This document shows, piece by piece, positions 1-64,000 of a stretch of 64,000 nt of DNA (the stretch's first letter is position 1; each line of letters begins with the position of its first letter). A model generated the notes under the pieces. The model did not search any database, was not told where the DNA came from, and saw nothing but the letters and a program-made list of their open reading frames with translations. The stretch comes from a virus. The stretch lies in the IMG/VR virus record IMGVR_UViG_3300047311_000826, positions 1 through 64,000 of that record; one strand, given 5' to 3'. The position numbers and the translations under genes were made by a program.

Positions 1-1178
1 CGCGCGATGTAGGCGTGTCCCGCGTCGTTCGGATGTGTGTTGTCAGAGCTGATATAAAGGTCGCAATTGCCAGTACCGTTGGGCGCCGTCGCGTTACCGG
101 TGCCGGTCATGTACGGCCCGGCTGGGCTGCTTATATTTGGAATGAAATAAACCAACGGATTATTGATCGCCGCGACGGCATTCGCGATGGCGGTTTCGAA
201 CGGTGCCGTGGTGGCGGTTGGTATGTTGCCTCCGTTGATGCCGGTCACGACAATTGGAACTCCCGTCAGTACTGGTTGCTGGATAATAGCGGAAAGATAC
301 GTCATTACCTCGGTCTGGACCGCCGCCGGGGTGAACGCCAGATCGTTTGACGCGTCTTCTATCACAACGATACCCGGTGCCGCCGTTATCATATCGGACA
401 ATCGTTGCCGGTAGTTTCTCTGCGTGCCTGATGCCGTGGCCAGGTATCCGGTGCCGCCGACGCCGCCATTCCAAATATCGCGAATACCCAACAGATCCGC
501 CATCACCTGGGGAAATGCGTTGTAAACGATACTCGCTCCGCCCGCCGCCACCCAACTATCCCCCACCACGAACATGCGCTGGGGCAGGCCCGCCGGTCGC
601 GTGACGGTCTCCGTTGGGCCTACCGTCACCGCCTGGAAATGCAGCGCCGCATTACCCTCCATGGTGATCGTGCGAACCGCGCGTCCGCCCGCCGCCGTGA
701 AGTCCAGAGTGATATACCCCCCGCCAGCGACGGGTGCCGTCGGCGTGAGGGATACGTATTGGCCGTTGACGATAAATCGCGCGGTCGCGGAACCCGCGAC
801 GTTTAACACGGTGAACATGACCTTCACCGCGTCCGCTACTATTTCGAAACGTCCCAGGAAGGGTGTATAACCACCATTCACGGTGACGCTGTTCAGTTGC
901 GTGAACAGCGCGCCGTCCAAAGCTGGCTGCCCTCCCAGATAATTGATCGCCGCCGCTTTTGGGCCTGTGTTGATCCAGACATTGCTCAATCCGGCTGTCG
1001 GCGTCCCGCTCGCGGTTATCGTGGGTGGCGTGGTCATGATGGGATTGACGCGCGGATTATTGGCCCTGGCGACGGCGGCGGAATGTGCCATGGACGTCAA
1101 CGTGCTGGCAGCGCTAACGGCGGCGGCACCACTGGAAGAACGTAAAAAACTCGTACCGGTATTAGTAAACGTAGGCAT
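1..1178 (-). CDS. SGNH/GDSL-family hydrolase domain protein, probably a tail-spike or fibre-associated esterase; the 3' end runs off the window
   Basis: Absent from the ORF track because there is no stop inside the window. My translation from the ATG at 1178 begins MPTFTNTGTSF. In-frame SGNH blocks are FVVGDSW (I), GVGGTGY (II), DASNDL (III) and SSDNTHPNDAGHAYIA (V). It is the last gene of the fibre operon. Confidence 0.7.
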   Translation of the reverse strand, partial: MPTFTNTGTSFLRSSSGAAAVSAASTLTSMAHSAAVARANNPRVNPIMTTPPTITASGTPTAGLSNVWINTGPKAAAINYLGGQPALDGALFTQLNSVTVNGGYTPFLGRFEIVADAVKVMFTVLNVAGSATARFIVNGQYVSLTPTAPVAGGGYITLDFTAAGGRAVRTITMEGNAALHFQAVTVGPTETVTRPAGLPQRMFVVGDSWVAAGGASIVYNAFPQVMADLLGIRDIWNGGVGGTGYLATASGTQRNYRQRLSDMITAAPGIVVIEDASNDLAFTPAAVQTEVMTYLSAIIQQPVLTGVPIVVTGINGGNIPTATTAPFETAIANAVAAINNPLVYFIPNISSPAGPYMTGTGNATAPNGTGNCDLYISSDNTHPNDAGHAYIA

Positions 1179-1205
1179 GACCTTACCCCTTCACATGATC
1201 AACCG

Positions 1206-1460
1206 TCATGCCTCGACCTTCTGCCGTTCCTCGCTCCACGCGTCGGTCCAGGCCACGCGCAACGCCTCGACCAGCCGGCATTCGTTCCACAAATGTAACA
1301 TTGGCGTGTTGCCGTAGCGCTCGATGGCGGCCGTGAGCGACGCGTCGAACGGCAGGTGGTCCGCGTTCAACGAGTCCCGCAGACCATGGTGCGCCACCAG
1401 CAGGTTGTCGATGGCGGTGCCCACCATGGCCATTTTGTAGAGCGCCAGCGATCCGTCCAT
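1206..1460 (-). CDS. hypothetical protein (84 aa) in the tail-fibre operon
   Basis: ORF track. It is co-oriented with and tightly packed against its neighbours and shares base 1460 with the upstream ORF. No motif recognised. Confidence 0.45.
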   Translation of the reverse strand: MDGSLALYKMAMVGTAIDNLLVAHHGLRDSLNADHLPFDASLTAAIERYGNTPMLHLWNECRLVEALRVAWTDAWSEERQKVEA

Positions 1461-1666
1461 CAGCGCAACGTCCCGGCCTGACCCGTGGCGGTGCCGCGCG
1501 GGGACTTCTTCGCCAGTGCCTTCTTCATGGCGATGGGCTGGCCCGGCGAGGTGGGGCCGGGGATGGGCTGCTGGGCGAAGCTGTGCCCCGGCCCACCGGC
1601 CACGACATGCGTGGGCGAGCTGCCGCGAGAGCTCGGGTTGACGTTCTTAGGTCCTGACTTAGCCAC
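1460..1666 (-). CDS. hypothetical small Pro/Gly-rich basic protein (68 aa)
   Basis: ORF track. It overlaps the fibre gene end by 8 nt and the next gene by 1 nt. Its low-complexity composition makes the coding call uncertain. Confidence 0.3.
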   Translation of the reverse strand: MAKSGPKNVNPSSRGSSPTHVVAGGPGHSFAQQPIPGPTSPGQPIAMKKALAKKSPRGTATGQAGTLR

Positions 1667-4163
1667 GAAAGCCTCCTTTTTCCATTGCGTCCAGCCGTAC
1701 GGCGAGTTCCTTGATGGCGTTCAACATGGCGAAGGTGAGCGCGGTCGTATCCAACGTGCGAAGATCATCGATGGGTCCTACCTCATCGAGGTCCGCCGGG
1801 ATCCGCTTCACCATCTCAGGCATGGCCTGCTCAGCCTCCTGCGCGACCAGACCCACGTACTCAGCATCATCCCGCTCGTCGTCGCCGATCCTTCCGCCAC
1901 GATGCCCCCCGCGTGACCAGTTGTCCCTGTAGCGGTAGCGCACCGGACGCAGCGCCATGATGGCCTCAAGCCCACGGTCGTAGTCCACGACGTCCCGCTT
2001 GATCCGCGCATCCGATGACGCCGCCCACGAACCACCACCCGGTTTCAACGCGTTTGGCGCGTTCAGCTGCCAATTGGTAAGGTTACCGAACCAGACCGCG
2101 CCGCCGGTCATGACGAAGTTCACATCGGCCGTGCTTCTCAGTCCGATGACGTTCAACGAGATGGCTCCCCACTCCTGTATGGGAGCGCCGGAGGTATCCG
2201 TCTGACCCCAACGCAACGCCTGTGTCGGCGAGAGGCTGGGGTCTATCCACATGCCCGCCGACCCGCCCGTGGACTGTGCATAAACCGCGACACAAGGCAG
2301 GCCGATATTGGATGTCGAGAAGATATCCGCGTTGTTCACCCTCAGGTTTCCCGAGAGCGTGCCCCCGGTCAGGGGCAGATAGCCGCTGATCGCGGACGAC
2401 ACCTGCGCCGCCGTCTGGTAGCCGCTCGGGTTGCTCGCCGCGTAGCGCGACGTATCGACCGGATGGACGTGATCGCCGCGCGCCCACGCGGTGGACACGC
2501 CCGCCGCCACGGCGCCGTTCATGCTCGGCGCGGCGTTGGAGGACGGCAACACGTTCGTGACGTCCGCCATGGCCATCGTGACATTGCCCGAGCGGCCATT
2601 CCAGGTGGCGACGCCCGTGACGGACGAGGCGACCTGCGCCATGACGAACGCCGTCGTGGCGAGTTGCGCGGTGTTGGTCCCGAGGCCGGCGGTGGGCGCC
2701 GAGGGCGTGCCTGTGAACGTAGGACTCGCCAGTGGCGCACCGCCCACGCCGGTCACGTCCGACGACGTCAGCGTGACCGCGCCCGTACGCGTGTTGAAAC
2801 TGGTGACACCGGCGGTACTGGCACTGACTTTGGCGTCCACGTAAGCCGTGGTCGCACCGCCCACGTCGGTGAAGTCCTTGGTGGTGAATGTGACGTTACC
2901 AGTACGAGTGTTCCAGGTGGTGACGCCCGAGGAAACCGCCGCGACCTGACCCAGGACGAACGCTGTCGTGGCGAGTTGCGTGGTATTGGTCCCGACGGTG
3001 GCGGTGGGTGCCGAGGGTATCCCGGTGAACGTGGGGCTCGCCAGCGGCGCGCCGCCCACGCCGGTCACATCGGCCAACGTCATGGTGACCGCGCCCGTGC
3101 GGGTGTTCCAGGAAGCCACGTTATTCGTATTGAGCCACGTCAGAGCCGCCTGCACGTCCTGGTTACCCTGGATGGGGGGTATGACGGCGATCTCGGACGC
3201 GGTGAAGAACTTCAGCCCCAGCTTCAGGTGTACCCAGACGGTCCCGTCGCAGATCAACCAGTCATGTTGTGTGTAGTCGTCAGCCGGGATGTTCGACCCG
3301 ACGGGAGGCCGGCCGTTGTCCACGACGATGACGTAATAACCTTTATAGCTGGGCTGGGCGGGGGGAAGCGGGCCCGGCGAAGGCGTGATACCCGACACCA
3401 CCGTGAACAGCGTGGTGTCCGTCAGTACGTGACACTGACCCACGAACAGCAGGTTCTCCGCCAGCAGCTCGATCTCGCCCTGAAGCACGTCATCCCGCTC
3501 GTCCACGTAGAGCTTGTTTGTCGCCTGCGTATCGATGGTGGGCAGCGCCACGGGGAGGAACAACGGACCGGTCAACGTGCCTCCGGTCAGTGGCAAGGAC
3601 CCGCTGGAACCCCCACCTCCACCCCCACCTCCACCCCCGCTGGCGACCTTGCTGTCCACGTAGGCCCTGGTCGCCGCCTCGGTGGGGAACGTCGGATCTT
3701 CGAACAGGTAAAGCGGTCCCTGCATGGTACCGCCCAGGATGTTCAGATACGCCGCGTTGGACCCTCCTCCCGCGCCCTGGTCGGGCGGCGGCAACGGCAT
3801 GGGTCGCACCGGAGGGACGCCGGTGACCTGCACGCCAAGCTCGATGGTGACTTCCCTGGTCGACGTCCCCCGCAGCACGAACCGCAACGTGTATGCCAGG
3901 CCCGGCGTGCCGAACTCGGTGAACACGATAATCTGCGTGCTGGACGCGTCCATCTCCGCGTCGCGTATCATCACGGGTGTCGGGTCATAAGCCGGTGGAC
4001 TGTTGGGCGGCGGATAGGGCGCCTCCGACCAGCCGGACATGCCCTGGATGATCTCCTGGGACAGGATTTCCGTGATCGTCTCACCCGGATCCAGCCACCA
4101 CAGCATATCGCCCACGATACGCGCGATGTCGGTGGTCTCTTTGTTGATGCGCTCTACCAACAT
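1659..4163 (-). CDS. tail fibre protein with a C-terminal intramolecular chaperone (peptidase S74-like) domain
   Basis: 834 aa. The C-terminus SSDARIKRDVVDYDRGLEAIMALRPVRYRYRDNW...YVGLVAQEAEQAMPEMV is the endosialidase-chaperone signature. There are tandem fibre repeats (SPTFTG.PSAPTA..GTNT.QLATTAFV) and a Gly10 tract. Confidence 0.85.
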   Translation of the reverse strand: MLVERINKETTDIARIVGDMLWWLDPGETITEILSQEIIQGMSGWSEAPYPPPNSPPAYDPTPVMIRDAEMDASSTQIIVFTEFGTPGLAYTLRFVLRGTSTREVTIELGVQVTGVPPVRPMPLPPPDQGAGGGSNAAYLNILGGTMQGPLYLFEDPTFPTEAATRAYVDSKVASGGGGGGGGGGSSGSLPLTGGTLTGPLFLPVALPTIDTQATNKLYVDERDDVLQGEIELLAENLLFVGQCHVLTDTTLFTVVSGITPSPGPLPPAQPSYKGYYVIVVDNGRPPVGSNIPADDYTQHDWLICDGTVWVHLKLGLKFFTASEIAVIPPIQGNQDVQAALTWLNTNNVASWNTRTGAVTMTLADVTGVGGAPLASPTFTGIPSAPTATVGTNTTQLATTAFVLGQVAAVSSGVTTWNTRTGNVTFTTKDFTDVGGATTAYVDAKVSASTAGVTSFNTRTGAVTLTSSDVTGVGGAPLASPTFTGTPSAPTAGLGTNTAQLATTAFVMAQVASSVTGVATWNGRSGNVTMAMADVTNVLPSSNAAPSMNGAVAAGVSTAWARGDHVHPVDTSRYAASNPSGYQTAAQVSSAISGYLPLTGGTLSGNLRVNNADIFSTSNIGLPCVAVYAQSTGGSAGMWIDPSLSPTQALRWGQTDTSGAPIQEWGAISLNVIGLRSTADVNFVMTGGAVWFGNLTNWQLNAPNALKPGGGSWAASSDARIKRDVVDYDRGLEAIMALRPVRYRYRDNWSRGGHRGGRIGDDERDDAEYVGLVAQEAEQAMPEMVKRIPADLDEVGPIDDLRTLDTTALTFAMLNAIKELAVRLDAMEKGGFRG
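2529..3110 (-). repeat. in-frame tandem fibre repeats inside the 834-aa fibre gene
   Basis: Units beginning at aa 352, 417, 456 and 521 start WNTRTG/FNTRTG/WNGRSG. Two long units share TGVGGAPLASPTFTG.PSAPTA.GTNT.QLATTAFV. Confidence 0.85.
3609..3638 (-). repeat. short tandem DNA repeat encoding a Gly10 tract
   Basis: The plus strand reads CCCCCACCTCCA twice (3610-3633) followed by CCCCC. It encodes GGGGGGGGGG at aa 176-185 of the fibre. Confidence 0.8.
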
Positions 4164-4919
4164 TTATTGCTTCCGCCTCCCATGCGCGAAGTACGGGAAG
4201 GCACGGCGTGGCGACTGCTGGTGCGAGTGCAGCCGCTCGGCGATATCGCGGGCACGCATCATGCCCTGGCGGAACCGCGTGCCGTGGTACTGCGCCAGTT
4301 GCGGCGCCGACCACGGCTTGGCCGGCATCGCGTACAGTCGCGCGATGGTGCCGTCCAGCATGGTCTCGAACCAGGTGGTGAACAGCTCGGGGAGCACGTT
4401 CAGCCTGATCACGTCGAAGCGTATGGGACGCAGCGCCACCAGTGCCCAGCCGGAACGTTGCGCCGTTGGCGTCATGAAATCCACCAGTTGCGCCGGCGGA
4501 TTGATCTCCCAGTGCGTCAGGCCGTGCGCGTACAGGACCCAGACCACGCTCATCTCGGCGTTGAACGGATTGAAGTCCACCGTGCTGACGCCCGGCCCCA
4601 TCACCCAGTTGATCTTACTCCGGTAGTAAGTGCTCCGGATGCAGAACTCCTGAATGGCGTTCCACAACTCCATCTGGATGACCGGCAGGGTGATCGCCGG
4701 CAGCAGCGTCTGGATGTTGTCGTAGAGCCGGTCGAAGCCGCCCGTGGTACCCACCGACCCATCGGCGGGACCACCCGGACCGGTATCGACGTCGGGTTCG
4801 ACCGGACCACCGCCACCGCCGACGGTTCGTTCAATCGGGCTGAACCCGATGACGAACTCGCCAATCGCGGAGCTGAAGGTGGTCCTGGCTTCCGGGCGGT
4901 TGATGAGAGTGGACGACAT
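4164..4919 (-). CDS. hypothetical tail or fibre-associated protein (251 aa)
   Basis: ORF track. It lies between two fibre genes with its stop adjacent to the next ATG (4163/4164). It carries one copy of the dispersed motif at 4615-4630. Confidence 0.55.
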   Translation of the reverse strand: MSSTLINRPEARTTFSSAIGEFVIGFSPIERTVGGGGGPVEPDVDTGPGGPADGSVGTTGGFDRLYDNIQTLLPAITLPVIQMELWNAIQEFCIRSTYYRSKINWVMGPGVSTVDFNPFNAEMSVVWVLYAHGLTHWEINPPAQLVDFMTPTAQRSGWALVALRPIRFDVIRLNVLPELFTTWFETMLDGTIARLYAMPAKPWSAPQLAQYHGTRFRQGMMRARDIAERLHSHQQSPRRAFPYFAHGRRKQ

Positions 4920-4928
4920 ATGCGTGCC

Positions 4929-6062
4929 TTACGGTTGCTCAAGCGCGGTCACGCGCGCCGCCAGTTCCTTGCAGGCATTGACCAGCGCGAACGTGAGCGC
5001 CGTCGTGTTCAGCGTGCGGAAGTCATCGACCGGGCCCACGCCATCCAGTTCGGCCTCGATACGTCCGACCATCTCGGGCATGACCGCCTCGACTTCCTGC
5101 GCGACCAGGCCAACGTATTCAATGTCCTGTTCGTCGGATAGCCGGCCTTCGCGCTGACCACTGCGGGACCAGTTATCCCGATAGCGATAACGCACCGGAC
5201 GCAGCGCCAGGATGGCGCCCAGCCCTTGATCATAACCCACGACATCCCGCTTGATCCGTTCGTCCGACGACGCCGCCCAGGTTCCCCCACCAGGTTTCTG
5301 CGCGGTCGGCGAGTTCAGCACCCAGGTGGTGAGGTTACCGAACCAGAGCGCCCCACCAGCCATGGTGAAGAACACGTCCCCGGTGGAGAACAGGCCCAGC
5401 GTGTTAAGGTGGACACCGAACCATGGCACCAGGGGGGCTCCGGAAGAGTCGACCGAGCCCAGGATAAGATTGTCTTCCGTCACGCTGGTGGTGTGATCGA
5501 CCCACATGCCACCACCGGACGGACCACCGCCGGAAGGGATATGACTGGAATAGACCGAGACACACGGAAGACCGATACCCGAGGTCGAAGCGAGGATGTT
5601 CTGGGCGGCGGTGATGGCGCCGGAACTCAGCTGACCGGTGACGCTGTCGATGGAGAACTTACTTCCGACACTGAAATTACCGTTGATGTGCCCGCTGGAG
5701 GCCGACAGGACGCCGTTGACCGTGGTGGCGCCGTTGAGCGTGGAGGAGCCGGCGACGGACAGGTTGCCACCGACCGCGAAATCCCCGGAGGAACCGGTGA
5801 TGGGCCCACCGGAACCACTTCCGATGATCGCATAGTGCGCGTCCGCGTAGCTTTTGCTGATCGCCTCGTTCGCGCCTGGAGCGCCCGCGCGCAGGTTGAG
5901 CGCGCCGCTCATGGTGCCGCCCCCCAGGGGCAGGAACGGCGCGCCGGTGAACGCCGGAGACGTCCGGTCCGCCTTGCCCGCCCACAGGTTGTTCCACTCG
6001 GTAGCCGGCGGCACGTACCCGGCTATCCAGTTCGGCGACGACCCGGATACGCTGCCACTCAT
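4929..6062 (-). CDS. second tail fibre protein with an S74-like chaperone domain
   Basis: The track ORF is 4929-6239. I prefer the start at MSGSVSGSSPNW (ATG 6062), which makes an ATGA overlap with the upstream ORF end at 6059. The C-terminus SSDERIKRDVVGYDQGLGAILALRPVRYRYRDNW...YVGLVAQEVEAVMPEMV is paralogous to 1662-2018. Confidence 0.8.
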   Translation of the reverse strand: MSGSVSGSSPNWIAGYVPPATEWNNLWAGKADRTSPAFTGAPFLPLGGGTMSGALNLRAGAPGANEAISKSYADAHYAIIGSGSGGPITGSSGDFAVGGNLSVAGSSTLNGATTVNGVLSASSGHINGNFSVGSKFSIDSVTGQLSSGAITAAQNILASTSGIGLPCVSVYSSHIPSGGGPSGGGMWVDHTTSVTEDNLILGSVDSSGAPLVPWFGVHLNTLGLFSTGDVFFTMAGGALWFGNLTTWVLNSPTAQKPGGGTWAASSDERIKRDVVGYDQGLGAILALRPVRYRYRDNWSRSGQREGRLSDEQDIEYVGLVAQEVEAVMPEMVGRIEAELDGVGPVDDFRTLNTTALTFALVNACKELAARVTALEQP

Positions 6063-6316
6063 GCCCGTGGCTCCCGCGTCATGAGCATGGCCGGCGTCAC
6101 GCCCGTCGGCTCGGAGCGCGCTTTCGGTGGCTCGTGGCGTGCCTTCACCGCGTCCTCGATCTGGCGGTGGATGTCCACGATCAACGGGTTGACCTCGCGC
6201 CAGGGATGGCCGCCCAGGGCTTCGAGGATCTGGTTCCACCGGCCGACGGGCATCGTCACCATCGCCGGCAGGGACAGGATATCCTGTTGTATCTCACTCA
6301 TTTCCAAACTCCTCAC
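6059..6316 (-). CDS. hypothetical small protein (85 aa or less)
   Basis: ORF track. ATGA coupling to the downstream fibre gene. An alternative start is MSEIQQ at 6301. Confidence 0.45.
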   Translation of the reverse strand: MRSLEMSEIQQDILSLPAMVTMPVGRWNQILEALGGHPWREVNPLIVDIHRQIEDAVKARHEPPKARSEPTGVTPAMLMTREPRA

Positions 6317-6342
6317 ATGCTGTCATCACCGTGGAACGTCCA

Positions 6343-7863
6343 TCACAGCGTCTCCCACCAGGCTTCGATGAAGTTCATCGTGCCCGCAGTCGCGTTGGCG
6401 CCGCCCCAGAGACTATAGGTCGTCCCGGCCGGTATCATCGCGAACAGGGTTTGGCTCGTCGTGGAACTCAGGGGCATGGTGAAAACGGCGCGCGCCAGAA
6501 TGTCCGTCGCGACGTTATTGATGCGCAGCTCGACGGTCGGTCCGGTCTGTCCGTTCAGAAGGATACTGAGGTATATCGCCTTGCCCAGGTTGTTGGTATA
6601 CCACGTGGACCAGTAGCGGAAACCATACAGCCCGGGGCCGCGTTTGACCCATTGGTAAGGCTGCAGCGCCTGGATCTGCCGCCACGCGACCGCCTCCAAA
6701 GGTTGCACCGCGTCACCGGACAGGACCAGCTTGCCGGTCATCGTGTCGCCGGATTTCAGGACGTAGGAGCCACCACTGGAGGGCGCGAAGTTGTCGGTGA
6801 CCCAGCTCTGGAAGGCGAGGTCGCCCTGGGGGATACCATCCACGAAGGCGCGCACGGCGCTCCCCGTCCAACCAAACCCGATGAAGTTCTGCCCAGCCGT
6901 CAGCACGTTGTATGAGACGCCGCTACCGCTCAGATACAGATAGCCATCAGACCGAAGACGCATCAGGGTTTTTTCAGCGTTCACGCCAGTGACCTGACGC
7001 CAGTCGAAACTGGTACCTCCCGAATTGTAGCTGTTGTAGAAATTCACCTCGCCGCCGCCCTGCGTGTGGTTCCAGCCGATGTAGGCGCCGGCGGGGCCGA
7101 GTGGGTCCGGGGGTGGCGTCTGGTTGGTATTGTAAGCGGCGATCAGCCAACCGTTGGCCCGCAGGTCGCCGCCCACGGTCAGCCCGCCGGTCATCGTATC
7201 GCCGCTCAGCGCCACGCTGCGCTGCCACGCCCCGGTGGACACGCGCCCGAACGTGCCGGCGCCCACCGGCTCGGTGATGAAACCGGTGGTGCCTTGCGCA
7301 CCGGTGGCGCCTTGCGGTCCCTGCGGCCCGGCGGTGCCCTGCGGCCCGGCCGGTCCCGGCGCGCCCTGCGGCCCGGCCGGACCCTGGATCGGACCGGCGT
7401 CGATCCATGTGCCGGTCTCGGTGTCCCAGATCCACAGGTCCTCGGTGGCCTGGACGACGTAAGCGTCACCATCCGAATTGCCGGTGGGCGGCAACGAACC
7501 CACGTTCGGCACCTGCCCCTTGATGTTGATCCCGGTGCCGGCCGCGCCCTGCGGTCCCTGCGGCCCGGCGGTGCCCTGCGGCCCGGCGGTGCCCGGCGTG
7601 CCGGGCACGCCCTGAGCACCCTGCGCCCCGGCCGGCCCAGGCGGTCCTGGGACGGTGCTGGGCGTACCCGGTTCGCCCTGGGCACCCTGCGGGCCGGACG
7701 GCCCAGGCGGCCCTGGGACGGTGCTGGGCGGGCCCGGTTCGCCGGGCGCGCCACCCATGGACACATCCACCAGCAATGGCGCGCCGTCATCCACCTCGAC
7801 GTCGACCGACCAGACCATCGGCAGCAGGGTCACGTCGATGGCTATGACATCGTTACCGCTCAT
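6343..7863 (-). CDS. collagen-like repeat tail fibre protein
   Basis: 506 aa. Uninterrupted Gly-X-Y runs at aa 38-111 and 161-193 (GAPGEPGPP...[12 protein letters not shown]; [34 protein letters not shown]), followed by a globular C-terminal region. Confidence 0.85.
7285..7752 (-). repeat. collagen-type G-X-Y triplet repeat DNA (two blocks: 7531-7752 and 7285-7383)
   Basis: Read directly from the translation of 6343-7863. The GC-rich triplet periodicity also produces long shadow ORFs on both strands. Confidence 0.85.
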
Positions 7864-8246
7864 CGCCGCGCCGCCACGAGTCGCGCGGGCGCCACGGCGG
7901 TGGTCACGGCGGCGGCGGTGGTAACGTCGGCGGTGGTGTTGACCGGACCGCCCAGCACGGTCGCCACGTCACCCGAGGCGTAGGTGACCTGCAGATCCCA
8001 GGCGCCGGAGTTCGGCAGTTTCGCCGAGTCGGTCGCCGACAGCACCATGTCGATGAAATTGGGCACGGTCACCGTGCACGACATCGACACGATGAGCGTG
8101 CCGCCGGCCTTGTCGCGGATCTGCGCCAGCGCGAAAGCGCCCGACAGGTCGGCGGGCAGCGTGCGCGCGGTGTCCAGCCACAATTTGAACTGCCAGCGGT
8201 AGGTATCGCCGCGATACAGGGACAGGGGCAACCGGCCAGGTGTCAT
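7860..8246 (-). CDS. hypothetical virion or tail protein (128 aa)
   Basis: ORF track. ATGA-type overlap with the collagen-like fibre gene (7860-7863). Confidence 0.5.
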   Translation of the reverse strand: MTPGRLPLSLYRGDTYRWQFKLWLDTARTLPADLSGAFALAQIRDKAGGTLIVSMSCTVTVPNFIDMVLSATDSAKLPNSGAWDLQVTYASGDVATVLGGPVNTTADVTTAAAVTTAVAPARLVAARR

Positions 8247-8255
8247 GCGCTGCCC

Positions 8256-8624
8256 CTAACTCGATATGGTGAGTAATTGCGAAAGCGATTTGTTCATCAG
8301 GCTGACGGCGCGGCTGTCGTCGCTGAAGGTATCCTCGCGCAGTTCCGCGCGGCCCACGAGGTAATACACGAACGCGGAATAGCAGCTGGTATCGAGTGGG
8401 AACGCCACGTTCATGTCGGTGGCGGAACTGTAAAACGCCAGCGCCTTGCGCAACCCTATGGGCAGGAACAGATCCGGCCGCTTGGTGCGCACCTCGGCCA
8501 GCATCGCGTTGATGGACTCGAACATCTCGTCGTCGGTGTATCTCAGCGCGCCACCGTTGGTGCCAAGTTTATCTTGCAAGAGGGTGCGGGCCTCGCCGAT
8601 GAGGGTGCCGAACGTGCGCGCCAT
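8256..8624 (-). CDS. hypothetical protein, possibly a head-tail adaptor or connector
   Basis: ORF track (122 aa). The call rests only on position between the head and fibre genes. No diagnostic motif. Confidence 0.4.
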   Translation of the reverse strand: MARTFGTLIGEARTLLQDKLGTNGGALRYTDDEMFESINAMLAEVRTKRPDLFLPIGLRKALAFYSSATDMNVAFPLDTSCYSAFVYYLVGRAELREDTFSDDSRAVSLMNKSLSQLLTISS

Positions 8625-8627
8625 GGA

Positions 8628-9071
8628 TCAACGCCCTCTGCTATGAGGCAAACGTCCTTTGTTGACCTGCCCCAGCACCTTGGAACCGAGCTTCTTGACC
8701 GCCGATTTGCGGATGACCCACTCGCCCTTTTGCGCCGGTATGAGCCCATCGTCCTTGCCTATCCTGGGCCCCGCCGTGTGCCTGATCTTACCCCCGCGCG
8801 CGTAAACCCCGGACGTCAGATCGTCGTTCATCGCCCTGGTCTGATCGTAGCGGGATGGCACCGGCGCGTTCGGGTCATCCTTTGACCTCCCCGCTTTGCT
8901 CAGCTGGTCGTAGATCCGTTTCCCCTTCGTGGCGCTGGACATCGTGTTGCTGAACGAACTGGATATGCTGTCGCCCATGCTGCTGCCACTGATGCGCGGC
9001 GCGTTGGGGTCATAGTCGACGGAACCGCCGATGTCGTAGCCGCGCCGTCGCGGCGGGGGTTTCTTGGCCAT
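8628..9071 (-). CDS. hypothetical basic protein (147 aa)
   Basis: ORF track. The N-terminus PPRRRGYDIGGSVDYD resembles KRKRRGYAEGGEVED of the upstream ORF, suggesting paralogy. Confidence 0.5.
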   Translation of the reverse strand: MAKKPPPRRRGYDIGGSVDYDPNAPRISGSSMGDSISSSFSNTMSSATKGKRIYDQLSKAGRSKDDPNAPVPSRYDQTRAMNDDLTSGVYARGGKIRHTAGPRIGKDDGLIPAQKGEWVIRKSAVKKLGSKVLGQVNKGRLPHSRGR

Positions 9072-9367
9072 CAGCGCTTTCTCCTGATCACGCGCTTCAC
9101 CGGGCCACCCTTGGCCTTGCCCCCCATCATGCCCCCCATCATCCCGCCCGCGCCGCCCGCGCCGCCCATCATCCCACCCATCGCGCTGCCGAGCACACCC
9201 GTGAAACCACTGGCGAAGCCGCCGGCGAAGCTGCCGCCGCCCTTGATCTTCGGCTTGTTGGGATCCTCGTCATCGTCGCCCGACCAGGAGGAGTAGCCAC
9301 TGTCCTTGCTGGTGTCCTCCACCTCGCCGCCCTCGGCGTAACCCCGGCGTTTGCGCTTAACGGCCAC
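9071..9367 (-). CDS. hypothetical Gly/Met-rich small protein (98 aa)
   Basis: ORF track. Contains GGMMGGAGGAGGMMGGMMGGKAKGG. Tightly coupled to its neighbours. Confidence 0.45.
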   Translation of the reverse strand: MAVKRKRRGYAEGGEVEDTSKDSGYSSWSGDDDEDPNKPKIKGGGSFAGGFASGFTGVLGSAMGGMMGGAGGAGGMMGGMMGGKAKGGPVKRVIRRKR

Positions 9368-9638
9368 GGCCCTTCCCCTTCATGACCTTGCCCACCTTGC
9401 CACCCTTGCGGAACCCCATGGGCGGGGAAGGCGGCACGGAGGGCGAGCCGGAGCCGCTGGGAGCCCCTGGCGCGCCCGCCACCGGACCGCCGCCGCCACC
9501 GGCCAGGCCCATGCCGGGCGGCGGCAGGGGCGCCGTGGGCAGCGCGCCCCTGGAAGGCGGTGGCCGGCCACCACCGCCACCGGATTTGGATGGAGAGGCC
9601 TTGGACTTCATACCGGGCAACGTCGTGGGCCGTTTCAT
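9357..9638 (-). CDS. hypothetical Gly/Pro-rich basic protein (93 aa)
   Basis: ORF track. ATGA overlap with the upstream stop at 9635-9638. Low-complexity sequence. Confidence 0.4.
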   Translation of the reverse strand: MKRPTTLPGMKSKASPSKSGGGGGRPPPSRGALPTAPLPPPGMGLAGGGGGPVAGAPGAPSGSGSPSVPPSPPMGFRKGGKVGKVMKGKGRGR

Positions 9639-9793
9639 TTGCGCTTCCCATACATCTGCCGCTGGCCGGCCTTGTCCTCGGCGCGGTCGCGTGGGGTTTT
9701 CTCATAGGCTTTCATCGAGACGCCCATCTTCCTGGCGCCCGCCTTGTCCTTTTTGATGTCGGCGGGCGAGCCTTCGTAAACACGTTTCGCCAT
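9635..9793 (-). CDS. candidate resident small Lys-rich protein (52 aa), in frame with the endonuclease ORF
   Basis: An internal ATG at 9793 is preceded by AAAGGAG with 5 nt of spacing, and a dispersed-motif copy lies just upstream (9819-9835). The sequence starts MAKRVYEGSPADIKKDKAG. By eye the GC content returns to phage level here. Confidence 0.4.
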   Translation of the reverse strand: MAKRVYEGSPADIKKDKAGARKMGVSMKAYEKTPRDRAEDKAGQRQMYGKRK

Positions 9794-10585
9794 GACAACT
9801 CCTTTTGGTCGGAGGCGGTAACTACGGTCGTAATCTCGTTTCCAGGCTTTCAGGTCCGCGTCGGTCTTACGTCCCTGACGATCCCACCGCGCGACCAATG
9901 ACGGCTTCACGATGCCTTTCTGCTTCTCCGACGACCGCTCGAACCCACAGGCACGGCATCCTTGCTGGCGCGACACCAGCATGTTCACCGTCACGCTATG
10001 CACCGCGTCGTGCTTCGCGCAATGGATCGTGATCTTGTCCTTGGTCTTGGTGCCAGCCAACGATTGAAGCATCCAATGCGGGCTGGCGGCGGCGATCATC
10101 GCCTCGATGTCTTCCTGGGTGCGGCGCTTCTTCGCGCGCACGGCGCTCATCATCTCACTCTGACGTTCGGCGGCGCCGGGTGCCTCCCAACGAACCTTGC
10201 GTCCGTAGGCCAGCCGTTCAGCGAGCAACTCTTTATTCGCTGGTTCAGAAGCCCACGCACGTTTACGTGTAACAGCTTCAGCTGAGAACACGGCACCTCT
10301 GTTAGACGTCACCACGTAACGAATATTATAACCTGGCTTCAGCGTATTTACCCAATGCTGCTCCCGCGCTTCCAGGAACTCGACCGGGCATTCTTCCAAT
10401 ATACCAGTCTCGAACGCATCCCAGCCGCCCGAATGTTTGAACGCGGCGGCCAGGCGTGAGTTATGCGACTCACCCCGTTCCAGCTTCCACTGGTGTGTCT
10501 TCAGCCTGTGATCGATCCGTGTCGCGATGCCGACATACATCTTTCCGCTCTCCCGGTGGCGGATGAAATATACCCCTGATGCCAT
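9635..10585 (-). mobile_element. free-standing GIY-YIG homing-endonuclease gene (316-aa ORF)
   Basis: The N-terminus GVYFIRHRESGKMYVGIA..R...H....ESHNSRL...E..W...LKPGYNI gives the GIY-YIG, Arg, Glu and Asn motifs. A central C..H...C..C element follows. The 10.26-10.67 kb segment is visibly lower in GC. The gene has its own promoter-like element and lies directly after the capsid gene. Confidence 0.85.
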
Positions 10586-10616
10586 TTGCTGGTCCTCACT
10601 CCTTGGTGAAGTCGGT

Positions 10617-10645
10617 TATATAACCAACCTAACCGAAAGTGTAAA
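10617..10645 (-). promoter_or_regulatory. sigma70-like promoter candidate for the GIY-YIG gene
   Basis: On the minus strand: TTTACA (plus 10640-10645), a 17-nt spacer, then TATATA (plus 10617-10622). It overlaps the 12-bp palindrome GGTTATATAACC (10614-10625). AAGGAG lies upstream of the ATG at 10585. Confidence 0.4.
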
Positions 10646-10673
10646 GATGCAAAAGTCATCAGGGATATAAAAC

Positions 10674-11615
10674 TCAGCCTCGGATTGCGTAAAGCTCTGT
10701 AATTGCTATACCATCCAGAACCTTACTGGCGTATACCTGGAGCCCACGAAGCAGCGTACTGAACGAACGTTCGCTCCTCATTTGCTCAAGTTTCGTGATC
10801 TGGCTGGCGAAGGTGAGCCCGTGCGGGTGCCCGGCGAACACGCGGAACGCGGTCGCCGCGCCCTCGGCCGCCGTCGGCAGCAGGTTGGACGAGTAGAGCG
10901 TGAAGCGGTCGATCATGCCCAGGCGCCCGTTGCGCGTCATCGACACCCCGTCGCCCGATATGGATGCGTTGCGCAGGTCGGACTTCTTGATCATCGCCGC
11001 CACCCACGGCGGGATGACCAGCCAGCGCCCCGTCTCCGGGATGTTCTGCTCGTCCAGCACGGTGCCCATGTCGACGATGCTGTCGACGACGTTGAGCGGG
11101 GTCACCGCGATGGGCGCGCCGGTGGCGCCCAGGTTGATGTTGAGCGAGATGCGCCCCGCCGTGGCGCCCTTGTTGGCGGCGACGATGCCGGCGTCGATGG
11201 TGGTCAGCACGTCGGTGTCGATGACGATCTTCATCTGCTCCGAGGCATCGTCGGACCACAGGGAGAGCAGGTTGATGTCGCTCTGCACCTCCATGATGTC
11301 GTCCAGCGCCTCGTTGAAGTACTTCGCCTTGTCGATGGTGAAGTCGACGATGTTGGAGCTGGGCCGCTCGATCAGCAGGTCCTGGTTGACCTGATAATCG
11401 CGGATCGTGATGGTCGGCTTGGTGCGGATATGCACCACGTCGCCCTGGTTCTTGATCTCGCCTTCGTAGTCGGTGTTGGCGATGGCCGACAACACGGTGG
11501 CGGAATAGAACTTCTCGATCAGCTTACCGGACCAGATCTCGGGAATGAACGTGCCGTGGTAGGCGGGCGTCTGGTTGGCGCCAGCCCACGGGGTGGCTGC
11601 TATGGTGATGGCCAT
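10674..11615 (-). CDS. major capsid protein (P22-coat-like / HK97-fold)
   Basis: 313 aa. FIPEIWSGKLIEKFY...NTDYEGEIKNQGDVVHIRT is typical of the P22 coat-like family. It follows the scaffold gene and has an AAAGGAG ribosome-binding site. Confidence 0.8.
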   Translation of the reverse strand: MAITIAATPWAGANQTPAYHGTFIPEIWSGKLIEKFYSATVLSAIANTDYEGEIKNQGDVVHIRTKPTITIRDYQVNQDLLIERPSSNIVDFTIDKAKYFNEALDDIMEVQSDINLLSLWSDDASEQMKIVIDTDVLTTIDAGIVAANKGATAGRISLNINLGATGAPIAVTPLNVVDSIVDMGTVLDEQNIPETGRWLVIPPWVAAMIKKSDLRNASISGDGVSMTRNGRLGMIDRFTLYSSNLLPTAAEGAATAFRVFAGHPHGLTFASQITKLEQMRSERSFSTLLRGLQVYASKVLDGIAITELYAIRG

Positions 11616-11645
11616 TGGAGGCCGCTCCTTTCATACGCATGATTG

Positions 11646-12686
11646 TCATGACTGACGGAAGCGTCCTTCCATGGGCGCGGCGATGATGTCGCGTTCGATA
11701 CGGTCGGCTTCCGCCTCGCGTCCCGTCCAGCGACCTTGCTGCTTTTGCCTGTAGAAGGAGTTTACATCAGCCGCCGTCCAGATGCGTTGCTCGGGAGCGC
11801 CGGGCGCTGGCGACGAGACCGCTCGGCCTCGACCCGGCACCGCCAGATCAGCGAGGGGTAACCGGTCCGCCGGAGGGGTCACCTCGGTCTGGACTGGCTG
11901 TATCCCCGGCCTCTGGCCGACCACGGTCTGCTCGTTCTTGTACGCTCGGAAAAAAGCGACTGTGCGGGCGGCGTCGCCCGCGTTGTAGGCTTCATCGATC
12001 ATCTGCTTACGCTTCCGACCGCTGAACATATCCATCTGGTCGAGCCAGAGGATGAAGTTGGGGTCGTGATTGATCACGTCCCAATCCGGTATGTCACGCG
12101 CCAGCGCGGCGTCGACGCGGTTCTGCATGGAGAAACTCGCCAGCTGCTGGTTGCCGCCCTCGACGGACAGCACGCGGCGCTCCAGGTCCTGGATCATCGG
12201 CGCCAGTCTGGCCTCGGTCCAGCGCTGCGTCGCCTCGATCAGGTCCTGGCCATAGGTGTCGACGTCCTCGCGCGGGATCTCGCGCACGGGCGGCGGCAAG
12301 GGGCGCGTCCGTGGTTGTTCGAACGTCTCCTCGGCGCGCCTGGGCTGGACATTCATCTGCGCGATCATTGTCTGTAACGAGTTTATCTGGCCGCGCAACT
12401 CGGGGATCTCTGAATTATATTTACCTTGCAACGTATTATAACGCTGCTCCCAGTCCACCGTGGGTTGCTGCCTTGATGGTTCCGGTTCCGGTGGCGGCGT
12501 CAGCTCGAACGGCTGGCCCGGGGTCTCCTCCTCGCCATTCACGACCGGAGTGACGCCCTCCCCGGCGTCGCCCTCGTCCAGGGGGCGGACATTGGCGACG
12601 CCGGCCTCGCGCGCCAGCTCATCGGCGCGGGCCGATGCACGTCGAACCGCGTCGGGGATATGCGGCGCGTAGTTGGTCTCAGACAT
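11646..12686 (-). CDS. putative scaffolding protein
   Basis: 346 aa, acidic and Pro-rich at the N-terminus and helix-rich at the C-terminus. It lies between the portal-side genes and the capsid gene. Inference is from position only. Confidence 0.45.
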   Translation of the reverse strand: MSETNYAPHIPDAVRRASARADELAREAGVANVRPLDEGDAGEGVTPVVNGEEETPGQPFELTPPPEPEPSRQQPTVDWEQRYNTLQGKYNSEIPELRGQINSLQTMIAQMNVQPRRAEETFEQPRTRPLPPPVREIPREDVDTYGQDLIEATQRWTEARLAPMIQDLERRVLSVEGGNQQLASFSMQNRVDAALARDIPDWDVINHDPNFILWLDQMDMFSGRKRKQMIDEAYNAGDAARTVAFFRAYKNEQTVVGQRPGIQPVQTEVTPPADRLPLADLAVPGRGRAVSSPAPGAPEQRIWTAADVNSFYRQKQQGRWTGREAEADRIERDIIAAPMEGRFRQS

Positions 12687-12951
12687 TCACCCCAACCCTT
12701 TTACTCGACACGGTCATCTTCGACTGGCTCACGTGCTTGTCGTTGAACGCCGAGTCCATCGCCTGCCAGGTGTGCAGAAATCCGCGCGCGTAGGCGCTCT
12801 TGTCGACGCGCGTGGTGACGTCGGCGTCGAGCGAGGAGATCATCATGTTCTGCGCGAACACCTCGTAAGCGTCGAGGAACCGCTCGAAATGCGGGTTGCC
12901 CCGCAGTTCCTTGATCGCCGTGACGGCTTCCGATCCGAGATTAACGCTCAC
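12679..12951 (-). CDS. hypothetical head-module protein (90 aa)
   Basis: ORF track. The GTG start overlaps the upstream stop (GTGA). Confidence 0.45.
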   Translation of the reverse strand: MSVNLGSEAVTAIKELRGNPHFERFLDAYEVFAQNMMISSLDADVTTRVDKSAYARGFLHTWQAMDSAFNDKHVSQSKMTVSSKRVGVNV

Positions 12952-13124
12952 GTCCTTGATCGCTCCAAATACGCCCGCAATCGGGCCCTGGTGACATAAC
13001 CCACGATCTTACCGCAACGGATACACTGGCCGCCGCAGCCGCCCGCGTCCTCGTAATGCCGGCACGGACACTGGCCCCAGCACCCATCAAGCACGCGGCG
13101 CCACCACGGTCGCTCATCAATCAT
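12948..13124 (-). CDS. small Cys-rich (zinc-ribbon-like) protein of 58 aa, missing from the ORF track
   Basis: My translation is MIDERPWWRRVLDGCWGQCPCRHYEDAGGCGGQCIRCGKIVGYVTRARLRAYLERSRT. ATGA overlap with the upstream stop (13121-13124) and TGA/GTG overlap downstream. Confidence 0.55.
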   Translation of the reverse strand: MIDERPWWRRVLDGCWGQCPCRHYEDAGGCGGQCIRCGKIVGYVTRARLRAYLERSRT

Positions 13125-13456
13125 TCCAGGTCCGTGTTTTTCATACTGTAATCCTTGTCCGACGCGCCCGCCGTGCCGAGCTTGCCGGGCCCCAGGCCGC
13201 CCCGGATACGCTTCATGCCGCCCATGCCGCCGCGTATGTGCGACAGCGGATCGGATTTCTTGCCATAGTGGCCCATCGACCGCGCCAGGGGATCGCCCTT
13301 GGTGAGGGTGTTCTTCATCCCCGTGTGCGGCGTGCCCATGTCGACGGCATGCGCGTTCTTGCCGCCGCCGACATGGACCGGTTCGGCGCCGGCATTGGCG
13401 GCGCCACCGCCAAACAACATGCCGCCCACGCCCGACCCGAACGATAATCCCGCCAT
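13121..13456 (-). CDS. hypothetical Gly-rich protein (111 aa)
   Basis: ORF track. Gly/Met/Lys-rich low-complexity sequence, coupled to its neighbours. Confidence 0.45.
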   Translation of the reverse strand: MAGLSFGSGVGGMLFGGGAANAGAEPVHVGGGKNAHAVDMGTPHTGMKNTLTKGDPLARSMGHYGKKSDPLSHIRGGMGGMKRIRGGLGPGKLGTAGASDKDYSMKNTDLE

Positions 13457-13457
13457 G

Positions 13458-13655
13458 TCACACCCCGCAGATGCCGTAGGTGCTGGCCGGCTTCTTCTCC
13501 GGGTTCCAGTCCGTCTTACGGATGGACCTGCCCTTCGGATAATGGCGCGAAGACCCGGTGGGGCCGGAGTTCTCGCCGCCCGACCCGCCGCCGGACATCT
13601 TCATGCTCGACGCCGAACCGGTGGCGCTTTCCATCTTGTTGCCTGAGTCAGCCAT
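13458..13655 (-). CDS. hypothetical Gly/Ser-rich protein (65 aa)
   Basis: The track ORF is 13458-13682. I prefer the ATG at 13655 (MADSGNK) because AGGAGG lies 5 nt upstream. Confidence 0.45.
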   Translation of the reverse strand: MADSGNKMESATGSASSMKMSGGGSGGENSGPTGSSRHYPKGRSIRKTDWNPEKKPASTYGICGV

Positions 13656-13678
13656 GTCGTCCTCCTGAAGAACCCATC

Positions 13679-15952
13679 TCACGCATGTGGCAGCCCGCCA
13701 CCGGCGAACGCGTTGACGTGCGGCGCGTAATCGCTGTGCGAAGGCGGCCGCGCCAGACGTGTCTGGTTACCCTGCGCCTGGGCGCTGCCCTCGCCACCCT
13801 GGAACCCGGGCGGCACCGGTGCCGGCGGCCGCGCCGCGCCACCACCGCCACCACCGCCAGCGCCCTTCTGAGGCGGCTGGCCGGGCTGCTCCGGCTGCTG
13901 GCCGGGATGCTGGGCGTCGATGCCCTGGCCCTGGGCGTGCGCCACCATGGCCTGCCCCATCGCCTGGAGGCGCTTCTGGGCGTCCATCTGGGCCTGCAGG
14001 GTCTGGTCGTCGGGTACGATGTCGTCGGGCAGCCCCATGCCCTCGAACACCGCGCGCAGCAGGCGGGCGCGGCCGATCTCGCCGATGATCGGCGCGTCGA
14101 TGGGATTGGCGGTGATCTGCAGCGCCTGCAGCTGCTTCTGCCGGTCGGTGTCGCGCTTGCCCGACGCGGTGGACCCGAGCACGGTGACCTGCTCCTCGCC
14201 GGTCAGCAACCCCGACGTGTCGGTCAGCATGATCATGTCGTAGAAGCTCTCCAGCAGTGGCTCCAGCACGTCGGTATCGACGTTGGCGGCCACCGTCTGC
14301 AGCACCTTGGCGGCATTGCCCATGAGCATGGACAGGCCCGAGGCGGTGCGCCCGGCGCCGCCCGACAGCGACTCGCCGGTCAGGTACCTGGGTATGGCCG
14401 ACTGCTCGTCGGCCATGGTGTTCATCGAATTGATCACCAGCAGCAGTTCCTGCGTGTTGGACTGCGGCTGGAAGAAGGTCACCGGCTCGCGTTGATTACC
14501 GAGGGGGTCGCCCTGCACGTGCCAGCGCTTCCACGGGTACAGCTCGTCGCCGTTCTCGGTCGGGCTGACCATCTCGTCGTTGACGACGACCTGCGGCCCC
14601 GAGCTTATCGACAGGTTGTTGACCAGCGCCCGGTAGGCGGCGTTGGCGACCTCCTGGATGTCTTCGAGGATGTCGGGCAGCGCGTGCCCGGCGACGGTGC
14701 CCGGCACCTTCTCGAACGACGTCATGTAGAACGGATGGCGTTGTCTCGGTGACGGATTGATCTGGGTCTTTATCGTCCAGCGTCCCACGACCCAGCTCTG
14801 GATCATGTAATCGCGGTCCGCGTCCGGAATGAGTTTCGGGCTGACGCCCTGCTGGAGCAGGGTCTCGCCCTGCACGTTGCCGTGGAACTCGATCCCCTCG
14901 ATGTACTGCGAGCGGTTGAGCGATGGATCCTCGCGGCCCTCGTTGATGGCCTGCTCCGGGTCGGGCGCGTCCAGCCATTCCCGCAACCCGTTGGCGTAAT
15001 CGGCCAGCGCGCCGCGCACGGCGGCCTCGTCGTAGCCGGGCACGCCCAGCAGATCGTTGAGGTCGGCGCGGGTGTAGCGCACGCGCTGGATGATCGCGGC
15101 GTCGGACAGCGCCGAGGCGCCGGGCGACCAGTAGATGTCGAACGGATTGACCCGCTCCCAGAACATCACCGGCTTGTTCTGCATGCTGGGTCGCTGGTCG
15201 ATCCAGGTCAGCCGGGGCACCATCCTGACCACGGGTCCCTTGAGCACGGCGTAGGGGAACAGCGGCAGGTCCTGGAGGAACTCGCCCAGCGCCTGGTAGA
15301 ACCCACCCGATTTGAGCATGTCGTCCATGGCGTCGGAGGCGGCGTCGGCCTGGGTCATGGCGTTGCGCCGGGCGGCCTGCTGCGCGCTGTGCAACAGGGT
15401 CACGTAGCGCATGTGCACCTGCTCTTCCTGGGCCGGCTGGCCGGCCATCTGGAGCGTCTGCACCTCGGTCGCGATGAGCTGGATGATGGCGGCGCGCACG
15501 TCGGGCGGTATGGGCGGGTCGGCGACCGGCTCGATCTCCCAGGGCCGGGTCGGTCCCAGGTACACGTCCCGCAGGAGGGCGGTGGCGCCCCGGCTCTTGT
15601 TCGCGACGATCCTGGAATATACTTCCGATCCGCCGAAGGCCTGGATCTGCGACAGCTTATCCGAGTCGTACTTGCCTTCGAACATACGCTGCGCGCGGAG
15701 CAGACGCTGGTTCAGCGGATTGTTGCCCTGGTTGCGGTGGTTCCTGAATATCCACCATTGCTGGCGGATCCAGGACCCCAGGTCGGGCGTCTGGAGTCTC
15801 TGGCTCGCGGATAGCCTGTACGCCGCCGCCTCGCGGTCCCGGTTGTCCAGTTGCGAGGGAGAGATGACGCGCAGGAAGCCGCCATGCTCGCCCGCTGAAC
15901 GTGCCTGGGCGGGCGGCGAGGAGCTGGACAGGCCGGCCTGGGCGAGCGGCAA
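13679..15952 (-). CDS. portal protein (putative)
   Basis: 757 aa. It is the first gene of the head operon, divergent from the packaging genes and upstream of scaffold and capsid. It has a Gly-rich C-terminal tail. The call rests on size and synteny, not on a motif. Confidence 0.6.
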   Translation of the reverse strand: MPLAQAGLSSSSPPAQARSAGEHGGFLRVISPSQLDNRDREAAAYRLSASQRLQTPDLGSWIRQQWWIFRNHRNQGNNPLNQRLLRAQRMFEGKYDSDKLSQIQAFGGSEVYSRIVANKSRGATALLRDVYLGPTRPWEIEPVADPPIPPDVRAAIIQLIATEVQTLQMAGQPAQEEQVHMRYVTLLHSAQQAARRNAMTQADAASDAMDDMLKSGGFYQALGEFLQDLPLFPYAVLKGPVVRMVPRLTWIDQRPSMQNKPVMFWERVNPFDIYWSPGASALSDAAIIQRVRYTRADLNDLLGVPGYDEAAVRGALADYANGLREWLDAPDPEQAINEGREDPSLNRSQYIEGIEFHGNVQGETLLQQGVSPKLIPDADRDYMIQSWVVGRWTIKTQINPSPRQRHPFYMTSFEKVPGTVAGHALPDILEDIQEVANAAYRALVNNLSISSGPQVVVNDEMVSPTENGDELYPWKRWHVQGDPLGNQREPVTFFQPQSNTQELLLVINSMNTMADEQSAIPRYLTGESLSGGAGRTASGLSMLMGNAAKVLQTVAANVDTDVLEPLLESFYDMIMLTDTSGLLTGEEQVTVLGSTASGKRDTDRQKQLQALQITANPIDAPIIGEIGRARLLRAVFEGMGLPDDIVPDDQTLQAQMDAQKRLQAMGQAMVAHAQGQGIDAQHPGQQPEQPGQPPQKGAGGGGGGGAARPPAPVPPGFQGGEGSAQAQGNQTRLARPPSHSDYAPHVNAFAGGGLPHA

Positions 15953-15975
15953 CCGCGTTCCTCCTATGTTCCAGG

Positions 15976-16011
15976 ACGCGTGTATCGCCGGGGGCCGGCG
16001 ATATCACGCGT
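15976..16011. promoter_or_regulatory. near-perfect 16-17 bp inverted repeat in the divergent portal/terS intergenic region
   Basis: ACGCGTGTATCGCCGG (15976-15991), then GGG, then CCGGCGATATCACGCGT (15995-16011). Confidence 0.5.
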
Positions 16012-16060
16012 TTGGCACGCGCGCCATATGTGGCATATAAACCCTTGATCTGGCAACCAG

Positions 16061-16780
16061 ATGCGATGGAACCCAATGCCAAATCCTTTCAGCGCCTGGG
16101 TCATACGGGAAAAAGACGAGACCGCGACTGAGTTTTCCACGCCAGTGGAGGTGGTTGTCCCCGCGCCCCCGCCCGCTTTCGATATCCTCGATGACCTGGA
16201 AGATGAAGAAGAGGCTTCGGTCAACGCGGTCATAGACGCGACGCCCATCCTGGAGACGGGCGATGACACCCCCGACCTGTCCCCCCAGCTGTTATGGGCG
16301 TTCTGCGTCGATGTCGCGCAAAACGTGCAGAGCTTTTCGCAGATCGCCATCCGTTACGGTTTCACCGACGTATCGCGGCTGCGCGATTTCCTGCGCGACC
16401 AGCCCATGGTGCGCCGGCGCGCCAAGGAGATGCGCGCGGTGTGGGAGAGCGACGACAACGTCGACGACCGTATCAAGAAACTATCCGGCCACGCGGTGCT
16501 CGCCGCCCTCCCGGAGACCGCGAAGATCATGCTCGACCCCAGGACACCCAACGAAACCCGGCTCAACGCCATGCAGAAGCACGCCACCATCGCCGGGGTC
16601 TACAACCCGCCCGGCGCGCGCGGCGGCGCGGTGGTGGCCGGCGCCGGGCCCGGCGTGGGACGCTTCAGCGTGAACATCGTGTTCCAGAACGCCGGCAAAA
16701 CGGAAACCATCACCACCATCGAACACGCGCCCGACAGCCACGTCGAACACCCGGACAACCAGGAGATACTCACGTCATGA
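16061..16780 (+). CDS. putative terminase small subunit or DNA-binding packaging protein
   Basis: 239 aa. Acidic N-terminus and an HTH-like segment (SQIAIRYGFTDVSRLRDFL). It is the first gene of the cassette that ends with terL. The call is positional. Confidence 0.35.
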   Translation: MRWNPMPNPFSAWVIREKDETATEFSTPVEVVVPAPPPAFDILDDLEDEEEASVNAVIDATPILETGDDTPDLSPQLLWAFCVDVAQNVQSFSQIAIRYGFTDVSRLRDFLRDQPMVRRRAKEMRAVWESDDNVDDRIKKLSGHAVLAALPETAKIMLDPRTPNETRLNAMQKHATIAGVYNPPGARGGAVVAGAGPGVGRFSVNIVFQNAGKTETITTIEHAPDSHVEHPDNQEILTS

Positions 16781-17001
16781 GCACCTTGCACGACACCACG
16801 TTCGGTTACCTAAAACCAACCGACGCTCAGATGGAAACCATGGACACCACGCGCGCGCTGTTCAAGGTGTTCGTGGCCAACATCGACGACCTGCTGCCCG
16901 CCGGTCCTGATAAAACGTTCGTGCTGCGGCAACTACGCGACTGCGCGATGTGGGCGAACGTCGCGATCACGCGGAACCCCGATGGGAGTCCACGATCATG
17001 A
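16777..17001 (+). CDS. hypothetical small protein (74 aa)
   Basis: ATGA overlap with the upstream stop. The sequence is MSTLHDTTFGYLKPTDAQ...LRQLRDCAMWANVAITR, and the ..L..C.MWAN.AI motif recurs in small phage proteins. Confidence 0.5.
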   Translation: MSTLHDTTFGYLKPTDAQMETMDTTRALFKVFVANIDDLLPAGPDKTFVLRQLRDCAMWANVAITRNPDGSPRS

Positions 17002-17225
17002 ACAACACCGATATCGGTTGGGCCATCGACCAGCTACGCGCCGGAGACCGCGTGCGCCGCGCCGGATGGAACGACAAAGGCATGTATCTGACATTACAGG
17101 TTCCCGACGCGCACTCGAAGATGACGCTGCCTTACGTTTATATCAGCACCGCCCGGGGAGCCCTGGTACCCTGGGTGTGCTCACAGGCGGACCTGCTGGA
17201 CGACGACTGGGAACTGGTGGAGTGA
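16998..17225 (+). CDS. DUF2829-family protein (the family of the Thoeris anti-defence protein Tad2)
   Basis: 75 aa. AIDQLRAGDRVRRAGWNDKGMYLTLQVPD...LPYVYIST..G.LVPWVCSQADLLDDDWELVE matches the DUF2829 hallmarks (GWNGKGM...W.PSQ.DLLA.DW.IV). ATGA-coupled to the upstream gene. Confidence 0.75.
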   Translation: MNNTDIGWAIDQLRAGDRVRRAGWNDKGMYLTLQVPDAHSKMTLPYVYISTARGALVPWVCSQADLLDDDWELVE

Positions 17226-17229
17226 GATC

Positions 17230-17403
17230 ATGAGCCCGCTTGGAATAATACTCGTCGTGATCCTGATCATCGTATTGTTCGGCGGTGGTTACGGTTACCG
17301 AATGGGTTCCTGGGCCGCCTACCCACAATACGGTTACGGGTTCGGCATCGTCGGCCTGCTCATCGTGGTGTTGCTGATATTGTTGTTGCTGGGGAGGATA
17401 TGA
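17230..17403 (+). CDS. DUF3309-like small membrane protein of 57 aa, missing from the ORF track
   Basis: My translation is MSPLGIILVVILIIVLFGGGYGYRMGSWAAYPQYGYGFGIVGLLIVVLLILLLLGRI. It has two hydrophobic helices and the LLLLGRI ending typical of DUF3309. Confidence 0.6.
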   Translation: MSPLGIILVVILIIVLFGGGYGYRMGSWAAYPQYGYGFGIVGLLIVVLLILLLLGRI

Positions 17404-17600
17404 TGGACGAGGGTATCCATGATCTCACGCGCGTGGAGGAGATCCTCCACGACGCCGAGAACTCGGGACGCATGTCGAACTGGGAACAGAATTTCGTCGC
17501 CGACATGCTGGCGAAGATCGCGCAGTATGGGCGGGACACCTACATCTCGGACAGGCAGCTGACGGTCATCGACCACCTGGAAGATAAATTATACTCATGA
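17400..17600 (+). CDS. hypothetical protein (66 aa)
   Basis: ORF track. Overlaps both neighbours by 4 nt. Confidence 0.5.
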   Translation: MMDEGIHDLTRVEEILHDAENSGRMSNWEQNFVADMLAKIAQYGRDTYISDRQLTVIDHLEDKLYS

Positions 17601-19138
17601 CCAGCGCCAACATCGGCGTGCCCAGGCCCTTCATGCCGGGCGGGCGCGGCATGGGGTCCACTGGTTATCTCCCCCACGCCGCCATCGACCCGTTCATCAT
17701 CCCGACCAGCCCGGCGCCGGGGGAGGACCCGACCCAGCTGGCCTACGTCCCCCCACCCACCGTCGAGCGCTTCATGCTGGACGGCCACCTGGTAAGGTTC
17801 ATCGTCGGCCCCGTCGGAAGCGGCAAGTCCATGGGCTGCATCATGGAGCTGCTCAGGCGGGCGCGCCAGCAGGTGGCCGACGCCAACGGACGGCGTAGCA
17901 CGCGCTTCGCCCTGATACGTAATACAATGCAACAATTACGCACGACCGTGCTCAGCGACGTCATGCAGTATCTCAATCCCATGCTCCGGTATTTCGTCAC
18001 CGACAGCACGATCCAGATACGCGCCGATCTCGAAGACGGCACCGCCGTGCATTCCGACTGGGTGATGATCCCGCTCGACACCAAGGAGGACGTGCGCAGG
18101 CTGTTATCGATGCAGCTGACCGGCGCCTGGATCAACGAGGTGCGCGAGGTGCCCTACGAGATCGTCTCCGCGCTGCTCGAACGCCTGGGACGGTTTCCGA
18201 GCAAGCTCAACGGCGGGCCGACCTGGCACGGGCTGATCGCCGACTCGAACCCATGGGACGTGGACAGCCCGTACCACGAGGCGCTGGTACTCAATCCGGA
18301 TCCGAAATGGAAGCTGTTCCACCAGCCTTCGGGCGTCTCGCCGGAAGCGGAGAACCTGGAGAACCTGCCGGACGGTTATTACGAAAACGCGATGTCTGGC
18401 TCGACCGAGGAACGCATAGCCACGCAGATACGTTCCGAATGGGGAACATCGAACGCGGGCCAGGCGGTGTTCCGCCGGTCGTTCGACGCCAACACCCACG
18501 TGGTGGACATGGAGACGGTGGTCAACCCGATGCGGCCCCTGCTGGTCGCGATGGATTTCGGCCGCACCCCCTGCGCGCTCATCGGCCAGGTCGACACGCA
18601 CGGACGCTATCTCATCTTCGAGGAGATCGTGACCGACGACATGGGGCTGCACCAGATGCTGGCCGAACGGCTCAGGCCAAGGCTGATGAACGAACCCTAC
18701 GCCGGCAAGCGATCCTACGTGGTGGCCGACCCGGCCGGCGCGCAGCGCTCGCAATACAGCGAGGAGACCGCGTTCGACGTGCTCAAAAGCCATGGGTTCC
18801 TGGCATACCCGGGTGCGACCAACGACATCCCACCCAGACTGCTCGCGGTGGAGAAGTTGTTACGTCAGCAGATCATGGGCCAGCCCGGCTTGCAGATATC
18901 AAGACTTGGCTGCCCGGTGCTGATCCGCGCGATGGCCTCGCAATATCATTACAGGAGGCGGCGCGATGGGCACCTCGACGAGAAGCCGGAGAAGAACAAC
19001 CATCCCTACTCGGACGTCGCCGACGCGCTGCAGTACGGCTGCCTGTCGGTGCAGGCGGACCTGACCGGGCGCGCCATGCGGTCGATGATGCCGAGAGTGG
19101 TGCAAACGAAACGGATCTCCAGTGGAGGATGGACATGA
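17597..19138 (+). CDS. terL: terminase large subunit
   Basis: 513 aa. Walker A is VGPVGSGKS, Walker B-like is LTGAWINEVRE, and nuclease-domain acidic motifs are LLVAMDFGRT, VVADPAGAQRS and HPYSDVADALQYG. Confidence 0.85.
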   Translation: MTSANIGVPRPFMPGGRGMGSTGYLPHAAIDPFIIPTSPAPGEDPTQLAYVPPPTVERFMLDGHLVRFIVGPVGSGKSMGCIMELLRRARQQVADANGRRSTRFALIRNTMQQLRTTVLSDVMQYLNPMLRYFVTDSTIQIRADLEDGTAVHSDWVMIPLDTKEDVRRLLSMQLTGAWINEVREVPYEIVSALLERLGRFPSKLNGGPTWHGLIADSNPWDVDSPYHEALVLNPDPKWKLFHQPSGVSPEAENLENLPDGYYENAMSGSTEERIATQIRSEWGTSNAGQAVFRRSFDANTHVVDMETVVNPMRPLLVAMDFGRTPCALIGQVDTHGRYLIFEEIVTDDMGLHQMLAERLRPRLMNEPYAGKRSYVVADPAGAQRSQYSEETAFDVLKSHGFLAYPGATNDIPPRLLAVEKLLRQQIMGQPGLQISRLGCPVLIRAMASQYHYRRRRDGHLDEKPEKNNHPYSDVADALQYGCLSVQADLTGRAMRSMMPRVVQTKRISSGGWT

Positions 19139-19347
19139 ACGACGATCAGTTCATCATCCATCGTCTGCGCGCCAAACCCGTCGAGTACACGGTCACGATA
19201 CGTCATTTCGTGGCCGGCGGCGACTGGGTCATGAGTGTCACCGTCAACGATGTGGCGGATGCGCCGGAAGATCACGCGCGCGTCGCCGACGACCTGCGGC
19301 GCGCGGCGCTCATGATCGAAGAGGACGAGAGATTGCCTGAAGAATGA
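19135..19347 (+). CDS. hypothetical protein (70 aa)
   Basis: ATGA overlap with the terL stop. The sequence is MNDDQFIIHRLRAKPVEYTV...; it corresponds to the in-frame tail of track ORF 18253-19347. Confidence 0.45.
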   Translation: MNDDQFIIHRLRAKPVEYTVTIRHFVAGGDWVMSVTVNDVADAPEDHARVADDLRRAALMIEEDERLPEE

Positions 19348-19377
19348 AAATTCGCAAGCTCATTTTGAGAAAAGATC

Positions 19378-19418
19378 CCCGGAGGCAGGTAGGGGGTGGA
19401 TGGAGACGGGCCTCCGGG
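19378..19418. terminator. hairpin at a convergent gene junction (candidate bidirectional terminator)
   Basis: CCCGGAGGC (19378-19386) pairs with GCCTCCGGG (19410-19418). It lies between the plus-strand gene end at 19347 and the minus-strand gene end at 19480. The loop is large (23 nt) and there is no clear U-tract. Confidence 0.35.
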
Positions 19419-19479
19419 TAAGTTAACTGTAGGACTCAGAGTAGAAGAGTAAAACAACATATCACATATACGATGCCCG

Positions 19480-19749
19480 CTATTTACATGTCAAGCGCTG
19501 CTCGATCAGCTCGCGCAGGTGCGCCAGCTCGGTCTCGTTCCTGTCCAGGCGCATCCTGAGAGTGGCACCCGGTTCGAGTCCCGCGCGGGTGCGCTCCAGG
19601 TCATCGCGCACCGTGTTGATCGATACCGCCAGCAAGGACAGCGTGTGCGAGTTCTGCCACGCGATGGTGGTCAGGCCGGCCAGCCCGAGCGGGATCATGG
19701 CGGCCACCACCTTCAGCCAGTACGGAGCCCCGGCCGAAATATCGACCAC
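19480..19749 (-). CDS. hypothetical membrane-anchored coiled-coil protein (89 aa)
   Basis: ORF track. N-terminal hydrophobic helix (YWLKVVAAMIPLGLAGLTTIAW) followed by a charged helical region. Confidence 0.5.
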   Translation of the reverse strand: MVDISAGAPYWLKVVAAMIPLGLAGLTTIAWQNSHTLSLLAVSINTVRDDLERTRAGLEPGATLRMRLDRNETELAHLRELIEQRLTCK

Positions 19750-19787
19750 GCGACGGGGCTCCGAGGGGGCTCAGGCGGCTCGACCCG

Positions 19788-20336
19788 TCAGGGCGCGGCC
19801 ACGACGACCGGATTGCTAGGCGGGGCGGCGGTGGCCCCCTGGGCGTTGGTGGCGGTCACCACGCAGGTGAACGTGGTGCCGACGTCCTCGGTCATCACCG
19901 TGTAAGAGGACATGTCGGGGCCACCGACGACGAACGTCCCATCGCGGTGCCAGCCATACTCATACGTCGTGGGCTCGCCATCCCAGTTGCCCATGGTGCA
20001 GCGCAGCTCGCCGGCCAGTTGCTCGGCGTAGGGCACGTCGCGATTGACCGGGGCGGCGGGCTCGACCGGGGGGATGACCACGAGCGATGCCTCGTACGCC
20101 TTCAACTCGACCTCGGCCGCGTGCATCACGGTCAGCTCGTCGGCGGTCAGGGCGGCGGCATGGGTCGTGGTGATCGACGCGAGCTTCTCCGAAGTGGGCG
20201 AGGCGGCGTTGGGACGCACGGTGACGGGAGGCGGATCTTCATGGGGCGTGGCCACCGGGGGCGGAGCGGACGCGCCTGATACATGCTCGGGCTTGTCGTT
20301 GTTCGGCTTTTCATCGTGGGACGGGTGACGGGCCAT
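19788..20336 (-). CDS. Ig-like domain protein (possible capsid or tail decoration protein)
   Basis: The track ORF is 19788-20471. I prefer the ATG at 20336 (MARHPSHDEK), which follows AGGAGG. The C-terminus LRCTMGNWDGEPTTYEYGWHRDGTFVVGGPDMSSYTVMTEDVGTTFTCVVTATNAQG is a classic phage Ig-like repeat. Confidence 0.55.
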   Translation of the reverse strand: MARHPSHDEKPNNDKPEHVSGASAPPPVATPHEDPPPVTVRPNAASPTSEKLASITTTHAAALTADELTVMHAAEVELKAYEASLVVIPPVEPAAPVNRDVPYAEQLAGELRCTMGNWDGEPTTYEYGWHRDGTFVVGGPDMSSYTVMTEDVGTTFTCVVTATNAQGATAAPPSNPVVVAAP

Positions 20337-21163
20337 TGGAGCCTCCTGGGTTCCGCGAGTTATCCCATAACACCAACGACGATACAAGCGTGAAGTTAAC
20401 GTGCCTTTCGTAAGTGGGGTTGGTAATTTTTCGTAACGTTTTAAGTTTGTGTTTTCAGTAGTGGACTTCATGTGGGTGGGGAGGACCCAACGCGGCCGGC
20501 GGCGGACCCCCCGCCATGGACAGGTGCCCCTGGGGGGCCAGGGGGGTGCCCGACGGGAATAAACCCATACGCCGCATGGTGTCGGGAGAGTTCAACGCCC
20601 GAGCCTGTCGGGGTTGCCGGGGCCTAGCCTGTCTTGTCCGAGAACCACACGCCCCGTGACCGCCATCGCATGCGGAGCATAGCGCTCCCCCGATGGGACA
20701 CGCTGCACTCGTGAGACCTATTGATACGAGGCAAGCACAATATCAGGGTTCGGCCGCGCGTGCTTTAGCACAGCATGCGCGAGGGTTCCGAATAATCAGC
20801 ACCGGCGCTATGGAAGGCCGGGTGAGGCAAGATAAGCACAATCAGGGCGGTATCTGTCATGATGGTAACAAACGTCATGGGCAAGCTTTAGGAAGCTTGG
20901 CGCGATTGTGGCACGTAGAGCGTGGCGTATGATGGTTTACGTGATCCATGGGCGTAGGGACATGTGGGATAAATCGCATGGGCTCAGTTGATACGAGCAT
21001 GATTGGAAAGTGGTTTGTTACCATAGCATCGCGCCAAGAGAAGCAACCTGAATAACAGACATCGTGCGAACGGCGCGGCGTGGCATAGTCTCACGTCGCG
21101 CCGTTCGTATGTTTGTTCCCGCCGTCAATTGACGGGTTCAATTTACTACGGGAGCAAAAAACG
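20337..21163. promoter_or_regulatory. roughly 0.8 kb non-coding control region between the divergent late (-) and early (+) arms
   Basis: No convincing ORF. Direct repeats: GAGGCAAG..AGCACAAT..CAGGG (20728-20748 and 20823-20847) and TTGATACGAG (20721, 20988). A 12-bp long-range inverted repeat (20862-20873 / 21013-21024), G/C hairpins at 20500-20560, and the palindrome CCGTCAATTGACGG (21122-21135). Confidence 0.6.
21067..21107 (+). terminator. intrinsic-terminator-like hairpin inside the control region
   Basis: CGAACGGCGCG (21067-21077) pairs with CGCGCCGTTCG (21097-21107), with extra inner pairs, followed by TATGTTTGTT. No protein-coding gene lies upstream on the plus strand. Confidence 0.5.
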
Positions 21164-21403
21164 ATGTATAAACCAATACCAAACCCCAAAGTGGTCCCCG
21201 ACCCGTTCCGTTCGCCACAATACAAGGCGCGCACCGAAAATCGCGAGAATGTGGATATCAGCCAATGGCGCCATAAACTCACATACTGCGACGCTGGCGC
21301 GGCATACGGCGCGCGCGGCGCATGGCGTAACAAGGGCACCATGTCAGGCGGCATATCGTCCAGCCTGCCAGTCGCGCGCGCTTTCATCGGGACAAGGGGA
21401 TAG
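21164..21403 (+). CDS. hypothetical early protein (79 aa)
   Basis: The start is chosen after the motif TTTACTACGGGAGCAAAAAACG-ATG. It is the in-frame part of track ORF 21113-21403. Confidence 0.5.
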   Translation: MYKPIPNPKVVPDPFRSPQYKARTENRENVDISQWRHKLTYCDAGAAYGARGAWRNKGTMSGGISSSLPVARAFIGTRG

Positions 21404-21407
21404 CACA

Positions 21408-21599
21408 ATGGACGATATTGATCTCGACAACCTGACATGCCTGCTTGACACACGCGACGACTTTTCGCGACCGCACGAGCTTGCGAGGTGTGGGGCCGTT
21501 CATCCTGATTATGATGGCTTCGATCCGGCCGCGCCACTTGAACCATGGCCGGATGACATGACGATTGACGTCGTCGCGTTCATGTCACGCTTCGCCTGA
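21408..21599 (+). CDS. hypothetical acidic early protein (63 aa)
   Basis: The sequence is MDDIDLDNLTCLLDTRDDF...PWPDDMTIDVVAF, rich in Asp and Glu. It is the in-frame tail of track ORF 21129-21599. Confidence 0.45.
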   Translation: MDDIDLDNLTCLLDTRDDFSRPHELARCGAVHPDYDGFDPAAPLEPWPDDMTIDVVAFMSRFA

Positions 21600-21608
21600 C
21601 GTTTAGTT

Positions 21609-21628
21609 ATGCCCGCTTCGGCGGGCAT
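21609..21628 (+). terminator. UUCG-tetraloop hairpin after gene 21408-21599
   Basis: ATGCCCGC-TTCG-GCGGGCAT. There is no U-tract, so it may be an attenuator or RNA-stability element rather than a full terminator. Confidence 0.35.
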
Positions 21629-21676
21629 TGATAAACACCAGGAAATGGTTCCAGTGTTTAATACCGGAGTAAAACA

Positions 21677-22639
21677 ATGGCGAAAAACATCATTGAGCCG
21701 TCAGCCCGCGTCAAGGATATCGCCAGTGCGATAACCTTCGAGTGCAACACACTGCGTGGATCGCTGTCTGACATGGCCGATGCCATCGAAGCGCGCGACG
21801 CGGCATCCGAGGCTCAGAGCAAGACGCGCATCGCGGTAGCGGCGCGCATCGCGGCAATGTCCGATGCCGAGCAATGGACGGCGGGCGAAGTCGCGTTCGC
21901 GTGCAATCATGCCGCGACCCAGGCGAAAGAGGGTAACAACAATCCGGATGACGAACGCACCGCCAAGAGTCTGGGTGTGTTCATATCGGAGATGAAAACC
22001 TTTGCCTGCCCCAAGGTGCGGGCTCAGTTCCCAACGATCCATGACGCGTGTAAGGCGGCATGGGACGATGAAGAGATGATGAAGGCAACGGCGGAAACGA
22101 AAGAGGACCGCGCCAACCTCGATCTCCCCGTGCATCGCTGGCAGTCCAGGTTCTATCACCTTGTCATGAACATCTCACGCGCCGTCAAGGACGGCACGCT
22201 CGTGGTCGGTGGCATGGTTGACATCGAAGCCTGGGCACGCGCCAACGATCCCAACCATAACGAGAAGAAAATCGCCGCGCGCCTTGCCACCATCATAGAC
22301 AACCTCGAAAAGATGCATAAAGACTTTCCGCTGGCGGAGATGGCGGAGGCCGCCGGCTTCCTGCGCACCATAACAACCAAGGAACTGATCGCGGCGCGGG
22401 CTAATCGCGAGGATACCGAGGACATGACGGACGCGGACGATATCATTGGCACACAAGCGCCAGTTACTCCGGTAGTAAAAGTATCACCTGTGGTAGTGAC
22501 CATTACCAAGCCCGCGCCGGTAGTTGTCCCGGTCACGGCCGCACCGAGCGCGGTTGATGACTTGCTGAACGATATCCCGTCCTATCCCACCTCGAACGTG
22601 ACGATGGAGCTGGCCGCCATGTGCTTCGGTCGAGGCTAA
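21677..22639 (+). CDS. hypothetical early protein (320 aa)
   Basis: ORF track. Preceded by TTTAATACCGGAGTAAAACA-ATG. The C-terminus is Val/Pro-rich. No recognisable domain. Confidence 0.6.
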   Translation: MAKNIIEPSARVKDIASAITFECNTLRGSLSDMADAIEARDAASEAQSKTRIAVAARIAAMSDAEQWTAGEVAFACNHAATQAKEGNNNPDDERTAKSLGVFISEMKTFACPKVRAQFPTIHDACKAAWDDEEMMKATAETKEDRANLDLPVHRWQSRFYHLVMNISRAVKDGTLVVGGMVDIEAWARANDPNHNEKKIAARLATIIDNLEKMHKDFPLAEMAEAAGFLRTITTKELIAARANREDTEDMTDADDIIGTQAPVTPVVKVSPVVVTITKPAPVVVPVTAAPSAVDDLLNDIPSYPTSNVTMELAAMCFGRG

Positions 22640-22650
22640 CCCCGGTTCAC

Positions 22651-22720
22651 TACGGTCGTGCCAGTTGGCACGACCGTAACTAATAGGCTAACGACCTGAT
22701 ATCGTTGGCCTATTAGTTAC
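22651..22720 (+). terminator. two adjacent long hairpins after gene 21677-22639
   Basis: Hairpin 1: TACGGTCGTGCC-AGTT-GGCACGACCGTA (22651-22678, 12 bp), which contains a dispersed-motif half-site. Hairpin 2: GTAACTAATAGGC (22676-22688) pairs with GCCTATTAGTTAC (22708-22720). Confidence 0.6.
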
Positions 22721-22880
22721 GGACGCAAGCATCGAATGATCCTGCGCCGCATGCTGTTACGCGAGCGCTCCAACCTCTTGTTAACCACATACGCATCATG
22801 ATATATAACCATGTAAGCCATTGAAAGTTGCGTGAAATCACTCGAACAGGTCTCCCCGAAAGTCACTCGACGCCCCAACT

Positions 22881-22925
22881 AACTTATTGATATATAATAT
22901 ATTATATAGTAAATAATTATAATTC
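22881..22925. other. extreme AT-rich tract within the 22.72-23.29 kb non-coding island (candidate DNA-unwinding element or strong promoter cluster)
   Basis: AACTTATTGATATATAATATATTATATAGTAAATAATTATAATT contains only a few G/C bases in an otherwise GC-rich genome. Confidence 0.5.
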
Positions 22926-23155
22926 CATTACTAACCAGGGAAACAAGGGGCTCGTATATTAAATCACACCGTTACGATTACGCATCTCTCCCGGTTGCGG
23001 GATTTTGCCTGCTATCCAGGGGGGGTCATGTTTCCTCGTGTATCCGAGGAATTAGAAGCATCGGCTGAACAATCCAATGATTACCAGGGGACTTGATTGG
23101 TAGTTGCGATGTTTCTAAATCAGATAGAAGGCCTAGAATAATCTCAACTAACCTA

Positions 23156-23185
23156 TTGACAGCCGCTTCGTTAACTGGCTACACT
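23156..23185 (+). promoter_or_regulatory. sigma70-like promoter candidate for the 23.3-kb early gene block
   Basis: TTGACA (23156-23161), an 18-nt spacer, then TACACT (23180-23185). It lies about 100 nt upstream of the ATG at 23287. Confidence 0.45.
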
Positions 23186-23286
23186 CATACAGTTCTACCT
23201 ATGGTTGAAAGTCTTCGATGCCATACCGATCCAATGATATTATTTACGACCGTAGTTGGTGTTAGTTTGTTAGTGAAACCCTGAAA

Positions 23287-23736
23287 ATGGAGTTATACAC
23301 TGTCATGCCTGATAAAGTTGGACGCAAACCGCGTGTCGAGCCAGACTTTCCCGGCAAGCGATGTCGGCGCTGCGGTAAATTCACACGCATGGAAGACTTC
23401 CTGACACCGCGAACCAAACAGTGCATACCCTGTCAGGTCAGGCAGCGCGAGGCATCGCAGCGTTTCCAACTGGTGCAAGCGAAACTGAGCATGCGCGAGA
23501 ACCTGACGCCGGGCCTTACCTCCACGCGTGAGGGAACGCGCGCTTACCAGAACGCACGTTACCGTTCGCGTATGAAGCCGACGAAGCCGCCCCTCTTCCT
23601 GACCCCAAAGCTATGCCGGCGATGCCAGCGCGTCAAACCAGTCACCGAGTTCGGGTCGCATCGCATCCGCATATGCCTGGCATGCGATGGCCCCGACCTG
23701 GAAACCCTGTTGCGTAATCCACAGCGGACCAAATGA
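23287..23736 (+). CDS. duplicated zinc-ribbon protein (149 aa)
   Basis: Two CxxC...CxxC units (CRRCGKF...CIPC and CRRCQRV...CLAC). It is the first gene after the AT-rich island. Confidence 0.55.
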   Translation: MELYTVMPDKVGRKPRVEPDFPGKRCRRCGKFTRMEDFLTPRTKQCIPCQVRQREASQRFQLVQAKLSMRENLTPGLTSTREGTRAYQNARYRSRMKPTKPPLFLTPKLCRRCQRVKPVTEFGSHRIRICLACDGPDLETLLRNPQRTK

Positions 23737-23753
23737 ACTACGGGAGTAAACCA

Positions 23754-24029
23754 ATGGTCGACGGTGAACGGGACACGTTCATGGACTGGCTACGTATAAG
23801 CCATGAGCTGGCGGGGAGGATTGATCGAGCCAGGACCGGGGATGAGTGGATATCCATCGCCGAGGACATGGCGCGGCACGGCGCGGTGACATACAACGGC
23901 AGAACATATCTGGGATATGGCGCGGTCGATGACAATCTCCCGCGCGACGGCTCCTGTCGCAGGAAACAGATAAAGGTAAATGGAAAATACAAAACGGTAT
24001 GGGTATCCACGACAGGCTGGGTCAGTTAG
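23754..24029 (+). CDS. hypothetical early protein (91 aa)
   Basis: The start is chosen at the ATG after AACTACGGGAGTAAACCA. The track ORF starts at 23733, inside the motif. Confidence 0.5.
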   Translation: MVDGERDTFMDWLRISHELAGRIDRARTGDEWISIAEDMARHGAVTYNGRTYLGYGAVDDNLPRDGSCRRKQIKVNGKYKTVWVSTTGWVS

Positions 24030-24052
24030 CTTTTAATACGGGAGTAAAACCA

Positions 24053-24217
24053 ATGTATTACGACGATGACGATGCTTATGATATGGACGATGATCCCATC
24101 GCGCTGGCATGGCTCGACCGTGTCAACGCGATGCCCGAGGCGGAGCGCGTCGCGTATCTGGACGAGATGTGGACCGTGCTGATGTGCGTCCGTCCGCCTC
24201 GCGCTGAGCTGAACTAG
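24053..24217 (+). CDS. hypothetical very acidic small protein (54 aa)
   Basis: The sequence is MYYDDDDAYDMDDDPIALAWL..., preceded by TTTTAATACGGGAGTAAAACCA-ATG. Confidence 0.45.
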   Translation: MYYDDDDAYDMDDDPIALAWLDRVNAMPEAERVAYLDEMWTVLMCVRPPRAELN

Positions 24218-24230
24218 TATTGATGGGAGA

Positions 24231-24419
24231 ATGAAACGAATGATGCGTCACGTGCGTGCCCTGATAGAAGCGCGGCGGTCGGTCTCGCATGCTCGCGCCG
24301 AGATCGCTTTCGCCGCGTGGAAGCGCGGCGGCTATGCCGACGCGGAGCTGTTCGCGTTGTATCTGGCGCGTCGCGCCGAGGTCATGGAGGACATGGCTTT
24401 ACTACAAGCGTCTCGCTGA
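24231..24419 (+). CDS. hypothetical protein (62 aa)
   Basis: ORF track. GGGAGA lies just upstream of the ATG. Confidence 0.4.
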   Translation: MKRMMRHVRALIEARRSVSHARAEIAFAAWKRGGYADAELFALYLARRAEVMEDMALLQASR

Positions 24420-24451
24420 CGCTCGAACTCACTACGGGAGTGAAACCAACA

Positions 24452-24760
24452 ATGGCTCAGTTCATCGCCAACATACACGGCTCGCGTGGCCCCACGTCGA
24501 GGCTGGGCGACAAGCGTTCGGGTATCATCACGTCAACGAAATCATGGGAGGGACAGGTCAACGTCAACATGTGGCATGACGCCGGCGCGGGTCGCGACAT
24601 GGTGCGTGTCGTGCTCGAACGGCATGGCGGCGGGGACGCGCTGACGCTCTACGCCGGGCCGTGCGCCGGGTGGGAAGCGCATCACGCCATCCCCGGCTCG
24701 CTGGGTCGCGCCGCGTGGCGCGTGACACATGGCATCAAGGAGACTGTCGATGCGAGCTGA
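24452..24760 (+). CDS. hypothetical early protein (102 aa)
   Basis: The start follows CACTACGGGAGTGAAACCAACA-ATG. It is the in-frame part of track ORF 24317-24760. Confidence 0.5.
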   Translation: MAQFIANIHGSRGPTSRLGDKRSGIITSTKSWEGQVNVNMWHDAGAGRDMVRVVLERHGGGDALTLYAGPCAGWEAHHAIPGSLGRAAWRVTHGIKETVDAS

Positions 24761-25004
24761 CACTGAGCGCGGCCATACCGCTTTTGGGCGGGAGGGCCGC
24801 GCGACCGGGGCCAATATGTCGCGACCGGGGCCAAGAGTCCGCGCGTCGAGCATATCCCCCCTCCCCCTGCCCGTCCCATGGCGCCTGTGGGCCATGCGGG
24901 GACTGGTGGTGGCCATGGGCCTGCTGGCTTTCGTCACCGTGTGCGTGCCCCTGGCGGCCTGGCTGGCCCGCGCCATCGTGGGCGCCATGCTGGGAGGGGT
25001 ATGA
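24750..25004 (+). CDS. hypothetical membrane protein (84 aa)
   Basis: The start at MRADTE overlaps the upstream gene end. C-terminal hydrophobic helices (LVVAMGLLAFVTVCVPLAAWLARAIVGAMLGG). Confidence 0.4.
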   Translation: MRADTERGHTAFGREGRATGANMSRPGPRVRASSISPLPLPVPWRLWAMRGLVVAMGLLAFVTVCVPLAAWLARAIVGAMLGGV

Positions 25005-25074
25005 GCCAGTCCGATACCAGTATCCCGTGAGGGATCTGGGAGCGGCGGCGAGGTAATTAATACGGGAGTAAAAT

Positions 25075-25260
25075 ATGGAAGAGCATGAGTTCATGGACCA
25101 CGCGCTGAGCCTGCCCACCTTCGAGGAGCAGCTCGCGTTCATAAAGCATACCACGACATCGGTCGATGCCACGCGCATGCTGGTGGCCGACGGACGGTTC
25201 GTCCAATGGCTGCGCGCCAACCGGGATGCGATCATCGCATGGTACGACGGGAGTAAATGA
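25075..25260 (+). CDS. hypothetical protein (61 aa)
   Basis: ORF track. Preceded by AATTAATACGGGAGTAAAAT-ATG. Confidence 0.5.
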   Translation: MEEHEFMDHALSLPTFEEQLAFIKHTTTSVDATRMLVADGRFVQWLRANRDAIIAWYDGSK

Positions 25261-25261
25261 T

Positions 25262-25690
25262 ATGGTGCTGACGTTCCAACCAAACCCCGCGCCCATGCGC
25301 TTATGGCTGGTCGCGTATACGACGGACAACAACGATAACCTCGACATGGTGGTATCGGCGCCGACGCCCATCGAGGCGTTCGTCCGGTGGCGCGCCCGCA
25401 TGACGGGCATCGAGCCTTACACCGATCCGGCGGGTCGGGTGAACAACACGCTATACACGTCGTTGGTCCACGACATCGAGATGTTCGGCGACGAGCGGGC
25501 CGCGCGCGTGTTCCCCATCCCCGTGCTCGCGTCGATGCCATACGTGCATTACTGGGACTTCATCGATGGTGGTCATTTCGATATTAATATGGATACGCTG
25601 GCCACCAAGGCAATCGAGGAGGAGATCAAACGAATGATCCCACCGGGCGCACCCATTAATACCGGAGTAACTAATGACATGGAGTGCTGA
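25262..25690 (+). CDS. hypothetical protein (142 aa)
   Basis: The start follows GGTACGACGGGAGTAAATGAT-ATG. It is the in-frame part of track ORF 25166-25690. Confidence 0.5.
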   Translation: MVLTFQPNPAPMRLWLVAYTTDNNDNLDMVVSAPTPIEAFVRWRARMTGIEPYTDPAGRVNNTLYTSLVHDIEMFGDERAARVFPIPVLASMPYVHYWDFIDGGHFDINMDTLATKAIEEEIKRMIPPGAPINTGVTNDMEC

Positions 25691-26276
25691 CCAACAACGC
25701 GAGTATATGAAGTCATACCGCGAACGTAATCGTGCGAGGATGAACGAGCAATCGCGCGCATGGCATGCGGATAACAAGGAGCGCGTGACCGCGAACAAGC
25801 GGGCGTACGTAGCGAAACATCGAAAGGAGACCAACGCATATCAGCGACAATGGGCGGTCGAGCATAAGGAGAGTCGTGACCTTACCAACGCCAAACGAAA
25901 GGAGGCTGACAAACTGCTACGGCGTGAGCATTTTCTGAAGTATCGCAGTCGATACATATGGAATAACATACGCAAGCGAGCGGAAGCCACGGGACGCCCG
26001 TTCGCCATGACACGCGAGATGATAGCGGACATGCTGGCCGATGCGGAGGTGTGTCCGGTGCTTGGGATACCCATGACATACGCGGAAGGGCGGGCGCATG
26101 ACGCCAGCCCATCGTTCGATTGTTTTGATCCTGTTCTGGGCTATGTGCCGGGCAACGTCCATGTCATAAGTCGGCGCGCGAACATGATCAAACATAACGC
26201 GACCATCGAAGAGGTTCGCATGGTGCTGACCTGGATGGAAGCGACTACCGTAGTAATTGACGCACTGAAGGAGTGA
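25674..26276 (+). CDS. HNH/endonuclease VII-like nuclease (possible free-standing homing endonuclease)
   Basis: 200 aa. N-terminal basic heptad-like repeats (YRERNRARMNE.., KRAYVAKHRKE..). The C-terminus CPVLGIPM...SPSFDCFDPVLGYVPGNVHVISRRANMIKHN resembles the phage HNH_3/EndoVII pattern. Confidence 0.5.
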   Translation: MTWSADQQREYMKSYRERNRARMNEQSRAWHADNKERVTANKRAYVAKHRKETNAYQRQWAVEHKESRDLTNAKRKEADKLLRREHFLKYRSRYIWNNIRKRAEATGRPFAMTREMIADMLADAEVCPVLGIPMTYAEGRAHDASPSFDCFDPVLGYVPGNVHVISRRANMIKHNATIEEVRMVLTWMEATTVVIDALKE

Positions 26277-26279
26277 ACA

Positions 26280-27455
26280 ATGAACCTCTCACAAGCCATG
26301 CAGGTTATGTTCCGCACCCACGTGGCCGCGTTGAGTCGTGGTGAACGGGCGAACGCCATCGAGATGAAGTCGGGGCCGGGGATCGGTAAATCGAGTGTCG
26401 TCCGTCAGGTATGCCAGACGCTGGCGCGCGAACTCAACGAGCCTGTGGGTATCGTCGTGGATATGTTGGCCACCAAGCAGTCACCGGACATACTCGGGTT
26501 CGGCCTGCCGACCAAGCCCGTCAATCCGGGAGATCCCATGGAGATGATCTTCTCACGCTCGCCCTGGTATCCCAAGCGTAATAATATGCAGGTTTATATG
26601 CCAGACGGATCGATGGTGGACAAGTATGGCTGGGATGGTGAGCTGCCACGTGTCGGTCTGCTGTTTCTGGATGAATTTTCGCAAAGTGAGGACGACGTCA
26701 AGAAGGCGGCCGCCGAGCTGCTGCTCAATGGCGAGGTGGGCGACACGCGGCTCCCCCTGGGCTGGCGCGTCATCGCCGCGTCGAACCGGTTGACCGACCG
26801 CGCCGGCGTGCTGCGTAGCCTGACGTTCATAACCAACCGGCGGATGGAGTTGAGCATCGATGCCCATCTGCCGACGTGGAATGCCTGGGTGGCCAGTTTA
26901 CGACCGGAGTCAAGGCCGCACCATCTCACCGTGAGCTTCGCCAACAAGAGCCCGGATCTGGTATTCAGGGATGCCGTGCCGCCGGGTGACGCACCCTTCT
27001 GCACGCCGCGAACGCTGGTGCTGATGGATCGCGATCTCAGGGCGTTACGCTCGGACGAGGACACGGCCAGAGACAGGCTGCCCATGGACGGGGTCGCGCG
27101 CGAGGTCTGCGCCGGGTGGATAGGCGGGGGCGAGAGCGCGCAGTATTTCACCCATGTGAAGTTCGCCGAGGAGCTGCCCGACATCGCCGACATCGTGGCC
27201 GACCCGGCGCGCGCCAAACTACCAGCGAAGATCGACGCGCAGATGGTGTGCGCGTTCATGCTGGCGCATAACCTGACCCAGGCCAACGCGCATCCCATGA
27301 TGAGATATATCACGCGCCTTAACATCGAGATGCAGACCCTGGCCGTGAAGACCATGACCAGTCAGAAGGAGCTTGCGAAACTCGTGGCAAACGAGCCATT
27401 GTTCACGAAGTGGCTGACCGACAACAAGGACATACTCATAGCGGCTTACGCGTAA
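26280..27455 (+). CDS. MoxR/AAA_5-type AAA+ ATPase
   Basis: 391 aa. Walker A is KSGPGIGKSSVV, Walker B is VGLLFLDEFSQSED, and RVIAASNR is the sensor-like region. Confidence 0.8.
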   Translation: MNLSQAMQVMFRTHVAALSRGERANAIEMKSGPGIGKSSVVRQVCQTLARELNEPVGIVVDMLATKQSPDILGFGLPTKPVNPGDPMEMIFSRSPWYPKRNNMQVYMPDGSMVDKYGWDGELPRVGLLFLDEFSQSEDDVKKAAAELLLNGEVGDTRLPLGWRVIAASNRLTDRAGVLRSLTFITNRRMELSIDAHLPTWNAWVASLRPESRPHHLTVSFANKSPDLVFRDAVPPGDAPFCTPRTLVLMDRDLRALRSDEDTARDRLPMDGVAREVCAGWIGGGESAQYFTHVKFAEELPDIADIVADPARAKLPAKIDAQMVCAFMLAHNLTQANAHPMMRYITRLNIEMQTLAVKTMTSQKELAKLVANEPLFTKWLTDNKDILIAAYA

Positions 27456-27579
27456 CCCATGCCTGTCCGGCCGCCTTACCACGTTCGAGCTGACGTAGAA
27501 CGGGATCGACCCCGTCAGCCGCATGCCTGTGCGAACGGATGTGGGAGGCCGGGCGGGTTATTTAATACGGGATTAACAT

Positions 27580-27657
27580 GAGCGCGCCCGCACCAGCGCT
27601 TGCTGGGGCGAAGCGCGACCGGGATCAATAAGAGCGGGAGCGAATGGGATGGATATG
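27580..27657 (+). repeat. conserved intergenic stem-loop element, copy A
   Basis: GAGCGCGCCCGCACCAG-loop-CTGGGGCGAAGCGCGACCGGGA... is shared with copy B (29421-29498). The stem is conserved and the loop varies. It is preceded by motif TTTAATACGGGATTAAC. Confidence 0.65.
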
Positions 27658-28005
27658 CAACGTAAGACGCTGGGTACCATGGCCGAGATCGCCGCCCAGT
27701 TGGCCGTGCATGATGATCATATCGAGGTGTATATGTTCTGGTATCGTGACCTGAGGCGCGACGAGGAACAGTTCGATCATATGTTCATGCGCGAGGCGGA
27801 CGCGCTGGCGTGCGCCACCACGTGGATCAAAGGCGTCATGCATCAACGCGCGGGGGCCTATGACCTCGACATCATCGCGGCAGGTGGCACGATCCAGGGG
27901 CTGCCACCCCTGGACCTGCCCATGGACTGGCATGACGTGGTCGACTGGTTCGCTAACGATGACCAGTTCAACGGTGGCATCGCTCGGACGGAAGTGCTTA
28001 TCTGA
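27649..28005 (+). CDS. hypothetical protein (118 aa)
   Basis: ORF track. No motif recognised. Confidence 0.5.
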   Translation: MDMQRKTLGTMAEIAAQLAVHDDHIEVYMFWYRDLRRDEEQFDHMFMREADALACATTWIKGVMHQRAGAYDLDIIAAGGTIQGLPPLDLPMDWHDVVDWFANDDQFNGGIARTEVLI

Positions 28006-28046
28006 GTTTACGACAGTAGTAGAATAACTCCCAAGGAGAATAACAC

Positions 28047-29003
28047 ATGGATCAACAAGTGAGCCATGGCGATACCAGCATGGCTGGGAGCGCCGGCGAG
28101 GTGACAAGAGTGGATCGCGAGGATCTCACCGAGGCCGTCAGGGCCACCGCGTTATTGGCGGATCTCACCATCTCCACATGGCATGGCGAGCTTACCGACC
28201 GTAAGATCGGCGCCAGGATCAAGGACGACATGGGCGCCATCGGTAACACCGGCAAGTATGTGAAGAACCTCATGGCCGGGGTAGATGGGAGTCTGAAGGA
28301 AGTCCAGGCTGCCTATCTCTCCGCCCGCGCATTGCATTATCAACTCACGTTGCCGTGGGTCACCAACCCGACCGTGTCGGATCGCAAGACGGGTCCAAGA
28401 TTACTCCCGAACTTATTATTCGACCGCTATCTCACCGAGATGTCGAAGTTACGACGGGAGGCGCATCGCAAGCTGGGCGATTTCATAGCCGAGTATCCTG
28501 ATCTCGCCTACCGGGCGCGGCAGAACCTGGCCGGCATGGCGAACGTCAACGACTACCCGGACCCGGAGGACCTGCGCAAGCGGTTCAAACTTTCCTTCGA
28601 CTTCGCGCCCATCCCATCCGCCACGGCCTTCCAGGGCCTGCCTGACGGCATGCTCGAACGGCTGGGCGCCCAGCTCAAGGCGCGGCAGGAGGCGGCGCTG
28701 GGCGTGGCCCAGGCCTATATGTGGGAGCGGGTGCGCGAGAACGTGGGCCACCTGATCGAGCGGCTCGATGACCCGGGCAACAAGTTCAAGGCCAACACGG
28801 TGGACAACGTGCGCGAACTTATGACCACCCTGCCCGGCTTCAACTGCACGAACGACCCGCGTGTGAGTGAGATCGTCGCCGATATAGATCGTATGCTCGA
28901 AGGGACATCGCCCAGGATGTTCCGTCAGTCCAACGATACCCGCGCCGACGTGGTGCGGCAGGCGCGTGCCATCAACGATAAGTTATCACAATGGGGGTTA
29001 TAG
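28047..29003 (+). CDS. hypothetical protein (318 aa) between the AAA ATPase and VWA genes
   Basis: ORF track. Preceded by TTTACGACAGTAGTAG...AAGGAG. It contains an internal motif copy at 28448. Confidence 0.6.
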   Translation: MDQQVSHGDTSMAGSAGEVTRVDREDLTEAVRATALLADLTISTWHGELTDRKIGARIKDDMGAIGNTGKYVKNLMAGVDGSLKEVQAAYLSARALHYQLTLPWVTNPTVSDRKTGPRLLPNLLFDRYLTEMSKLRREAHRKLGDFIAEYPDLAYRARQNLAGMANVNDYPDPEDLRKRFKLSFDFAPIPSATAFQGLPDGMLERLGAQLKARQEAALGVAQAYMWERVRENVGHLIERLDDPGNKFKANTVDNVRELMTTLPGFNCTNDPRVSEIVADIDRMLEGTSPRMFRQSNDTRADVVRQARAINDKLSQWGL

Positions 29004-29237
29004 ATGATCAGCTGGTATCCCATCGCGGACGTGCCCGACAACCTGACCGATGACGATATGATATTGTTATGGTGTCCCGAACTTACGATAAGCGGACCGG
29101 TCATGGTCGCTTACAGGTCCAACGATGAATGGGTATGCGCGGCGACCGGGGAACATATCAGCGCGCTGGTAACGCATCACGCCAGTATCAATCCACCAGG
29201 AGAGGAGGACGACGCATGGGTAGACGATACGGACTGA
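29004..29237 (+). CDS. DUF551-like small protein (77 aa)
   Basis: The pattern W.PI.D.P........ILLW.....G..V.AY..NDEW......EHIS.LVTHH..INPPG resembles DUF551 (W..v...lP...vl....g....a.y....W.....VTHWMPLPEPP). Confidence 0.45.
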   Translation: MISWYPIADVPDNLTDDDMILLWCPELTISGPVMVAYRSNDEWVCAATGEHISALVTHHASINPPGEEDDAWVDDTD

Positions 29238-29422
29238 TACTCACGCCATCAAGATCGAATGATCCGGACGGCGACTCGGGATATGACATCGTCGATCATG
29301 GCGATGGCGAGCACGCTGACATCACCATGGCGCGTAACGTGCCATACCGCCACGCGGTGTTCATCGTGGCCGCGCTGAACGAGCATGATGATCGCCTGGC
29401 GGACGACGGGCCGCTCGCCTGA
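29216..29422 (+). CDS. hypothetical protein (68 aa)
   Basis: The ATG at 29216 follows AGGAGAGGAGG. It is the in-frame part of track ORF 29129-29422 and overlaps the upstream gene end. Confidence 0.4.
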   Translation: MGRRYGLILTPSRSNDPDGDSGYDIVDHGDGEHADITMARNVPYRHAVFIVAALNEHDDRLADDGPLA

Positions 29423-29498
29423 GCGCGCCCGCACCAGTGTCCGCGTAGCGGACCTGGGGCGAAGCACGACCGGAGTAACCAAGGAGTGAAAGCATATG
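29421..29498 (+). repeat. conserved intergenic stem-loop element, copy B
   Basis: GAGCGCGCCCGCACCAG-(GTCCGCGTAGCGGAC nested hairpin)-CTGGGGCGAAGCACGACCGGAGTAACCAAGGAGTG..ATG. Confidence 0.65.
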
Positions 29499-30836
29499 AG
29501 TAAGGCAACGCCGGCGCGCCTGACCCCCGCGCAGGAGAAGACCCTCTCCATCGCGCGCATCGCGTTCATGATGGAAGCGCCGTTCTACGCGCATCTCTAT
29601 CATAGCCTGGGCAAGGAGGTGATAACCCGCGCTCTTCCGTCGCTGGCGACCGACGGACGCAGGATACTCATCAACCCCGAGTATTTCTGTGGCCTGAGCG
29701 TATCGGAGCAGGTATTCGCGCTGGCCCATGAGATGGCGCACCTCGTCATGCGTCATCCTCGGCGCATGACCGCTTATCGCAGGGCGGGCAAGCTCAGGGA
29801 CAAGCCATACATACAGAAGCTCGGCAACATCTGCGCCGACTATGTCATCAACGCGGGACTGATCGAGAGCCACGTGGGATCGTGCAACCCGAACTGGCTC
29901 TACGACAAGGACATCAAAGGGGACGAGCTGTGGGAGGACGTCTACGAGCGGCTCTGGGTCGATCCGCCACCCCCGCCGCCCGGCAAGGGCAGGCCATGCG
30001 AGGATGGCGAGGGCGATGGGGATCAGGATAACTCCGGTAGTAATAAAGGCCAGCCAGCTCACGAGCCGGTGAAAGCGGGCAAGAAGGTCTCCGCCACGGG
30101 TAAGCCGGACAAGTTCGCCGAGGCCAACGATGGCGCGTTCGACGAAGTATGGGAGCCCGGGGTGGACCCGGCCACGGGCGAGGTGGACGTGCCCGAGGAG
30201 CATGAGTTCAAGGAGGCGGTGGCGCGTGCCGCCGCCGTGGCCAAGGCCATGGGTAAGCTGCCTGGGAACGTCCAGCGCATGGTCGACGATATCCTCGCCC
30301 CTCAGGTGGACTGGCGCGAGCACATAAGATTGACCATGACCGGCAAGGTGGGCGCGCGCGGCGAGACGTGGAAGAAGCTCAACCGGCGCAGGCTGGTGCT
30401 GACGCCGACGATCATATTACCAGGACGCAACAGTTACGGTTGCGAGCTGGTGGTGGTCGGCGTCGATACGTCGGGCTCGATAGGCGACAACGAGCTTAAC
30501 GTGTTCCTCTCCGAGGTGTCGGGCATCCTGGCCGATGTCAAACCGCGCCGCATCATGGTCATCGGCTGTGATTACCATGTCACCCAGGTGGACGAGGTGG
30601 ACAGCCTCGATGACTTCGAGGTGCTGCGCGCCAAGGGGATCAAGGGCGGTGGCGGCACGCGGTTCGAGCCGGTCATGGACTACGTGAAGGAACATGATCT
30701 GCGACCCGAGATGATGGTCTATCTCACGGATGGTGTCGGCGACCTGACGTTTCCGGCACCGCCTTATCCGGTCGTATGGGCAATGACCACGGATGTCGAA
30801 GCGTCGTGGGGCGAGGTGGTGCGTATCAAAGTTTAA
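29496..30836 (+). CDS. VWA-domain protein with an N-terminal HExxH metallopeptidase-like domain (DUF2201-type)
   Basis: 446 aa. HEMAHLVMRH. The MIDAS motif is VVVGVDTSGSIG. Other motifs are GGGGTRFEPV and VYLTDGVGD. It is the typical partner of MoxR ATPases. Confidence 0.8.
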   Translation: MSKATPARLTPAQEKTLSIARIAFMMEAPFYAHLYHSLGKEVITRALPSLATDGRRILINPEYFCGLSVSEQVFALAHEMAHLVMRHPRRMTAYRRAGKLRDKPYIQKLGNICADYVINAGLIESHVGSCNPNWLYDKDIKGDELWEDVYERLWVDPPPPPPGKGRPCEDGEGDGDQDNSGSNKGQPAHEPVKAGKKVSATGKPDKFAEANDGAFDEVWEPGVDPATGEVDVPEEHEFKEAVARAAAVAKAMGKLPGNVQRMVDDILAPQVDWREHIRLTMTGKVGARGETWKKLNRRRLVLTPTIILPGRNSYGCELVVVGVDTSGSIGDNELNVFLSEVSGILADVKPRRIMVIGCDYHVTQVDEVDSLDDFEVLRAKGIKGGGGTRFEPVMDYVKEHDLRPEMMVYLTDGVGDLTFPAPPYPVVWAMTTDVEASWGEVVRIKV

Positions 30837-30851
30837 TACGGGAGTGAACCA

Positions 30852-31244
30852 ATGAAAACGAATGACATCAGGCGCTGGCTGATCGCGCGGCGCGACGCGC
30901 TGATATACGAGCGGGATCATATCCAACCGCGTATCGATAATCTGAACCTGCTGATCGCCGAGGTCGAGGCCGGACCGGTGGTCACGGCGCCACCGAACCC
31001 ACCGCCGGTGGAGCGGCGTAAGAAGGTACCCGCCGCCGCCGAGGCGGCGACGCTGCTGGCGCTCGAAGCGGCGGGCGAGGCGGGCCTTAGCGGGCGCGAG
31101 CTGGCGGCGGTGGCCCAGCTGCCCGTGGGCACCGCGTCGGCGCGGCTGACCATCCTGAAGCAGGCGGGCGTGGTGCGGCACGACGCGAAGCTGGCGCGGT
31201 ATTTTGTCACGCATTCCAAACAAGAGGACAACAACATCCAATGA
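30852..31244 (+). CDS. winged-helix (MarR-like) DNA-binding protein
   Basis: 130 aa. The C-terminus LLALEAAGEAGLSGRELAAVAQLPVGTASARLTILKQAGVVRHD is a wHTH pattern. Preceded by GTTTAATACGGGAGTGAACCA-ATG. Confidence 0.55.
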   Translation: MKTNDIRRWLIARRDALIYERDHIQPRIDNLNLLIAEVEAGPVVTAPPNPPPVERRKKVPAAAEAATLLALEAAGEAGLSGRELAAVAQLPVGTASARLTILKQAGVVRHDAKLARYFVTHSKQEDNNIQ

Positions 31245-31363
31245 TGCACCCGTTGCTGGCGCTGCTGGGCGACCCGCGCTTCGACCTGTTCGACATGGCG
31301 CTGGCGGTGGTGATGGGTGCCGTGGCCGGCGCGCTGATCGAGCTTTGGTTGGGAAGGAGATGA
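31241..31363 (+). CDS. small hydrophobic peptide of 40 aa, missing from the ORF track
   Basis: ATGA overlap with the upstream stop. The sequence is MMHPLLALLGDPRFDLFDMALAVVMGAVAGALIELWLGRR. Confidence 0.35.
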   Translation: MMHPLLALLGDPRFDLFDMALAVVMGAVAGALIELWLGRR

Positions 31364-31368
31364 CTTAG

Positions 31369-32193
31369 ATGCCGAACCGGGAACTGACACAGAGGATGAA
31401 AGACTTCCTGGAACGCCGCGTGCTGTACGTGGCCGACCAGACGCTGAAATACGCGACGATGGACTTCCCACTTAGCCTGGTTCAGATCCAGCAGGCGATC
31501 ATGAGCGATGCTCTCATGGAAAACGCGAAGGCCCTGAAGCGCGCGCAGATCACCACGTTGATGGAACAGACCTGCATCCACGTCCGTTTCGGGCGGGACA
31601 TACTACCGGAGTTACGCCGGGGCGCGGTCATGAGGTTTCAGCTCCCCGTCCCGGTGGTCGCGAAACAGGATACCTCCCTCTTCTACTGCGGGCCGTCCGA
31701 CCCGTCGGTGTTTTCGCACCGGGGCAAAAATATACTCCTGCCCGACTTCGCCGAGCATCCCTTAAGCACCGAGACGCGGGAGGATCTGGTTAATTGGCTC
31801 AACCGCGTCATCAGGCAGCAGCGTCTGCGCGATGTCACGGTCGCCACGGCGAACAGCGTCATCCGGGATAACGCGAAGAGTTGCGCGCACCTGCGCGCCG
31901 TGTGGCCCACCCTGTGCACGCTCGCCGACGATGTGAAGGGCACCAGTTTCCGAACGCACTACGCACAGGACCGGGACTTCGTCGAGCGGTTGCGCGACGA
32001 CCTGCGCGCGGTGCACCGTAACCTGGAGATGTACAAGCCACTACCCAGCGTGGTCGGAACATATGGCAGGAGGATCTCGGTGGCCGACACCGTGCTGGTG
32101 GCGGGGTTGCTGCTGGCGCCGCTGGACGAGGACACCACGCGGCCCATCGCCACGCTCGCGGCGTGGGAGAAGATAGAGGGGGACACGGTATGA
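31369..32193 (+). CDS. hypothetical protein (274 aa)
   Basis: ORF track. ATGA-coupled to the DNA polymerase gene. Confidence 0.6.
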   Translation: MPNRELTQRMKDFLERRVLYVADQTLKYATMDFPLSLVQIQQAIMSDALMENAKALKRAQITTLMEQTCIHVRFGRDILPELRRGAVMRFQLPVPVVAKQDTSLFYCGPSDPSVFSHRGKNILLPDFAEHPLSTETREDLVNWLNRVIRQQRLRDVTVATANSVIRDNAKSCAHLRAVWPTLCTLADDVKGTSFRTHYAQDRDFVERLRDDLRAVHRNLEMYKPLPSVVGTYGRRISVADTVLVAGLLLAPLDEDTTRPIATLAAWEKIEGDTV

Positions 32194-34070
32194 TCGTGAC
32201 CATCGACTTCGAAACGTTCTACAGTCAGGATTATTCGCTTCGCAGAATGAGTGAGGTGGACTACATACTCGACCCGCGCTTCGAGACCATCATGTGCTCG
32301 GTGAAGATGGGCGACGCGGAGACCGTGGTCCATGTGGGCGTCAAGGACGTCAACCGCGCGCTGCACGCCATCGACTGGGACAAGCACGCGATGCTGGCGC
32401 ACAACGCGCGCTTCGATGGCGCCATACTCAACTGGCGCTTCAACATAACACCCGCGTTGTATCTGGACACGCTGAGCATGGCCAACGCGCTGACCAGGGC
32501 GGTGGTGAAGTCCTCTTCGCTTGAGTCCCTGGCGCGGCACTTCCGCCTGCCGCCCAAGGGCACGGCGGTGCACGACATGAAGGGGCGCGACCTCGCCTCG
32601 CTCAGCCAGGATGAGGTGGCGATCTACGCCGAGTACTGCGCGCATGACACTGATCTCTGCCGGGAGATCTTCGACCGCTTCATGACGATCTTCCCGAAGA
32701 CCGAGCTTAAGGTGATCGACCTGTCGCTGCGCATGTTCATCCTGCCGCAGGTGGTGCTGAACCAGGCCAAGCTGGCCGAGCACCTCAACCTGGTGCGGGC
32801 CGAGAAAGCCGCCGCCTTCGCCCAGGTGGCGCACATATCCCCGGACCGGTTCTCGTCGAACCTGAAGTTCGGCGAGTTACTACGGGAGTATGGCGTCGAG
32901 CCGCCGACCAAGATCTCCCCCACGACGGGCGAGCGCACCCTGGCGCTGGCGAAGAACGACCGCGAGTTCAAAGACCTGTGCGCCGACCCCGAGCAGCCCG
33001 CCAAAGTCCAGGCGCTGCTGGCAGTCCGGCTGAACGCCAAGTCCACCATCGAGGAGACCCGCGCCGCCACGCTCCTCAATCTTTCCCAACGCTCGTGGGG
33101 AATGGAGGGCGATGGCTGGATGCCGGTGCCCTATAAGTATTTCGGCGCGCATACGGGCAGGTTTTCGGGCGACGGTGGCTACAACTTCGCCAACCTCAAA
33201 CGCGGCTCGCCCTTGCGCGACGCCATCGAGGCACCCGCCGGGTTCCGCATCGCGCACCGGGACAGCTCGCAGATCGAGGCGCGCATCGTCGCCTGGCTGG
33301 CCGGGTGCGACGCGCTCGTGGCCGCGTTCGCCGAGGGGCGGGATGTCTATTCCGAGTTCGCGTCGCGCTTCTATGGGCACACGGTGACCCGCGAGGACAA
33401 GCTGGAGCGCTTCACCGGCAAGACCGCCATCCTGAGCCTTGGGTATGGCGCCGGCGCCGAGCGGTTCCGGCACGCCCTTCACATAGGTCAGGGCGGCGTC
33501 AGCGTCACGCTGGACCTCGTGGAGGCCGACAGGCTGGTCAACGCGTACCGCAACCTCTACGACGAGATCCCGAGGTTGTGGCGGCTGGGCAACGAGGCGA
33601 TCAGACGAATGATCCAGGCCACGGGCGAGCCCGCGCTGTACTTTCCGGTGGTCGAGCTGGGCGAGACGTGCGTGTGGCTGCCCAACGAGACCGCCATCGT
33701 CTATCCCAACCTGCGGCGCGAGCGTGACGCGCTGGACCCCGCCAGGACCAACACCGTCTACGACGGGCCTTATGGTGGGATAAAAAAGCTCTACGGCGCC
33801 AAGCTGATCGAGAACGTGACCCAGGCGCTGGCTCGCATCGTGGTGACCGATATCATGCTGCGCGTGAAACAATTGACCGGATACCGGCCTTTCATGTCGA
33901 CATACGACAGCCATGACTATATCGTGCCCTGGGCCGAGGCTCCCGCGTTCGATGCGATACTTGAACGACAATTCCTGGTGGGACCCGCCTGGGCCGAGGG
34001 GCTGCCACTGGCGTCCGAGGGTGGCTGGGGCGCCACGTTGCTGGAGGCCGAGCGAGGAGTGAACCAATGA
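32190..34070 (+). CDS. family A DNA polymerase with a 3'-5' exonuclease domain
   Basis: The start MIVTIDFETFY gives exo motif I. AHNARFDG is exo II. Pol motif A is RDSSQIEARIVAWL, motif B is RFTGKTAILSLGYGAG, and YDSHDY is motif C-like. Confidence 0.9.
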   Translation: MIVTIDFETFYSQDYSLRRMSEVDYILDPRFETIMCSVKMGDAETVVHVGVKDVNRALHAIDWDKHAMLAHNARFDGAILNWRFNITPALYLDTLSMANALTRAVVKSSSLESLARHFRLPPKGTAVHDMKGRDLASLSQDEVAIYAEYCAHDTDLCREIFDRFMTIFPKTELKVIDLSLRMFILPQVVLNQAKLAEHLNLVRAEKAAAFAQVAHISPDRFSSNLKFGELLREYGVEPPTKISPTTGERTLALAKNDREFKDLCADPEQPAKVQALLAVRLNAKSTIEETRAATLLNLSQRSWGMEGDGWMPVPYKYFGAHTGRFSGDGGYNFANLKRGSPLRDAIEAPAGFRIAHRDSSQIEARIVAWLAGCDALVAAFAEGRDVYSEFASRFYGHTVTREDKLERFTGKTAILSLGYGAGAERFRHALHIGQGGVSVTLDLVEADRLVNAYRNLYDEIPRLWRLGNEAIRRMIQATGEPALYFPVVELGETCVWLPNETAIVYPNLRRERDALDPARTNTVYDGPYGGIKKLYGAKLIENVTQALARIVVTDIMLRVKQLTGYRPFMSTYDSHDYIVPWAEAPAFDAILERQFLVGPAWAEGLPLASEGGWGATLLEAERGVNQ

Positions 34071-34243
34071 AGGAATACACCACCGAGTTCCAACGCGGAG
34101 CCGAAGCGATGCGGGCCGCGTGCATCACTATCGTCGAGCCGCTTGGAACCTACTCGGACACCGTCGAGATGCAGACGATATTACGGATCAGGTCGGAACT
34201 TGAACGTTTGATCCGAACCATCGAGCTTACCCATGGGGACTAA
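34067..34243 (+). CDS. hypothetical protein of 58 aa, missing from the ORF track
   Basis: ATGA overlap with the polymerase stop. The sequence is MKEYTTEFQRGAEAMRAACITIVEPLGTYSDTVEMQTILRIRSELERLIRTIELTHGD. Confidence 0.45.
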   Translation: MKEYTTEFQRGAEAMRAACITIVEPLGTYSDTVEMQTILRIRSELERLIRTIELTHGD

Positions 34244-34490
34244 ACAGCATCCGGCCGCGTTCGATTGTTATGCCAACGCCGAGCCCGACGAGCCCATGTT
34301 CGTCCTGCTGGCCCGCGACAAGGACGCGCCGTTGTTGGTCAAGCTATGGGCGCAGCTGCGCGAGGGCGCGGTCGAGATGGGCGCCAAGCCGGTGGAGGAC
34401 CTGGTTCAGGTCAACGAAGCGAAACAATGCGCTTACGAGATGGAGCGCTGGCGCATCACCAGGAACAACCGGAGGCCGAGCGAGGAGTGA
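34233..34490 (+). CDS. hypothetical protein (85 aa)
   Basis: ORF track. The segment EPDEPMFVLLARDKDAPLLVKLWA resembles a recurrent small phage protein pattern. Confidence 0.5.
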   Translation: MGTKQHPAAFDCYANAEPDEPMFVLLARDKDAPLLVKLWAQLREGAVEMGAKPVEDLVQVNEAKQCAYEMERWRITRNNRRPSEE

Positions 34491-34494
34491 ACCA

Positions 34495-34842
34495 ATGAAC
34501 CATATGGCAACACCGGAGGATTTCCGTAATCCCACGGGGCCGACGACCAAACCCAAGCAACGCGTATTGTTGCGTGCATGTATCGATGCCCTGCGAGAGG
34601 ACGACCATGTGAACGAGCGACACGCGGAAGTGCTGGACCATCTGGAAGCCATACACCGTGAGCTGCGTAACCGGTGGTCACCCCCGGCGCCGTCGACCTG
34701 CGTGCCGGTTACGCCCACTCTGGCCCGCAGGGTGCGGGCGTTCCACGCGCGACACTCGAACTGGACCTATCACGACATCGCCGTGAGGTTCAACGTCCAG
34801 ATCGGGCGGATCAGCGAGATCCTCCGAGGCAAGCGGGTGTGA
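34495..34842 (+). CDS. putative HTH DNA-binding protein (115 aa)
   Basis: The start follows GAGGAGTGAACCA-ATG. The C-terminus WTYHDIAVRFNVQIGRISEILRGKR is HTH-like. Confidence 0.45.
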   Translation: MNHMATPEDFRNPTGPTTKPKQRVLLRACIDALREDDHVNERHAEVLDHLEAIHRELRNRWSPPAPSTCVPVTPTLARRVRAFHARHSNWTYHDIAVRFNVQIGRISEILRGKRV

Positions 34843-34862
34843 GCGTTTACGACGGGAGTAAG

Positions 34863-35093
34863 ATGCTCGCCCTGGATGGCATCCAGATGGCTGGTCACTG
34901 TTCCGTGTGCGGCGCGTTCGCGAACCTGGCCGAGTTCGATGTGGTGCCCGTGCACGACGCCATGGACATGGAGAACAGGGACCCCGACGCGCCGTGGATG
35001 GACATCAGGGTCATGACGCGCGGTCGATGCATGGGCTGCGTCATGGCGAAACTAAAGACCTGGGCCAAGGGTAGACCAAGGAGTGAACCATGA
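34863..35093 (+). CDS. hypothetical Cys-containing protein (76 aa)
   Basis: The start follows TTTACGACGGGAGTAAG-ATG. CSVCG...CMGC suggests a zinc ribbon. Confidence 0.45.
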   Translation: MLALDGIQMAGHCSVCGAFANLAEFDVVPVHDAMDMENRDPDAPWMDIRVMTRGRCMGCVMAKLKTWAKGRPRSEP

Positions 35094-35314
35094 ACGATAG
35101 ACGGGCGGTGCTGGAGAACCAACTCGCGCATATGGATGGCGTCCCGCCTGACGGGTTCGAAGATTGCGAATGGGTTTGTCGCTGCATGAAACCAAACGGC
35201 CTTATTCAAACGCATTGGTGGATTTACGAGGACAGCGCGCATGAATGCGCGGAAACAATCGAAGGGGAATATCCGGGAACGGTATGCGCGGTTTTCACCA
35301 GAATGAAATGTTGA
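35090..35314 (+). CDS. hypothetical protein (74 aa)
   Basis: ORF track. ATGA overlap with the upstream gene, preceded by AAGGAGTGAACC-ATG. Confidence 0.45.
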   Translation: MNDRRAVLENQLAHMDGVPPDGFEDCEWVCRCMKPNGLIQTHWWIYEDSAHECAETIEGEYPGTVCAVFTRMKC

Positions 35315-35364
35315 CATTGCGCGAAATCTCCACGACGCTACTACCGTCGTAAAAGGAGAACCCA

Positions 35365-36411
35365 ATGTCTGATGCCGCTATTATAAACGTTCCACTCAAC
35401 ATGATCGACATCAACCCTCACCGACGACTCGGCGACTATCCTTATATCGAACGCAAGGTCGAGGCCCTCATGCGGTCCTACGCGGACATTGGCATGTGGC
35501 CCGGCGGGGTCGTCGCCCGTAAAACTGGCGGCCGTTACCAACTGGCGTTCGGCCACCACCGCAAGGAAGCGGCGCGGCGTTCAGGTATGAAGGCCATGGC
35601 GCTGACCATCATGGATCTGAGTGATGAACAAATGCTCGGTTACATGGGCCGGGAAAACATGGAGGACTTCAATGCCGACTTCCTGGTGATGCTGGAGACA
35701 TGGGAAGCGGCGCGGGATTTTTTGCTAGGCCAGCCTAGCAAATCTATCCAACCCACTAATATCGCCCGTGTTTTGGGTTGGACCGTGGTAAAATCAAATC
35801 GGAATACCAACTTTCAGAATGACACCGCCACGGCATGTGTCGCCGCCTCCGAACTAATCGCCGAGAAGTTGATCCAGCGATCCGCTCTGGAGGGTCTGAC
35901 GGTCAAGGAAGCCCGTGAGGTATGTGGTGGAGCGCGCAAGATTGCGCGACAGATCACCGAGATCAGTGAACAGGTCGGCGCGAAAAAGGAAGACATCGCG
36001 GCGGCTCGCAAACAGGTCGGCAAGGCCGTGACGCGCACGCTCGCGGACCTAAAAGACAAACAGGTTAAGGGTGTGACAGGGAAAAACCTGCGCGAAACCG
36101 TAGCCGTCAATACATATCGTTTCGCGAAAGAGGCCAGGAAGGAAAGCAAGGTCCCCTTGTTCGCCGTGTTCGCTAAATCGTTGGTAGCGCAGATCGCGCG
36201 TTGGAACAACAGTGATACGGTTAAAGATAAGATCGACGAAATGATCAAGTCATTGCCGAGCCTCGAACTGTTGGAGGATCTTCAGGCACTCGACCGCGTG
36301 GTTCTGGCATTGGAACATTCCGTCATGCGTAATGAGGCCAGCATCAATAATCTGTGTGCCAAACCGGCGGCGGTCGTGAAACTGCGCGCCATCGAGGGAG
36401 ACCTGAGATGA
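35365..36411 (+). CDS. ParB N-terminal (ParB/Srx nuclease-like) domain protein
   Basis: 348 aa. IDINPHRR...VVARKTGGRYQLAFGHHRKEAARRSG is the ParBc signature. Preceded by CTACTACCGTCGTAAAAGGAG. By eye the C-terminal half is lower in GC. Confidence 0.7.
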   Translation: MSDAAIINVPLNMIDINPHRRLGDYPYIERKVEALMRSYADIGMWPGGVVARKTGGRYQLAFGHHRKEAARRSGMKAMALTIMDLSDEQMLGYMGRENMEDFNADFLVMLETWEAARDFLLGQPSKSIQPTNIARVLGWTVVKSNRNTNFQNDTATACVAASELIAEKLIQRSALEGLTVKEAREVCGGARKIARQITEISEQVGAKKEDIAAARKQVGKAVTRTLADLKDKQVKGVTGKNLRETVAVNTYRFAKEARKESKVPLFAVFAKSLVAQIARWNNSDTVKDKIDEMIKSLPSLELLEDLQALDRVVLALEHSVMRNEASINNLCAKPAAVVKLRAIEGDLR

Positions 36412-36905
36412 GCACCTACCTGCGTCGCACCGTGGCGGAACAATCCAAAATCTATCAGGCGATCAAAGACCGGGCCGCTGAATATCTTATGTTGCACACA
36501 TGCTTTCGTAAAAGCGCCGTGATCGCCGACCTGAACCTGGAAGCGTTCGCCGACTCAATCCGCTGGGATTATATCCGCGATATGCTTCAGGATATACACA
36601 AGGACGTGGAGATCATCCCCATGGCCGAGGCGTTTTTCAAAGGTTATATCGAGGTGGATGGCGTCAAACGGCAAAACACACCGGCGTTGCAGAAGCGGTT
36701 GCCGGAACGGTTCATCGCGTCGGGGCACGGTAAGAAAGCCGCTGGTTATGTCCTGGCGGTGCCAGACAACGGGCACTTCGTCCTGAAGGTCATGAGCCAT
36801 AAAAACGCCGTGGCGACGGGCACCCGCAAGGCCGCTGATAAGTTCACTCGCAACGCTCGGTTGGCTGGTGTACCCATGCCGGAACGTATCGAGGTATCGC
36901 GATGA
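36408..36905 (+). CDS. hypothetical protein (165 aa)
   Basis: ATGA overlap on both sides. It is the in-frame part of track ORF 36354-36905. Confidence 0.5.
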   Translation: MSTYLRRTVAEQSKIYQAIKDRAAEYLMLHTCFRKSAVIADLNLEAFADSIRWDYIRDMLQDIHKDVEIIPMAEAFFKGYIEVDGVKRQNTPALQKRLPERFIASGHGKKAAGYVLAVPDNGHFVLKVMSHKNAVATGTRKAADKFTRNARLAGVPMPERIEVSR

Positions 36906-37585
36906 GCACGACGGTCGTAAACCCCGAGGGGTTCTCCTGGAGCTACACGGCGCTCAAGAACTTCGAGACGTGTCCGAGACGATACTACAGCTACAACGTC
37001 GCCAAGGACGTCAAGGAGCCCGAGAGCGAGGCGCTGATCAAGGGCAAGCGGATCCACGAGGCGTTCGATGCCCGCGTCGCCAAGGGCACGCCGCTGCCCC
37101 CTGGGATGACCATGCACGAGGGCCTCCTCGCCCGGCTGGCCCGTGCGAAGGGCGAGATCCGCACCGAGCAGAGACTGGCCCTGGGGTCCGACCTGAGCCC
37201 ATCCAAGTTCTTCGGTCGAAGTGCGTGGTTCCGCGCCGTGCTGGACTATACCAACGTCAACGAGGCGGGTGACCGGATCGTGGTCATCGACTACAAGACG
37301 GGTAGGCCGAGCGAGGACATGACCCAGCTCCAGCTGGCGGCCGTCACCGTGTTCGCGCATCATACCCGCGCGCGGCGCGTGTCGGTGGCGCTGGCGTTCG
37401 TGGCGTATGATCAGATCGAACGGGCGACGTTCACGCGGGAAGACACCACCGAGATCTGGAGCGACGTCCTGCCCAGGGTAAGGAGAATGATCGATGCGAG
37501 GCAAAGCCAGAACTATCCTCCAAAACCCGGAGGATTATGCAAACGTTGGTGTGCCGTTACCTCCTGCCCGTTCCATGGCAAATGA
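36902..37585 (+). CDS. PD-(D/E)XK exonuclease, Cas4/RecB-like, with a 4-Cys cluster
   Basis: 227 aa. SYTALKNFETCPRRYY, GKRIHEAFD, VVIDYKTG (D-x-K), and the C-terminal CKRWCAVTSCPFHG. Confidence 0.75.
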   Translation: MSTTVVNPEGFSWSYTALKNFETCPRRYYSYNVAKDVKEPESEALIKGKRIHEAFDARVAKGTPLPPGMTMHEGLLARLARAKGEIRTEQRLALGSDLSPSKFFGRSAWFRAVLDYTNVNEAGDRIVVIDYKTGRPSEDMTQLQLAAVTVFAHHTRARRVSVALAFVAYDQIERATFTREDTTEIWSDVLPRVRRMIDARQSQNYPPKPGGLCKRWCAVTSCPFHGK

Positions 37586-38054
37586 TCCCATGGGCATGTA
37601 TGGCCAGCAGGCGGCGCCGCCCGCGTATCAGCAGGCCTCGCAGGCCCAGCAGTCCTTACAAAGCCTGTTGAACGCCGCCGGGCAGAACTTACAGAACATG
37701 CAGAACAGGATGGTGAACGCGGCACTCGATCCGAGCATCGTCGGGCAGCAGCTGCAGAACGCCAACGCGTACGGCCTGGCGTTCAATCCCCTGGATTACG
37801 CCGCCGTCCACCAGGCCAGTGCCGTGGTATCGGTGAACCCAACGACGGAACTGGCCCGCTTACGCCTGATCAAGGCCATCGACCAGTTGCCGGCGCGCGT
37901 GGTCGCGCGGATCAGCAAGATGTCTTTCCGCGCCGAGCCGCCGGCGTTCGTCATCGAGTACACCGGTCCGGCGGGCGTGCTGGTACTGACCGACACGCTG
38001 GACGAGTTCCCCACCGCCGCGCACATATCGAGGATCATCCTGGGGGTGTCGTGA
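37575..38054 (+). CDS. hypothetical Gln-rich protein (159 aa)
   Basis: The start at MANDPMGMYGQQAAPP overlaps the nuclease stop. It is the in-frame part of track ORF 37494-38054. Confidence 0.45.
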   Translation: MANDPMGMYGQQAAPPAYQQASQAQQSLQSLLNAAGQNLQNMQNRMVNAALDPSIVGQQLQNANAYGLAFNPLDYAAVHQASAVVSVNPTTELARLRLIKAIDQLPARVVARISKMSFRAEPPAFVIEYTGPAGVLVLTDTLDEFPTAAHISRIILGVS

Positions 38055-38377
38055 GGATACCAGACGATTACCTGTTATGTTTTCGTATCGATATGCTACA
38101 TCCGTTCGAGCAGCGTCGGATACTGCGGAGGCAGTTTCCCAGGCGCGTGCGGGACCTTCTGTGGTTCGAGGTCCGCTGGTGGGAGGACACGCCCTGGGTG
38201 GCCGTGCTGCATGAGACGGCTGGGTCTCAACAACAGGTTCCGTGGCGGAACAGGATCAACGAATATGTCATCGCCAGCGCCCCCATGCTCAACGTGACCA
38301 AACGGATCAGCAACAAATTCATAGGCTACGCGGTGATCGATCCAGAACTCATCGCGTATGTATTGCTATCGTTATGA
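38051..38377 (+). CDS. hypothetical protein (108 aa)
   Basis: ORF track. 4-nt overlaps on both sides. Confidence 0.45.
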   Translation: MRIPDDYLLCFRIDMLHPFEQRRILRRQFPRRVRDLLWFEVRWWEDTPWVAVLHETAGSQQQVPWRNRINEYVIASAPMLNVTKRISNKFIGYAVIDPELIAYVLLSL

Positions 38378-38679
38378 CTCCCGAGGGAAAAGTCAAACAA
38401 AAGATCAAGGACGCCTTGAAGAAGTATCCTGACGACGTATACTGGTACATGCCGGTGCCCTCCGGTTATGGCGCGCGCACGGTGGACTTCATAGGCTGCG
38501 CCTGGGGCTGGTTCTTCGCCATCGAGGCCAAGGCACCCAGGGGCAGGGCCACCGCGCTACAGGAGGCGACCCTGGACCGGATACGCGAGGCCGGTGGCAG
38601 GACGTTCCTGATATACGACGAAGTTGGGATCCAGGGGCTGGACGACTGGTTGGAGATTTTGAGTTTACTACAGGAGTGA
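38374..38679 (+). CDS. VRR-NUC domain nuclease
   Basis: 101 aa. The sequence is MTPEGKVKQKIKDALKK...RTVDFIGCAWGWFFAIEAKAPRG (D...ExK), then ALQEATLDRIREAGG. Confidence 0.7.
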   Translation: MTPEGKVKQKIKDALKKYPDDVYWYMPVPSGYGARTVDFIGCAWGWFFAIEAKAPRGRATALQEATLDRIREAGGRTFLIYDEVGIQGLDDWLEILSLLQE

Positions 38680-40259
38680 AGATATTGAACGCCGAGACAC
38701 CGATAACGTTCATTACCCGGGACGGACGTCACGTCGTGGTGCCCTGGGATGCCACCCTGGCGAACGCCGTGCCGCACGCCAGGGACTTCACCTGGGAGGG
38801 CGAGCGCCGCCTGCTGCTGCCCAACGAGCCCGAGGAGGCGCGCGTGGCGCGCAACGTCGGCGTGCCGGTGCCGGCGCCCATCCTCACACGCTACGACTGG
38901 GCGGGCACCCAGCCCTGGGACATCCAGCGTACCACCGCCGCGCTGCTCACCGAGAGCCCCCGGTGTTATGTGCTAAGCTCGATGGGCACGGGTAAGACGC
39001 GCGCGGTCATATATGCCACTGACTGGCTCATGCGCACGAAACAGGCCAGTCGCGCCCTGATCATAGCCCCGCTATCTACATTGACTCCAGTGTGGGAACG
39101 CGAGTTGTTCCAGCTCATGTTAAAACGACGTGTGAGTATTTTATATGGAAGCAAGGAAAAGCGCCTGAAACTATTAAAATCAGGTGCGGATATTTGTGTG
39201 ATCAATCATCATGGGCTGCGGGTACTCGGTCAAGAAGTGCAAAAATCGGGCTTCGACATCGTGGTCCTGGATGAACTGGCTATCTATCGCACCCGTAACA
39301 CGGAGTTATGGAAGGCGGCGCGCGATCTCGTCAGCCTGGATACGACCAGGTTCGCCTGGGGTCTGACCGGCTCGCCCACGCCCAACGCGCCCACGGACGC
39401 CTGGGCGCAGGTCCGTCTGCTCACGCCCGAGCGCACGGTCCGCTCGTTCGTGGCCTTCCAGGATCTCACCATGCGGAAGCTATCGCAGTTCCGCTGGTTC
39501 CCCAAACCCGACGCCAACGTCATCGTGCACGCGGCGATGTCGCCATCGGTCAGGTATACCCGCGATGACGTGATGGAGCTGCCCGAGTGTTCGGTCGTCG
39601 ACCGCGCGGTCAAGCTGGATACCGATGCCGCGAAAGCCTACACGATGATGTTCAACAAGGCGCGTATATTAACAGAAAAGAACGAAAGCGTGTCCGCCGT
39701 GAACCAGGGCGTCCTGCATAATAAGTTGTTGCAATTGTCGTGCGGGTTCCTTTATACCGACACGAAGACGGTGTATGCCCTTCCCGCGCAAGGACGCCTC
39801 GACGCACTGACCGAAGTGCTGGACGAGACGGAACGCAAGGTGCTGGTGCTGGTGCCGTTCCTGCACGCGCTGACCGGTGTGGCGACACACCTACGAAAAC
39901 ATAATTACGATATCGCGACGGTGCACGGTGGCACGTCGCGCGGCTCGCGGGATAAGATATTCAACGACTTCCAGATGGGGAAGTCACCAAGGATCATCGT
40001 GGCGCATCCGCAAACCCTGAGCCATGGACTGACACTGACCGAGGCCGATACCATCGTGTGGTATTCACCGACGACATCGAATGAGACTTACGAGCAGGCC
40101 AACGCCCGCATCAATCGACCAGGGCAGAAACACAAGACCATGATCGTGCACATGGTGGGGACCACGGTGGAGCGGGCCACCTACACACGTTTGCGCGACC
40201 GCCAGCGCATGCAGAATTGTCTGCTGGACCTGTTCCATAAGCAGGATAAAGCATTTTAA
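38676..40259 (+). CDS. SNF2-family helicase
   Basis: Motif I is SSMGTGKT, motif II is VVLDELAIY, motif III is GLTGSPTPN, then HPQTLSHGLTL and QANARINRPGQKH. The track start is the GTG at 38676, but the in-frame TTG at 38685 is better spaced from AGGAG. Confidence 0.9.
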   Translation: MKILNAETPITFITRDGRHVVVPWDATLANAVPHARDFTWEGERRLLLPNEPEEARVARNVGVPVPAPILTRYDWAGTQPWDIQRTTAALLTESPRCYVLSSMGTGKTRAVIYATDWLMRTKQASRALIIAPLSTLTPVWERELFQLMLKRRVSILYGSKEKRLKLLKSGADICVINHHGLRVLGQEVQKSGFDIVVLDELAIYRTRNTELWKAARDLVSLDTTRFAWGLTGSPTPNAPTDAWAQVRLLTPERTVRSFVAFQDLTMRKLSQFRWFPKPDANVIVHAAMSPSVRYTRDDVMELPECSVVDRAVKLDTDAAKAYTMMFNKARILTEKNESVSAVNQGVLHNKLLQLSCGFLYTDTKTVYALPAQGRLDALTEVLDETERKVLVLVPFLHALTGVATHLRKHNYDIATVHGGTSRGSRDKIFNDFQMGKSPRIIVAHPQTLSHGLTLTEADTIVWYSPTTSNETYEQANARINRPGQKHKTMIVHMVGTTVERATYTRLRDRQRMQNCLLDLFHKQDKAF

Positions 40260-40350
40260 GCATGAGGCTGGATGTAACGTGCCTTTTGTTTACCACCCCC
40301 CGCGAAACGAAAAAACGTAACTACCGTCGTAAAATAAGGAGTGAAACCAT

Positions 40351-40785
40351 ATGGACCAGATGAACGGAACCACCGTCGTGCGTAACACCCGGATGACCAT
40401 GGACAACATGATCGAACGCTATGTGTTGCTCAGGGATAAGAAGAAGGAAATGGAGGACGCCTACAAGGCCTCGGTCGCGCCTATCATAACGTTCATGGAA
40501 CGGCTTGAGGGATACATGCTGGAGGCCATGAACGAGAGCGGTCTCAGCTCGATGAAATCCAAACACGGCACCTCGTATAAGTCTCTGCGCACCTCGGCCA
40601 AGGTGGTCGACTGGCCGGCCGCGCTCGGTTACATCAGGGCCAACGAGGCCTGGGATCTGCTGGAGGCGCGCGTCTCCAAACTGGCCGCGCAGGAACTCAT
40701 CAAGGAAACCAAGGAGCCAATTCCAGGGGTTGAAACCGCGTCGGAATGGGTTGTGAATGTCCGTCGCGCGAACGACAATTCGTAA
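40351..40785 (+). CDS. hypothetical protein, possibly Mu Gam/Gp157-like
   Basis: 144 aa. N-terminal coiled coil, then a ..KHGTSYKSLRTSAKVVDW...IRANEAWDLLEARVSK...IPGV.. layout reminiscent of Mu Gam. The similarity is weak and judged by eye. Preceded by AACTACCGTCGTAAAATAAGGAG. Confidence 0.3.
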   Translation: MDQMNGTTVVRNTRMTMDNMIERYVLLRDKKKEMEDAYKASVAPIITFMERLEGYMLEAMNESGLSSMKSKHGTSYKSLRTSAKVVDWPAALGYIRANEAWDLLEARVSKLAAQELIKETKEPIPGVETASEWVVNVRRANDNS

Positions 40786-40808
40786 ATATCCACAAGGAGT
40801 GACACACA

Positions 40809-41924
40809 ATGAGTGGTAACCAACTGGTCAGCCTGGGCGCGCTGCCCTCGCATCTGGCCAACGCGCCGCGCCGTCTTAATCTGAACGCGGCGGCGCGTGC
40901 CAATCTGCAGGCATCGTTCGCGGTATTGAAGATACGCGGCAAGAACTGGCGCGTGCGCTATCGGGGTGACGAGACGCTCATCCAGATGTCGGCGGGCACC
41001 GGTCACGACGGGCGCCCGTTGCCCGAAGCGCCCGTCATGCACGTCGATGTCGTCATCGTGGGCGTCGCCTCGGCGATCAGCAAGAAGTGGTTCAACGGCG
41101 GCTACGCTGACGGCGAGAGCCGGGCCCCCGATTGCTTCTCCATCGACGGTATGTCGCCCGATCCCGCCAGCGCGCTGAAGCAGAACACGCATTGCGCCAC
41201 CTGCCCGCAGAACATCTGGGGGTCGGTGACCACCGAGAGCGGGCGCAAGGCCAAGGCATGCCGCGACGGGCGCCGCATCGCCGTGGTCCCCGGCAGCGAC
41301 ATCGCCAACGAGACGTTCGGCGGTGCCATGCTGCTGGACATCCCGCCCACCTCGCTGACCAACCTCGACGCCTATTCGCGCCAGCTTGAGCGCAATCAGG
41401 CGGACATGTCAATGGTGGTCACGCGCATCTCGTTCAACCCCGACGTCACGCACCAGGAACTGGTGTTCAGGGCGATGCGCTGGGTCGAGTCGGCGGAAGA
41501 CACCGCGCTGATCGAGGAACACGCGCTTGGCGATCAGGTGAAGCGCATGCTGGAGGAAGAGACCTCCGACGTCACGGCGGACCCGCTGGTGCCGGGCGAG
41601 CGTCCGGCGCACCTGGCGCTGGTGCCGCCCAGGCCGGCGCGTCCGGCACCCGCCGCCGCCATGGAGGCCGAGACGCCGAAGCCCGCGCCGGAGCCGCCGC
41701 CTCCGGCACCCCCACCCGCGCCCCAGCCGCAGCCCGTGGCGGCGAAGCGCACGGCGGGGTTCGCGGCCCAGCCTCAGGTGGCACAGCCTCAGGTGGCGAC
41801 TCAGGCCGCGCCTCAGGCCGCGCCTCAGGCACTGGCCGAAGCCGTCGCCGCGCAGACGACCGTCATCCAGGGCGCGCCCGCATCGCTGGAGGAAGAGATC
41901 GACAATCTGATGCGCGACCTTTGA
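40809..41924 (+). CDS. hypothetical protein, possibly ssDNA-binding or recombination-associated
   Basis: 371 aa. HCATCPQN / KACRDG Cys pairs, a long Pro/Ala/Gln low-complexity linker and an acidic tail EEEIDNLMRDL (an SSB-like architecture). The call is speculative. Confidence 0.25.
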   Translation: MSGNQLVSLGALPSHLANAPRRLNLNAAARANLQASFAVLKIRGKNWRVRYRGDETLIQMSAGTGHDGRPLPEAPVMHVDVVIVGVASAISKKWFNGGYADGESRAPDCFSIDGMSPDPASALKQNTHCATCPQNIWGSVTTESGRKAKACRDGRRIAVVPGSDIANETFGGAMLLDIPPTSLTNLDAYSRQLERNQADMSMVVTRISFNPDVTHQELVFRAMRWVESAEDTALIEEHALGDQVKRMLEEETSDVTADPLVPGERPAHLALVPPRPARPAPAAAMEAETPKPAPEPPPPAPPPAPQPQPVAAKRTAGFAAQPQVAQPQVATQAAPQAAPQALAEAVAAQTTVIQGAPASLEEEIDNLMRDL

Positions 41925-41940
41925 TGAACGTTTGACCTTG

Positions 41941-41970
41941 CGAAGGGCGCGGCTGCAACCGCGCCCTTCG
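41941..41970 (+). terminator. intrinsic-terminator-like hairpin before the primase gene
   Basis: CGAAGGGCGCGG-CTGCAA-CCGCGCCCTTCG (12-bp stem) followed by TATT. Confidence 0.55.
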
Positions 41971-41975
41971 TATTC

Positions 41976-44900
41976 ATGGAGGTCAGTTCAGTGGTCGAGG
42001 AAACGAACACGGGTACGGAACAATTTCTCGCGCGTGTGGTTCCGGCGCAAGGCAATTATCTCACGATCACGTGGCCCGGTCCTAACCCTAAAGCGGGATG
42101 GCCATACCGCAGCTACAAACCTTCACAAACGGATCAGGCGGCGGACATCTTAAGATGGGCCACGCGTCGCGGCGTGGATGCCTATCACGCGGTCGCGTCG
42201 TTCAACATGGCCGAGATATCCGTCAACACGCGCGGCGATCAGGTGACGCGCGCCAGACGCGAGCAGACCAACGTACATCTCATACGCACGCTGGTGATGG
42301 ACGCCGACGTCAAGCGCGACGGCGACGGCAAGGACCCCACGAACACGTTTCACGACCGTCGTAAAGCCATCGAGTGGCTGGTCGGATTTTGCAAGGCCAC
42401 CTCGATCCCGATGCCCAACCTCGCGGTCAACTCGGGCTACGGGTTCCATTGGTACTGGATCCTCGAAGACCCGATCACGCTGGCCGCGTGGCAGCCCATG
42501 GCCGACAGCCTGAAGAACGCCATGCTGGCCAACGGCTGGGTGGGCGACACCGGGCCCACCGTCGACGGCGCCCGCATCCTGCGCCCGCCCGGGACGATGA
42601 ACTTCAAAGCGGGCAAGGACAAAGGCGTGCCCGTCACGGTGCTCCCCAGGTTTACCCTGGCGGACTATCCGAACCAGTGGATCGCGGACGCGCTGGCGCC
42701 CTGGATGGGCATGACCCAGACCAGGGCGCGCACCGGCACGGGCGGCGCCAGCATCACCATGCTGGGTCCGCGCCCGGCGCACCTGGGCACGCCGAACGCG
42801 GCGCTCAACCAGGCGGCGCATGGCGGGCTGGAGAGCCGCTATAAATTCTCCGAGATCGCGAAGAAGTGCGAGCAGGTCAAACTCAGTCTGGCCAGTAACG
42901 GCAAAGGCGATCCGTATCCGCTCTGGTATCTCAGGCACATCACGCTGAGCGTGTTCACCAGTGATGGTCGCGACTTCGTCCACGAGTTCTCCAGGGGCGA
43001 TCCCAGATATGTCCCGGCCGACACGGACGCCGCCGTCCTGCGCGCCGAGGACGAGCGCGACCGCAAGGGTCTCGGCGCGCCGCTCTGCGCGCAATACGAC
43101 ACCACCCGCCCAGGTGTCTGCGACACATGTCCGTTCAAGGGCCAGATCAAAACCCCGTTGGTGCTTGGCGCCGAGGCCGACGACCTGCCTTTCAACTACC
43201 GTCGTAGAGCCGTGAACGGCGAGCCGCGCATCGAACGGCGGGAAGGCAGCGGCGAGGACGTCGAGTGGAAGCTGCTGTTCGAGGGCGACGTGGCCGACCC
43301 CAGGCTGGACGCGGTGTCGATAGGCGGGCACCGGCTGACCATGACCTACCGGCTGGCGGGCAAGGAGTACCCGGTATCGGGCACCGCCGCCGACATGACC
43401 ACGCAGATCCCGGTTGGCTATTTCGAGCGGCAGGGCATGGCGGTCACGCGCCACACCGCCGCGCATATTGGAGACTTCGTCATGGCGTGGATCACGCAGT
43501 TACGCATGCGTCAGGCGACGCGCAACGACGTCGTCAGGCCGTTCGGATGGAACTTCAACGCCGCCGGCGAGCGCAGCGGCGTCGCCATCGCCGGCACGCT
43601 CTACCGCACCGACGGGCGCGAGGAGGCCGTGGCCGGGGGTGACCCCAAGATCCTCGCCATGTATCGCCCGGCCGGCGACATCAAGCACTGGAAGCGCGCG
43701 GCCCAGTTGTTCGAAGGCACCGGCAGGCCGGACCTGCAGGCGATCATCGCCACCTCGTTCGGTGCCATGCTGATCTCGTTATGCGGTGACGTGCGCGGCA
43801 TGACGCTGAACTTCTGGTCGACCGAGAGCGGCGTGGGCAAGTCCAGCGCGATCAAGGTGGGCCAGTCGGTATGGGGCGATTACAAACTCATGCAATCGAT
43901 GCAGGACACGCCCAACGCGGTCATGCGCAGTCTGAGCGAGCCCAGGATCCTGATACGCTACTGGGACGAACTACGCGTGCGCAAGGATTACCAGGAGCAG
44001 TTCGTGGAGATGATCTTCACGATACCGCAGGGCAAGGAACGCGCGCGGCTGCATTCCGACACGACGTTGCGCGAGGTCGGCGAGTGGGAGACCATGCTGG
44101 TGTTCACCTCCAACCGGCCCTGCCAGGACTACCTGCTGGCGCGCGACGATGGCACCGACTCGGGCATGGCGCGCGTGCTGGAGATCGAGATGGCCAAGGT
44201 GACCACGGCCTACGATCCGCTGGCCGGGCAGCACATCAAGCTCTGCGAGACCAACTACGGCCATGCCGGGCGCGTGTTCGCCAAATACGTCGCCACGCAC
44301 CTGCCCGAGGTGCAGGCCAAGCTGGCGACGATCCTGAAGTCCCTTGGCACCGGCCTGGAGATGCAGCAGGACGAGCGGTTCAGCGTCACCGCCATGGCAT
44401 GCACGCTGGTGGGCGCGGCCATCGCCAGGAAACTGGGTCTGTTCGACTTCGACCTGAAGGGCATCAACGATGTCCTGACCAGGGCGTTCAGGACCCAGCG
44501 CGAGCAGCGCTCCACGCGGACCCTGGTCTCGGCCGATGGCGGCATGGATATCGAGGAGATCGTCAACGAGTTCATCTATTCGCAGGCGGATTACCGGTTG
44601 CGCACGCATGCTTTCGCCACGCTGGGCGGCGGGCGCGTCGAGGCGATCCATTCCCCCAAGGGCAACGTGGTCAGGCTGCAGATCGCCGACGCGCTCAAGG
44701 TGGTGCGCGTCTCGCGTCCCGCGTTCCAGGAATGGTTGCGTGATCGCAACCGTCCCGCCAGCACCATCGTCGAGCACCTCAAGACCAAGATGGGCGCGCT
44801 CGAACACCGCAAGGTGATCGGCGCCGGCACCGGGTTCGGCGGCGGCGGGCTGACATGGTGCCTGGACATCCCGCTGACCGGGCGGCTCGCCGACATCGTG

Positions 44901-44981
44901 CTGAACACCGAGGAACCCATCGCCGGCACGCGCCCGCCAGCGAAGAAGGCACGCAAGGCACCGACCGACTTAATCCGGTAG
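41976..44981 (+). CDS. bifunctional primase-polymerase (AEP) / SF3 (D5-like) helicase
   Basis: 1001 aa. AEP-like motifs are LVMDADVKRD and NSGYGFHWYW. The helicase Walker A is STESGVGKSSAI and Walker B is LIRYWDEL. Confidence 0.8.
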   Translation: MEVSSVVEETNTGTEQFLARVVPAQGNYLTITWPGPNPKAGWPYRSYKPSQTDQAADILRWATRRGVDAYHAVASFNMAEISVNTRGDQVTRARREQTNVHLIRTLVMDADVKRDGDGKDPTNTFHDRRKAIEWLVGFCKATSIPMPNLAVNSGYGFHWYWILEDPITLAAWQPMADSLKNAMLANGWVGDTGPTVDGARILRPPGTMNFKAGKDKGVPVTVLPRFTLADYPNQWIADALAPWMGMTQTRARTGTGGASITMLGPRPAHLGTPNAALNQAAHGGLESRYKFSEIAKKCEQVKLSLASNGKGDPYPLWYLRHITLSVFTSDGRDFVHEFSRGDPRYVPADTDAAVLRAEDERDRKGLGAPLCAQYDTTRPGVCDTCPFKGQIKTPLVLGAEADDLPFNYRRRAVNGEPRIERREGSGEDVEWKLLFEGDVADPRLDAVSIGGHRLTMTYRLAGKEYPVSGTAADMTTQIPVGYFERQGMAVTRHTAAHIGDFVMAWITQLRMRQATRNDVVRPFGWNFNAAGERSGVAIAGTLYRTDGREEAVAGGDPKILAMYRPAGDIKHWKRAAQLFEGTGRPDLQAIIATSFGAMLISLCGDVRGMTLNFWSTESGVGKSSAIKVGQSVWGDYKLMQSMQDTPNAVMRSLSEPRILIRYWDELRVRKDYQEQFVEMIFTIPQGKERARLHSDTTLREVGEWETMLVFTSNRPCQDYLLARDDGTDSGMARVLEIEMAKVTTAYDPLAGQHIKLCETNYGHAGRVFAKYVATHLPEVQAKLATILKSLGTGLEMQQDERFSVTAMACTLVGAAIARKLGLFDFDLKGINDVLTRAFRTQREQRSTRTLVSADGGMDIEEIVNEFIYSQADYRLRTHAFATLGGGRVEAIHSPKGNVVRLQIADALKVVRVSRPAFQEWLRDRNRPASTIVEHLKTKMGALEHRKVIGAGTGFGGGGLTWCLDIPLTGRLADIVLNTEEPIAGTRPPAKKARKAPTDLIR

Positions 44982-44999
44982 TAAAACAGAGGGGGAAGG

Positions 45000-45509
45000 A
45001 TGTTACGGAAACTGACGGCGGACGAACACGCCCAGCTGTGGGCCCACACCCGGCCGGGTGCCCGCCATGCCCAGGGGCCCTGGACCAGGGTCGAGATCTC
45101 CATGCTGAAGAGCGGCCACGTCACGCACGGGCTGAGCGCTAAGGCGCTGTGGTCATGGTGCCAGACGCATGGAGTGAAGCGCCACCCCGACGCCATCGAG
45201 GCCAAGCTGGTGGAACTCAATCACTTCATACCGCTCACCCCTTACGAGCGCGCCCGTGACGCGCTGCGCAAGGAGGTGGAGGCGGCGCGCGCCGAGGCAC
45301 CGAGCGCGCCGCTCTATCGTCCAGGCACCGCGCTGGCCGACACATCGCCCGTGAAGCTGGAGGTGAACGCGCCAATGGTCGTGCCGTCGATGTGCAGCGC
45401 CGGACCGAGGTTGGCGAACGTCAGGTTGAACGAGCTCGGGTCGAGCAGTTCGCTGGCCGGAACGACGTTGGAGAGTAACGCCAGGGTTTCCGGTGGGCTG
45501 CTTACCTGA
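45000..45509 (+). CDS. hypothetical protein with a Myb/SANT-like N-terminus (169-aa ORF; the 3' end is uncertain)
   Basis: ORF track. The ribosome-binding site is GGGGGAAGG. GPWTRVEISMLKSG is SANT-like. The last ~195 nt overlap the convergent gene 45314-45883. Confidence 0.4.
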   Translation: MLRKLTADEHAQLWAHTRPGARHAQGPWTRVEISMLKSGHVTHGLSAKALWSWCQTHGVKRHPDAIEAKLVELNHFIPLTPYERARDALRKEVEAARAEAPSAPLYRPGTALADTSPVKLEVNAPMVVPSMCSAGPRLANVRLNELGSSSSLAGTTLESNARVSGGLLT

Positions 45510-45883
45510 ACCACGAGGCCCGCCCCGCCGTTCGCGCCGAACGCCGCGTCGGTGAAGGTGCCGGACAGGTAATTGCCGCCGCATCCCGCCACCGAGCTGA
45601 CACAGAAGCTGCCGCTGTAATGCTGCTGGATTATCCCGCCGTTGTTCACGGCGGCGTCGATGGATGTCGCGGTCAACTCAAAGGAAGCCCCGGAGACGTT
45701 GAAGATCCCGCCGCCCAGGGTGACCAGGGTCCCCGGCGCGATGCTGATGGTCGTCACGCTCCCGTCGTCGGTCGCGGAGACCGCGTTGGTCAGGCTTTCC
45801 TGGCTGAACCCGGTGATCAGAGTGGCCTGGGCGGGCAACGCCAGACCGACGAGGGCGGTGGCCGCGAGGAGGATGTTCCGCAT
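45314..45883 (-). CDS. secreted protein with a cleavable signal peptide (moron candidate)
   Basis: 189 aa. MRNILLAATALVGLALPAQA|TLITGF is followed by a Gly/Ser/Thr/Ala-rich beta-type sequence. An AAGGGAAG ribosome-binding site is present. Confidence 0.6.
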   Translation of the reverse strand: MRNILLAATALVGLALPAQATLITGFSQESLTNAVSATDDGSVTTISIAPGTLVTLGGGIFNVSGASFELTATSIDAAVNNGGIIQQHYSGSFCVSSVAGCGGNYLSGTFTDAAFGANGGAGLVVQVSSPPETLALLSNVVPASELLDPSSFNLTFANLGPALHIDGTTIGAFTSSFTGDVSASAVPGR

Positions 45884-45895
45884 CTGTGACTTCCC

Positions 45896-46150
45896 TTAAT
45901 TGTTGAATTTCTGCCGGTTCGCTTTGCCCGAGACAATGCGCAGGTTGCTTCTCGCATCCGTGCCGCCCTTGGACAAGGGTTTGATATGGTCGACCGTTAG
46001 TTTCGAATGCGGCGAGATCTTACCCGCCTTGATCTCGGCGGTGCGCGCCTGGTCGCGCACGACGCGCTTCTTCTTGCCCGCCTCGCTGGTCTCCCGCGCG
46101 ATGTACCATGCCCGGTTCCGTTCGTAGTTCGCGTGCGATTTACTGGCCAT
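45896..46150 (-). CDS. HNH endonuclease (84 aa)
   Basis: The start is at MASKSH. TVDHIKPLSKGGTDARSNLRIVSGKANRQK is the H-N-(N/H) motif. Confidence 0.75.
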   Translation of the reverse strand: MASKSHANYERNRAWYIARETSEAGKKKRVVRDQARTAEIKAGKISPHSKLTVDHIKPLSKGGTDARSNLRIVSGKANRQKFNN

Positions 46151-46157
46151 CACGGGT

Positions 46158-46328
46158 TCATCCCTGAATGACAAACCCAAACACACGCCATCCCAACAGG
46201 AAGATCAGCACCGCGTAAACCCAGCCGTTGTAGGAGGTCCAGTAGACCTGCCCGGTCGGTGTCCGTCCCCATGCGCCGAACAACAGCGTGATGACGAAGA
46301 TCACCCAGAACAATAATCCAATCGACAT
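46158..46328 (-). CDS. small two-helix membrane protein of 56 aa, missing from the ORF track
   Basis: My translation is MSIGLLFWVIFVITLLFGAWGRTPTGQVYWTSYNGWVYAVLIFLLGWRVFGFVIQG. It replaces the implausible track ORF 46150-46335 in another frame. Confidence 0.6.
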   Translation of the reverse strand: MSIGLLFWVIFVITLLFGAWGRTPTGQVYWTSYNGWVYAVLIFLLGWRVFGFVIQG

Positions 46329-46337
46329 CACACACTC

Positions 46338-49300
46338 CTAGTGGTTGGCGAAGCTCCCCGTCTCCATGAGCTGACGCTCGCCGGCCTTGGGTAGCCTGAG
46401 GCCGAACGCGCCCGGATGCAGCGTGCCTTTCCGGCGTTCGTTCAGCTGCTGCAGCAGCTGATCATGGGTGATCTTCGAACCGAAGTTGACGTTCCCGTCG
46501 GCGTTGAACCGGCGGATGTCCGACATGACGGCGGCGCGGTCACCGGGGTCCGCTTCGAGCCACCTCTGGACCAGTCTGCTCCGGGTCTCGTTCATATGGT
46601 CGCGTGCCTGGACGATGGCCTGCCGACCCATGCGCGCCTCGGATACGCTGGAGGGCGCGATGCCGACCGCCTGGTAGGCCACGTCCAGCGGACTGATCTT
46701 CGACGGTGCCAGGATCTGCTTGCCGCGCGCGTCGACAGCGCCCTTGGTGGCGAGCCCATAAGCCTTGACCGGGTCGCGCAGGATGCGTGGCAGCATGGCT
46801 ACCGCGCCGCCTCGCAGTTCGCCGTCCATCATCTTGGCCATGCCGCTCACGATGCTGCCCACGTCCTCGCCCGCCGCGCCGAGCATGAGATGGCCGCCGA
46901 ACTCGGCGAAGTCCTTCGGCGAGTAGCCATTAAGCTGGGGTATGTTCAGCATGTTGTTCACACCCAGCCGGTGCGACATGTCCGCGCCGAACAGATGCGG
47001 CACGCCCTGGCCCACGATCTCACCCAGGGTGGGGCCGATGGTCTTCGCCAGCCACTGCCGCATCTCCAGCACGCGATCCTTGGGTTTGTGACCCGTCGCC
47101 AGGTCGTAGGCGCCACCCAGGTAGCGCACGGGATCGGCGACCCAGGTCAGCGCGCCCGCCATGAGCGAGTGCATCATGACCGTGCCGGTGAATTGCAGGA
47201 AGGCTTCCTTACGCACCGCCGGATCGACGCCCTTGCCGAACGAGTCGCGCATCAGGTTGGCGATCAGCCAGGTCTCGTTGAGGCCGTATTGTTTGAACTG
47301 CATGATCGGCGCCGCCGCGCGGCCGAACATGCCCTTCTCCGTGGTGATGCGCGCCCGGTTGGCCACCGAGTAGTTGGGCGCCTTGCGCAGGGTGTTCTCC
47401 GCGAAGTCCATCGCGTCCTTGATGCCCTCGCCCTTGCCGCGCGCCGTCCTGAACGCGGCCCACGCGCCGCTGATGCGGCTCATCTCGTCGCTGGCGTGGG
47501 TCGTGGCGCTGGATATCTCCAGGAAGCGGTCCCACAGATTGCCGGCCGTGGTGGGACGCGACAGTTCCCTGAGCGACGCCGCCTCAGTGTTGCCGAACAA
47601 CCCGAGGTCGGTGAAGTGTTTGAAGAACCGGTTCACTTCACTACCGTCGTAACCCCTGGTCAGTAATCTTTGTTTGGCCATCTCGGCGAAATCGTAGTTG
47701 ACCGAGCTGAGCGGCTTGCCGATCAGCGCGTCGAGCGTGTTCCTGGCACCCTTGCCTATGATGGATGGCGCGAGATCCTTGAGCGACCGACTCAACTCCA
47801 ACGCGGCGCGTCCGAAGCCATGCCGGGCTCCGATGAATACGGCCATCTTCATGTGCATCTCGGCGGCTTCGACCGCCACGCGGGACAGGCTCATCATGCT
47901 CTGCGCGTAGCCGAACGCCGAGACCTTCCGCGCCAGGGCGAACCCACCCGCGTGGTTCAGTTCGTCACCGTTCTGAAACCGCTTGCGTAGCTCGTGGTAA
48001 AGCTGGTCGCGCAACACGCTGTCGCCATCCCCGGCGCCGGCCCGCTGGTCGTTGAACGCCTTCATCCTCTCGAAGGCCGCGTCCCGCTCACCGCCGTGCA
48101 TTATGGTGCCGATGCGCCGGCCCGATGCCTGGAGGTCGGTGCCGAGGGCACGCGCCACATCCTTGGACGCGCCCGCCACGTAGCGGCGCCTGGCGGTGGC
48201 GCGCTCCTGGCCGGACGCGTACTGCATCTGCAGGTGCGCCGCCATTTCCTCCAGCGCGTTGGCATGCGCCCGCAAGGCGGGGTCCCGCCGGACCGCCGCG
48301 ATCATCTCATCGACCACGGGGGAAAGGCGCATCTGCCGTTGCGCCACGATATCGTTGCGCTCGCGCACGTCCTGGACGTCGGCCACGCCGTCGGCCAGTT
48401 GCTTGTTACGGAACGCCGCCGCCTCGCTCGGCTTCTCGAAGAACTGCACGCCGTATCCGGGGTCGCCGGGTTGCCCGCCATACTCGACGACGAAGTCACC
48501 GTAGCGGCGCATCGGGAAGTAGTCCCCGTCGACGAAGCCCATGCGGGTCAGTTTGGCCATGCCCCTGGCTATGCGCTTATGATCCTGGGCGATGGCGGCG
48601 TTGTCGGGGTCGGACAGGAACGCGTCCAGCCGCTCCTTGCTGGCCATGGTGTGGCGCATCAGTGCCTTCTCGGCGTCGGTCGCGTTGGGCATGAACCGAT
48701 TGACCAGGTTGTCGGCCACCGCCTGCCGCTCGACGGCGTATTTCTCGGTCAGCAGGTCACGGGTTTTGACATAGAGGGCTTGCTTCTCCGGCGTCATGGC
48801 GTCGAAGCGCGACTGCAACGCACTCAGTTGGGCGCGCTCGTCGGGCGTGGTCAGGTGCGCGTTGGCGTCCGCCTCGCGCGTGCCCAGGGCCGCGCGGGCA
48901 TACCCGGCGTCGTTCATCAGTTCGGCCACGTCGTCGTGCTTCACAAGTTCGCGCGCGACCTCGGCGAACCTTGGCGCGAACTTGCGCAGGAAGCGGTCGC
49001 TCGCCACCTGGGCGTGTTCCTGCGCCGTGCGGATGGCCACGGCGTGGTTGACGTCGCCGTCCTGGAATTTACTACGGAAGCGATCAATCAGCCGGTCGAA
49101 ATGAATGGTGGACAGCAGGTTGCGGAACGCGCCGGGTTTGAGGTTATCGCCCACCGCGTCCAGGGTGCGCTCGGCCACGTGGCTGGCGCGCTCGCCGAAT
49201 GCCTCGTGCGCGGACCACGCCAGCGGTGCCGAGTCGGCCCGCAATCGGGGATCGGGGTGCAGGTATTTCTCGTTGAACTTCGCGGCACGCTGCGCGATGT

Positions 49301-52300
49301 CGGTGACGGGCTGCATGATATGATCGAGCAGCGTGTATTCGGCGCCGCTTTGGGCTCTGCGTAACCCCAGCCCATCACGTACCAGATCAACGAAACTACT
49401 CCATACGGACCGCCCGCGCGGACGCGGTTGCATACCAAGCGACGTCATTTTCTTACGGAACTTGTCCGACGCCACGAGGCTATTGGCGAAAGACCACAAG
49501 TCCGCGTTGGTCATCAGCATCGTATGCAACTCATGCTCGTTGCTTAGCGCATACATGATGCTTTCAGCCTGGCGTTTGGTTTCCGGGACATTCTTACCGA
49601 ACTCTCCCACGGCCAGCTTATCGCTGAAACCTTCCCTGAGCGCCTCCGCTATCGCGTGCAGGGCCTGAAGATCTTTATGTCCTGGGTCGTGCTGCCGTAA
49701 AGTTTCTATGTAATGGAAGAACGCCGAGTGCACCATCTCATGCAGCGCCGTCTCCAGGTGCGTCCCATGCTGATGCTCCAGGTCAAGGTTGACCATGATA
49801 TGTTCGAGGCCGGGATCCTGTTCGTAATGGCCGTAAGTCCGTTGTCTTATCCGGCCGATGTCCTTATCACCGATATAGCCCAGTTCGTGCCCTCGTTCCG
49901 CCGTTACTACGGGAATACCACGCGCCAGTTTGTATAGTTGCCGGGCCAGTGCCGCCAGATCAGGACGTTCCGCGATGACCAGCGGGTCCTGCATGATGTT
50001 GCGCGCCAGATCCTGGTCGGTGAATGGCACATCGTATTGTTCCGATGTGCGTATCGCGTGTTCCACGCCGGCGGTCAGGCGCGAGTCCGTTAATACCCGT
50101 AACGAATTGGCTGATGTGGGATCGATGCCCGTGGACGTTGGCGCGTGTTCCAGCGTTTCGCCGCCGCCACGCTTCGCCAGGCTCTCCCTGAACGCCGCGC
50201 GCGTGGCCATGGCCTGCGCCTGATCGGCGACGGTACCCACGGGGTCCACGATCCTGGCCCGCGCTTCCTTCAGCGCCGCGATGCGCTCGGGCGCGACCTG
50301 AGCCAGTCTGCCTTCCAGTATTTTGGTTCGCTCGGCGTATTTCTCGCGGGCCTCCTTCGCCGCTTCGGCGGTCCGGGGTTTCTGTTTCGCGCCCGGCATG
50401 TCCTTCTTCGCGCCCGCCAACAGGTGCGCGTCAAGTTGCTTCCGGTGCGTCTCGGCCAGCAGCGGGTTGCTCACGCGTTTGATCTCGGCGTCGAACGCGG
50501 CGGCCAGGCTCGTGGCATCGGCGTTGCGCGGTCGCCCCACGGTGCCCTTTTTGTCGAACTCGGCCTGTGCCTGTTCGACCGTCATGGGATCGGTCGGATC
50601 GAGTACCTTGTTGATGTAGTCGGCGGCCTTGCGCTCCTGGACATGCGCGACCGTGACGGGTTTGTTCTTGGTATCGAGTGCCATGGTCAATCCGGCGCTC
50701 TCACCCTCGCCACCGCCCACGGCGGTCTCCTCGATCCCTTCAGCGGACGTGGGCTTATCAACCTTGCCGCGCTTCTGTTCCTCCTCGCGTACGACCGAGG
50801 CTTCGCTACGCGTGGGTTCATCGCCGGTGCGCGTGACCAGACGCTCGCCCATGACCTTCTTGTGGAACAGCTGCGCCAGATCCTCGCGGGCTTTTTGCGT
50901 GACCTCCGTGCCGCCGGCGCGTGGCGCCATGATACGATGCGCGATATCGACCAGTTGCTCGCGCGAGCCGTTGCTCATGTGCACCAGGTTGCCCAGGTCC
51001 CGCAGTGCCTCCGTCATGGCCTTGCCCCTGGGCGTCCCTGGCGGCAGCCCTCCCATGGCCTGCTTGCGCACGGTCTCTATGTCAGCGAGCGCCTGGCCCC
51101 GCGCCAGTTCAGCGGCGCGCACGGTCTGTAGGTCATCCGTGGTCGGCGCGGCGGTCTCTTCCTCGCGCGCGACGTAGGCCTGGGGTCCGGCCTTCTTCTC
51201 CGGGATGACGACGGTGGGTTGCTTCTTGCGGCCCTTGGATGCCGCGACCGCCTTCTCGACGGCGGGTTTCTCGGCCGGGACCGGGGCCTCCGGAGTTTTC
51301 CCGCTTTGTTTCGTATCGACAAGGGTCGCCAGTTCTTCCTCGGTGGGTCCGGCGGCCACGGTCTCGCGCGTCTTGCGTAACGTTTCGGCGGACGAGCGCA
51401 TGCGCGCTTCCAGATCGGCCTGGGCCGTCGAAGGGCGCTCGGTAGCCGGTGCCGAAGGGAGTGAAGTCTCCGGCACCGGCGGAGCCACGGTTTCCCTCGG
51501 GGGAACCAACCCCTCGGACCGCTCTGGGCGTGATGCGGGAACGCCCGGCTCGACGGTAGAGGTTGGCGGAGTCGGTGTCGACGCCGCTTTACGCCGCTCC
51601 TCGCGGTCGTAGCGCGTGGCCACGTCGTTCGGCGACATGTTCTTAAGTTGTGTCGGCGACGCGCCGTATTCGCCGACCAGCACGTCCACCATCTCGGATT
51701 TTGTCTTGCCCTTGGACGGGCGCTCGCCCGGTGCCTGGGGTTTTACTCCCGGAGTAACCGGTGGTGTGGACTCTGGTGGCGCGGCCCCACCGCCGCCGCG
51801 TGGAGCGGCTGGCGGTGGCTCCACGGGTGTGTTGGGTGGCGGCGGTTCACGCGGGAACATCTCGCCCTGCGTGGGCGCTGGCGGACGCACCTGGGTCGTG
51901 GGGTCGAACAGGTTGCCTTGCGATGCTTCCGGTGGGAGCCCTGGCTGCACGCCGGCTATGGCCGGCTCGCGCGGCGCTTGCCCCGCGCCCGCCTGACCCT
52001 CGGTGAACATCTCGCCCTGGCCCGACATGCCGGGCAGCATGCCCTGGCCCGGCGTCGTGGGGTCGAACGCCGGAGGTGGCGGTGGCGGCGGTGGCCCCAG
52101 CGCCTCGCCCAGTGCCGCCACCGCGTCGGGTGGCACGCCCTCGGGGGGTCTGACCTGGGGTGCTTCCGGTCTGACCGGGTGCAGCGCGCCACCGGCGGCG
52201 CCTATGACCGCGCCCGTCAGCGCGCCGCTGGCGACACCCCGCGCGATGGCACCCTGGTCGAACTCCTGCCGCGTGCCGATGCCCTGCTGGAACTGCTGAC

Positions 52301-53426
52301 CGATGGCTACGTTGGCGCCGCCCTGGCCGCCCATGAGCGCCGCGCCCTCGCCACCCCCCACCACCGCGCCCAGCAGGCGCCCCTTGCCACCCAGCTTGCC
52401 CAGCACGCCCCTGGCGGCCAGGCTCATGGCGCCCTGACCAGCCGCCGCGCCGACCAGTGCCGCCTCCAGCATCATCGGGTCGATGGCCTGCTTTTTCAGC
52501 AACTCCTTCGCTTCGGTGTCGGAATAACCGCCGCGCCGCATCTCGGCGTAGGCCGGCGACTGCATCATCGTGGCTTCGGGCGTGTTCTTCAGCGTCTCGA
52601 CGGCGCTGTTGTACTGCTCGCCCATGTTCTGCAGGCCGAACGTGCCCATCTCGCCGACGACGCCACCCGCTCTGGCGACCTTCGTCGCCGCGCCCACCAG
52701 TGACATCGCCTTGATCGCCAACCTGCCCACCAGGGCGGCGGGCAGCAGCGTCATGGCGATGTCGGGGATCAGGTTGATCGCGTTGGCGCGCATGTAGGTA
52801 AGGTAGCCAACCTCGCCCGGCGTCGGGATGTGGTTACCCTGCGCGTCGACACCGCCGAACATCGAGGCCGACAGGCCACGTTTCAGCGATGGCGAGCCTT
52901 CCTCAAGCAGCTTGTCCATCCACTGGCTGACGTTGTCGCGCTGCTGGTCGGTCCATGCCTTGGTCGACGGGTCGGCGCCGACCTTGTCCTCGAAGTAGCG
53001 CGCGGCGCCCAGCACGCCTTCGAGCGCGCCGCCGCCACCATGCTGGATCGTAGTCCACAGGTCGCCGAAGAACCCCCGCTCGCGCGACTCGTCGCTGACA
53101 CCCGAGTGGCCATACGTCTCGCCCGGCGTGGCATCCCTGGCCTCATCCAGGCTGAGCGTGCGATAGCGCGGTGTTGTTGGTGTCGGAAGCGCGGTGCGCG
53201 GCAGCGCACCGGGTTGCTCTGGAGTGGGCCGTGTCGGGATGGGCTGCGCGTATGGCTGCGTGAAAGCCTGTGTCGTGGGCAGGCCCGTGGGCTGGCCGCC
53301 GTAGCCGCCCTGCGACGGGAGGAACTGGCGGTTGAAGTCATTCTGGAACGCGACGTCGTACTGACTGGGTTGCTCTTCGGGCTCTGGCTCACGCGTGAGC
53401 GTGTCGGTGTTCGGGGCGAAGGCCAT
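46338..53426 (-). CDS. giant (2362 aa) multidomain virion or ejection protein with an HExxH metallopeptidase-like motif
   Basis: ORF track. Pro/Gln-rich N-terminus, Gly/Ala-rich hydrophobic segments, a roughly 250-aa Pro-rich linker, ALHEMVHSAF (HExxH at 49728-49742) and a long helical C-terminal half. It lies downstream of the transglycosylase protein. Confidence 0.75.
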   Translation of the reverse strand: MAFAPNTDTLTREPEPEEQPSQYDVAFQNDFNRQFLPSQGGYGGQPTGLPTTQAFTQPYAQPIPTRPTPEQPGALPRTALPTPTTPRYRTLSLDEARDATPGETYGHSGVSDESRERGFFGDLWTTIQHGGGGALEGVLGAARYFEDKVGADPSTKAWTDQQRDNVSQWMDKLLEEGSPSLKRGLSASMFGGVDAQGNHIPTPGEVGYLTYMRANAINLIPDIAMTLLPAALVGRLAIKAMSLVGAATKVARAGGVVGEMGTFGLQNMGEQYNSAVETLKNTPEATMMQSPAYAEMRRGGYSDTEAKELLKKQAIDPMMLEAALVGAAAGQGAMSLAARGVLGKLGGKGRLLGAVVGGGEGAALMGGQGGANVAIGQQFQQGIGTRQEFDQGAIARGVASGALTGAVIGAAGGALHPVRPEAPQVRPPEGVPPDAVAALGEALGPPPPPPPPAFDPTTPGQGMLPGMSGQGEMFTEGQAGAGQAPREPAIAGVQPGLPPEASQGNLFDPTTQVRPPAPTQGEMFPREPPPPNTPVEPPPAAPRGGGGAAPPESTPPVTPGVKPQAPGERPSKGKTKSEMVDVLVGEYGASPTQLKNMSPNDVATRYDREERRKAASTPTPPTSTVEPGVPASRPERSEGLVPPRETVAPPVPETSLPSAPATERPSTAQADLEARMRSSAETLRKTRETVAAGPTEEELATLVDTKQSGKTPEAPVPAEKPAVEKAVAASKGRKKQPTVVIPEKKAGPQAYVAREEETAAPTTDDLQTVRAAELARGQALADIETVRKQAMGGLPPGTPRGKAMTEALRDLGNLVHMSNGSREQLVDIAHRIMAPRAGGTEVTQKAREDLAQLFHKKVMGERLVTRTGDEPTRSEASVVREEEQKRGKVDKPTSAEGIEETAVGGGEGESAGLTMALDTKNKPVTVAHVQERKAADYINKVLDPTDPMTVEQAQAEFDKKGTVGRPRNADATSLAAAFDAEIKRVSNPLLAETHRKQLDAHLLAGAKKDMPGAKQKPRTAEAAKEAREKYAERTKILEGRLAQVAPERIAALKEARARIVDPVGTVADQAQAMATRAAFRESLAKRGGGETLEHAPTSTGIDPTSANSLRVLTDSRLTAGVEHAIRTSEQYDVPFTDQDLARNIMQDPLVIAERPDLAALARQLYKLARGIPVVTAERGHELGYIGDKDIGRIRQRTYGHYEQDPGLEHIMVNLDLEHQHGTHLETALHEMVHSAFFHYIETLRQHDPGHKDLQALHAIAEALREGFSDKLAVGEFGKNVPETKRQAESIMYALSNEHELHTMLMTNADLWSFANSLVASDKFRKKMTSLGMQPRPRGRSVWSSFVDLVRDGLGLRRAQSGAEYTLLDHIMQPVTDIAQRAAKFNEKYLHPDPRLRADSAPLAWSAHEAFGERASHVAERTLDAVGDNLKPGAFRNLLSTIHFDRLIDRFRSKFQDGDVNHAVAIRTAQEHAQVASDRFLRKFAPRFAEVARELVKHDDVAELMNDAGYARAALGTREADANAHLTTPDERAQLSALQSRFDAMTPEKQALYVKTRDLLTEKYAVERQAVADNLVNRFMPNATDAEKALMRHTMASKERLDAFLSDPDNAAIAQDHKRIARGMAKLTRMGFVDGDYFPMRRYGDFVVEYGGQPGDPGYGVQFFEKPSEAAAFRNKQLADGVADVQDVRERNDIVAQRQMRLSPVVDEMIAAVRRDPALRAHANALEEMAAHLQMQYASGQERATARRRYVAGASKDVARALGTDLQASGRRIGTIMHGGERDAAFERMKAFNDQRAGAGDGDSVLRDQLYHELRKRFQNGDELNHAGGFALARKVSAFGYAQSMMSLSRVAVEAAEMHMKMAVFIGARHGFGRAALELSRSLKDLAPSIIGKGARNTLDALIGKPLSSVNYDFAEMAKQRLLTRGYDGSEVNRFFKHFTDLGLFGNTEAASLRELSRPTTAGNLWDRFLEISSATTHASDEMSRISGAWAAFRTARGKGEGIKDAMDFAENTLRKAPNYSVANRARITTEKGMFGRAAAPIMQFKQYGLNETWLIANLMRDSFGKGVDPAVRKEAFLQFTGTVMMHSLMAGALTWVADPVRYLGGAYDLATGHKPKDRVLEMRQWLAKTIGPTLGEIVGQGVPHLFGADMSHRLGVNNMLNIPQLNGYSPKDFAEFGGHLMLGAAGEDVGSIVSGMAKMMDGELRGGAVAMLPRILRDPVKAYGLATKGAVDARGKQILAPSKISPLDVAYQAVGIAPSSVSEARMGRQAIVQARDHMNETRSRLVQRWLEADPGDRAAVMSDIRRFNADGNVNFGSKITHDQLLQQLNERRKGTLHPGAFGLRLPKAGERQLMETGSFANH

Positions 53427-53429
53427 GGC

Positions 53430-56400
53430 TCATGCCACCCGTCGCCTGGGCAGCCCGGTCAGGTCCTGGCCGTAGCCGGATTGTAGCGCGCCATAGGTCC
53501 CGGCGCCCGCGCCGATGCCCGTGTTCTGGGGGTTGACCACCGACGGCATCATGTCGGGCGCGCCACCCGTGGGACGTGCCGGTGATAGCGGCGTGGGCGT
53601 CAGCGCCGGAGCTGGTACGCCGGGGGCCCTCAAGGGTTCCGATCCGGCGAGGCCGATGAGTGCCTTCAACCCTTCGCCCGCCGCGTGAGGTATGGACTGA
53701 ACAATCTCACCTTTTTGGTTCTTGATGGCGTAACCCGGCGTGCCGTCCTTGGCGGTGACCGCCTGCAGGCTGAACTGACGCGCGGTCGGACTGCCTGGCC
53801 TCGCACCCGCCGATAATCCGTCGGCGAAATACTTGGCGGCCGGCGCGGCTATACCGGCGCCGCCTTCCGATGGTGTCATGATAAGCTGTTTGAAGATGGA
53901 CCCGGAACGCGCGTATTCCTCGGCGTCCGTCCCCGCCGGTATCTCTCCCGGCGGATAGTAATCCTTCACCATACCGGAGACGTCTTTATCCCGCTCGCCA
54001 CGAGCTTTATCCACCTCTGTCTTGTGCTGCAGCTGTTGTTGTTTCATCGCGATATCCGCGTTGGCTTTGTCTATCGCGGCCTGCGTCCGCAGACCCACGT
54101 TCTCCGCTTTTTGGGTTTCGATCTCAGGCCGCGCGTTCGCCCACCTGGCCTGCGCGTTGTGCAGGTTGATCTCGGCGTTGACCTTCTGATGATCCTGCAA
54201 GACCTTGGTATAGGTCTGCGGATTACGTAGCTCGATCATCTTCTGCGCCAGGACTTCGTGCGTGATATGTAACGGACTGCTGATCGGGTCGCCATGACTG
54301 CCGTCGGCGATTTTATAAGCCCAGATCTCGCCGTTCTTATCCATGCCGGCGCGCGCGTAGGCGCCGTCGGGGAAGAACGCGTATGATTTCAGCACATGGT
54401 TTATGGCGCCCTGCGTGTCGCCCGCCAGCAACGCCTGATCGGCGGCCATGAGATGCGACACCGCGCCCTGGTGGCTGACCTGGGCAACCCACTCCTGCGC
54501 CATGCCCGCCATTTCGGGACGCCCGCTGATGATCAGGTAGTGCTCCATCGCCGACTGCATGCCGCGCCAACGGTCGGTGTCGCCCAGCCCGGCGGGACCG
54601 GACTGCTGCAGCTTCTCCAGCACCCCGTCCGGCCCGGCCGCCGCGTTCGCCGCCACCAGTTCCGGCACGTTGTAGGGTTTATGCTCCGGCGTGCCACCGG
54701 GAACCATGGCCGTGGTGAGCTGCGTGGTGGGGAACATGGTCTTCATGTTCTGCACCTGGTCCGCGCGCTCCACGCTGCTGGCGGCGTAACCGTCCCAACC
54801 CATGCGCGCCACGTCTGGCAGGCGATGCGGCCCAGCCCGATAGGCGAACGCGGCCTGCACCGTGTTGTAACCGAGGCCACCGAAAGTACTGTCGCCCGTC
54901 GCCAGGTATTTATAATATCGCACACCGAGACGCAGGCTGTCGTAATCGTCCAGCGGGTTCAGTTCGTGCCGGGGGTCGATAAGGTCTCGCGTATCGCCTA
55001 TGACCTGCGTTAATCCTTTCGCGTCGGTGACGACGCCATTCTTCCCCGTGCCATGGGTAAGCCCTGACTTCCACTGGCTCTCGCGCTCGATGGTCGCCGC
55101 CATGAACGCGCGGTCGAGGCCCTGGGCACCCTCGGCCTGAATGGCCTTGTCCATCAGGGCCAGCTTGTCGGGATGCGCGTGCTCGGCGCGCCGCAAGGCG
55201 CCGTAATCCACGGGTGGCGCCAGCAAGGGTGGCGTGGCCTGCGACTGCTCGACCGTTCCGCCGGTGCCCGCGACCACGACCGGACCCGGTGGCGGGTGCG
55301 CCGGCGCACCCGCCGTGGGTGGTTGCGCGGGTGTGAGCGCGGTCGGTTGCGCGGTGGCGGGCGCGGCGGGCGCGGCCGGGGGCGGTTGCGATGGTGGCGG
55401 GATCTGCACCGGTGTGTTCGAAGCGGCGGTGCCGACCGGGGCCGGGGGCGCGTATGCCAGGCTGGTGGGTTGCTCCTGACCCGTGGGCTCGGCGGCCTGC
55501 GCGGACCCTATCGGGTTGAGCATCCCCATGAGGCGTCCGCCCAGGGACGGCGGCCCGGCCGCCAGCGGCACGCGCCCGCCCGGCGTTCCAGGAGTACCTC
55601 CCGGCACGGCGGGGTTGCCAGGGTTGAACGGCGCGCCCTGTTGCGGTGGCGGCGTGTAAGGCTGACCCGGTTGCGTGCGGGAGATCGGCGCGTTCGGATC
55701 CTGCATGGTCTGGTAGGGCGGTGGCGGTCCGGAGGGAGACCCCGGCGGACCGGCGACGCCCGCCGCGTTGTAAGGCGTGCCAGACATCTGCGATTGCGCG
55801 GGCGGATAGACCGTAGCACCTATGGGTGCGTTAGTGATCCCGCTCCGACCCGCCCACGCGCTGGGGCTTGTGCCCAGGCCCAGACTGGCACCCACGGGTG
55901 CCGGCGGATACACAGGCGCGCCCGAGGGAGAACCCGGTGCGCCTTGCACACCCGCCGCGTTATAGGGCGAACCCGACATCTGCGTCGGCGGCTGCGACAT
56001 AACGCCGACAGCGGGACCCGAGGGAGAACCTGGCTTACCCGGCACACCCGCCGCGTTATAGGGCGAGCCCGACATCTGTGATTGCGGCCGGGGAAGTCCC
56101 GTCGATACGTCGTAGCCACCGTAAGGCAGCGTGCCGTTATCCGTCCTGAATGTTCCGTTCGGCCGGTTCAGCGTCGCGTCCGAAGGATAAACCGATGGTG
56201 GTCGCGCACCTCCCGTGGTCGTAGGCGTCAGCCCCGGCTCGACATCGCCCGGTCCCGGCTCGCCACCCGTCGGTCCGCTCTCGGTGGGTTTGGCGCTGAC
56301 CGGCCCGGCCGGTAACGTGGTTTGCGCCGGCGCTCCCGGACCGCCCGGGGGTGCCGGGGTTTGCTGCGCGCCAGGGAAACCCTGCTGGCCGGGTACCTCG

Positions 56401-56579
56401 CTCACCCCGGCCTGTTGCTTCTCCAGCGCTTCCTGTTTCGCCCGATCTTCTTCGCGTTTCCTGTCGATCTCGTCGAGCGCGACCTGGCGCCGAACGCCCT
56501 GGTAGGAGTCGTACAGGTTGAAGATACTCTGCGCGCCCTTGAACAGCCCATCCGAGAACGAACCCAGTGGAAACGCCAT
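53430..56579 (-). CDS. internal virion or ejection protein with a lytic transglycosylase (SLT) domain
   Basis: 1049 aa. AATIERESQWKSG...AKGLTQVIGDT...LGVRYYKYL gives the catalytic Glu-Ser, GLTQ and Tyr motifs (about 54780-55190). The N-terminal half is Pro-rich. Confidence 0.75.
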   Translation of the reverse strand: MAFPLGSFSDGLFKGAQSIFNLYDSYQGVRRQVALDEIDRKREEDRAKQEALEKQQAGVSEVPGQQGFPGAQQTPAPPGGPGAPAQTTLPAGPVSAKPTESGPTGGEPGPGDVEPGLTPTTTGGARPPSVYPSDATLNRPNGTFRTDNGTLPYGGYDVSTGLPRPQSQMSGSPYNAAGVPGKPGSPSGPAVGVMSQPPTQMSGSPYNAAGVQGAPGSPSGAPVYPPAPVGASLGLGTSPSAWAGRSGITNAPIGATVYPPAQSQMSGTPYNAAGVAGPPGSPSGPPPPYQTMQDPNAPISRTQPGQPYTPPPQQGAPFNPGNPAVPGGTPGTPGGRVPLAAGPPSLGGRLMGMLNPIGSAQAAEPTGQEQPTSLAYAPPAPVGTAASNTPVQIPPPSQPPPAAPAAPATAQPTALTPAQPPTAGAPAHPPPGPVVVAGTGGTVEQSQATPPLLAPPVDYGALRRAEHAHPDKLALMDKAIQAEGAQGLDRAFMAATIERESQWKSGLTHGTGKNGVVTDAKGLTQVIGDTRDLIDPRHELNPLDDYDSLRLGVRYYKYLATGDSTFGGLGYNTVQAAFAYRAGPHRLPDVARMGWDGYAASSVERADQVQNMKTMFPTTQLTTAMVPGGTPEHKPYNVPELVAANAAAGPDGVLEKLQQSGPAGLGDTDRWRGMQSAMEHYLIISGRPEMAGMAQEWVAQVSHQGAVSHLMAADQALLAGDTQGAINHVLKSYAFFPDGAYARAGMDKNGEIWAYKIADGSHGDPISSPLHITHEVLAQKMIELRNPQTYTKVLQDHQKVNAEINLHNAQARWANARPEIETQKAENVGLRTQAAIDKANADIAMKQQQLQHKTEVDKARGERDKDVSGMVKDYYPPGEIPAGTDAEEYARSGSIFKQLIMTPSEGGAGIAAPAAKYFADGLSAGARPGSPTARQFSLQAVTAKDGTPGYAIKNQKGEIVQSIPHAAGEGLKALIGLAGSEPLRAPGVPAPALTPTPLSPARPTGGAPDMMPSVVNPQNTGIGAGAGTYGALQSGYGQDLTGLPRRRVA
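55710..56084 (-). repeat. three copies of the peptide repeat QMSG(S/T)PYNAAGV.G.PGSPSG in the SLT protein
   Basis: The copies start at about aa 166, 198 and 262 of the 1049-aa protein. Read directly from the translation. Confidence 0.85.
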
Positions 56580-56581
56580 GG

Positions 56582-57319
56582 TCAGGTTACCCCCGCTTCA
56601 CGCCGGAGCCGGGCCAGGGAGGGCGCGATGGCGTCGATGATGACCTGCAACCGCGCGTCGTACTCGGCCCATATCTCCGGATGGTATTCTTTGAGATAGC
56701 CGGCGCGCCCCTCGCTCCACCACGCCGAACACCGCGCGCAATCGGGCGAGCCGGTCATGTGATCGTAAAGCCTGGGCAACGGCACGTTCTCGGAGCGTAA
56801 GTAATCCAGCACTTCCTGGTGCGTCCAGTCCAGCACCGGCAACCATAGCTCCATGCCGTCCGCGACCGCGCCCGACATGACAGGCAGGCGGGGCATGTCG
56901 GCGCGCTTGCTGCCGCGTATGATCAGCGTGATCCCGTCGGCGCGCATGCGCTCAAGCAGCGGCAGCATCAGGTTGGCGTAGCAGCAGTCGTATCGCGAAG
57001 AGAGCGCGCTTTTTGCCTCGCCCATGAGTCGGCCGACAGGATGATGCGAGTAAGGCATGAGGTCCGTTGGCAATCCGTTTGCCGCGATCCATCCTGTAAC
57101 GTTCGTTTCGATGCGAACGAACCGAGGGGCGAATGCTTCAACAAGCGATACGTTTTCTCGCATCTCGGGCAGAAGGTCGCCCGTGTCGAGGTGGTAAATG
57201 GTGATCTCATGGAGACAGTTCCTGAGGAGTTGGATGCACGCACGGCTGTCCTTGCCTCCCGAATAAGAGAGCCCGACCTTCTCGTGCCGGTCCAGCGGCG
57301 AGTAGTCCATCAACCTCAT
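56582..57319 (-). CDS. PAPS-reductase-family PP-loop ATP pyrophosphatase
   Basis: The start MRLMDYSPL makes an ATGA overlap with the upstream stop. The PP-loop is LSYSGGKDS. HLDTGDLLPE, and VLDWTHQEVLDYLRSENVPLPRLYDHMTGSPDCARCSAWW matches the PF01507-type C-terminal pattern (W...v..Yl....lp.n.LY..G..s.GC..C). Confidence 0.75.
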   Translation of the reverse strand: MRLMDYSPLDRHEKVGLSYSGGKDSRACIQLLRNCLHEITIYHLDTGDLLPEMRENVSLVEAFAPRFVRIETNVTGWIAANGLPTDLMPYSHHPVGRLMGEAKSALSSRYDCCYANLMLPLLERMRADGITLIIRGSKRADMPRLPVMSGAVADGMELWLPVLDWTHQEVLDYLRSENVPLPRLYDHMTGSPDCARCSAWWSEGRAGYLKEYHPEIWAEYDARLQVIIDAIAPSLARLRREAGVT

Positions 57320-57978
57320 CTGCGCCGCGCCCACCAGATGATCGGGCGCACCCCCGAGAAGATCCGGTCATGCAGATCCGGATCGATGAACATGGAGCGG
57401 AACACCTCGTTGCTGCCCTGGGGCAGCAGGAATGCTTCGAGGTCCCACCCGGCGACGCGGTTGACCACGCGCAAACTGTCGAACGGGATGAAGCGCGCGC
57501 CCAGATGTTGTAACGATAGCGCATCATCCTCGGCGCCGAAGCGGGCGCAGTCGAACACGAACAGCTTACCGCCCGGCCGCACCACCCGCCACGCCTCGCG
57601 CAGCGCGTGCACGAACCCGTCCGACTGGCACAGGGAATACAGGAACATGGCGCCGTCGAACGACGCCTCGTCGAACGGCAGCTCGTGCATGTCGCAACAG
57701 AACGTCGCCACGTCCGGCGGCGCCTGCGACAACTGGAACGAATTGTTGTTGACCAGCCAGAACCTCAGGTCGGGACGTAACTCCCGTAGTAAACGGACCG
57801 GCTCGCCGAACCCGCACCCGATGTCCACCCAGGTCGAGTCCTGGTCGGGCGCCATGTGCCCCAGCAGGATCGCCATGTGCTCGCGGTCGTCCTTGTCCAG
57901 CCGGCATCCCTGCAGCACGCGGATGCCCCTGGCGAGCGCGCCGCGCGACGCCTCGGTGAGTTTGTCCTGGTCGATCAT
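57316..57978 (-). CDS. class I SAM-dependent methyltransferase
   Basis: The start MIDQDK makes an ATGA overlap with the upstream stop at 57975. Motif I is WVDIGCGFG, post-I is LVNNN, and VVRPGGKLFVFD follows. No DPPY/NPPY-type DNA methyltransferase motif is seen. Confidence 0.7.
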   Translation of the reverse strand: MIDQDKLTEASRGALARGIRVLQGCRLDKDDREHMAILLGHMAPDQDSTWVDIGCGFGEPVRLLRELRPDLRFWLVNNNSFQLSQAPPDVATFCCDMHELPFDEASFDGAMFLYSLCQSDGFVHALREAWRVVRPGGKLFVFDCARFGAEDDALSLQHLGARFIPFDSLRVVNRVAGWDLEAFLLPQGSNEVFRSMFIDPDLHDRIFSGVRPIIWWARRR

Positions 57979-58844
57979 GTCGCGATGGCGATGGCGGCGA
58001 CACCGGCGGCGGCGCCCGCCAGCCCGCCCACGCCGGAGGCCTGGTTCTGCGCGATGGCGGTGTTGGCGTTGAACCCGGCCATGGAGTTCTGGAAGTTGGT
58101 GTTCATGATGTTGGCCGCGTTCATGTTGGAGGTGTTGCTCAGCCCCTGCCACTGCGTCGGCGTGCCCATCAGGTTGCCGTACGTCGACGATGTGTTCAGC
58201 CCGGCGTTGATCCCGGCGCCCCCCTGGCTGGCGGCACCCTGCCCGGCGCCCTCGGCGGTGCTGTAGGACTGCGCCACCTGACCAGGGTAGCCACGGCCGA
58301 TGTTGATCGCCTCGCCCTGCAGGGCCAGCCCGGTGGCTTCCGTCTGGTTGCGCGCCTGGGTCCCGGCGCCGGCCTGGGCGGCGGCCTGCTGGATGCGGGC
58401 GCCCAGGTCGAGCGCGCCGTAGCGGGCCTGGCTGGGGTCGATGTTGAACCCCTCCAGGGTCTGCAGCGCGGCGTTGCGCTGACCCGAGAAGGCGTTGGCC
58501 ACGTCGGCCTGCGCCGCCGCCGAGCGCTGGTCCGCCCGTCCCGGCGTGTTGTAGTCCTGAGCCTGTTTGGCGAACGCGCCTTCCATGGGCCGGTAGGTTT
58601 TCTCGTAGTATTGCTGCGCGGTTTGCGCGTTGGCCATGTTCTGGCGTTGCGCGTCCATCGACAGGTTCGACGCGTCCATCATGTTCTGCATGAACGCCTG
58701 GGTCCGGGGCGCCTCCTCGGCGTATTGCTGCTTGGCCCAGTCCAGCTGGTCTTTCGATGTCTGCGCGCCGATCTTCGCCGCCTCCAGCGAGGATGCCGAC
58801 ACCGCCGAATAGTCCGGTGGAGCGGGCGCCCGGCCCTTACTCAT
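57975..58844 (-). CDS. internal virion protein candidate (289 aa), Gln/Ala/Asn-rich with a hydrophobic C-terminus
   Basis: ORF track. The composition and the C-terminal GVGGLAGAAAGVAAIAIAT are typical of podovirus ejection proteins. The call is positional. Confidence 0.5.
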   Translation of the reverse strand: MSKGRAPAPPDYSAVSASSLEAAKIGAQTSKDQLDWAKQQYAEEAPRTQAFMQNMMDASNLSMDAQRQNMANAQTAQQYYEKTYRPMEGAFAKQAQDYNTPGRADQRSAAAQADVANAFSGQRNAALQTLEGFNIDPSQARYGALDLGARIQQAAAQAGAGTQARNQTEATGLALQGEAINIGRGYPGQVAQSYSTAEGAGQGAASQGGAGINAGLNTSSTYGNLMGTPTQWQGLSNTSNMNAANIMNTNFQNSMAGFNANTAIAQNQASGVGGLAGAAAGVAAIAIAT

Positions 58845-59305
58845 GACACGTTCTCCGGCAGGAGGTTACTACGGTAGTGACGCGGCCTTAGATTGAGATA
58901 TCTGCACTGATCCCTGGTCATCTCCATGATCACCAGGTCCGACCCGTCGGGATAGACGTCGTCGATGACGGCGGCCACGGTCCAGCCAAGATGCTTGTTG
59001 ACGCGCAGCGCGACATGGTTGGTCGACTTCACCAGCCCCATGGCCTTGCGGCAGTTCAGTTGCGCGAACGCGTAATGGAAGATCATCCAGAGGAAGTCGC
59101 GCGTCACCCAGTTATCCTTCGACCCCGCCGAGTGCATCATGAGCGAGGAACCCAGATATCCCGTGAACACGACACCGCCCACGGTCTTCCCGTCGCGGTG
59201 CATGGCCACCACGTGGTCGGTCTTCTCGTTGAACACGCCCTCGATGCGTCCCATGACCCAGTCGCCGTCGCCGGGATGGTTGATGCGGATCTCGCGCTGG
59301 CTCAT
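58841..59305 (-). CDS. putative GNAT-family acetyltransferase (154 aa)
   Basis: ORF track. The layout ...VGGVVFTGY...HSAG...FHYAFAQLNCRKAMGLVKSTNHVALRVNKHLGWTVAAV... resembles a GNAT core. The similarity is judged by eye only. Confidence 0.4.
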   Translation of the reverse strand: MSQREIRINHPGDGDWVMGRIEGVFNEKTDHVVAMHRDGKTVGGVVFTGYLGSSLMMHSAGSKDNWVTRDFLWMIFHYAFAQLNCRKAMGLVKSTNHVALRVNKHLGWTVAAVIDDVYPDGSDLVIMEMTRDQCRYLNLRPRHYRSNLLPENVS

Positions 59306-59526
59306 TTCAGTTTCGCCCCGATATCGCCCTCGGTCACCAGGCCAAGCCTGACCAGGTCGTTCAATGTGACCGCGCGGTCCAGCGGATTACCGCGATGGCC
59401 GCCCAGCGACTCGACACCCTGGCGTAGCTGACTCGCCACCGTCACCAACGATTGCAGGTCGCTGATCGGCTGGCTGATCGAAGGCACGTTGAAGTTCCGG
59501 GAAACCTGGTTTGGGTTGAGCGCCAT
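59302..59526 (-). CDS. hypothetical small virion-module protein (74 aa)
   Basis: The start at MALNPNQVS overlaps the upstream stop by 1 nt (TGATG). It is the in-frame part of track ORF 59302-59664. Confidence 0.45.
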   Translation of the reverse strand: MALNPNQVSRNFNVPSISQPISDLQSLVTVASQLRQGVESLGGHRGNPLDRAVTLNDLVRLGLVTEGDIGAKLK

Positions 59527-61817
59527 CACACGGTCTTCAGTTCGCGCATCGTCGACGCGAGTTCGACGCTGTGGATCGAACATCTGGCGATGATCTCGAA
59601 CTGCCAGTTGAACGCCTTGCGCCCCGACGGGAAGCGGAAGATGCAGCGTGTCTGTTGCAGCCACTCCTCGTGGATCAGGTCCTGCGATGGACCGGCGTAA
59701 AGCCGGAACCGCGCGTTGACGCCGGGCGGCAAGGTCAGGTTCTCCATCGGCGTGTCGGGCGGCGGGACGACATCCGTCGGCGCCGGATCAAGCACCTCCG
59801 GATCGAGCGATACCTGGCAGGCGCCCAGCGACACCGGACTGGCGAAGTAGAACTCGCGCGACCGCCAGCGGTAGATCAGCGGCGGCGTGTCCATGCTGTC
59901 CCATTTGTACACGACCTCGTTGGCCATGATGTAGGCGTCGCCCGTGTAGACATCGTTCCAGATGCTGACCACGTCGACGAACGGCGACACCGAGCATATC
60001 CCCAGGCGTTCCTCGGTGTAGTCGATGAGGAAGCCCATGCCGGTGCCGTTGATCGCGAGGTATTGCGCGCGGTGGCGGCAGGCGACGAGGTTATCCCCGT
60101 GGAACCGCTTGATCCAGATCTCGCGCGTGAGGTTGCTGAGCGTCTGGTTCTGCGCGCCGTAGTAATTCAGCGCCACCAGACCATTGGGCGAGGAATAATA
60201 GACCCCCGCGAGGTCGGTCACCACCGAGCCGCGCGAGATGCATGGCTCCGGCGTCTGGATCTGCGCGAAGATGTACTGCGCCGGGGAATTGCCCGTGCCG
60301 GTGCTGGGGAACCCCGAGGTCAGCACGACCAGGGACTGCTGCCATAGCGCCAGCGCCACGATGGGATAATGCAGGCTCTGGTCGTAGCCCGCCGGCCACG
60401 CGTTGGGCCGGTTGGGTTCACAGAAGTGGATGGTGTTGCCGGTGAAGCCCACCAGCATGCCACCGGGGATCGAGATCAGCCCGTCCAGGTCTTCCACGGG
60501 CGGCGCGAAACTCACCGATGCCAGTATGTTGTTCTGCACCACCGTCGTGTTGGGGATGGTATCGTTGTAGACCGTGATGCCGATGGCCAGGTCGACCACG
60601 AAATAGAACGTGGCGCCGCCGGAGACCCCGGCAACGGTACGATACAGCCTGGTCGTGACGATGGGTGGGTAATTCTTGCCCGACGGCGTGGGCGGCGCCG
60701 AAGCGGGCAGGTTGGCCACGTGCCATACCGCGTCCGTGGCACCCGACTTCACGATGGAAGGCGCGGACGGCGAGCTCTCGGTGCCCAGCGAGTCGACGAA
60801 CGTATAACAGTAGGACCGGTCCTCCAGTGGCGCGTCGCCGCTGGGATCGTAATGCACGTCGAACGTGAGGCCCGAGCCCGTCCCGGAAATCAGCGTGGGC
60901 GTGATCGGATTGGCCGGCGTGGTGGTGTAGTGCGTGTCGGGCCCTATCGGCATCAGGTCCCTGGCGCCCATGTCGAACCTCACGGCCGCGCCGGTAGGCC
61001 CGACCGCTCCCGGTCCCGCGTCGATCAGGCGGACCGGCTCGTTCGCCGGGTTGACGGGATTGGTGTTGTAAGTGCCGGGTAACGGCACGTCGACCACCGA
61101 CACCAGGGCGCCGCCGACGACCTGCAGGTGCACCTCGATCTGCGCCCCCTCACCCGTGGTGCCCTGGAACAACGCCGACGCGGCGTCCGTGCCCCCGGTG
61201 CCGGCACTGGCGATGCCGACGTTCACCGCCTGCGTGGTGTTCAGCAGGAACCGCTGCGGCAGGTGGCCGAACGCAAGCACGCCACCAGGGACTTCCAGCA
61301 CGGTGTTCTGCGTGTAGTTGGCGCCTGGGGTCACGACGGTGGCGCCATTCGGGACGAGCGCCGGGATGCCGCCGCCAATGGGTGACACGACGGGCGCCGC
61401 CGCGTCCGACGGATCGACGGGGATGAACCCCAGGCTGTAGTGTGGGTCGCCATTTTTAATACGGTCGTAAGTATTCCACCAGGCGCCCGCGTCGGGCACG
61501 CCGGGCGGGTTGGTCCAGAACACCCGGTGCAGCGTGTCGTTGGCCAGAGGCGAGACGCAGACGCAGGAGAACTCGCTCGGCAAGGGCAGCCATTCCTCGG
61601 GGTCCCCAGGCTTGGGACCCGGCACGCGATAGGCCTTGCGTACCTCCCAGGTCGCCTTGCCGGACAGGTCGATGACCGGCTCGGGCTGCGGCAACCCGTT
61701 CAAGGGCCCGTGCGCCAGGTCGGTGTTGGTGGCGCGCGAAGCCATGTTGTCGGGCAGGAGCCTGGGCTCCCGCCTGGGTATCTCACCTCCGAAATCCTTG
61801 ACCGCGAACGCGACCAT
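59526..61817 (-). CDS. large tail protein (763 aa), possibly tail tubular B / nozzle-like
   Basis: ORF track. The call rests on size and on its position upstream of the ejection proteins (T7 gp12-like synteny). No diagnostic motif. Confidence 0.4.
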   Translation of the reverse strand: MVAFAVKDFGGEIPRREPRLLPDNMASRATNTDLAHGPLNGLPQPEPVIDLSGKATWEVRKAYRVPGPKPGDPEEWLPLPSEFSCVCVSPLANDTLHRVFWTNPPGVPDAGAWWNTYDRIKNGDPHYSLGFIPVDPSDAAAPVVSPIGGGIPALVPNGATVVTPGANYTQNTVLEVPGGVLAFGHLPQRFLLNTTQAVNVGIASAGTGGTDAASALFQGTTGEGAQIEVHLQVVGGALVSVVDVPLPGTYNTNPVNPANEPVRLIDAGPGAVGPTGAAVRFDMGARDLMPIGPDTHYTTTPANPITPTLISGTGSGLTFDVHYDPSGDAPLEDRSYCYTFVDSLGTESSPSAPSIVKSGATDAVWHVANLPASAPPTPSGKNYPPIVTTRLYRTVAGVSGGATFYFVVDLAIGITVYNDTIPNTTVVQNNILASVSFAPPVEDLDGLISIPGGMLVGFTGNTIHFCEPNRPNAWPAGYDQSLHYPIVALALWQQSLVVLTSGFPSTGTGNSPAQYIFAQIQTPEPCISRGSVVTDLAGVYYSSPNGLVALNYYGAQNQTLSNLTREIWIKRFHGDNLVACRHRAQYLAINGTGMGFLIDYTEERLGICSVSPFVDVVSIWNDVYTGDAYIMANEVVYKWDSMDTPPLIYRWRSREFYFASPVSLGACQVSLDPEVLDPAPTDVVPPPDTPMENLTLPPGVNARFRLYAGPSQDLIHEEWLQQTRCIFRFPSGRKAFNWQFEIIARCSIHSVELASTMRELKTV

Positions 61818-62270
61818 CTACTTTCGCCTGCTCCCATCCCTGGCGCCACGCGCCGCCGTCGGCACCTCGTCACCCAGCCAGATCCCAAGCACGGCGGCGC
61901 TGTCCACGGCATCCGAGTCCTGCATACCATACTGGTCGGGACGGAACCCGCGCGCCGTCTGCCCGGAACGGATATGCACGTAATAGAGCGCGGGATCACC
62001 ACGCGCGGGCACCTGTACCACGTCACCATTCGGATCGGTGTAGCTCGTCGCGGCACTCCCCGGTCGACCGTACCAGACATCGGGTGGTGGCACGGATGGA
62101 TCGAGGTTGGTGTCACGGATGACGATGTCACCGCTCGCATCACGTGGATCGCCGAGCGCGTTCCGCGCGGAACCGGGTGCATCGCGTTCAAGTTCTTCGC
62201 GTAACGCGAACACGCCCGCGACCCCACTGACGAGCGCGGTCACGGGGAACGTCATACGATAGTCGTTCAT
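61818..62270 (-). CDS. hypothetical tail-module protein (150 aa)
   Basis: ORF track. It abuts the 763-aa gene. Confidence 0.45.
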   Translation of the reverse strand: MNDYRMTFPVTALVSGVAGVFALREELERDAPGSARNALGDPRDASGDIVIRDTNLDPSVPPPDVWYGRPGSAATSYTDPNGDVVQVPARGDPALYYVHIRSGQTARGFRPDQYGMQDSDAVDSAAVLGIWLGDEVPTAARGARDGSRRK

Positions 62271-62461
62271 GTCGTCACCTTCTCGATGACGGGCAGGATC
62301 GCATCGATGATCCGCTCGACGTCGATCAACAGATCGACATCCGTGGCACCACGCCCAGGAATGACAATAGCGTCCCCCACCATTTCAGCGTGCGCACCAA
62401 GTTGGTTGAGGATCGCAGCGGTGATCGCGTCGTTGAGTTTGTCTCGGTCAGCGGTGGTCAT
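62267..62461 (-). CDS. hypothetical protein (64 aa)
   Basis: ORF track. 4-nt overlaps on both sides. Confidence 0.4.
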   Translation of the reverse strand: MTTADRDKLNDAITAAILNQLGAHAEMVGDAIVIPGRGATDVDLLIDVERIIDAILPVIEKVTT

Positions 62462-64000
62462 ATTGTCACCTGTTGCATCTCGGTGTCGGACAGGGCGCGG
62501 TTCCAGTAGGTCACGCGGCGTATATAGCCGGTTGGCATGGACTGGTATCCAACCTGATCACCAAAGAATTTAAGCGTTGTAATGACAGGAAGCGAACCAT
62601 TCCATGGGTTCAATGCCATCATGGTTCCACCAACCGCGCCCTTGGCTGTTGCCTGTTGATACGCGATTGCCGCCTTCCGCACGGCTCCAACTGCTATAGC
62701 GCCCATGACGCCACCAGATACAACACTACTTCCGTTCGCCGTGATTACCATGTTACCCGCGAGATTATCCTGTTGCACATAAAGACTGATGAAATCGGTA
62801 GTTACAATGGCTCCAGTCAAAGATGTGACATGAGAATATGAACCAATCGGTTCACCAAGATATACAAACTCAGCTTGCAACGTGCCGAAGTTCGCGTTGA
62901 ACCAACTCACGTTGGTTAGCATCGATGCGACATCAGCCGCCCTGGTCACCGACACCGATGTCGTTGGGATGTGACTGGTCGGGAACGCGCCAGCCTCGAC
63001 CTGATTGCCCCAGACCCATACACCATCGACGTTGTTACCCGCGAACACGGCGCTACCGGTGTTATCACAAGGAACGATATTCGCGATATAAGCACCAACG
63101 GTCGAGGTGGATGTATTGCTCGCGGAGCACCGATACCAGCCATTGCCCACCGCTTGGATTTGTCCCGAGCCATTTGGTGCCTGACTACTAACTGTTCCGT
63201 TCGACAGGTCGAACACCACCGACTGGTAAGTCGGGTAGGAACTGTTTTCCAGTCCTATCCTGCACAACTTAATTCCAGCCGCCTTCATGTAGACGGAATA
63301 CGTATAAGTCGTGTTGATCGCACCAGTCTGCTGGCCGACGAAAAGCTGATGCACGGTGTTCGTCGAACCAGGAATTAACGCCATCGCATCACTGGCGCCC
63401 GATGGGCTGACGCCGATGTTTTGCGTATAGCCATCCTGTGATGCGTTGGCTGGCTGATTGGCCGCCCAGTTCACGCTCGGAGCGACGACATTGGCGCGCT
63501 GTTCTTCGATCAGCAAACCTTGCAACACACCCGCTTTGTAATCCCAACGCGGCGCGTTGACCGCCGCCGTCTGAACCAATCCGCTGGCGTTGACATAGGT
63601 CGCGGTCGATGCGCGCGTGAACGTGATACGGCTGTCGAGCGTGCCGGGTGTCATGAAGTCGAGCGATAACGTGGGACCATCAAGTGTGGTCGCGCTGATC
63701 AGTTCGCTCTGGCTCAGTTGCCGGGGCCAGTAGCGCGTGCGTCGTGCCCACTGGCTCATGGAATATTGGTAAATCACCGGACCAGACAGGGTCAGCTTAA
63801 CAATCACGGGAAGCGACGCGGGAGGACCAACCGAATTGAAATCATGCGGGATCGCATTATGCGCCGCGTTAACATTTTTGTTGATGGCCCATGACATGGC
63901 GCCGCGTTGTGATACATCACGAAACACCGTCAGTGACGGGCCCCAGTTGGCGGCACCAACACCGGTCCCGCTGGCATTGACAGAAACCCCATTTATAGTA
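62458..64000 (-). CDS. tail or receptor-binding protein with ConA/LamG-like jelly-roll domain(s); the 5' end may lie beyond the window
   Basis: The track gives 62458-63927 (GTG start), but the frame stays open to position 63999. The C-terminus ..YIRRVTYWNRALSDTEMQQVTI, and an upstream ..RRTRYWPRQLSQSELISAT, look like the ends of two tandem LamG-type domains. Confidence 0.5.
   Translation of the reverse strand, partial: TINGVSVNASGTGVGAANWGPSLTVFRDVSQRGAMSWAINKNVNAAHNAIPHDFNSVGPPASLPVIVKLTLSGPVIYQYSMSQWARRTRYWPRQLSQSELISATTLDGPTLSLDFMTPGTLDSRITFTRASTATYVNASGLVQTAAVNAPRWDYKAGVLQGLLIEEQRANVVAPSVNWAANQPANASQDGYTQNIGVSPSGASDAMALIPGSTNTVHQLFVGQQTGAINTTYTYSVYMKAAGIKLCRIGLENSSYPTYQSVVFDLSNGTVSSQAPNGSGQIQAVGNGWYRCSASNTSTSTVGAYIANIVPCDNTGSAVFAGNNVDGVWVWGNQVEAGAFPTSHIPTTSVSVTRAADVASMLTNVSWFNANFGTLQAEFVYLGEPIGSYSHVTSLTGAIVTTDFISLYVQQDNLAGNMVITANGSSVVSGGVMGAIAVGAVRKAAIAYQQATAKGAVGGTMMALNPWNGSLPVITTLKFFGDQVGYQSMPTGYIRRVTYWNRALSDTEMQQVTI

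What the first reader, a model, noticed from the sequence alone, without database searches (positions are those of the whole stretch)
4615..61473. About 40 copies of a quasi-palindromic ~16-nt motif, fused to the start sites of most early genes and scattered inside genes on both strands
The consensus is TTTAC(T/G)AC(G/C)G(G/T)(A/C)GTAAA, with inverted arms TTAC../..GTAA. There are three classes of copy.

- Class 1: the right half supplies the GGAG Shine-Dalgarno a few nt (about 5-12) before the start codon. Copies are at 21142, 21657, 23736, 24031, 24429, 25055, 25241, 25655, 27558, 29467, 30831, 34846 and 38664.
- Class 2: a version without GGAG (cores CGTCGT, GGTAGT or CGTAGT) lies 10-30 nt upstream of a separate Shine-Dalgarno. 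Copies are at 23243, 26244, 28007, 35338, 40319 and 44970, plus 9819 on the minus strand.
- Class 3: intragenic copies in different reading frames and both orientations. They are at 4615, 22464, 26897, 28448, 30028, 31599, 32877, 36908, 42351, 43194, 47638, 49068, 49903, 51741, 57777, 58865 and 61454. They are translated variously as LLRE, LRRE, LRPE, YDGS, YRS, VTPVVK and NSGSN, so protein constraints cannot explain them.

The 12-mer TTACTACGGGAG occurs at 21143 and 32877 and, as its reverse complement, at 57777. Some copies are near-perfect 17-bp palindromes (42351 TTCACGACCGTCGTAAA; 51741 TTTTACTCCCGGAGTAA). One copy forms the terminator hairpin at 22651. The motif is far more extended than an ordinary ribosome-binding site.

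Possible roles are:
- an operator array for a dimeric phage DNA-binding protein;
- an RNA hairpin (UUACU-loop-AGUAA) that sequesters the Shine-Dalgarno and acts as a translational operator;
- a phage-specific promoter or RNA-processing site;
- a site-specific nick or modification target. TACTCCGG in some copies recalls the phiKMV nick consensus, but that resemblance is weak.
Basis: seen in the sequence. Interest (0 to 1): 0.85.

Follow-up and report, generated by a model that had tools for sequence, protein, structure and literature searches.

The report
Palindromic site array marking early genes
An uncultivated soil phage carries about 38 copies of a 17-base palindromic DNA word, sitting at half of its early gene starts (often doubling as the ribosome-binding site) and written into coding sequence elsewhere; it most likely serves as a genome-wide array of docking sites for an unidentified dimeric DNA-binding regulator.

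Summary
A position matrix finds 37-38 copies of TTTAC(T/G)(A/C)C-N-G(T/G)(A/C)GTAAA where about 0.3-1.2 are expected. Interior-of-gene copies number 17 against 1.15 under synonymous-codon shuffles. Nineteen of 36 early genes carry a copy at their start, against 1 of 40 late genes. Class 1 and class 2 are one site: when the right half-site is TTTACTCC, its complement GGAGTAAA serves as the Shine-Dalgarno sequence.

The core ACTAC-N-GTAGT is shared by diverged relatives from soil metagenomes, at orthologous gene starts and at several orthologous intragenic positions. There, rare codons and even amino-acid changes follow the motif.

An RNA or DNA hairpin is not supported. Symmetric positions show no positive covariation, and predicted folding energy equals that of shuffled sequence. 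A promoter is unlikely: nothing outside the 17-mer is conserved, no phage RNA polymerase was found, and orientations are mixed.

The best reading (about 0.5) is a double-stranded DNA site array for a symmetric dimeric protein, comparable to mycobacteriophage stoperators or phiC31 conserved inverted repeats. Here it occurs in a phage with no lysogeny genes. The binding protein is unidentified, and the winged-helix candidate at 30852-31244 is weakened. Function is inferred, not shown.

The parts
4614..4630 (-). Intragenic copy CTTACTCCGGTAGTAAG in the minus-strand gene 4164-4919
   Evidence: Matrix hit of 23 bits. The orthologous position keeps the motif in L017, L034 and L035, with a Y-to-F amino-acid change.
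9818..9834 (.). Intragenic copy GTAACTACGGTCGTAAT in gene 9635-10585
12538..12554 (+).
   Evidence: Found. An orthologous copy TTTACGACAGTCGTATT is present in relative L075.
21142..21158 (+). Start-fused copy; GGGAG serves as the SD for ATG 21164, the first early gene
21657..21673 (+). Start-fused copy for ATG 21677
   Evidence: Orthologous starts in L036 and L041 also carry a copy.
22463..22479 (-). Intragenic copy in 21677-22639, specific to the window lineage
22646..22662 (.). Motif-like arm of the long hairpin just after the stop of 21677-22639
23243..23259 (.). Palindromic copy 36 nt before ATG 23287, downstream of a sigma70-like promoter at 23156-23185
23734..23750 (+). Start-fused copy for ATG 23754; its left arm overlaps the upstream stop codon
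24032..24048 (+). Start-fused copy for ATG 24053
24428..24444 (+). Start-fused copy for ATG 24452
25056..25072 (+). Start-fused copy for ATG 25075
25241..25257 (+). Start-fused copy for ATG 25262; lies in the last codons of 25075-25260
25655..25671 (+). Start-fused copy for ATG 25674; lies inside the 3' end of 25262-25690
26241..26257 (.). Palindromic copy 31 nt before ATG 26280 (MoxR-like ATPase), with a separate SD
   Evidence: A copy is retained at the orthologous starts in L036, L041, L042, L044 and L039.
26897..26913 (+). Intragenic copy in the ATPase gene
27561..27577 (+). Copy TTTAATACGGGATTAAC directly before ATG 27578 (tiny ORF ahead of 27649)
28007..28023 (.). Palindromic copy 32 nt before ATG 28047
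   Evidence: A copy is retained in L036, L041, L042, L044 and L037.
29463..29479 (+). Copy before ATG 29496 (metallopeptidase/VWA protein), followed by a second SD
30028..30044 (-). Intragenic copy in a lineage-specific linker insertion of the VWA gene
30832..30848 (+). Start-fused copy for ATG 30852 (winged-helix protein)
31599..31615 (+). Intragenic copy in 31369-32193
32876..32892 (+). Intragenic copy in the DNA polymerase gene, encoded with rare TTA and CTA codons
   Evidence: Conserved as a motif in L036, L041, L042, L044 and L038; absent in the motif-poor L037 and L048 and also in the motif-rich L039. E/S amino-acid changes track the allowed motif variants.
34846..34862 (+). Start-fused copy for ATG 34863
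35337..35353 (.). Palindromic copy before ATG 35365 (ParB_N-like protein)
36905..36921 (.). Copy written into codons 2-7 (S T T V V N) of the PD-(D/E)XK nuclease gene 36902
   Evidence: Conserved in L036, L041, L042, L044, L038 and L039; lost in L037 and L048.
38664..38680 (+). Start-fused copy for TTG 38685 (helicase)
40317..40333 (.). Palindromic copy before ATG 40351
42349..42365 (.). Near-perfect palindrome inside the primase/helicase gene
43192..43208 (.). Intragenic copy in the primase/helicase gene
44969..44985 (-). Copy 23 nt before ATG 45000, in the last codons of the primase gene
47637..47653 (.). Intragenic copy in the 2362-aa virion protein gene
49068..49084 (+). Weak copy (11.9 bits; left half only)
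49903..49919 (+). Intragenic copy in the 2362-aa protein gene
51742..51758 (.). Intragenic near-perfect palindrome TTTACTCCCGGAGTAAC
57777..57793 (-). Intragenic copy in a minus-strand late gene
58865..58881 (.). The only late-gene start-associated copy, 29 nt before the start of 57975-58844
61455..61471 (.). Intragenic copy in the internal virion protein gene 59526-61817
   Evidence: Conserved in L035; lost in L034 although the amino acids are similar.
30852..31244 (+). Candidate binder (weak): 130-aa protein with an N-terminal long helix and a C-terminal winged helix
   Evidence: Weak MarR_2/HTH Pfam hits. The AlphaFold model has mean pLDDT 75, and its C-terminal 60 residues superpose on IclR/MarR/ArsR winged helices. 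Homologues occur only in motif-rich close relatives. However, homologues with the same recognition helix occur in motif-less phages.

Best explanation
The motif is a double-stranded DNA recognition site: two inverted 8-bp half-sites around a central base pair, 17 bp in all. It is read by a symmetric dimeric sequence-specific DNA-binding protein that has not been identified.

About 38 sites form an array. It is dense in the early region (about one per kb, at half of the early gene junctions) and sparse in the late region. Sites are placed where coding constraint is lowest: intergenic gaps, the last or first codons of genes, and variable linkers.

In tight gene junctions the site is dual-coded. 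The half-site variant TTTACTCC is oriented so that its complement GGAGTAAA is the Shine-Dalgarno sequence of the downstream gene.

Inferred function, not shown: gene-by-gene control of early transcription. This could be a roadblock or silencing mechanism, for example early shut-off, comparable to stoperator or CIR arrays of temperate actinophages.

Shown here: enrichment, symmetry, absence of hairpin covariation, nucleotide-level selection inside genes, and conservation across relatives. Inferred: protein binding, the identity of the protein, and the regulatory outcome.
For: - The consensus is a perfect 17-bp palindrome with an odd centre. Information is confined to the 17-mer.
- The G-variant half-site occurs equally often on the left and on the right (38 against 38). 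The only left/right asymmetry, G11, creates GGAG on the mRNA strand next to start codons.
- Copies occur in both orientations, on both strands and inside genes. There are 17 interior copies against 1.15 under synonymous shuffles. Rare codons TTA, CTA and GTA are enriched about 17-fold inside copies.
- Intragenic copies at 32876, 36905, 42349, 4614, 12538 and 61455 are kept at orthologous positions in relatives that are about 70% identical at the nucleotide level. Amino-acid substitutions there interconvert allowed motif variants.
- Copies are retained at orthologous gene starts, but their variant, their distance to the start and their fusion to the SD all change.
- In the distant relative L039 the same core sits 8-40 nt upstream of a separate SD at nearly every early gene. 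So the SD is not the conserved part.
- Spacing in the early region is more even than random: CV 0.55 against 0.94, p about 0.002.
- The hairpin alternative fails.
Against: - No binding protein is identified.
- The winged-helix protein is restricted to the window's clade and is absent from the fetched parts of the motif-rich L039 and L050. Its recognition helix is almost unchanged in unrelated phages that lack the motif.
- The tight association with gene junctions and the fusion to the SD would also fit an RNA-level role.
- In L039 the upstream half is significantly better conserved than the downstream half: 0 of 19 against 7 of 19 G/C variants, my count from the listing. A symmetric dimer does not predict this.
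- No integrase or repressor was found, and a scan of 185,579 representative bacterial and archaeal species genomes with VWA-protein peptide patterns found no encoded relative. The temperate-phage analogy therefore has no lysogeny to serve.
Confidence: 0.5

Rival explanations
1. Start-associated RNA element. The transcribed motif is recognised as single-stranded RNA sequence just 5' of or overlapping the Shine-Dalgarno sequence. The reader could be the ribosome (an S1-type A/U-rich enhancer) or a phage or host RNA-binding factor or nuclease. It would tune or shut off early-gene translation, in the manner of T4 RegA/RegB or the uncharacterised cluster K SAS.
For: - 19 of 36 early starts carry a copy against 1 of 40 late starts.
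- The GGAG half always faces the start codon in fused copies.
- One copy is placed in the first codons of a gene that has no intergenic gap, and it is conserved there.
- In L039 the upstream half is better conserved than the downstream half.
- Each lineage has a homogenised RBS plus spacer.
Against: - A palindromic consensus has no meaning for single-stranded recognition.
- About 17 copies lie inside genes, many antisense to the mRNA. Several of these are conserved with codon override.
- In L039 the distance from the motif to the start varies from 8 to 40 nt.
Confidence: 0.2
2. Compact promoter or RNA-processing site for an unrecognised phage-specific transcription or processing activity, placed before each early cistron.
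For: - It is early-gene specific, highly conserved and about the length of single-subunit RNA polymerase promoters.
- It lies immediately upstream of genes.
- A strong hairpin at 21064-21110 sits just before the first motif-bearing gene, so that gene may need its own start signal.
Against: - No RNA polymerase was detected by Pfam, PHROGs or PDB sequence search, including in the large virion proteins.
- No conserved -35 or -10 partner exists.
- In SD-fused copies a transcript starting in or after the motif would lose the SD.
- The site is symmetric and occurs in mixed orientations inside late genes.
- The sigma70-type scan of 19500-39000 (early region as far as scanned) is at background: 7 sites against 7.5 expected.
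Confidence: 0.1
3. Boundary sequences for module shuffling. Short repeats at gene junctions act as recombination substrates that exchange early genes between related phages, as proposed for PeSL cassettes of T4-type phages.
For: - The early regions of relatives are mosaic.
- A block of about 1.8 kb (35290-37070) is about 94% identical to L041 against about 70% elsewhere. Its left edge lies 10-60 nt from copy 35337.
Against: - The right edge of that block lies 100-150 nt past the nearest copy.
- 17 bp is short for homologous exchange.
- This model does not explain conserved intragenic copies with codon override or the late-region copies.
Confidence: 0.07
4. RNA (or extruded DNA) hairpin that sequesters the SD or protects mRNA ends.
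For: The consensus could in principle pair as a 6-7 bp A/U-rich stem.
Against: - At positions 6/12 the combinations are T-A 50, T-C 36, G-A 36 and G-C 2. At positions 7/11, A-G pairs (54) are as common as A-T (54).
- There is no positive covariation: one-sided p is 0.67 in the window and above 0.99 with relatives.
- Mean MFE is -1.0 to -1.6 kcal/mol, indistinguishable from shuffles. The arms pair in only 5 of 19, 4 of 16 and 0 of 19 copies.
Confidence: 0.03
5. Target of site-specific nicking or base modification of virion DNA.
Against: - The phiKMV-type consensus is not enriched: 14 matches against 9.6 +/- 3.1 at up to 3 mismatches.
- Known nick sites are strand-specific (from memory), whereas this site is symmetric.
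- The bias towards early genes and gene junctions is not expected for nicks.
Confidence: 0.05

Closest known systems
Stoperators of cluster A mycobacteriophages (L5, Bxb1, TipsytheTRex)
   Same: More than twenty repressor sites are spread over the genome, mostly in short intergenic spaces between genes. They act on elongating RNA polymerase as well as at promoters (PMC9283540).
   Different: Stoperators are asymmetric 13-mers bound by a monomer, and their orientation follows transcription. They belong to temperate phages and serve lysogenic silencing. Here the site is a 17-bp palindrome, is fused to the SD in many copies, also lies inside genes, and no lysogeny genes or immunity repressor were found.
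Conserved inverted repeats (CIRs) of Streptomyces phage phiC31 (from memory; Ingham et al. 1994, Wilson et al. 1995; not retrievable here)
   Same: A 17-bp conserved inverted repeat is present in many copies in intergenic regions of the early region and is bound by the phage repressor.
   Different: phiC31 is temperate, and its CIRs are associated with phage-specific early promoters. There is no sequence similarity, and no homologue of the c repressor was looked for or seen here.
[quoted passage not shown]
   Same: - A conserved motif contains GGAG a few nt before the start codons of a subset of genes.
- A 17-bp inverted-repeat element is linked to it.
- Hairpin formation is not supported by the pattern of departures.
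- The left repeat is better conserved than the right.
- Function is still unknown (PMC3203893; PMC12699233).
   Different: - The SAS is an asymmetric 13-mer, GGGATAGGAGCCC, with 0 matches here.
- The ESAS is two 17-bp repeats with a variable 4-13 bp spacer upstream of the SAS.
- SAS copies are almost never intragenic (6 of 125).
- Here a single 17-bp palindrome carries the SD in one arm, and nearly half of the copies are intragenic.
KorB operators (OB, TTTAGCSGCTAAA) of IncP plasmid RK2 (from memory)
   Same: A short palindrome with TTTA...TAAA ends is present in a dozen copies at, near and far from promoters. It is bound by a dimeric ParB-family global regulator.
   Different: It belongs to a plasmid, not a phage. 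The sequence and length differ. The ParB_N-like gene here (35365-36411) is present only in the window and L041, so it cannot be the family-wide binder.

Membership tests
Cluster K SAS/ESAS | Match to the 13-nt consensus GGGATAGGAGCCC with up to 2 mismatches | tested here: not met
   0 matches in the window.
Cluster K SAS/ESAS | SD-containing motif located a few nt upstream of start codons | tested here: met
   The 13 fused copies have GGAG (GGGA at 27561; the SD proper at 29463 is a second GGAG further downstream) about 4-11 nt before the start.
Cluster K SAS/ESAS | Almost exclusively outside ORFs and in one orientation | tested here: not met
   17 interior-of-CDS copies in both orientations.
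Cluster K SAS/ESAS | [quoted passage not shown] | tested here: not met
   A single 17-bp palindrome, with no conserved sequence outside it.
Cluster A stoperators | Many sites in short intergenic spaces across the genome | tested here: met
   About 20 junction copies plus dispersed copies.
Cluster A stoperators | Asymmetric 13-mer whose orientation follows the direction of transcription | tested here: not met
   The consensus is palindromic. The only asymmetry is the SD-creating G11.
Cluster A stoperators | Bound by the immunity repressor of a temperate phage | tested here: inconclusive
   No integrase or repressor was detected, and a scan of 185,579 representative species genomes with VWA-protein patterns found no relative. 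Binding itself cannot be tested here.
phiC31 CIR-type operator array | 17-bp conserved inverted repeat in multiple intergenic copies of the early region | tested here: met
phiC31 CIR-type operator array | Bound by the phage repressor and associated with phage-specific early promoters | not testable with these tools
   This needs binding assays and 5'-end mapping.
RNA hairpin translational operator | Stem maintained by compensatory changes | tested here: not met
   Positions 6/12 are independent in the window and anti-correlated in relatives. 72 of 124 copies are non-complementary there.
RNA hairpin translational operator | Folding energy below that of shuffled sequence | tested here: not met
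   Mean -1.0 against -0.9 kcal/mol.
Single-subunit phage RNA polymerase promoter (T7-like or N4-like) | A cognate phage RNA polymerase gene | tested here: not met
   None found by Pfam, PHROGs or PDB sequence search. A fold-level search of the 2362-aa protein was not done.
Single-subunit phage RNA polymerase promoter (T7-like or N4-like) | Strand-specific orientation with the genes (T7-like), or a stable DNA hairpin (N4 early) | tested here: not met
   Mixed orientations and no hairpin complementarity.
phiKMV-type localized nick sites | Match to CGACNNNNNCCTACTCCGG | tested here: not met
   14 matches against 9.6 expected at up to 3 mismatches, and none better. Nicks themselves are not testable here.

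The most novel reading that the evidence does not exclude
A phage with no lysogeny apparatus uses a genome-wide array of dual-coded sites. Each 17-bp palindrome is both an operator on DNA and, through one arm, the Shine-Dalgarno sequence on the mRNA. A single unidentified dimeric factor, which could be phage-encoded, virion-delivered or host-encoded, could then switch off (or time) nearly every early cistron individually. That would be a 'lytic-phage stoperator' system, with sites that evolution also writes into coding sequence to keep the array evenly spaced.
Probability: 0.3. Interest if true: 0.7.

Novelty: new variant of a known kind. Interest (0 to 1): 0.55.

Why it matters
Multi-copy regulatory words in phage genomes are known from a few temperate actinophages. 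Their mechanisms are only partly understood, and the SAS/ESAS elements are still unexplained after 15 years.

This case gives a clean, statistically unambiguous example in a proteobacterial-type, apparently lytic podovirus lineage from soil. It shows three features together:
- palindromic symmetry without hairpin covariation;
- fusion of one half-site with the ribosome-binding site;
- codon- and residue-level override inside essential genes such as the DNA polymerase.

If a binder is found, it would show how a small phage times a 24-kb early region transcribed by host RNA polymerase. It would also provide a compact operator/repressor pair for synthetic biology. Practically, the motif is a precise marker for early gene starts and for recognising this phage family in metagenomes: a motif-only scan recovered relatives.

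Tried and rejected
- Near-identical DNA search in GenBank phages found nothing.
- A DNA-polymerase peptide scan of IMG/VR found nothing. Relatives were instead recovered through the motif itself and through a VWA-protein alignment.
- The genome-contig scan for prophage relatives found nothing.
- Rfam and tRNA scans found nothing.
- The sigma70 promoter scan was at background, and no partner element flanks the motif.
- The winged-helix protein 30852-31244 as binder is only partly supported. Its phyletic pattern fits the window's clade, but L039 and L050 have the motif without it. Unrelated phages L061 and L063 have a 43%-identical homologue with the same recognition helix and no motif. The structure is a generic winged helix.
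- The ParB_N-like protein is present only in the window and L041. The 34495 HTH has a detected homologue only in motif-less L048. L039 has an RHH protein at a different place. No consistent candidate emerges.
- A cryptic virion RNA polymerase in the 2362-aa or 1049-aa proteins has no sequence support. Hits were an LPD39 polyvalent-protein domain and an SLT domain.
- The anti-covariation at positions 6/12 was first read as 'at most one half deviates'. That reading was dropped, because G6 plus G11 double variants are common and L075 has three G6/C12 copies. Only the absence of positive covariation is claimed.
- A resemblance of the L039 variant to the 16S rRNA 3' region, and of TAATACG...GGGAG to the T7 promoter, were noted from memory and treated as coincidences.
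- The closest cultured relative, Rhizobium phage RHph_TM3_14A, has the same gene order but not the palindrome.

Full report
**Context.** The window has 63% G+C and has the gene set of a tailed phage of about 64-67 kb.
- Minus-strand structural genes lie at 1-20.5 kb and 46.3-64 kb. They include portal, capsid, tail fibres, internal virion proteins and a 2362-aa polyvalent DarB-like protein.
- A plus-strand early/replication block lies at 21.1-45.5 kb. It includes a MoxR-like ATPase, a metallopeptidase/VWA protein, a family A DNA polymerase, a PD-(D/E)XK nuclease, an SNF2 helicase and a DUF927 primase-helicase.
- No near match exists in GenBank phages.
- The nearest cultured relatives by DNA polymerase are Rhizobium phages of the RHph_TM3_14A type (37% identity, same gene order) and Pseudomonas phage KPP25.
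- No integrase, repressor, RNA polymerase, tRNA or Rfam family was detected.
- A scan of 185,579 representative bacterial and archaeal species genomes with VWA-protein patterns found no relative.

- All listed positions carry motif-like sequence.
- TACKACNGTMGTA with up to 1 mismatch gives 17 hits against 0.16 expected. TWMTACSGGAGTRA gives 22 against 0.08.
- The family tops an unbiased k-mer enrichment.
- A symmetrised 17-nt matrix gives 37-38 copies where a 2nd-order Markov null gives 0.3-1.15, with a clean score gap.
- Counting only gene interiors, there are 17 copies against 1.15 +/- 0.92 (maximum 4) after shuffling synonymous codons within each gene.
- Rare codons are strongly over-used inside copies. 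For example, 7 of the 70 TTA codons lie in the 0.6% of codons covered by copies.
- Corrections: 19 of 36 early genes, not 'most', have a copy at the start, against 1 of 40 late genes. Copy 28448 is sub-threshold and 49068 is weak. An extra copy lies at 12538.

**Anatomy.**
- Classes 1 and 2 are one site, TTTAC(T/G)(A/C)C-N-G(T/G)(A/C)GTAAA. It is made of two inverted 8-bp half-sites chosen from TTTACTAC, TTTACGAC, TTTACTCC and TTTAATAC.
- When the downstream half is TTTACTCC, its complement GGAGTAAA is the Shine-Dalgarno sequence. That is the only left/right asymmetry: G11 occurs 57 times against C7 16 times. The G-variant half is perfectly balanced, 38 left and 38 right.
- No sequence outside the 17-mer is conserved in the window, L036 or L039.
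- Many junction copies overlap the last codons of the upstream gene. One occupies codons 2-7 of the downstream gene.

**Relatives.** A motif-only scan of IMG/VR recovered true relatives at about 70-80% nucleotide identity. Protein-alignment scans of IMG/VR and JGI metagenomes added more.
- Close relatives L036 and L041-L044 have the same SD-fused site, mostly TTTAATACGGGAGTGAA, at 9-13 copies per 10 kb.
- The distant L039 (VWA protein 43% identical) has [CT][CT]TACTAC[CT]GT[CA]GTAAC 8-40 nt upstream of nearly every early start, with a separate SD.
- L050 has CCACTAC-N(1-2)-GTAGTG.
- L037 and L038 have few copies and L048 almost none. The cultured Rhizobium phage has none.
- So the conserved entity is the palindromic core ACTAC-N-GTAGT, not the ribosome-binding site.
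- Copies are retained at orthologous starts (g21677, g23287, ATPase, g28047, VWA, PD-(D/E)XK). The half-site variant, the distance to the start and the fusion to the SD all change.

**Intragenic copies are under nucleotide-level selection.**
- In the DNA polymerase gene, E-L-L-R-(E/S)-Y is written GAG TTA CTA CGG GAG/TCG TAT in the window, L036, L041, L042, L044 and L038. It uses ordinary codons in the motif-poor L037 and L048, and also in the otherwise motif-rich L039.
- The E/S difference is exactly a swap between the allowed variants GGAG and GTCG.
- The same pattern holds at 42349 (R/S, GTCG/GTAG), 4614 (Y/F), 12538 and 61455.
- Other intragenic copies are lineage-specific, some in linker insertions. 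This is the turnover expected of binding sites.
- In the early region the copies are more evenly spaced than random: CV 0.55 against 0.94, p about 0.002. Intragenic copies fall in the long genes.

**Hairpin test.**
- At the symmetric positions 6/12 the combinations over 124 copies in six genomes are T-A 50, T-C 36, G-A 36 and G-C 2.
- In the window alone they are exactly independent (18/6/6/2). In relatives they are anti-correlated. Nowhere is there the positive covariation a stem requires.
- At positions 7/11, A-G pairs are as common as A-T.
- Predicted RNA folding of the copies averages -1.0 to -1.6 kcal/mol, no better than shuffles. The arms pair in the minimum-energy structure in only 5 of 19, 4 of 16 and 0 of 19 copies.
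- The RNA-hairpin or SD-sequestration idea, and any cruciform or N4-type hairpin promoter, are therefore not supported.

**Promoter, processing and nick ideas.**
- There is no partner element, and sigma70-like sites are at background.
- No phage RNA polymerase was found.
- In fused copies a transcript initiating in or after the site would lack its SD.
- Copies in late genes have mixed orientation.
- The phiKMV-type nick consensus is not enriched.

**Most likely mechanism.**
- A perfect 17-bp palindrome with an odd centre has the architecture of operators read by symmetric helix-turn-helix or ribbon-helix-helix dimers. It carries balanced half-site variants, occurs in both orientations, and is maintained inside genes at the expense of codon and residue choice.
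- I conclude, by inference, that the copies are double-stranded DNA binding sites forming an array centred on the early region, placed wherever coding constraint is lowest and dual-coded with the SD in tight junctions.
- The most economical function is control of early transcription gene by gene: roadblock, silencing or timing. This is analogous to cluster A stoperators (PMC9283540) and phiC31 CIRs (from memory).
- The resemblance to cluster K SAS/ESAS is also close. Those are SD-containing and linked to 17-bp inverted repeats. A hairpin is not supported for them, the left repeat is better conserved, and their function is unknown (PMC3203893 and PMC12699233). This motif fails the defining features of that family.

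**The binder is not identified.**
- The 130-aa protein at 30852-31244 is a coiled-coil plus winged-helix protein. It is found only in the motif-rich close relatives.
- However, L039 and L050 have the motif without it in the fetched regions.
- Homologues with an almost identical recognition helix and an invariant HSKQEDNN tail occur in unrelated 43% G+C phages that lack the motif.
- ParB_N-like, HTH (34495) and RHH (L039) proteins have inconsistent distributions.
- The lineage-specific flanks (TTT..AAA, YYT..AAC, C..G) suggest a fast-evolving phage protein rather than a fixed host factor. That is conjecture.

**Weaknesses of the preferred model.**
- The tight link to gene junctions, the SD fusion and the better-conserved upstream half in L039 would be natural for an RNA-level start-associated element. 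I keep that as the main rival (0.2).
- The lack of lysogeny genes means the temperate-phage analogues give a mechanism but not a purpose.

**Verdict.** The motif is real, strongly selected and family-conserved. It is a new variant of the known kind 'multi-copy operator-like arrays in phage genomes'. It is notable for dual coding with the ribosome-binding site, for its intragenic maintenance, and for occurring in an apparently lytic phage. Its function remains inferred.

Noticed in passing
window 34044-34071 and 34472-34499: An exact 28-nt repeat, GAGGCCGAGCGAGGAGTGAACCAATGAA. Two nearby early genes share an identical RBS, spacer and first codons.
   Followed up: partly
window 22640-23286: A 650-nt non-coding stretch after gene 21677-22639. 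It contains two long hairpins (22645-22720) built from motif-like halves, an extremely AT-rich patch (22880-22960) and the best sigma70-like promoter of the scanned stretch, TTGACA-18-TACACT at 23156-23185. It could be an origin or a regulatory hub.
   Followed up: no
window 20600-21160: About 560 nt of non-coding sequence ending in a 20-bp-stem hairpin (21064-21110) just before the first early gene. The contigs of relatives L036 and L041 end about 1.3 kb upstream of their first early gene, so the physical genome end probably lies near here.
   Followed up: no
window 35290-37070 vs L041 14582-16888: A block carrying the ParB_N-like gene and the next gene is about 94% identical to L041, while the rest of the early region is about 70% identical. 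This indicates a recent module exchange. The left edge lies 10-60 nt upstream of motif copy 35337, and the right edge 100-150 nt past copy 36905.
   Followed up: partly
L048 (4589, 6623, 8187, 9154, 12448): The motif-less relative carries five copies of the 8-bp palindrome GTATATAC in 19 kb (about 0.1 expected from composition). Most are inside genes. This may be a different lineage-specific word.
   Followed up: no
L050 whole locus: Highly repeated GC-rich words: GCGCGAGCCC 21 times and TGCGAGAACCC about 14 times in 10.9 kb.
   Followed up: no
window 30852-31244; L061 10001-10381; L063 10001-10384: The winged-helix protein has an invariant C-terminal YF..HSKQEDNN tail. It is shared with unrelated 55-kb, 43% G+C phages that encode Pol III alpha and an MT-A70 methylase. 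Several of the early intergenic hairpins in those phages have TTRCTCC...GGAGYAA outer arms around a GC-rich stem.
   Followed up: partly
window early starts; L037; L048; L065: Each lineage has its own homogenised RBS plus spacer. The window has GGAGTRAAaCCA-ATG, L037 and L048 have AGGAGTAAGCCA-ATG, and Rhizobium phage RHph_TM3_14A has AGGTAACCA-ATG, where GAGGTAAC and AAGGTAAC occur 17 and 15 times counted over both strands of a 30-kb stretch.
   Followed up: partly
window 25674-26276: An HNH/endonuclease VII-like gene sits in the early region of the window. It is absent from the close relatives, and only L046 has a homologue. It is probably a mobile insertion.
   Followed up: no
L065 (MN988472.1 42239-45322): The 1027-aa protein annotated 'putative integrase' in Rhizobium phage RHph_TM3_14A occupies the position of the window's DUF927 primase-helicase (41976-44981). 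The annotation may be wrong; I did not align the two proteins.
   Followed up: no

Follow-up and report, generated by a model that had tools for sequence, protein, structure and literature searches.

The window, that is, the whole 64,000-nucleotide stretch of podovirus DNA analysed here, contains a block of eight minus-strand genes in the order nozzle (763 aa), 74-aa protein, GNAT, g289 (289 aa), MT, PP-loop, SLT protein and giant protein (Table 1). We use g289 for the 289-aa virion protein, MT for the SAM methyltransferase and PP-loop for the PP-loop/PAPS-reductase-like protein. A check of the window ORFs placed all eight where the original prediction had put them, and the junctions and enzyme families that it described were confirmed by direct reading of the sequence and by Pfam and PHROG matches. 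The 763-aa and 74-aa genes overlap by 1 nt (TGATG), and 4-nt ATGA overlaps join the 74-aa gene to GNAT, GNAT to g289, g289 to MT and MT to PP-loop. Gaps of 2 and 3 nt separate the PP-loop stop from the 1049-aa start and the 1049-aa stop from the 2362-aa start, respectively. Neither a promoter-like site nor a convincing terminator was found inside the block. Judged by sequence comparison, the gene order is non-random because it recurs on many uncultured phage contigs of ~62–67 kb, the three enzymes showing 44–68% amino acid identity.

Table 1. Genes of the minus-strand block in the window and the match on which each assignment rests
Feature	Position	Strand	Match or basis
763-aa nozzle-type tail protein	59526..61817	-	phrog_511, 1.1e-90
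74-aa protein	59302..59526	-	ORF; small ORF at same position in relatives
GNAT-fold acyl-CoA N-acyltransferase-like protein, 154 aa	58841..59305	-	phrog_4470, 5.5e-36
g289, internal/ejection-type virion protein, 289 aa	57975..58844	-	phrog_8003 'virion structural protein', 3.5e-51
Class I SAM-dependent methyltransferase (MT), 220 aa	57316..57978	-	Methyltransf_11, 5.5e-13
PP-loop/PAPS-reductase-family protein, 245 aa	56582..57319	-	PAPS_reduct, 3.9e-14
1049-aa internal protein with lytic transglycosylase (SLT) domain	53430..56579	-	SLT, 21.9 bits
2362-aa giant protein with PLxRFG domain	46338..53426	-	NF032893, 1.4e-73

The 763-aa protein is 28–29% identical (tblastn) to the proteins at the same position in BcepIL02 and GP4; its homologues are BcepIL02 gp63, the 577-aa virion-associated protein of GP4 and the 'head closure' protein of Bcep22-like phages, and we infer the name nozzle from the account of GP4/933W homologues in the JC1 and phi24B papers. 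The 74-aa protein has homologues of 56–67% identity in related loci (L003–L005 and L013–L017). The SLT domain of the 1049-aa protein, which keeps its position in L003–L005, scores just over the Pfam cut-off (21.3 bits). In the giant protein, the PLxRFG match (NCBIfam) covers residues 1635–2333 and is accompanied by a weak LPD39 match. This protein occupies the slot of the 'DarB-like' polyvalent protein of Bcep22-like phages and is syntenic with BcepIL02 gp70, the GP4 giant protein and the SopranoGao 'PLxRFG protein'.

A layout of GNAT, virion protein, PAPS-reductase-like protein, virion proteins and giant DarB-like protein is already annotated in Bcep22, BcepIL02, DC1, BcepMigl, JC1 and CSP3 and in Ralstonia GP4-like phages. 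The placement of enzyme genes among tail and ejection genes is thus known from annotation in Bcep22/GP4-type phages, where it is unexplained; the earlier statement that no function had been described for the arrangement holds for the function, which is uncharacterised, and not for the arrangement itself. By tblastn against BcepIL02 and GP4 and from annotation tables, the nozzle-type protein, GNAT, g289, PP-loop and then the giant protein are collinear, and the relatives of the window block are the GP4/Bcep22/933W-type (T=9 podovirus) structural modules.

The homologues of g289 include JC1 gp64, BcepIL02 gp66 and a 277-aa protein of GP4. The JC1 virion proteome contains the nozzle and downstream proteins as well as gp64 (gp61, gp64 and gp67–69 are present), and lacks gp63 (GNAT) and gp65 (PP-loop) (PMC9144972). 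Low-copy proteins can escape virion proteomics. In the annotation of BcepIL02, gp66 is marked as virion-associated and the enzymes carry no such mark. These data disfavour the proposal that the enzymes are packaged and injected.

The PP-loop protein matches PAPS_reduct (PF01507) with 53.5 bits against a Pfam cut-off of 22.5. All 48 homologues compared keep SGGKDS (S20–S25), which conforms to the SGGxDS signature of PP-loop ATP pyrophosphatases, as well as Cys112/113 and Cys194/197, so that the SGGKDS and CxxC reported in the original prediction are borne out; a DTG motif is also present. The CC…CxxC set aligns to ECC…CAPC of PDB 7lhr_A, deposited as a phosphoadenosine phosphosulfate reductase. 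In APS reductases the CC…CxxC cysteines bind a [4Fe-4S] cluster, and the window protein probably has a site of this type. Its AF2 model (pLDDT 95) has APS reductase 2goy as the best PDB fold match (Foldseek TM 0.52–0.57), with 6vpu and 2o8v also among the top matches.

What defines sulfonucleotide reductases is the cysteine of a C-terminal ECG[LI]H motif, the catalytic nucleophile that forms the thiosulfonate intermediate. No Cys follows Cys197 in the window protein, and no invariant Cys lies beyond this position in the 48 homologues. We conclude that PP-loop is not a sulfonucleotide reductase (CysH), because the catalytic cysteine is missing; all its NCBIfam matches are also far under their cut-offs (PRK02090, 32.9 against 154 bits; TIGR02055, 27.0 against 235.3; TIGR00434, 25.3 against 165.1). 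An assignment to DndC is likewise not supported: TIGR03183 gives 14.3 bits (NCBIfam cut-off 290.4), the PADLOC DndC match (E=0.026–0.05) extends over the PP-loop only, and the neighbouring genes encode virion proteins. PP-loop has no DndA/D/E or BREX partners next to it. Elsewhere in this PP-loop subfamily, proteins are extended at the N-terminus by domains that show peptidase-like motifs and that Pfam and PDB searches did not recognize.

MT is a class I SAM methyltransferase by its Methyltransf_11 score (49.8 bits; Pfam cut-off 21.2), and its motif I (VDIGCGFG) and PGG motif (RPGGKL) are conserved in 45 homologues. As had been claimed, its 220-aa sequence lacks DNA N6/N4 motifs ([DNS]PP[YFW]); PC/ENV motifs are absent too. 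In the PDB it is closest to small-molecule O/N/C-methyltransferases and RlmA. A role as DNA N6/N4 or C5 methyltransferase was rejected on these grounds, and the sequence points to an enzyme of small-molecule or protein type. No MT homologue was matched in cultured phages. In a search with the MT profile, 27 of the best 150 representative clusters were MT–PP-loop fusions, in both orders (24 MT-first), and on one viral contig g289 is followed by an MT/PP-loop fusion. Since many uncultured phages join the two into one protein, in either order, MT and PP-loop probably act together.

The GNAT fold is indicated by an AlphaFold (AF2) model with pLDDT 93.1 and by the phrog_4470 annotation, 'acyl-CoA N-acyltransferase'. 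The model resembles SpeG/Rim-type GNATs (Foldseek probability 1.00, TM 0.6–0.68), and the best 50 of its 455 PDB matches with E≤0.001 are nearly all GNAT acetyltransferases. The structure search suggested at the outset for the GNAT and PP-loop models thus returned the GNAT and APS-reductase folds. The Acetyltransf_4 score (15.4 bits) lies below the Pfam cut-off of 24.3. At the CoA-loop position the protein reads H-S-A-G-S-K-D-N-W, of which A60, G61 and W66 are invariant in homologues. GNAT activity is unproven because the usual motif-B tyrosine, whose position is variable across homologues, and the canonical Q/RxxGxG motif are missing. The catalytic motifs of PP-loop and MT, by comparison, are invariant across homologues.

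Between the GNAT and MT genes lies g289, whose N-terminus bears a MSKGRAPAPPDY motif and whose extreme C-terminus is a hydrophobic tail rich in Gly and Ala. Proteins of this type share the N-terminus Met-Gly/Ser-(Gly)-Lys-Gly…AP.PPD[YP] and, close to the C-terminus, a hydrophobic segment rich in the same two residues. A GNAT gene immediately precedes g289 in nearly all relatives: of an independent sample of 80 g289-type loci, 78 have a GNAT HMM match upstream of it. The 3′ end of g289 takes one of two arrangements: the protein either extends into a self-cleaving peptidase S74 domain, an intramolecular chaperone, or stops after the hydrophobic segment and is followed by a PP-loop gene, with MT absent, separate or fused. 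Among the 76 loci with enough downstream sequence to be counted, 48 had S74 and no PP-loop gene, 25 had a PP-loop gene and no S74, three had neither and none had both. PP-loop genes were thus present in 25 of the 28 loci without S74 and in 0 of the 48 with it (Fisher p=4×10−17, uncorrected for relatedness). The PP-loop gene starts 0–31 nt downstream of g289 in 24 of the 25 loci and 718 nt downstream in the other, a locus with an MT match.

The PP-loop type falls in at least four places on a neighbour-joining tree built from the g289 core, and one of the 27 clusters at 70% identity mixes PP-loop-type and S74-type members. The loci are phylogenetically related, and recombinational cassette exchange could inflate the count of independent events. 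The sister phages L126 and L140, from one metagenome, have flanking proteins that are 70–92% identical, and the gene content of their blocks differs only by S74 domain versus PP-loop gene. Seven named S74 phages, five above the Pfam cut-off (PEp14, Itty13, PBC5, POI1126 and SopranoGao) and two sub-threshold (45A6 and BUCT555), all lack a PP-loop gene. These patterns suggest that the PP-loop protein may be functionally replaceable with S74. Once S74 has cleaved itself off, the protein is predicted to end in …MAF, which is also how PP-loop-type proteins end as encoded.

In divergent lineages the protein upstream of PP-loop is phrog_6121 or phrog_4287, still with a Gly/Ala hydrophobic tail at its end, and ~30 of 35 PP-loop loci keep the pattern of such a protein followed by PP-loop. 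In the other five (L020, L023/24 and L028/29), PP-loop with or without MT lies directly upstream of the large terminase, and in L023 an ArdC-like anti-restriction gene is near. The slot varies in that MT is present or absent and stands before or after PP-loop; one locus (L005) has an additional 204-aa ORF.

The reading that we prefer, with a probability of about 40%, is that the three enzymes are late, non-virion proteins that mature the tail-anchored ejection protein g289, rather than serving sulfur metabolism. Expressed late and probably remaining outside the virion, they would serve the protein encoded between them. GNAT would acylate the conserved N-terminal Gly/Lys motif of g289. PP-loop, through ATP-dependent adenylation and a probable [4Fe-4S] cluster, and MT would form one two-step unit in the maturation or assembly of g289, most probably directed at its C-terminal tail, and would replace in trans what S74 does in cis. 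Candidate chemistries are a thiocarboxylate, an amide or a methyl ester formed at a carboxylate; alternatively, ATP could drive a step in folding or assembly. The specific form in which PP-loop/Fe-S and MT chemically mature the membrane-seeking tail in place of S74, and GNAT N-acylates the Met-Gly-Lys N-terminus, is unlikely as a whole. We know of no PAPS-reductase-family enzyme that acts on a protein.

Maturation of g289 is supported because gene order and translational coupling are conserved in the window, the uncultured clade, Bcep22/GP4-type phages and divergent lineages. S74 and PP-loop exclude each other, L126 and L140 have swapped one for the other, and JC1 virions contain the g289 homologue without the enzymes; these observations support the same reading, as do the MT/PP-loop fusions and invariant catalytic motifs and, weakly, the peptidase-like N-terminal domains of the PP-loop subfamily. 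Post-translational modification of virion proteins, one of three roles first considered, thereby gains specific support from the exclusivity. Against maturation stand the five terminase-side loci, the unproven activity of GNAT and the identical …MAF ends. Because the predicted mature S74-type end and the encoded PP-loop-type end are identical, a chemical change at the g289 C-terminus is not obviously required.

The main rival, somewhat unlikely in our judgement, is a role in DNA or nucleic-acid modification or anti-defence, in which PP-loop/Fe-S would work like DndC, SspD or BrxP, perhaps with host IscS, and with MT as a SAM-binding partner. Phage DNA would be marked late, before packaging, or a host Dnd-/restriction-type system interfered with; GNAT would be independent. 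The shared superfamily, the canonical SGGKDS and cysteines and the weak PADLOC/NCBIfam matches are consistent with such a role, as are the adjoining giant polyvalent/DarB-like protein, the terminase-side MT/PP-loop pairs, the ArdC-like neighbour and the absence of the enzymes from JC1 virions. A phage PAPS reductase is reported to promote Dnd evasion (Piel 2022, as cited in PMC13551039), and DndC is reported to bind SAM (as noted in PMC10853773); both reports, so far as these sources convey them, fit the rival. However, DNA modification gives no reason for strict exclusivity with S74 on a neighbouring protein. The DndC score is negligible, APS reductases match PP-loop best in both sequence and fold, MT belongs to the small-molecule type without DNA-methyltransferase motifs, and no DndD/E-like partner occurs among the ORFs examined. 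In structure, the PP-loop model is also far from the single Vibrio phage PAPS reductase among the viral matches listed (TM 0.59/0.39).

A further rival takes the genes for mutually unrelated 'moron' insertions into a late-operon slot prone to recombination, each with its own host-directed or metabolic benefit and no joint role with virion proteins; the JC1 paper discusses the two enzymes as moron genes (PMC9144972). The variability of the slot and the terminase position in some lineages agree with this, but the position is kept across lineages whose flanking proteins are only ~25–40% identical, and the 4-nt overlaps, the near-constant GNAT, the exclusivity with S74 and the fusions in both orders make it quite improbable. 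Low-copy virion enzymes injected with the DNA, modifying host targets like the effector domains of polyvalent proteins, would suit the position among ejection proteins beside a giant PLxRFG/LPD protein. Iyer et al. (2017) noted that polyvalent proteins can contain GNAT domains of RimI-like type and that solo GNATs also occur in the company of late structural genes. This alternative is highly improbable given that the enzymes were undetected in JC1 virions whose neighbouring proteins were detected and are unmarked in BcepIL02; an oxygen-sensitive Fe-S enzyme would also be an improbable capsid cargo. That PP-loop is a genuine auxiliary metabolic gene, encoding a (P)APS reductase of CysH type that boosts host sulfate assimilation, is extremely improbable despite the 'cysH'/'PAPS reductase' annotation of many records and the APS/PAPS reductase fold matches, since the ECG[LI]H nucleophile is absent, the loop is of canonical ATP type, family scores fall short, and MT fusion and virion-protein linkage have no place in sulfate assimilation.

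New here are the MT/PP-loop fusion, the missing CysH cysteine, the exclusivity of S74 and PP-loop, the sister-phage swap and the GNAT in 78 of 80 loci. If the specific form of maturation, with chemical changes to the tail and N-terminus of g289, is correct, the system would be to phages what lipid-modified penetration proteins are to animal viruses, and many viral 'cysH auxiliary metabolic genes' would be virion-maturation genes.

Several known systems resemble parts of the block. The single-domain GNATs RimI/J/L and SpeG are the best fold and sequence matches of the window GNAT, and the Gly, Ser or Ala that begins g289-type proteins once Met is removed would be a candidate target like Rim substrates; however, identity is only 12–19%, and the window protein is under Pfam thresholds without a conserved motif-B tyrosine. 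Peptidase_S74 (PF13884), known from phage fibres and endosialidases, sits at the 3′ end of g289 homologues, exactly where other loci have the PP-loop gene, but has no sequence or fold relationship to PP-loop and is self-cleaving in cis, whereas PP-loop is a separate ATP-/Fe-S-type enzyme. Assimilatory APS reductases (CysH, [4Fe-4S]; 2goy, 7lhr) share the fold family, DTG, an Arg/Lys loop and CC…CxxC, and differ by their ECG[LI]H cysteine from PP-loop with its SGGKDS ATP-pyrophosphatase loop. DndC, SspD and BrxP have in common with it the PAPS-reductase superfamily, SGGKDS, a cysteine-ligated Fe-S cluster and a reported SAM link, but the similarity extends only over the PP-loop (E 0.002–0.05), and in the window the gene is paired with one for a virion protein.

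The T7 gp12–gp16 synteny proposed originally holds as a general analogy, with a nozzle, internal/ejection proteins including a transglycosylase and then a very large protein; no sequence relationship to the window block is shown, and to our knowledge T7 has no enzymes at these positions. The Bcep22-like (Lessievirus) and GP4-like (Gervaisevirus) phages differ in having no MT, which is the only addition in the window, and in having a DarB-like giant about twice as long; the window phage also has an unlike replication module (Pol A, SNF2 helicase, DUF927). They share with it the succession of nozzle-type protein, small ORF, GNAT, virion protein of ~280–330 aa, PP-loop, more virion proteins and giant, at identities of 41–47% for PP-loop, 32–36% for GNAT and ~28% for g289.

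The GNAT, methyltransferase and PP-loop genes of the window (GC ~64%) are part of its late operon, in a structural module on the minus strand. All eight ORFs named in the original prediction were present where it placed them, and the junction pattern was confirmed from the sequence. TGATG joins the 763-aa nozzle-type and 74-aa genes, and ATGA junctions connect the 74-aa gene with GNAT, GNAT with the gene of the 289-aa ejection-type virion protein (g289), g289 with the class I SAM methyltransferase (MT) and MT with the PP-loop gene. Gaps of 2 and 3 nt precede the 1049-aa and 2362-aa genes, respectively. The block contains neither a promoter-like site nor a convincing terminator.

Profile searches, together with a fold search of AlphaFold models of GNAT and the PP-loop protein (pLDDT 93 and 95), bore out the predicted enzyme families. 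The PP-loop protein matched PAPS_reduct at 3.9e-14 and MT matched Methyltransf_11 at 5.5e-13. GNAT was under the Pfam threshold, yet matched phrog_4470 ('acyl-CoA N-acyltransferase') at 5.5e-36. The best PDB fold matches were SpeG/Rim-type GNATs for GNAT and APS/PAPS reductases for the PP-loop protein. A fold search against BFVD brought nothing decisive. g289 matched phrog_8003 ('virion structural protein'), the 763-aa protein matched phrog_511, and the SLT domain match was barely over its cut-off. The GNAT fold is clear, but two catalytic hallmarks are non-canonical, so GNAT is a putative N-acyltransferase. The SAM-binding motifs of MT are intact, and the protein resembles small-molecule methyltransferases and RlmA. 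A DNA-methyltransferase role was rejected, as MT lacks such motifs, in agreement with what had been predicted, and the PDB structures closest to it are small-molecule methyltransferases. A link to tRNA was looked for, and no tRNA gene was found in the window.

The structural module is split over the window ends (see table), as would suit a circularly permuted genome a little longer than the window. An identical GNAT protein is present on a 67,234-bp contig.

Coordinates of features in the window and of one ORF in the related locus L005
Feature	Position	Strand	Remark
Structural module, first part	1-16000	-	Portal, capsid and tail fibres (1-16 kb)
Structural module, second part	46338-64000	-	Tail protein, nozzle and ejection genes (46-64 kb)
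316-aa ORF	9635-10585	-	GIY-YIG/HNH homing-endonuclease PHROG match; just downstream of the major capsid gene, before the next called structural ORF
Major capsid gene	10674-11615	-	
446-aa protein	29496-30836	+	DUF2201_N (putative metallopeptidase) and VWA-like DUF2201; early/replication region
Low-GC stretch	22001-24000		GC 0.535 (average ~0.64)
Low-GC stretch	62001-64000		GC 0.565 (average ~0.64)
204-aa ORF of L005	5285-5899		Extra ORF between MT and PP-loop gene in the L005/L017 sub-clade; no Pfam match

In cultured relatives without the PP-loop gene, the g289 homologue extends into a Peptidase_S74 domain (S74), a self-cleaving intramolecular chaperone. Clear Pfam matches to S74 were obtained for PEp14, Itty13, PBC5, POI1126 and SopranoGao, and sub-threshold matches for 45A6 and BUCT555; the homologue in Rhizobium phage TM3_14A is extended differently. 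As an independent sample, 80 IMG/VR loci were retrieved with a g289 alignment, 76 of which had enough downstream DNA. S74 occurred without the PP-loop gene in 48 of these 76 loci, the PP-loop gene without S74 in 25, neither in three and both in none (Fisher p = 4e-17, uncorrected for relatedness of the loci). The PP-loop gene started 0-31 nt downstream of g289 in 24 of its 25 loci; in the remaining one, which also has an MT match, it lies 718 nt downstream. Upstream of g289, a GNAT HMM match was detected in 78/80 loci, making GNAT a near-constant partner of g289. Because the sampled loci are related, a rough tree of the g289 core was also drawn up by neighbour joining, and PP-loop-type g289 appeared in at least four places on it. 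Among 27 clusters at 70% identity, one mixes PP-loop-type and S74-type g289. No S74 was found on g289 in PP-loop-carrying loci, and the only S74 match of Ralstonia phage GP4 lies in a tail-fibre gene. A chaperone/protease domain acting in cis on g289 and the PP-loop gene, alone or accompanied by MT, are strictly alternative to each other.

The exchange is clearest in L126 and L140, two loci from the same metagenome (3300045988) whose flanking proteins are 70-92% identical. L140 encodes GNAT, g289 with S74 (416 aa), a 95-aa ORF and a 393-aa ORF. In L126, GNAT is followed by a g289 ending in …GMGMMAF (340 aa), a PP-loop gene (245 aa) whose start overlaps the g289 stop, a 105-aa ORF and the next ORF. 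Homology picks up again on either side of the swap; therefore, a single site takes either of two cassettes, the S74 domain or the PP-loop gene. The exchange looks recent, since these close relatives carry alternative cassettes.

The g289-type proteins nearly always begin with Met-Gly-(Gly)-Lys-(Gly/Ser)…AP.PPD[YP], the window version with Met-Ser-Lys. Some lineages have an N-terminal hydrophobic helix first, then …FKKGG-AP.PDP. This second class includes BcepIL02 gp66, SopranoGao_9, PEp14_24 (loci L001, L009 and L097) and several IMG/VR loci, and GNAT accompanies both classes. The middle region is rich in Gln, Ala and Asn, and a hydrophobic Gly/Ala-rich segment lies near the C-terminus. Wherever the PP-loop gene comes next, g289 stops exactly after this segment, and the same stop is found in divergent lineages with an upstream protein of phrog_6121 or phrog_4287.

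When 1.84 billion representative proteins were searched exhaustively, 610 relatives were returned. Among the top 150, ~20 (phmmer) to 24 (MT profile) have an N-terminal MT and a C-terminal PP-loop domain in proteins of 415-476 aa, and three have the reverse order. The PHROG 424 profile spans both MT and PP-loop protein of the window, reflecting this fusion, and on one viral contig the g289 homologue is directly followed by an MT/PP-loop fusion. MT and the PP-loop protein belong together, and the occurrence of both fusion orders argues strongly for a shared pathway or complex. A fusion of GNAT to the PP-loop family was rejected, as no GNAT HMM match occurred in the 150 representatives.

Besides MT, three kinds of domain are fused N-terminally to the PP-loop subfamily. 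The first, of ~140 aa with an invariant GDC…H.VV…H[DN]P motif (P0210, P0214, P0218 and P0239), had no match in Pfam or PDB and is possibly a cysteine peptidase. The second (P0251 and P0273) is an HExxH domain whose sole match, to Peptidase_M41, was weak (E 0.2-0.3); for both domains, a peptidase function is suggested by the motifs. The third (P0243, P0255 and P0261) is a CxxCxxCC metal-binding domain (PF03692). A search for loci related to P0210 found none.

Protein searches also uncovered a large uncultured clade, with many members on 62-67 kb contigs, that has the gene order of the window, MT included. The IMG/VR locus L012 is 99-100% identical over GNAT, g289, MT and PP-loop protein, and several of its flanking proteins are less alike (76-94%). 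The closest cellular matches lie on MAG contigs of Hyphomonadaceae (50%) and Fluviicoccus (43%) and on a Burkholderia lata contig (38%). In a genome-contig scan (L041-L096), bar a few closer MAG/genome contigs, the nearest cellular PP-loop relatives were uncharacterised methanogenic-archaeal proteins at ~25% identity. A separate family scan matched the N-terminal part of the PP-loop protein to archaeal PRK13795-type NCBIfam models, far under cut-off. In 5/35 PP-loop loci, the gene, alone or with MT, instead lies immediately upstream of the large terminase. In these IMG/VR loci (L020, L023/L024 and L028/L029), portal and scaffold genes follow and no ejection protein lies ahead; MT accompanies the gene in L020 and L023/24. 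L023 has a 77-aa hydrophobic ORF between MT and PP-loop gene and, a few kb upstream on the opposite strand, an ArdC-like anti-restriction gene (phrog_7245).

The cassette exchange points to a specific client protein. We propose that all three enzymes act on g289. GNAT would target its conserved Gly/Lys N-terminus, and the PP-loop protein and MT would help to mature or assemble the C-terminal tail, taking over in trans the task that S74 performs in cis. We hold this reading as a whole tentatively, at a probability of about 0.4. We know of no PAPS-reductase-family enzyme that acts on a protein, which counts against it. Moreover, S74 cleavage is expected to leave a mature C-terminus (…MAF) that is already the encoded C-terminus of PP-loop-type g289, so that chemical modification there is not obviously needed. 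The terminase-side position in five of the 35 PP-loop loci also counts against action on g289.

These terminase-adjacent variants favour the main rival, namely that the PP-loop protein modifies DNA or counters defence in a DndC-like manner, as does its family relationship. In addition, SAM binding by DndC has been reported (noted in PMC10853773), and work cited in PMC13551039 reports that a phage PAPS reductase helps to evade Dnd. However, such a role leaves the S74 exclusivity unexplained, and we regard it as rather unlikely.

The proposal that the enzymes are packaged and injected as virion cargo is disfavoured by proteomics. The virion proteome of Burkholderia phage JC1 holds the nozzle-type gp61, the g289 homologue gp64 and gp67-gp69, but GNAT (gp63) and the PP-loop protein (gp65) are missing (PMC9144972). 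In the GenBank annotation of BcepIL02, the neighbours are virion-associated and the two enzymes are without that label.

The predicted SGGKDS and C-terminal CxxC motifs proved invariant in the PP-loop protein; a DTG motif and an Arg/Lys loop are also present. Its four invariant cysteines (C112, C113, C194 and C197) align to the ECC…CAPC of 7lhr_A, deposited as phosphoadenosine phosphosulfate reductase. In APS reductases, the CC…CxxC set binds a [4Fe-4S] cluster. The defining feature of sulfonucleotide reductases is a C-terminal ECG[LI]H nucleophile, which the PP-loop protein lacks because it has no cysteine beyond C197. All NCBIfam matches scored far under their cut-offs, including CysH (33 vs 154 bits) and DndC (14 vs 290 bits). 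Therefore, the protein is not CysH and is not assignable to DndC. Judged by its motifs, the subfamily cannot be a sulfonucleotide reductase and would be consistent with an adenylating enzyme that uses ATP and contains an Fe-S cluster. With the catalytic cysteine absent and the family scores this low, a CysH-type metabolic role was rejected, and the view of the PP-loop gene as a sulfur-metabolism gene is effectively excluded.

New here are the MT partner with its fusions, the finding that this 'PAPS reductase', by its motifs, cannot be a reductase, and the S74/PP-loop cassette exchange. In phage genomes, genes labelled 'PAPS reductase/cysH' are routinely taken for sulfur auxiliary metabolic genes, and the PP-loop gene and GNAT of Bcep22-like phages considered for therapy have been viewed as 'morons' that might affect fitness or virulence; the JC1 paper places both enzymes among the 'moron' genes and speculates on metabolic roles for them (PMC9144972). 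For this PP-loop subfamily the evidence points elsewhere: no sulfonucleotide reductase, an MT partner, and an alternative to S74 on an ejection protein. This alters the annotation that such genes call for; the family is widespread in phages and routinely mis-annotated. The block offers a testable entry into the maturation of podovirus ejection proteins, and if the chemistry is protein-directed, the PAPS-reductase family would gain a new substrate class.

In cultured phages, tblastn detected the PP-loop protein in three groups only: Bcep22-like Burkholderia phages (Bcep22, BcepIL02, DC1, BcepMigl, JC1 and CSP3), GP4-like phages and two outliers. Its identity with those of the Burkholderia and Ralstonia phages was 41-47%. 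The order annotated there is virion protein, small ORF, acyl-CoA N-acyltransferase, virion protein, PAPS-reductase-like protein, virion proteins and giant DarB-like protein, and the window proteins align collinearly with these loci. Therefore, it would be wrong to call such an arrangement undescribed: its core has long been part of cultured-phage annotations. These offer no explanation of it, which agrees with the original statement that no described function is known. No MT homologue was found in any cultured phage record searched.
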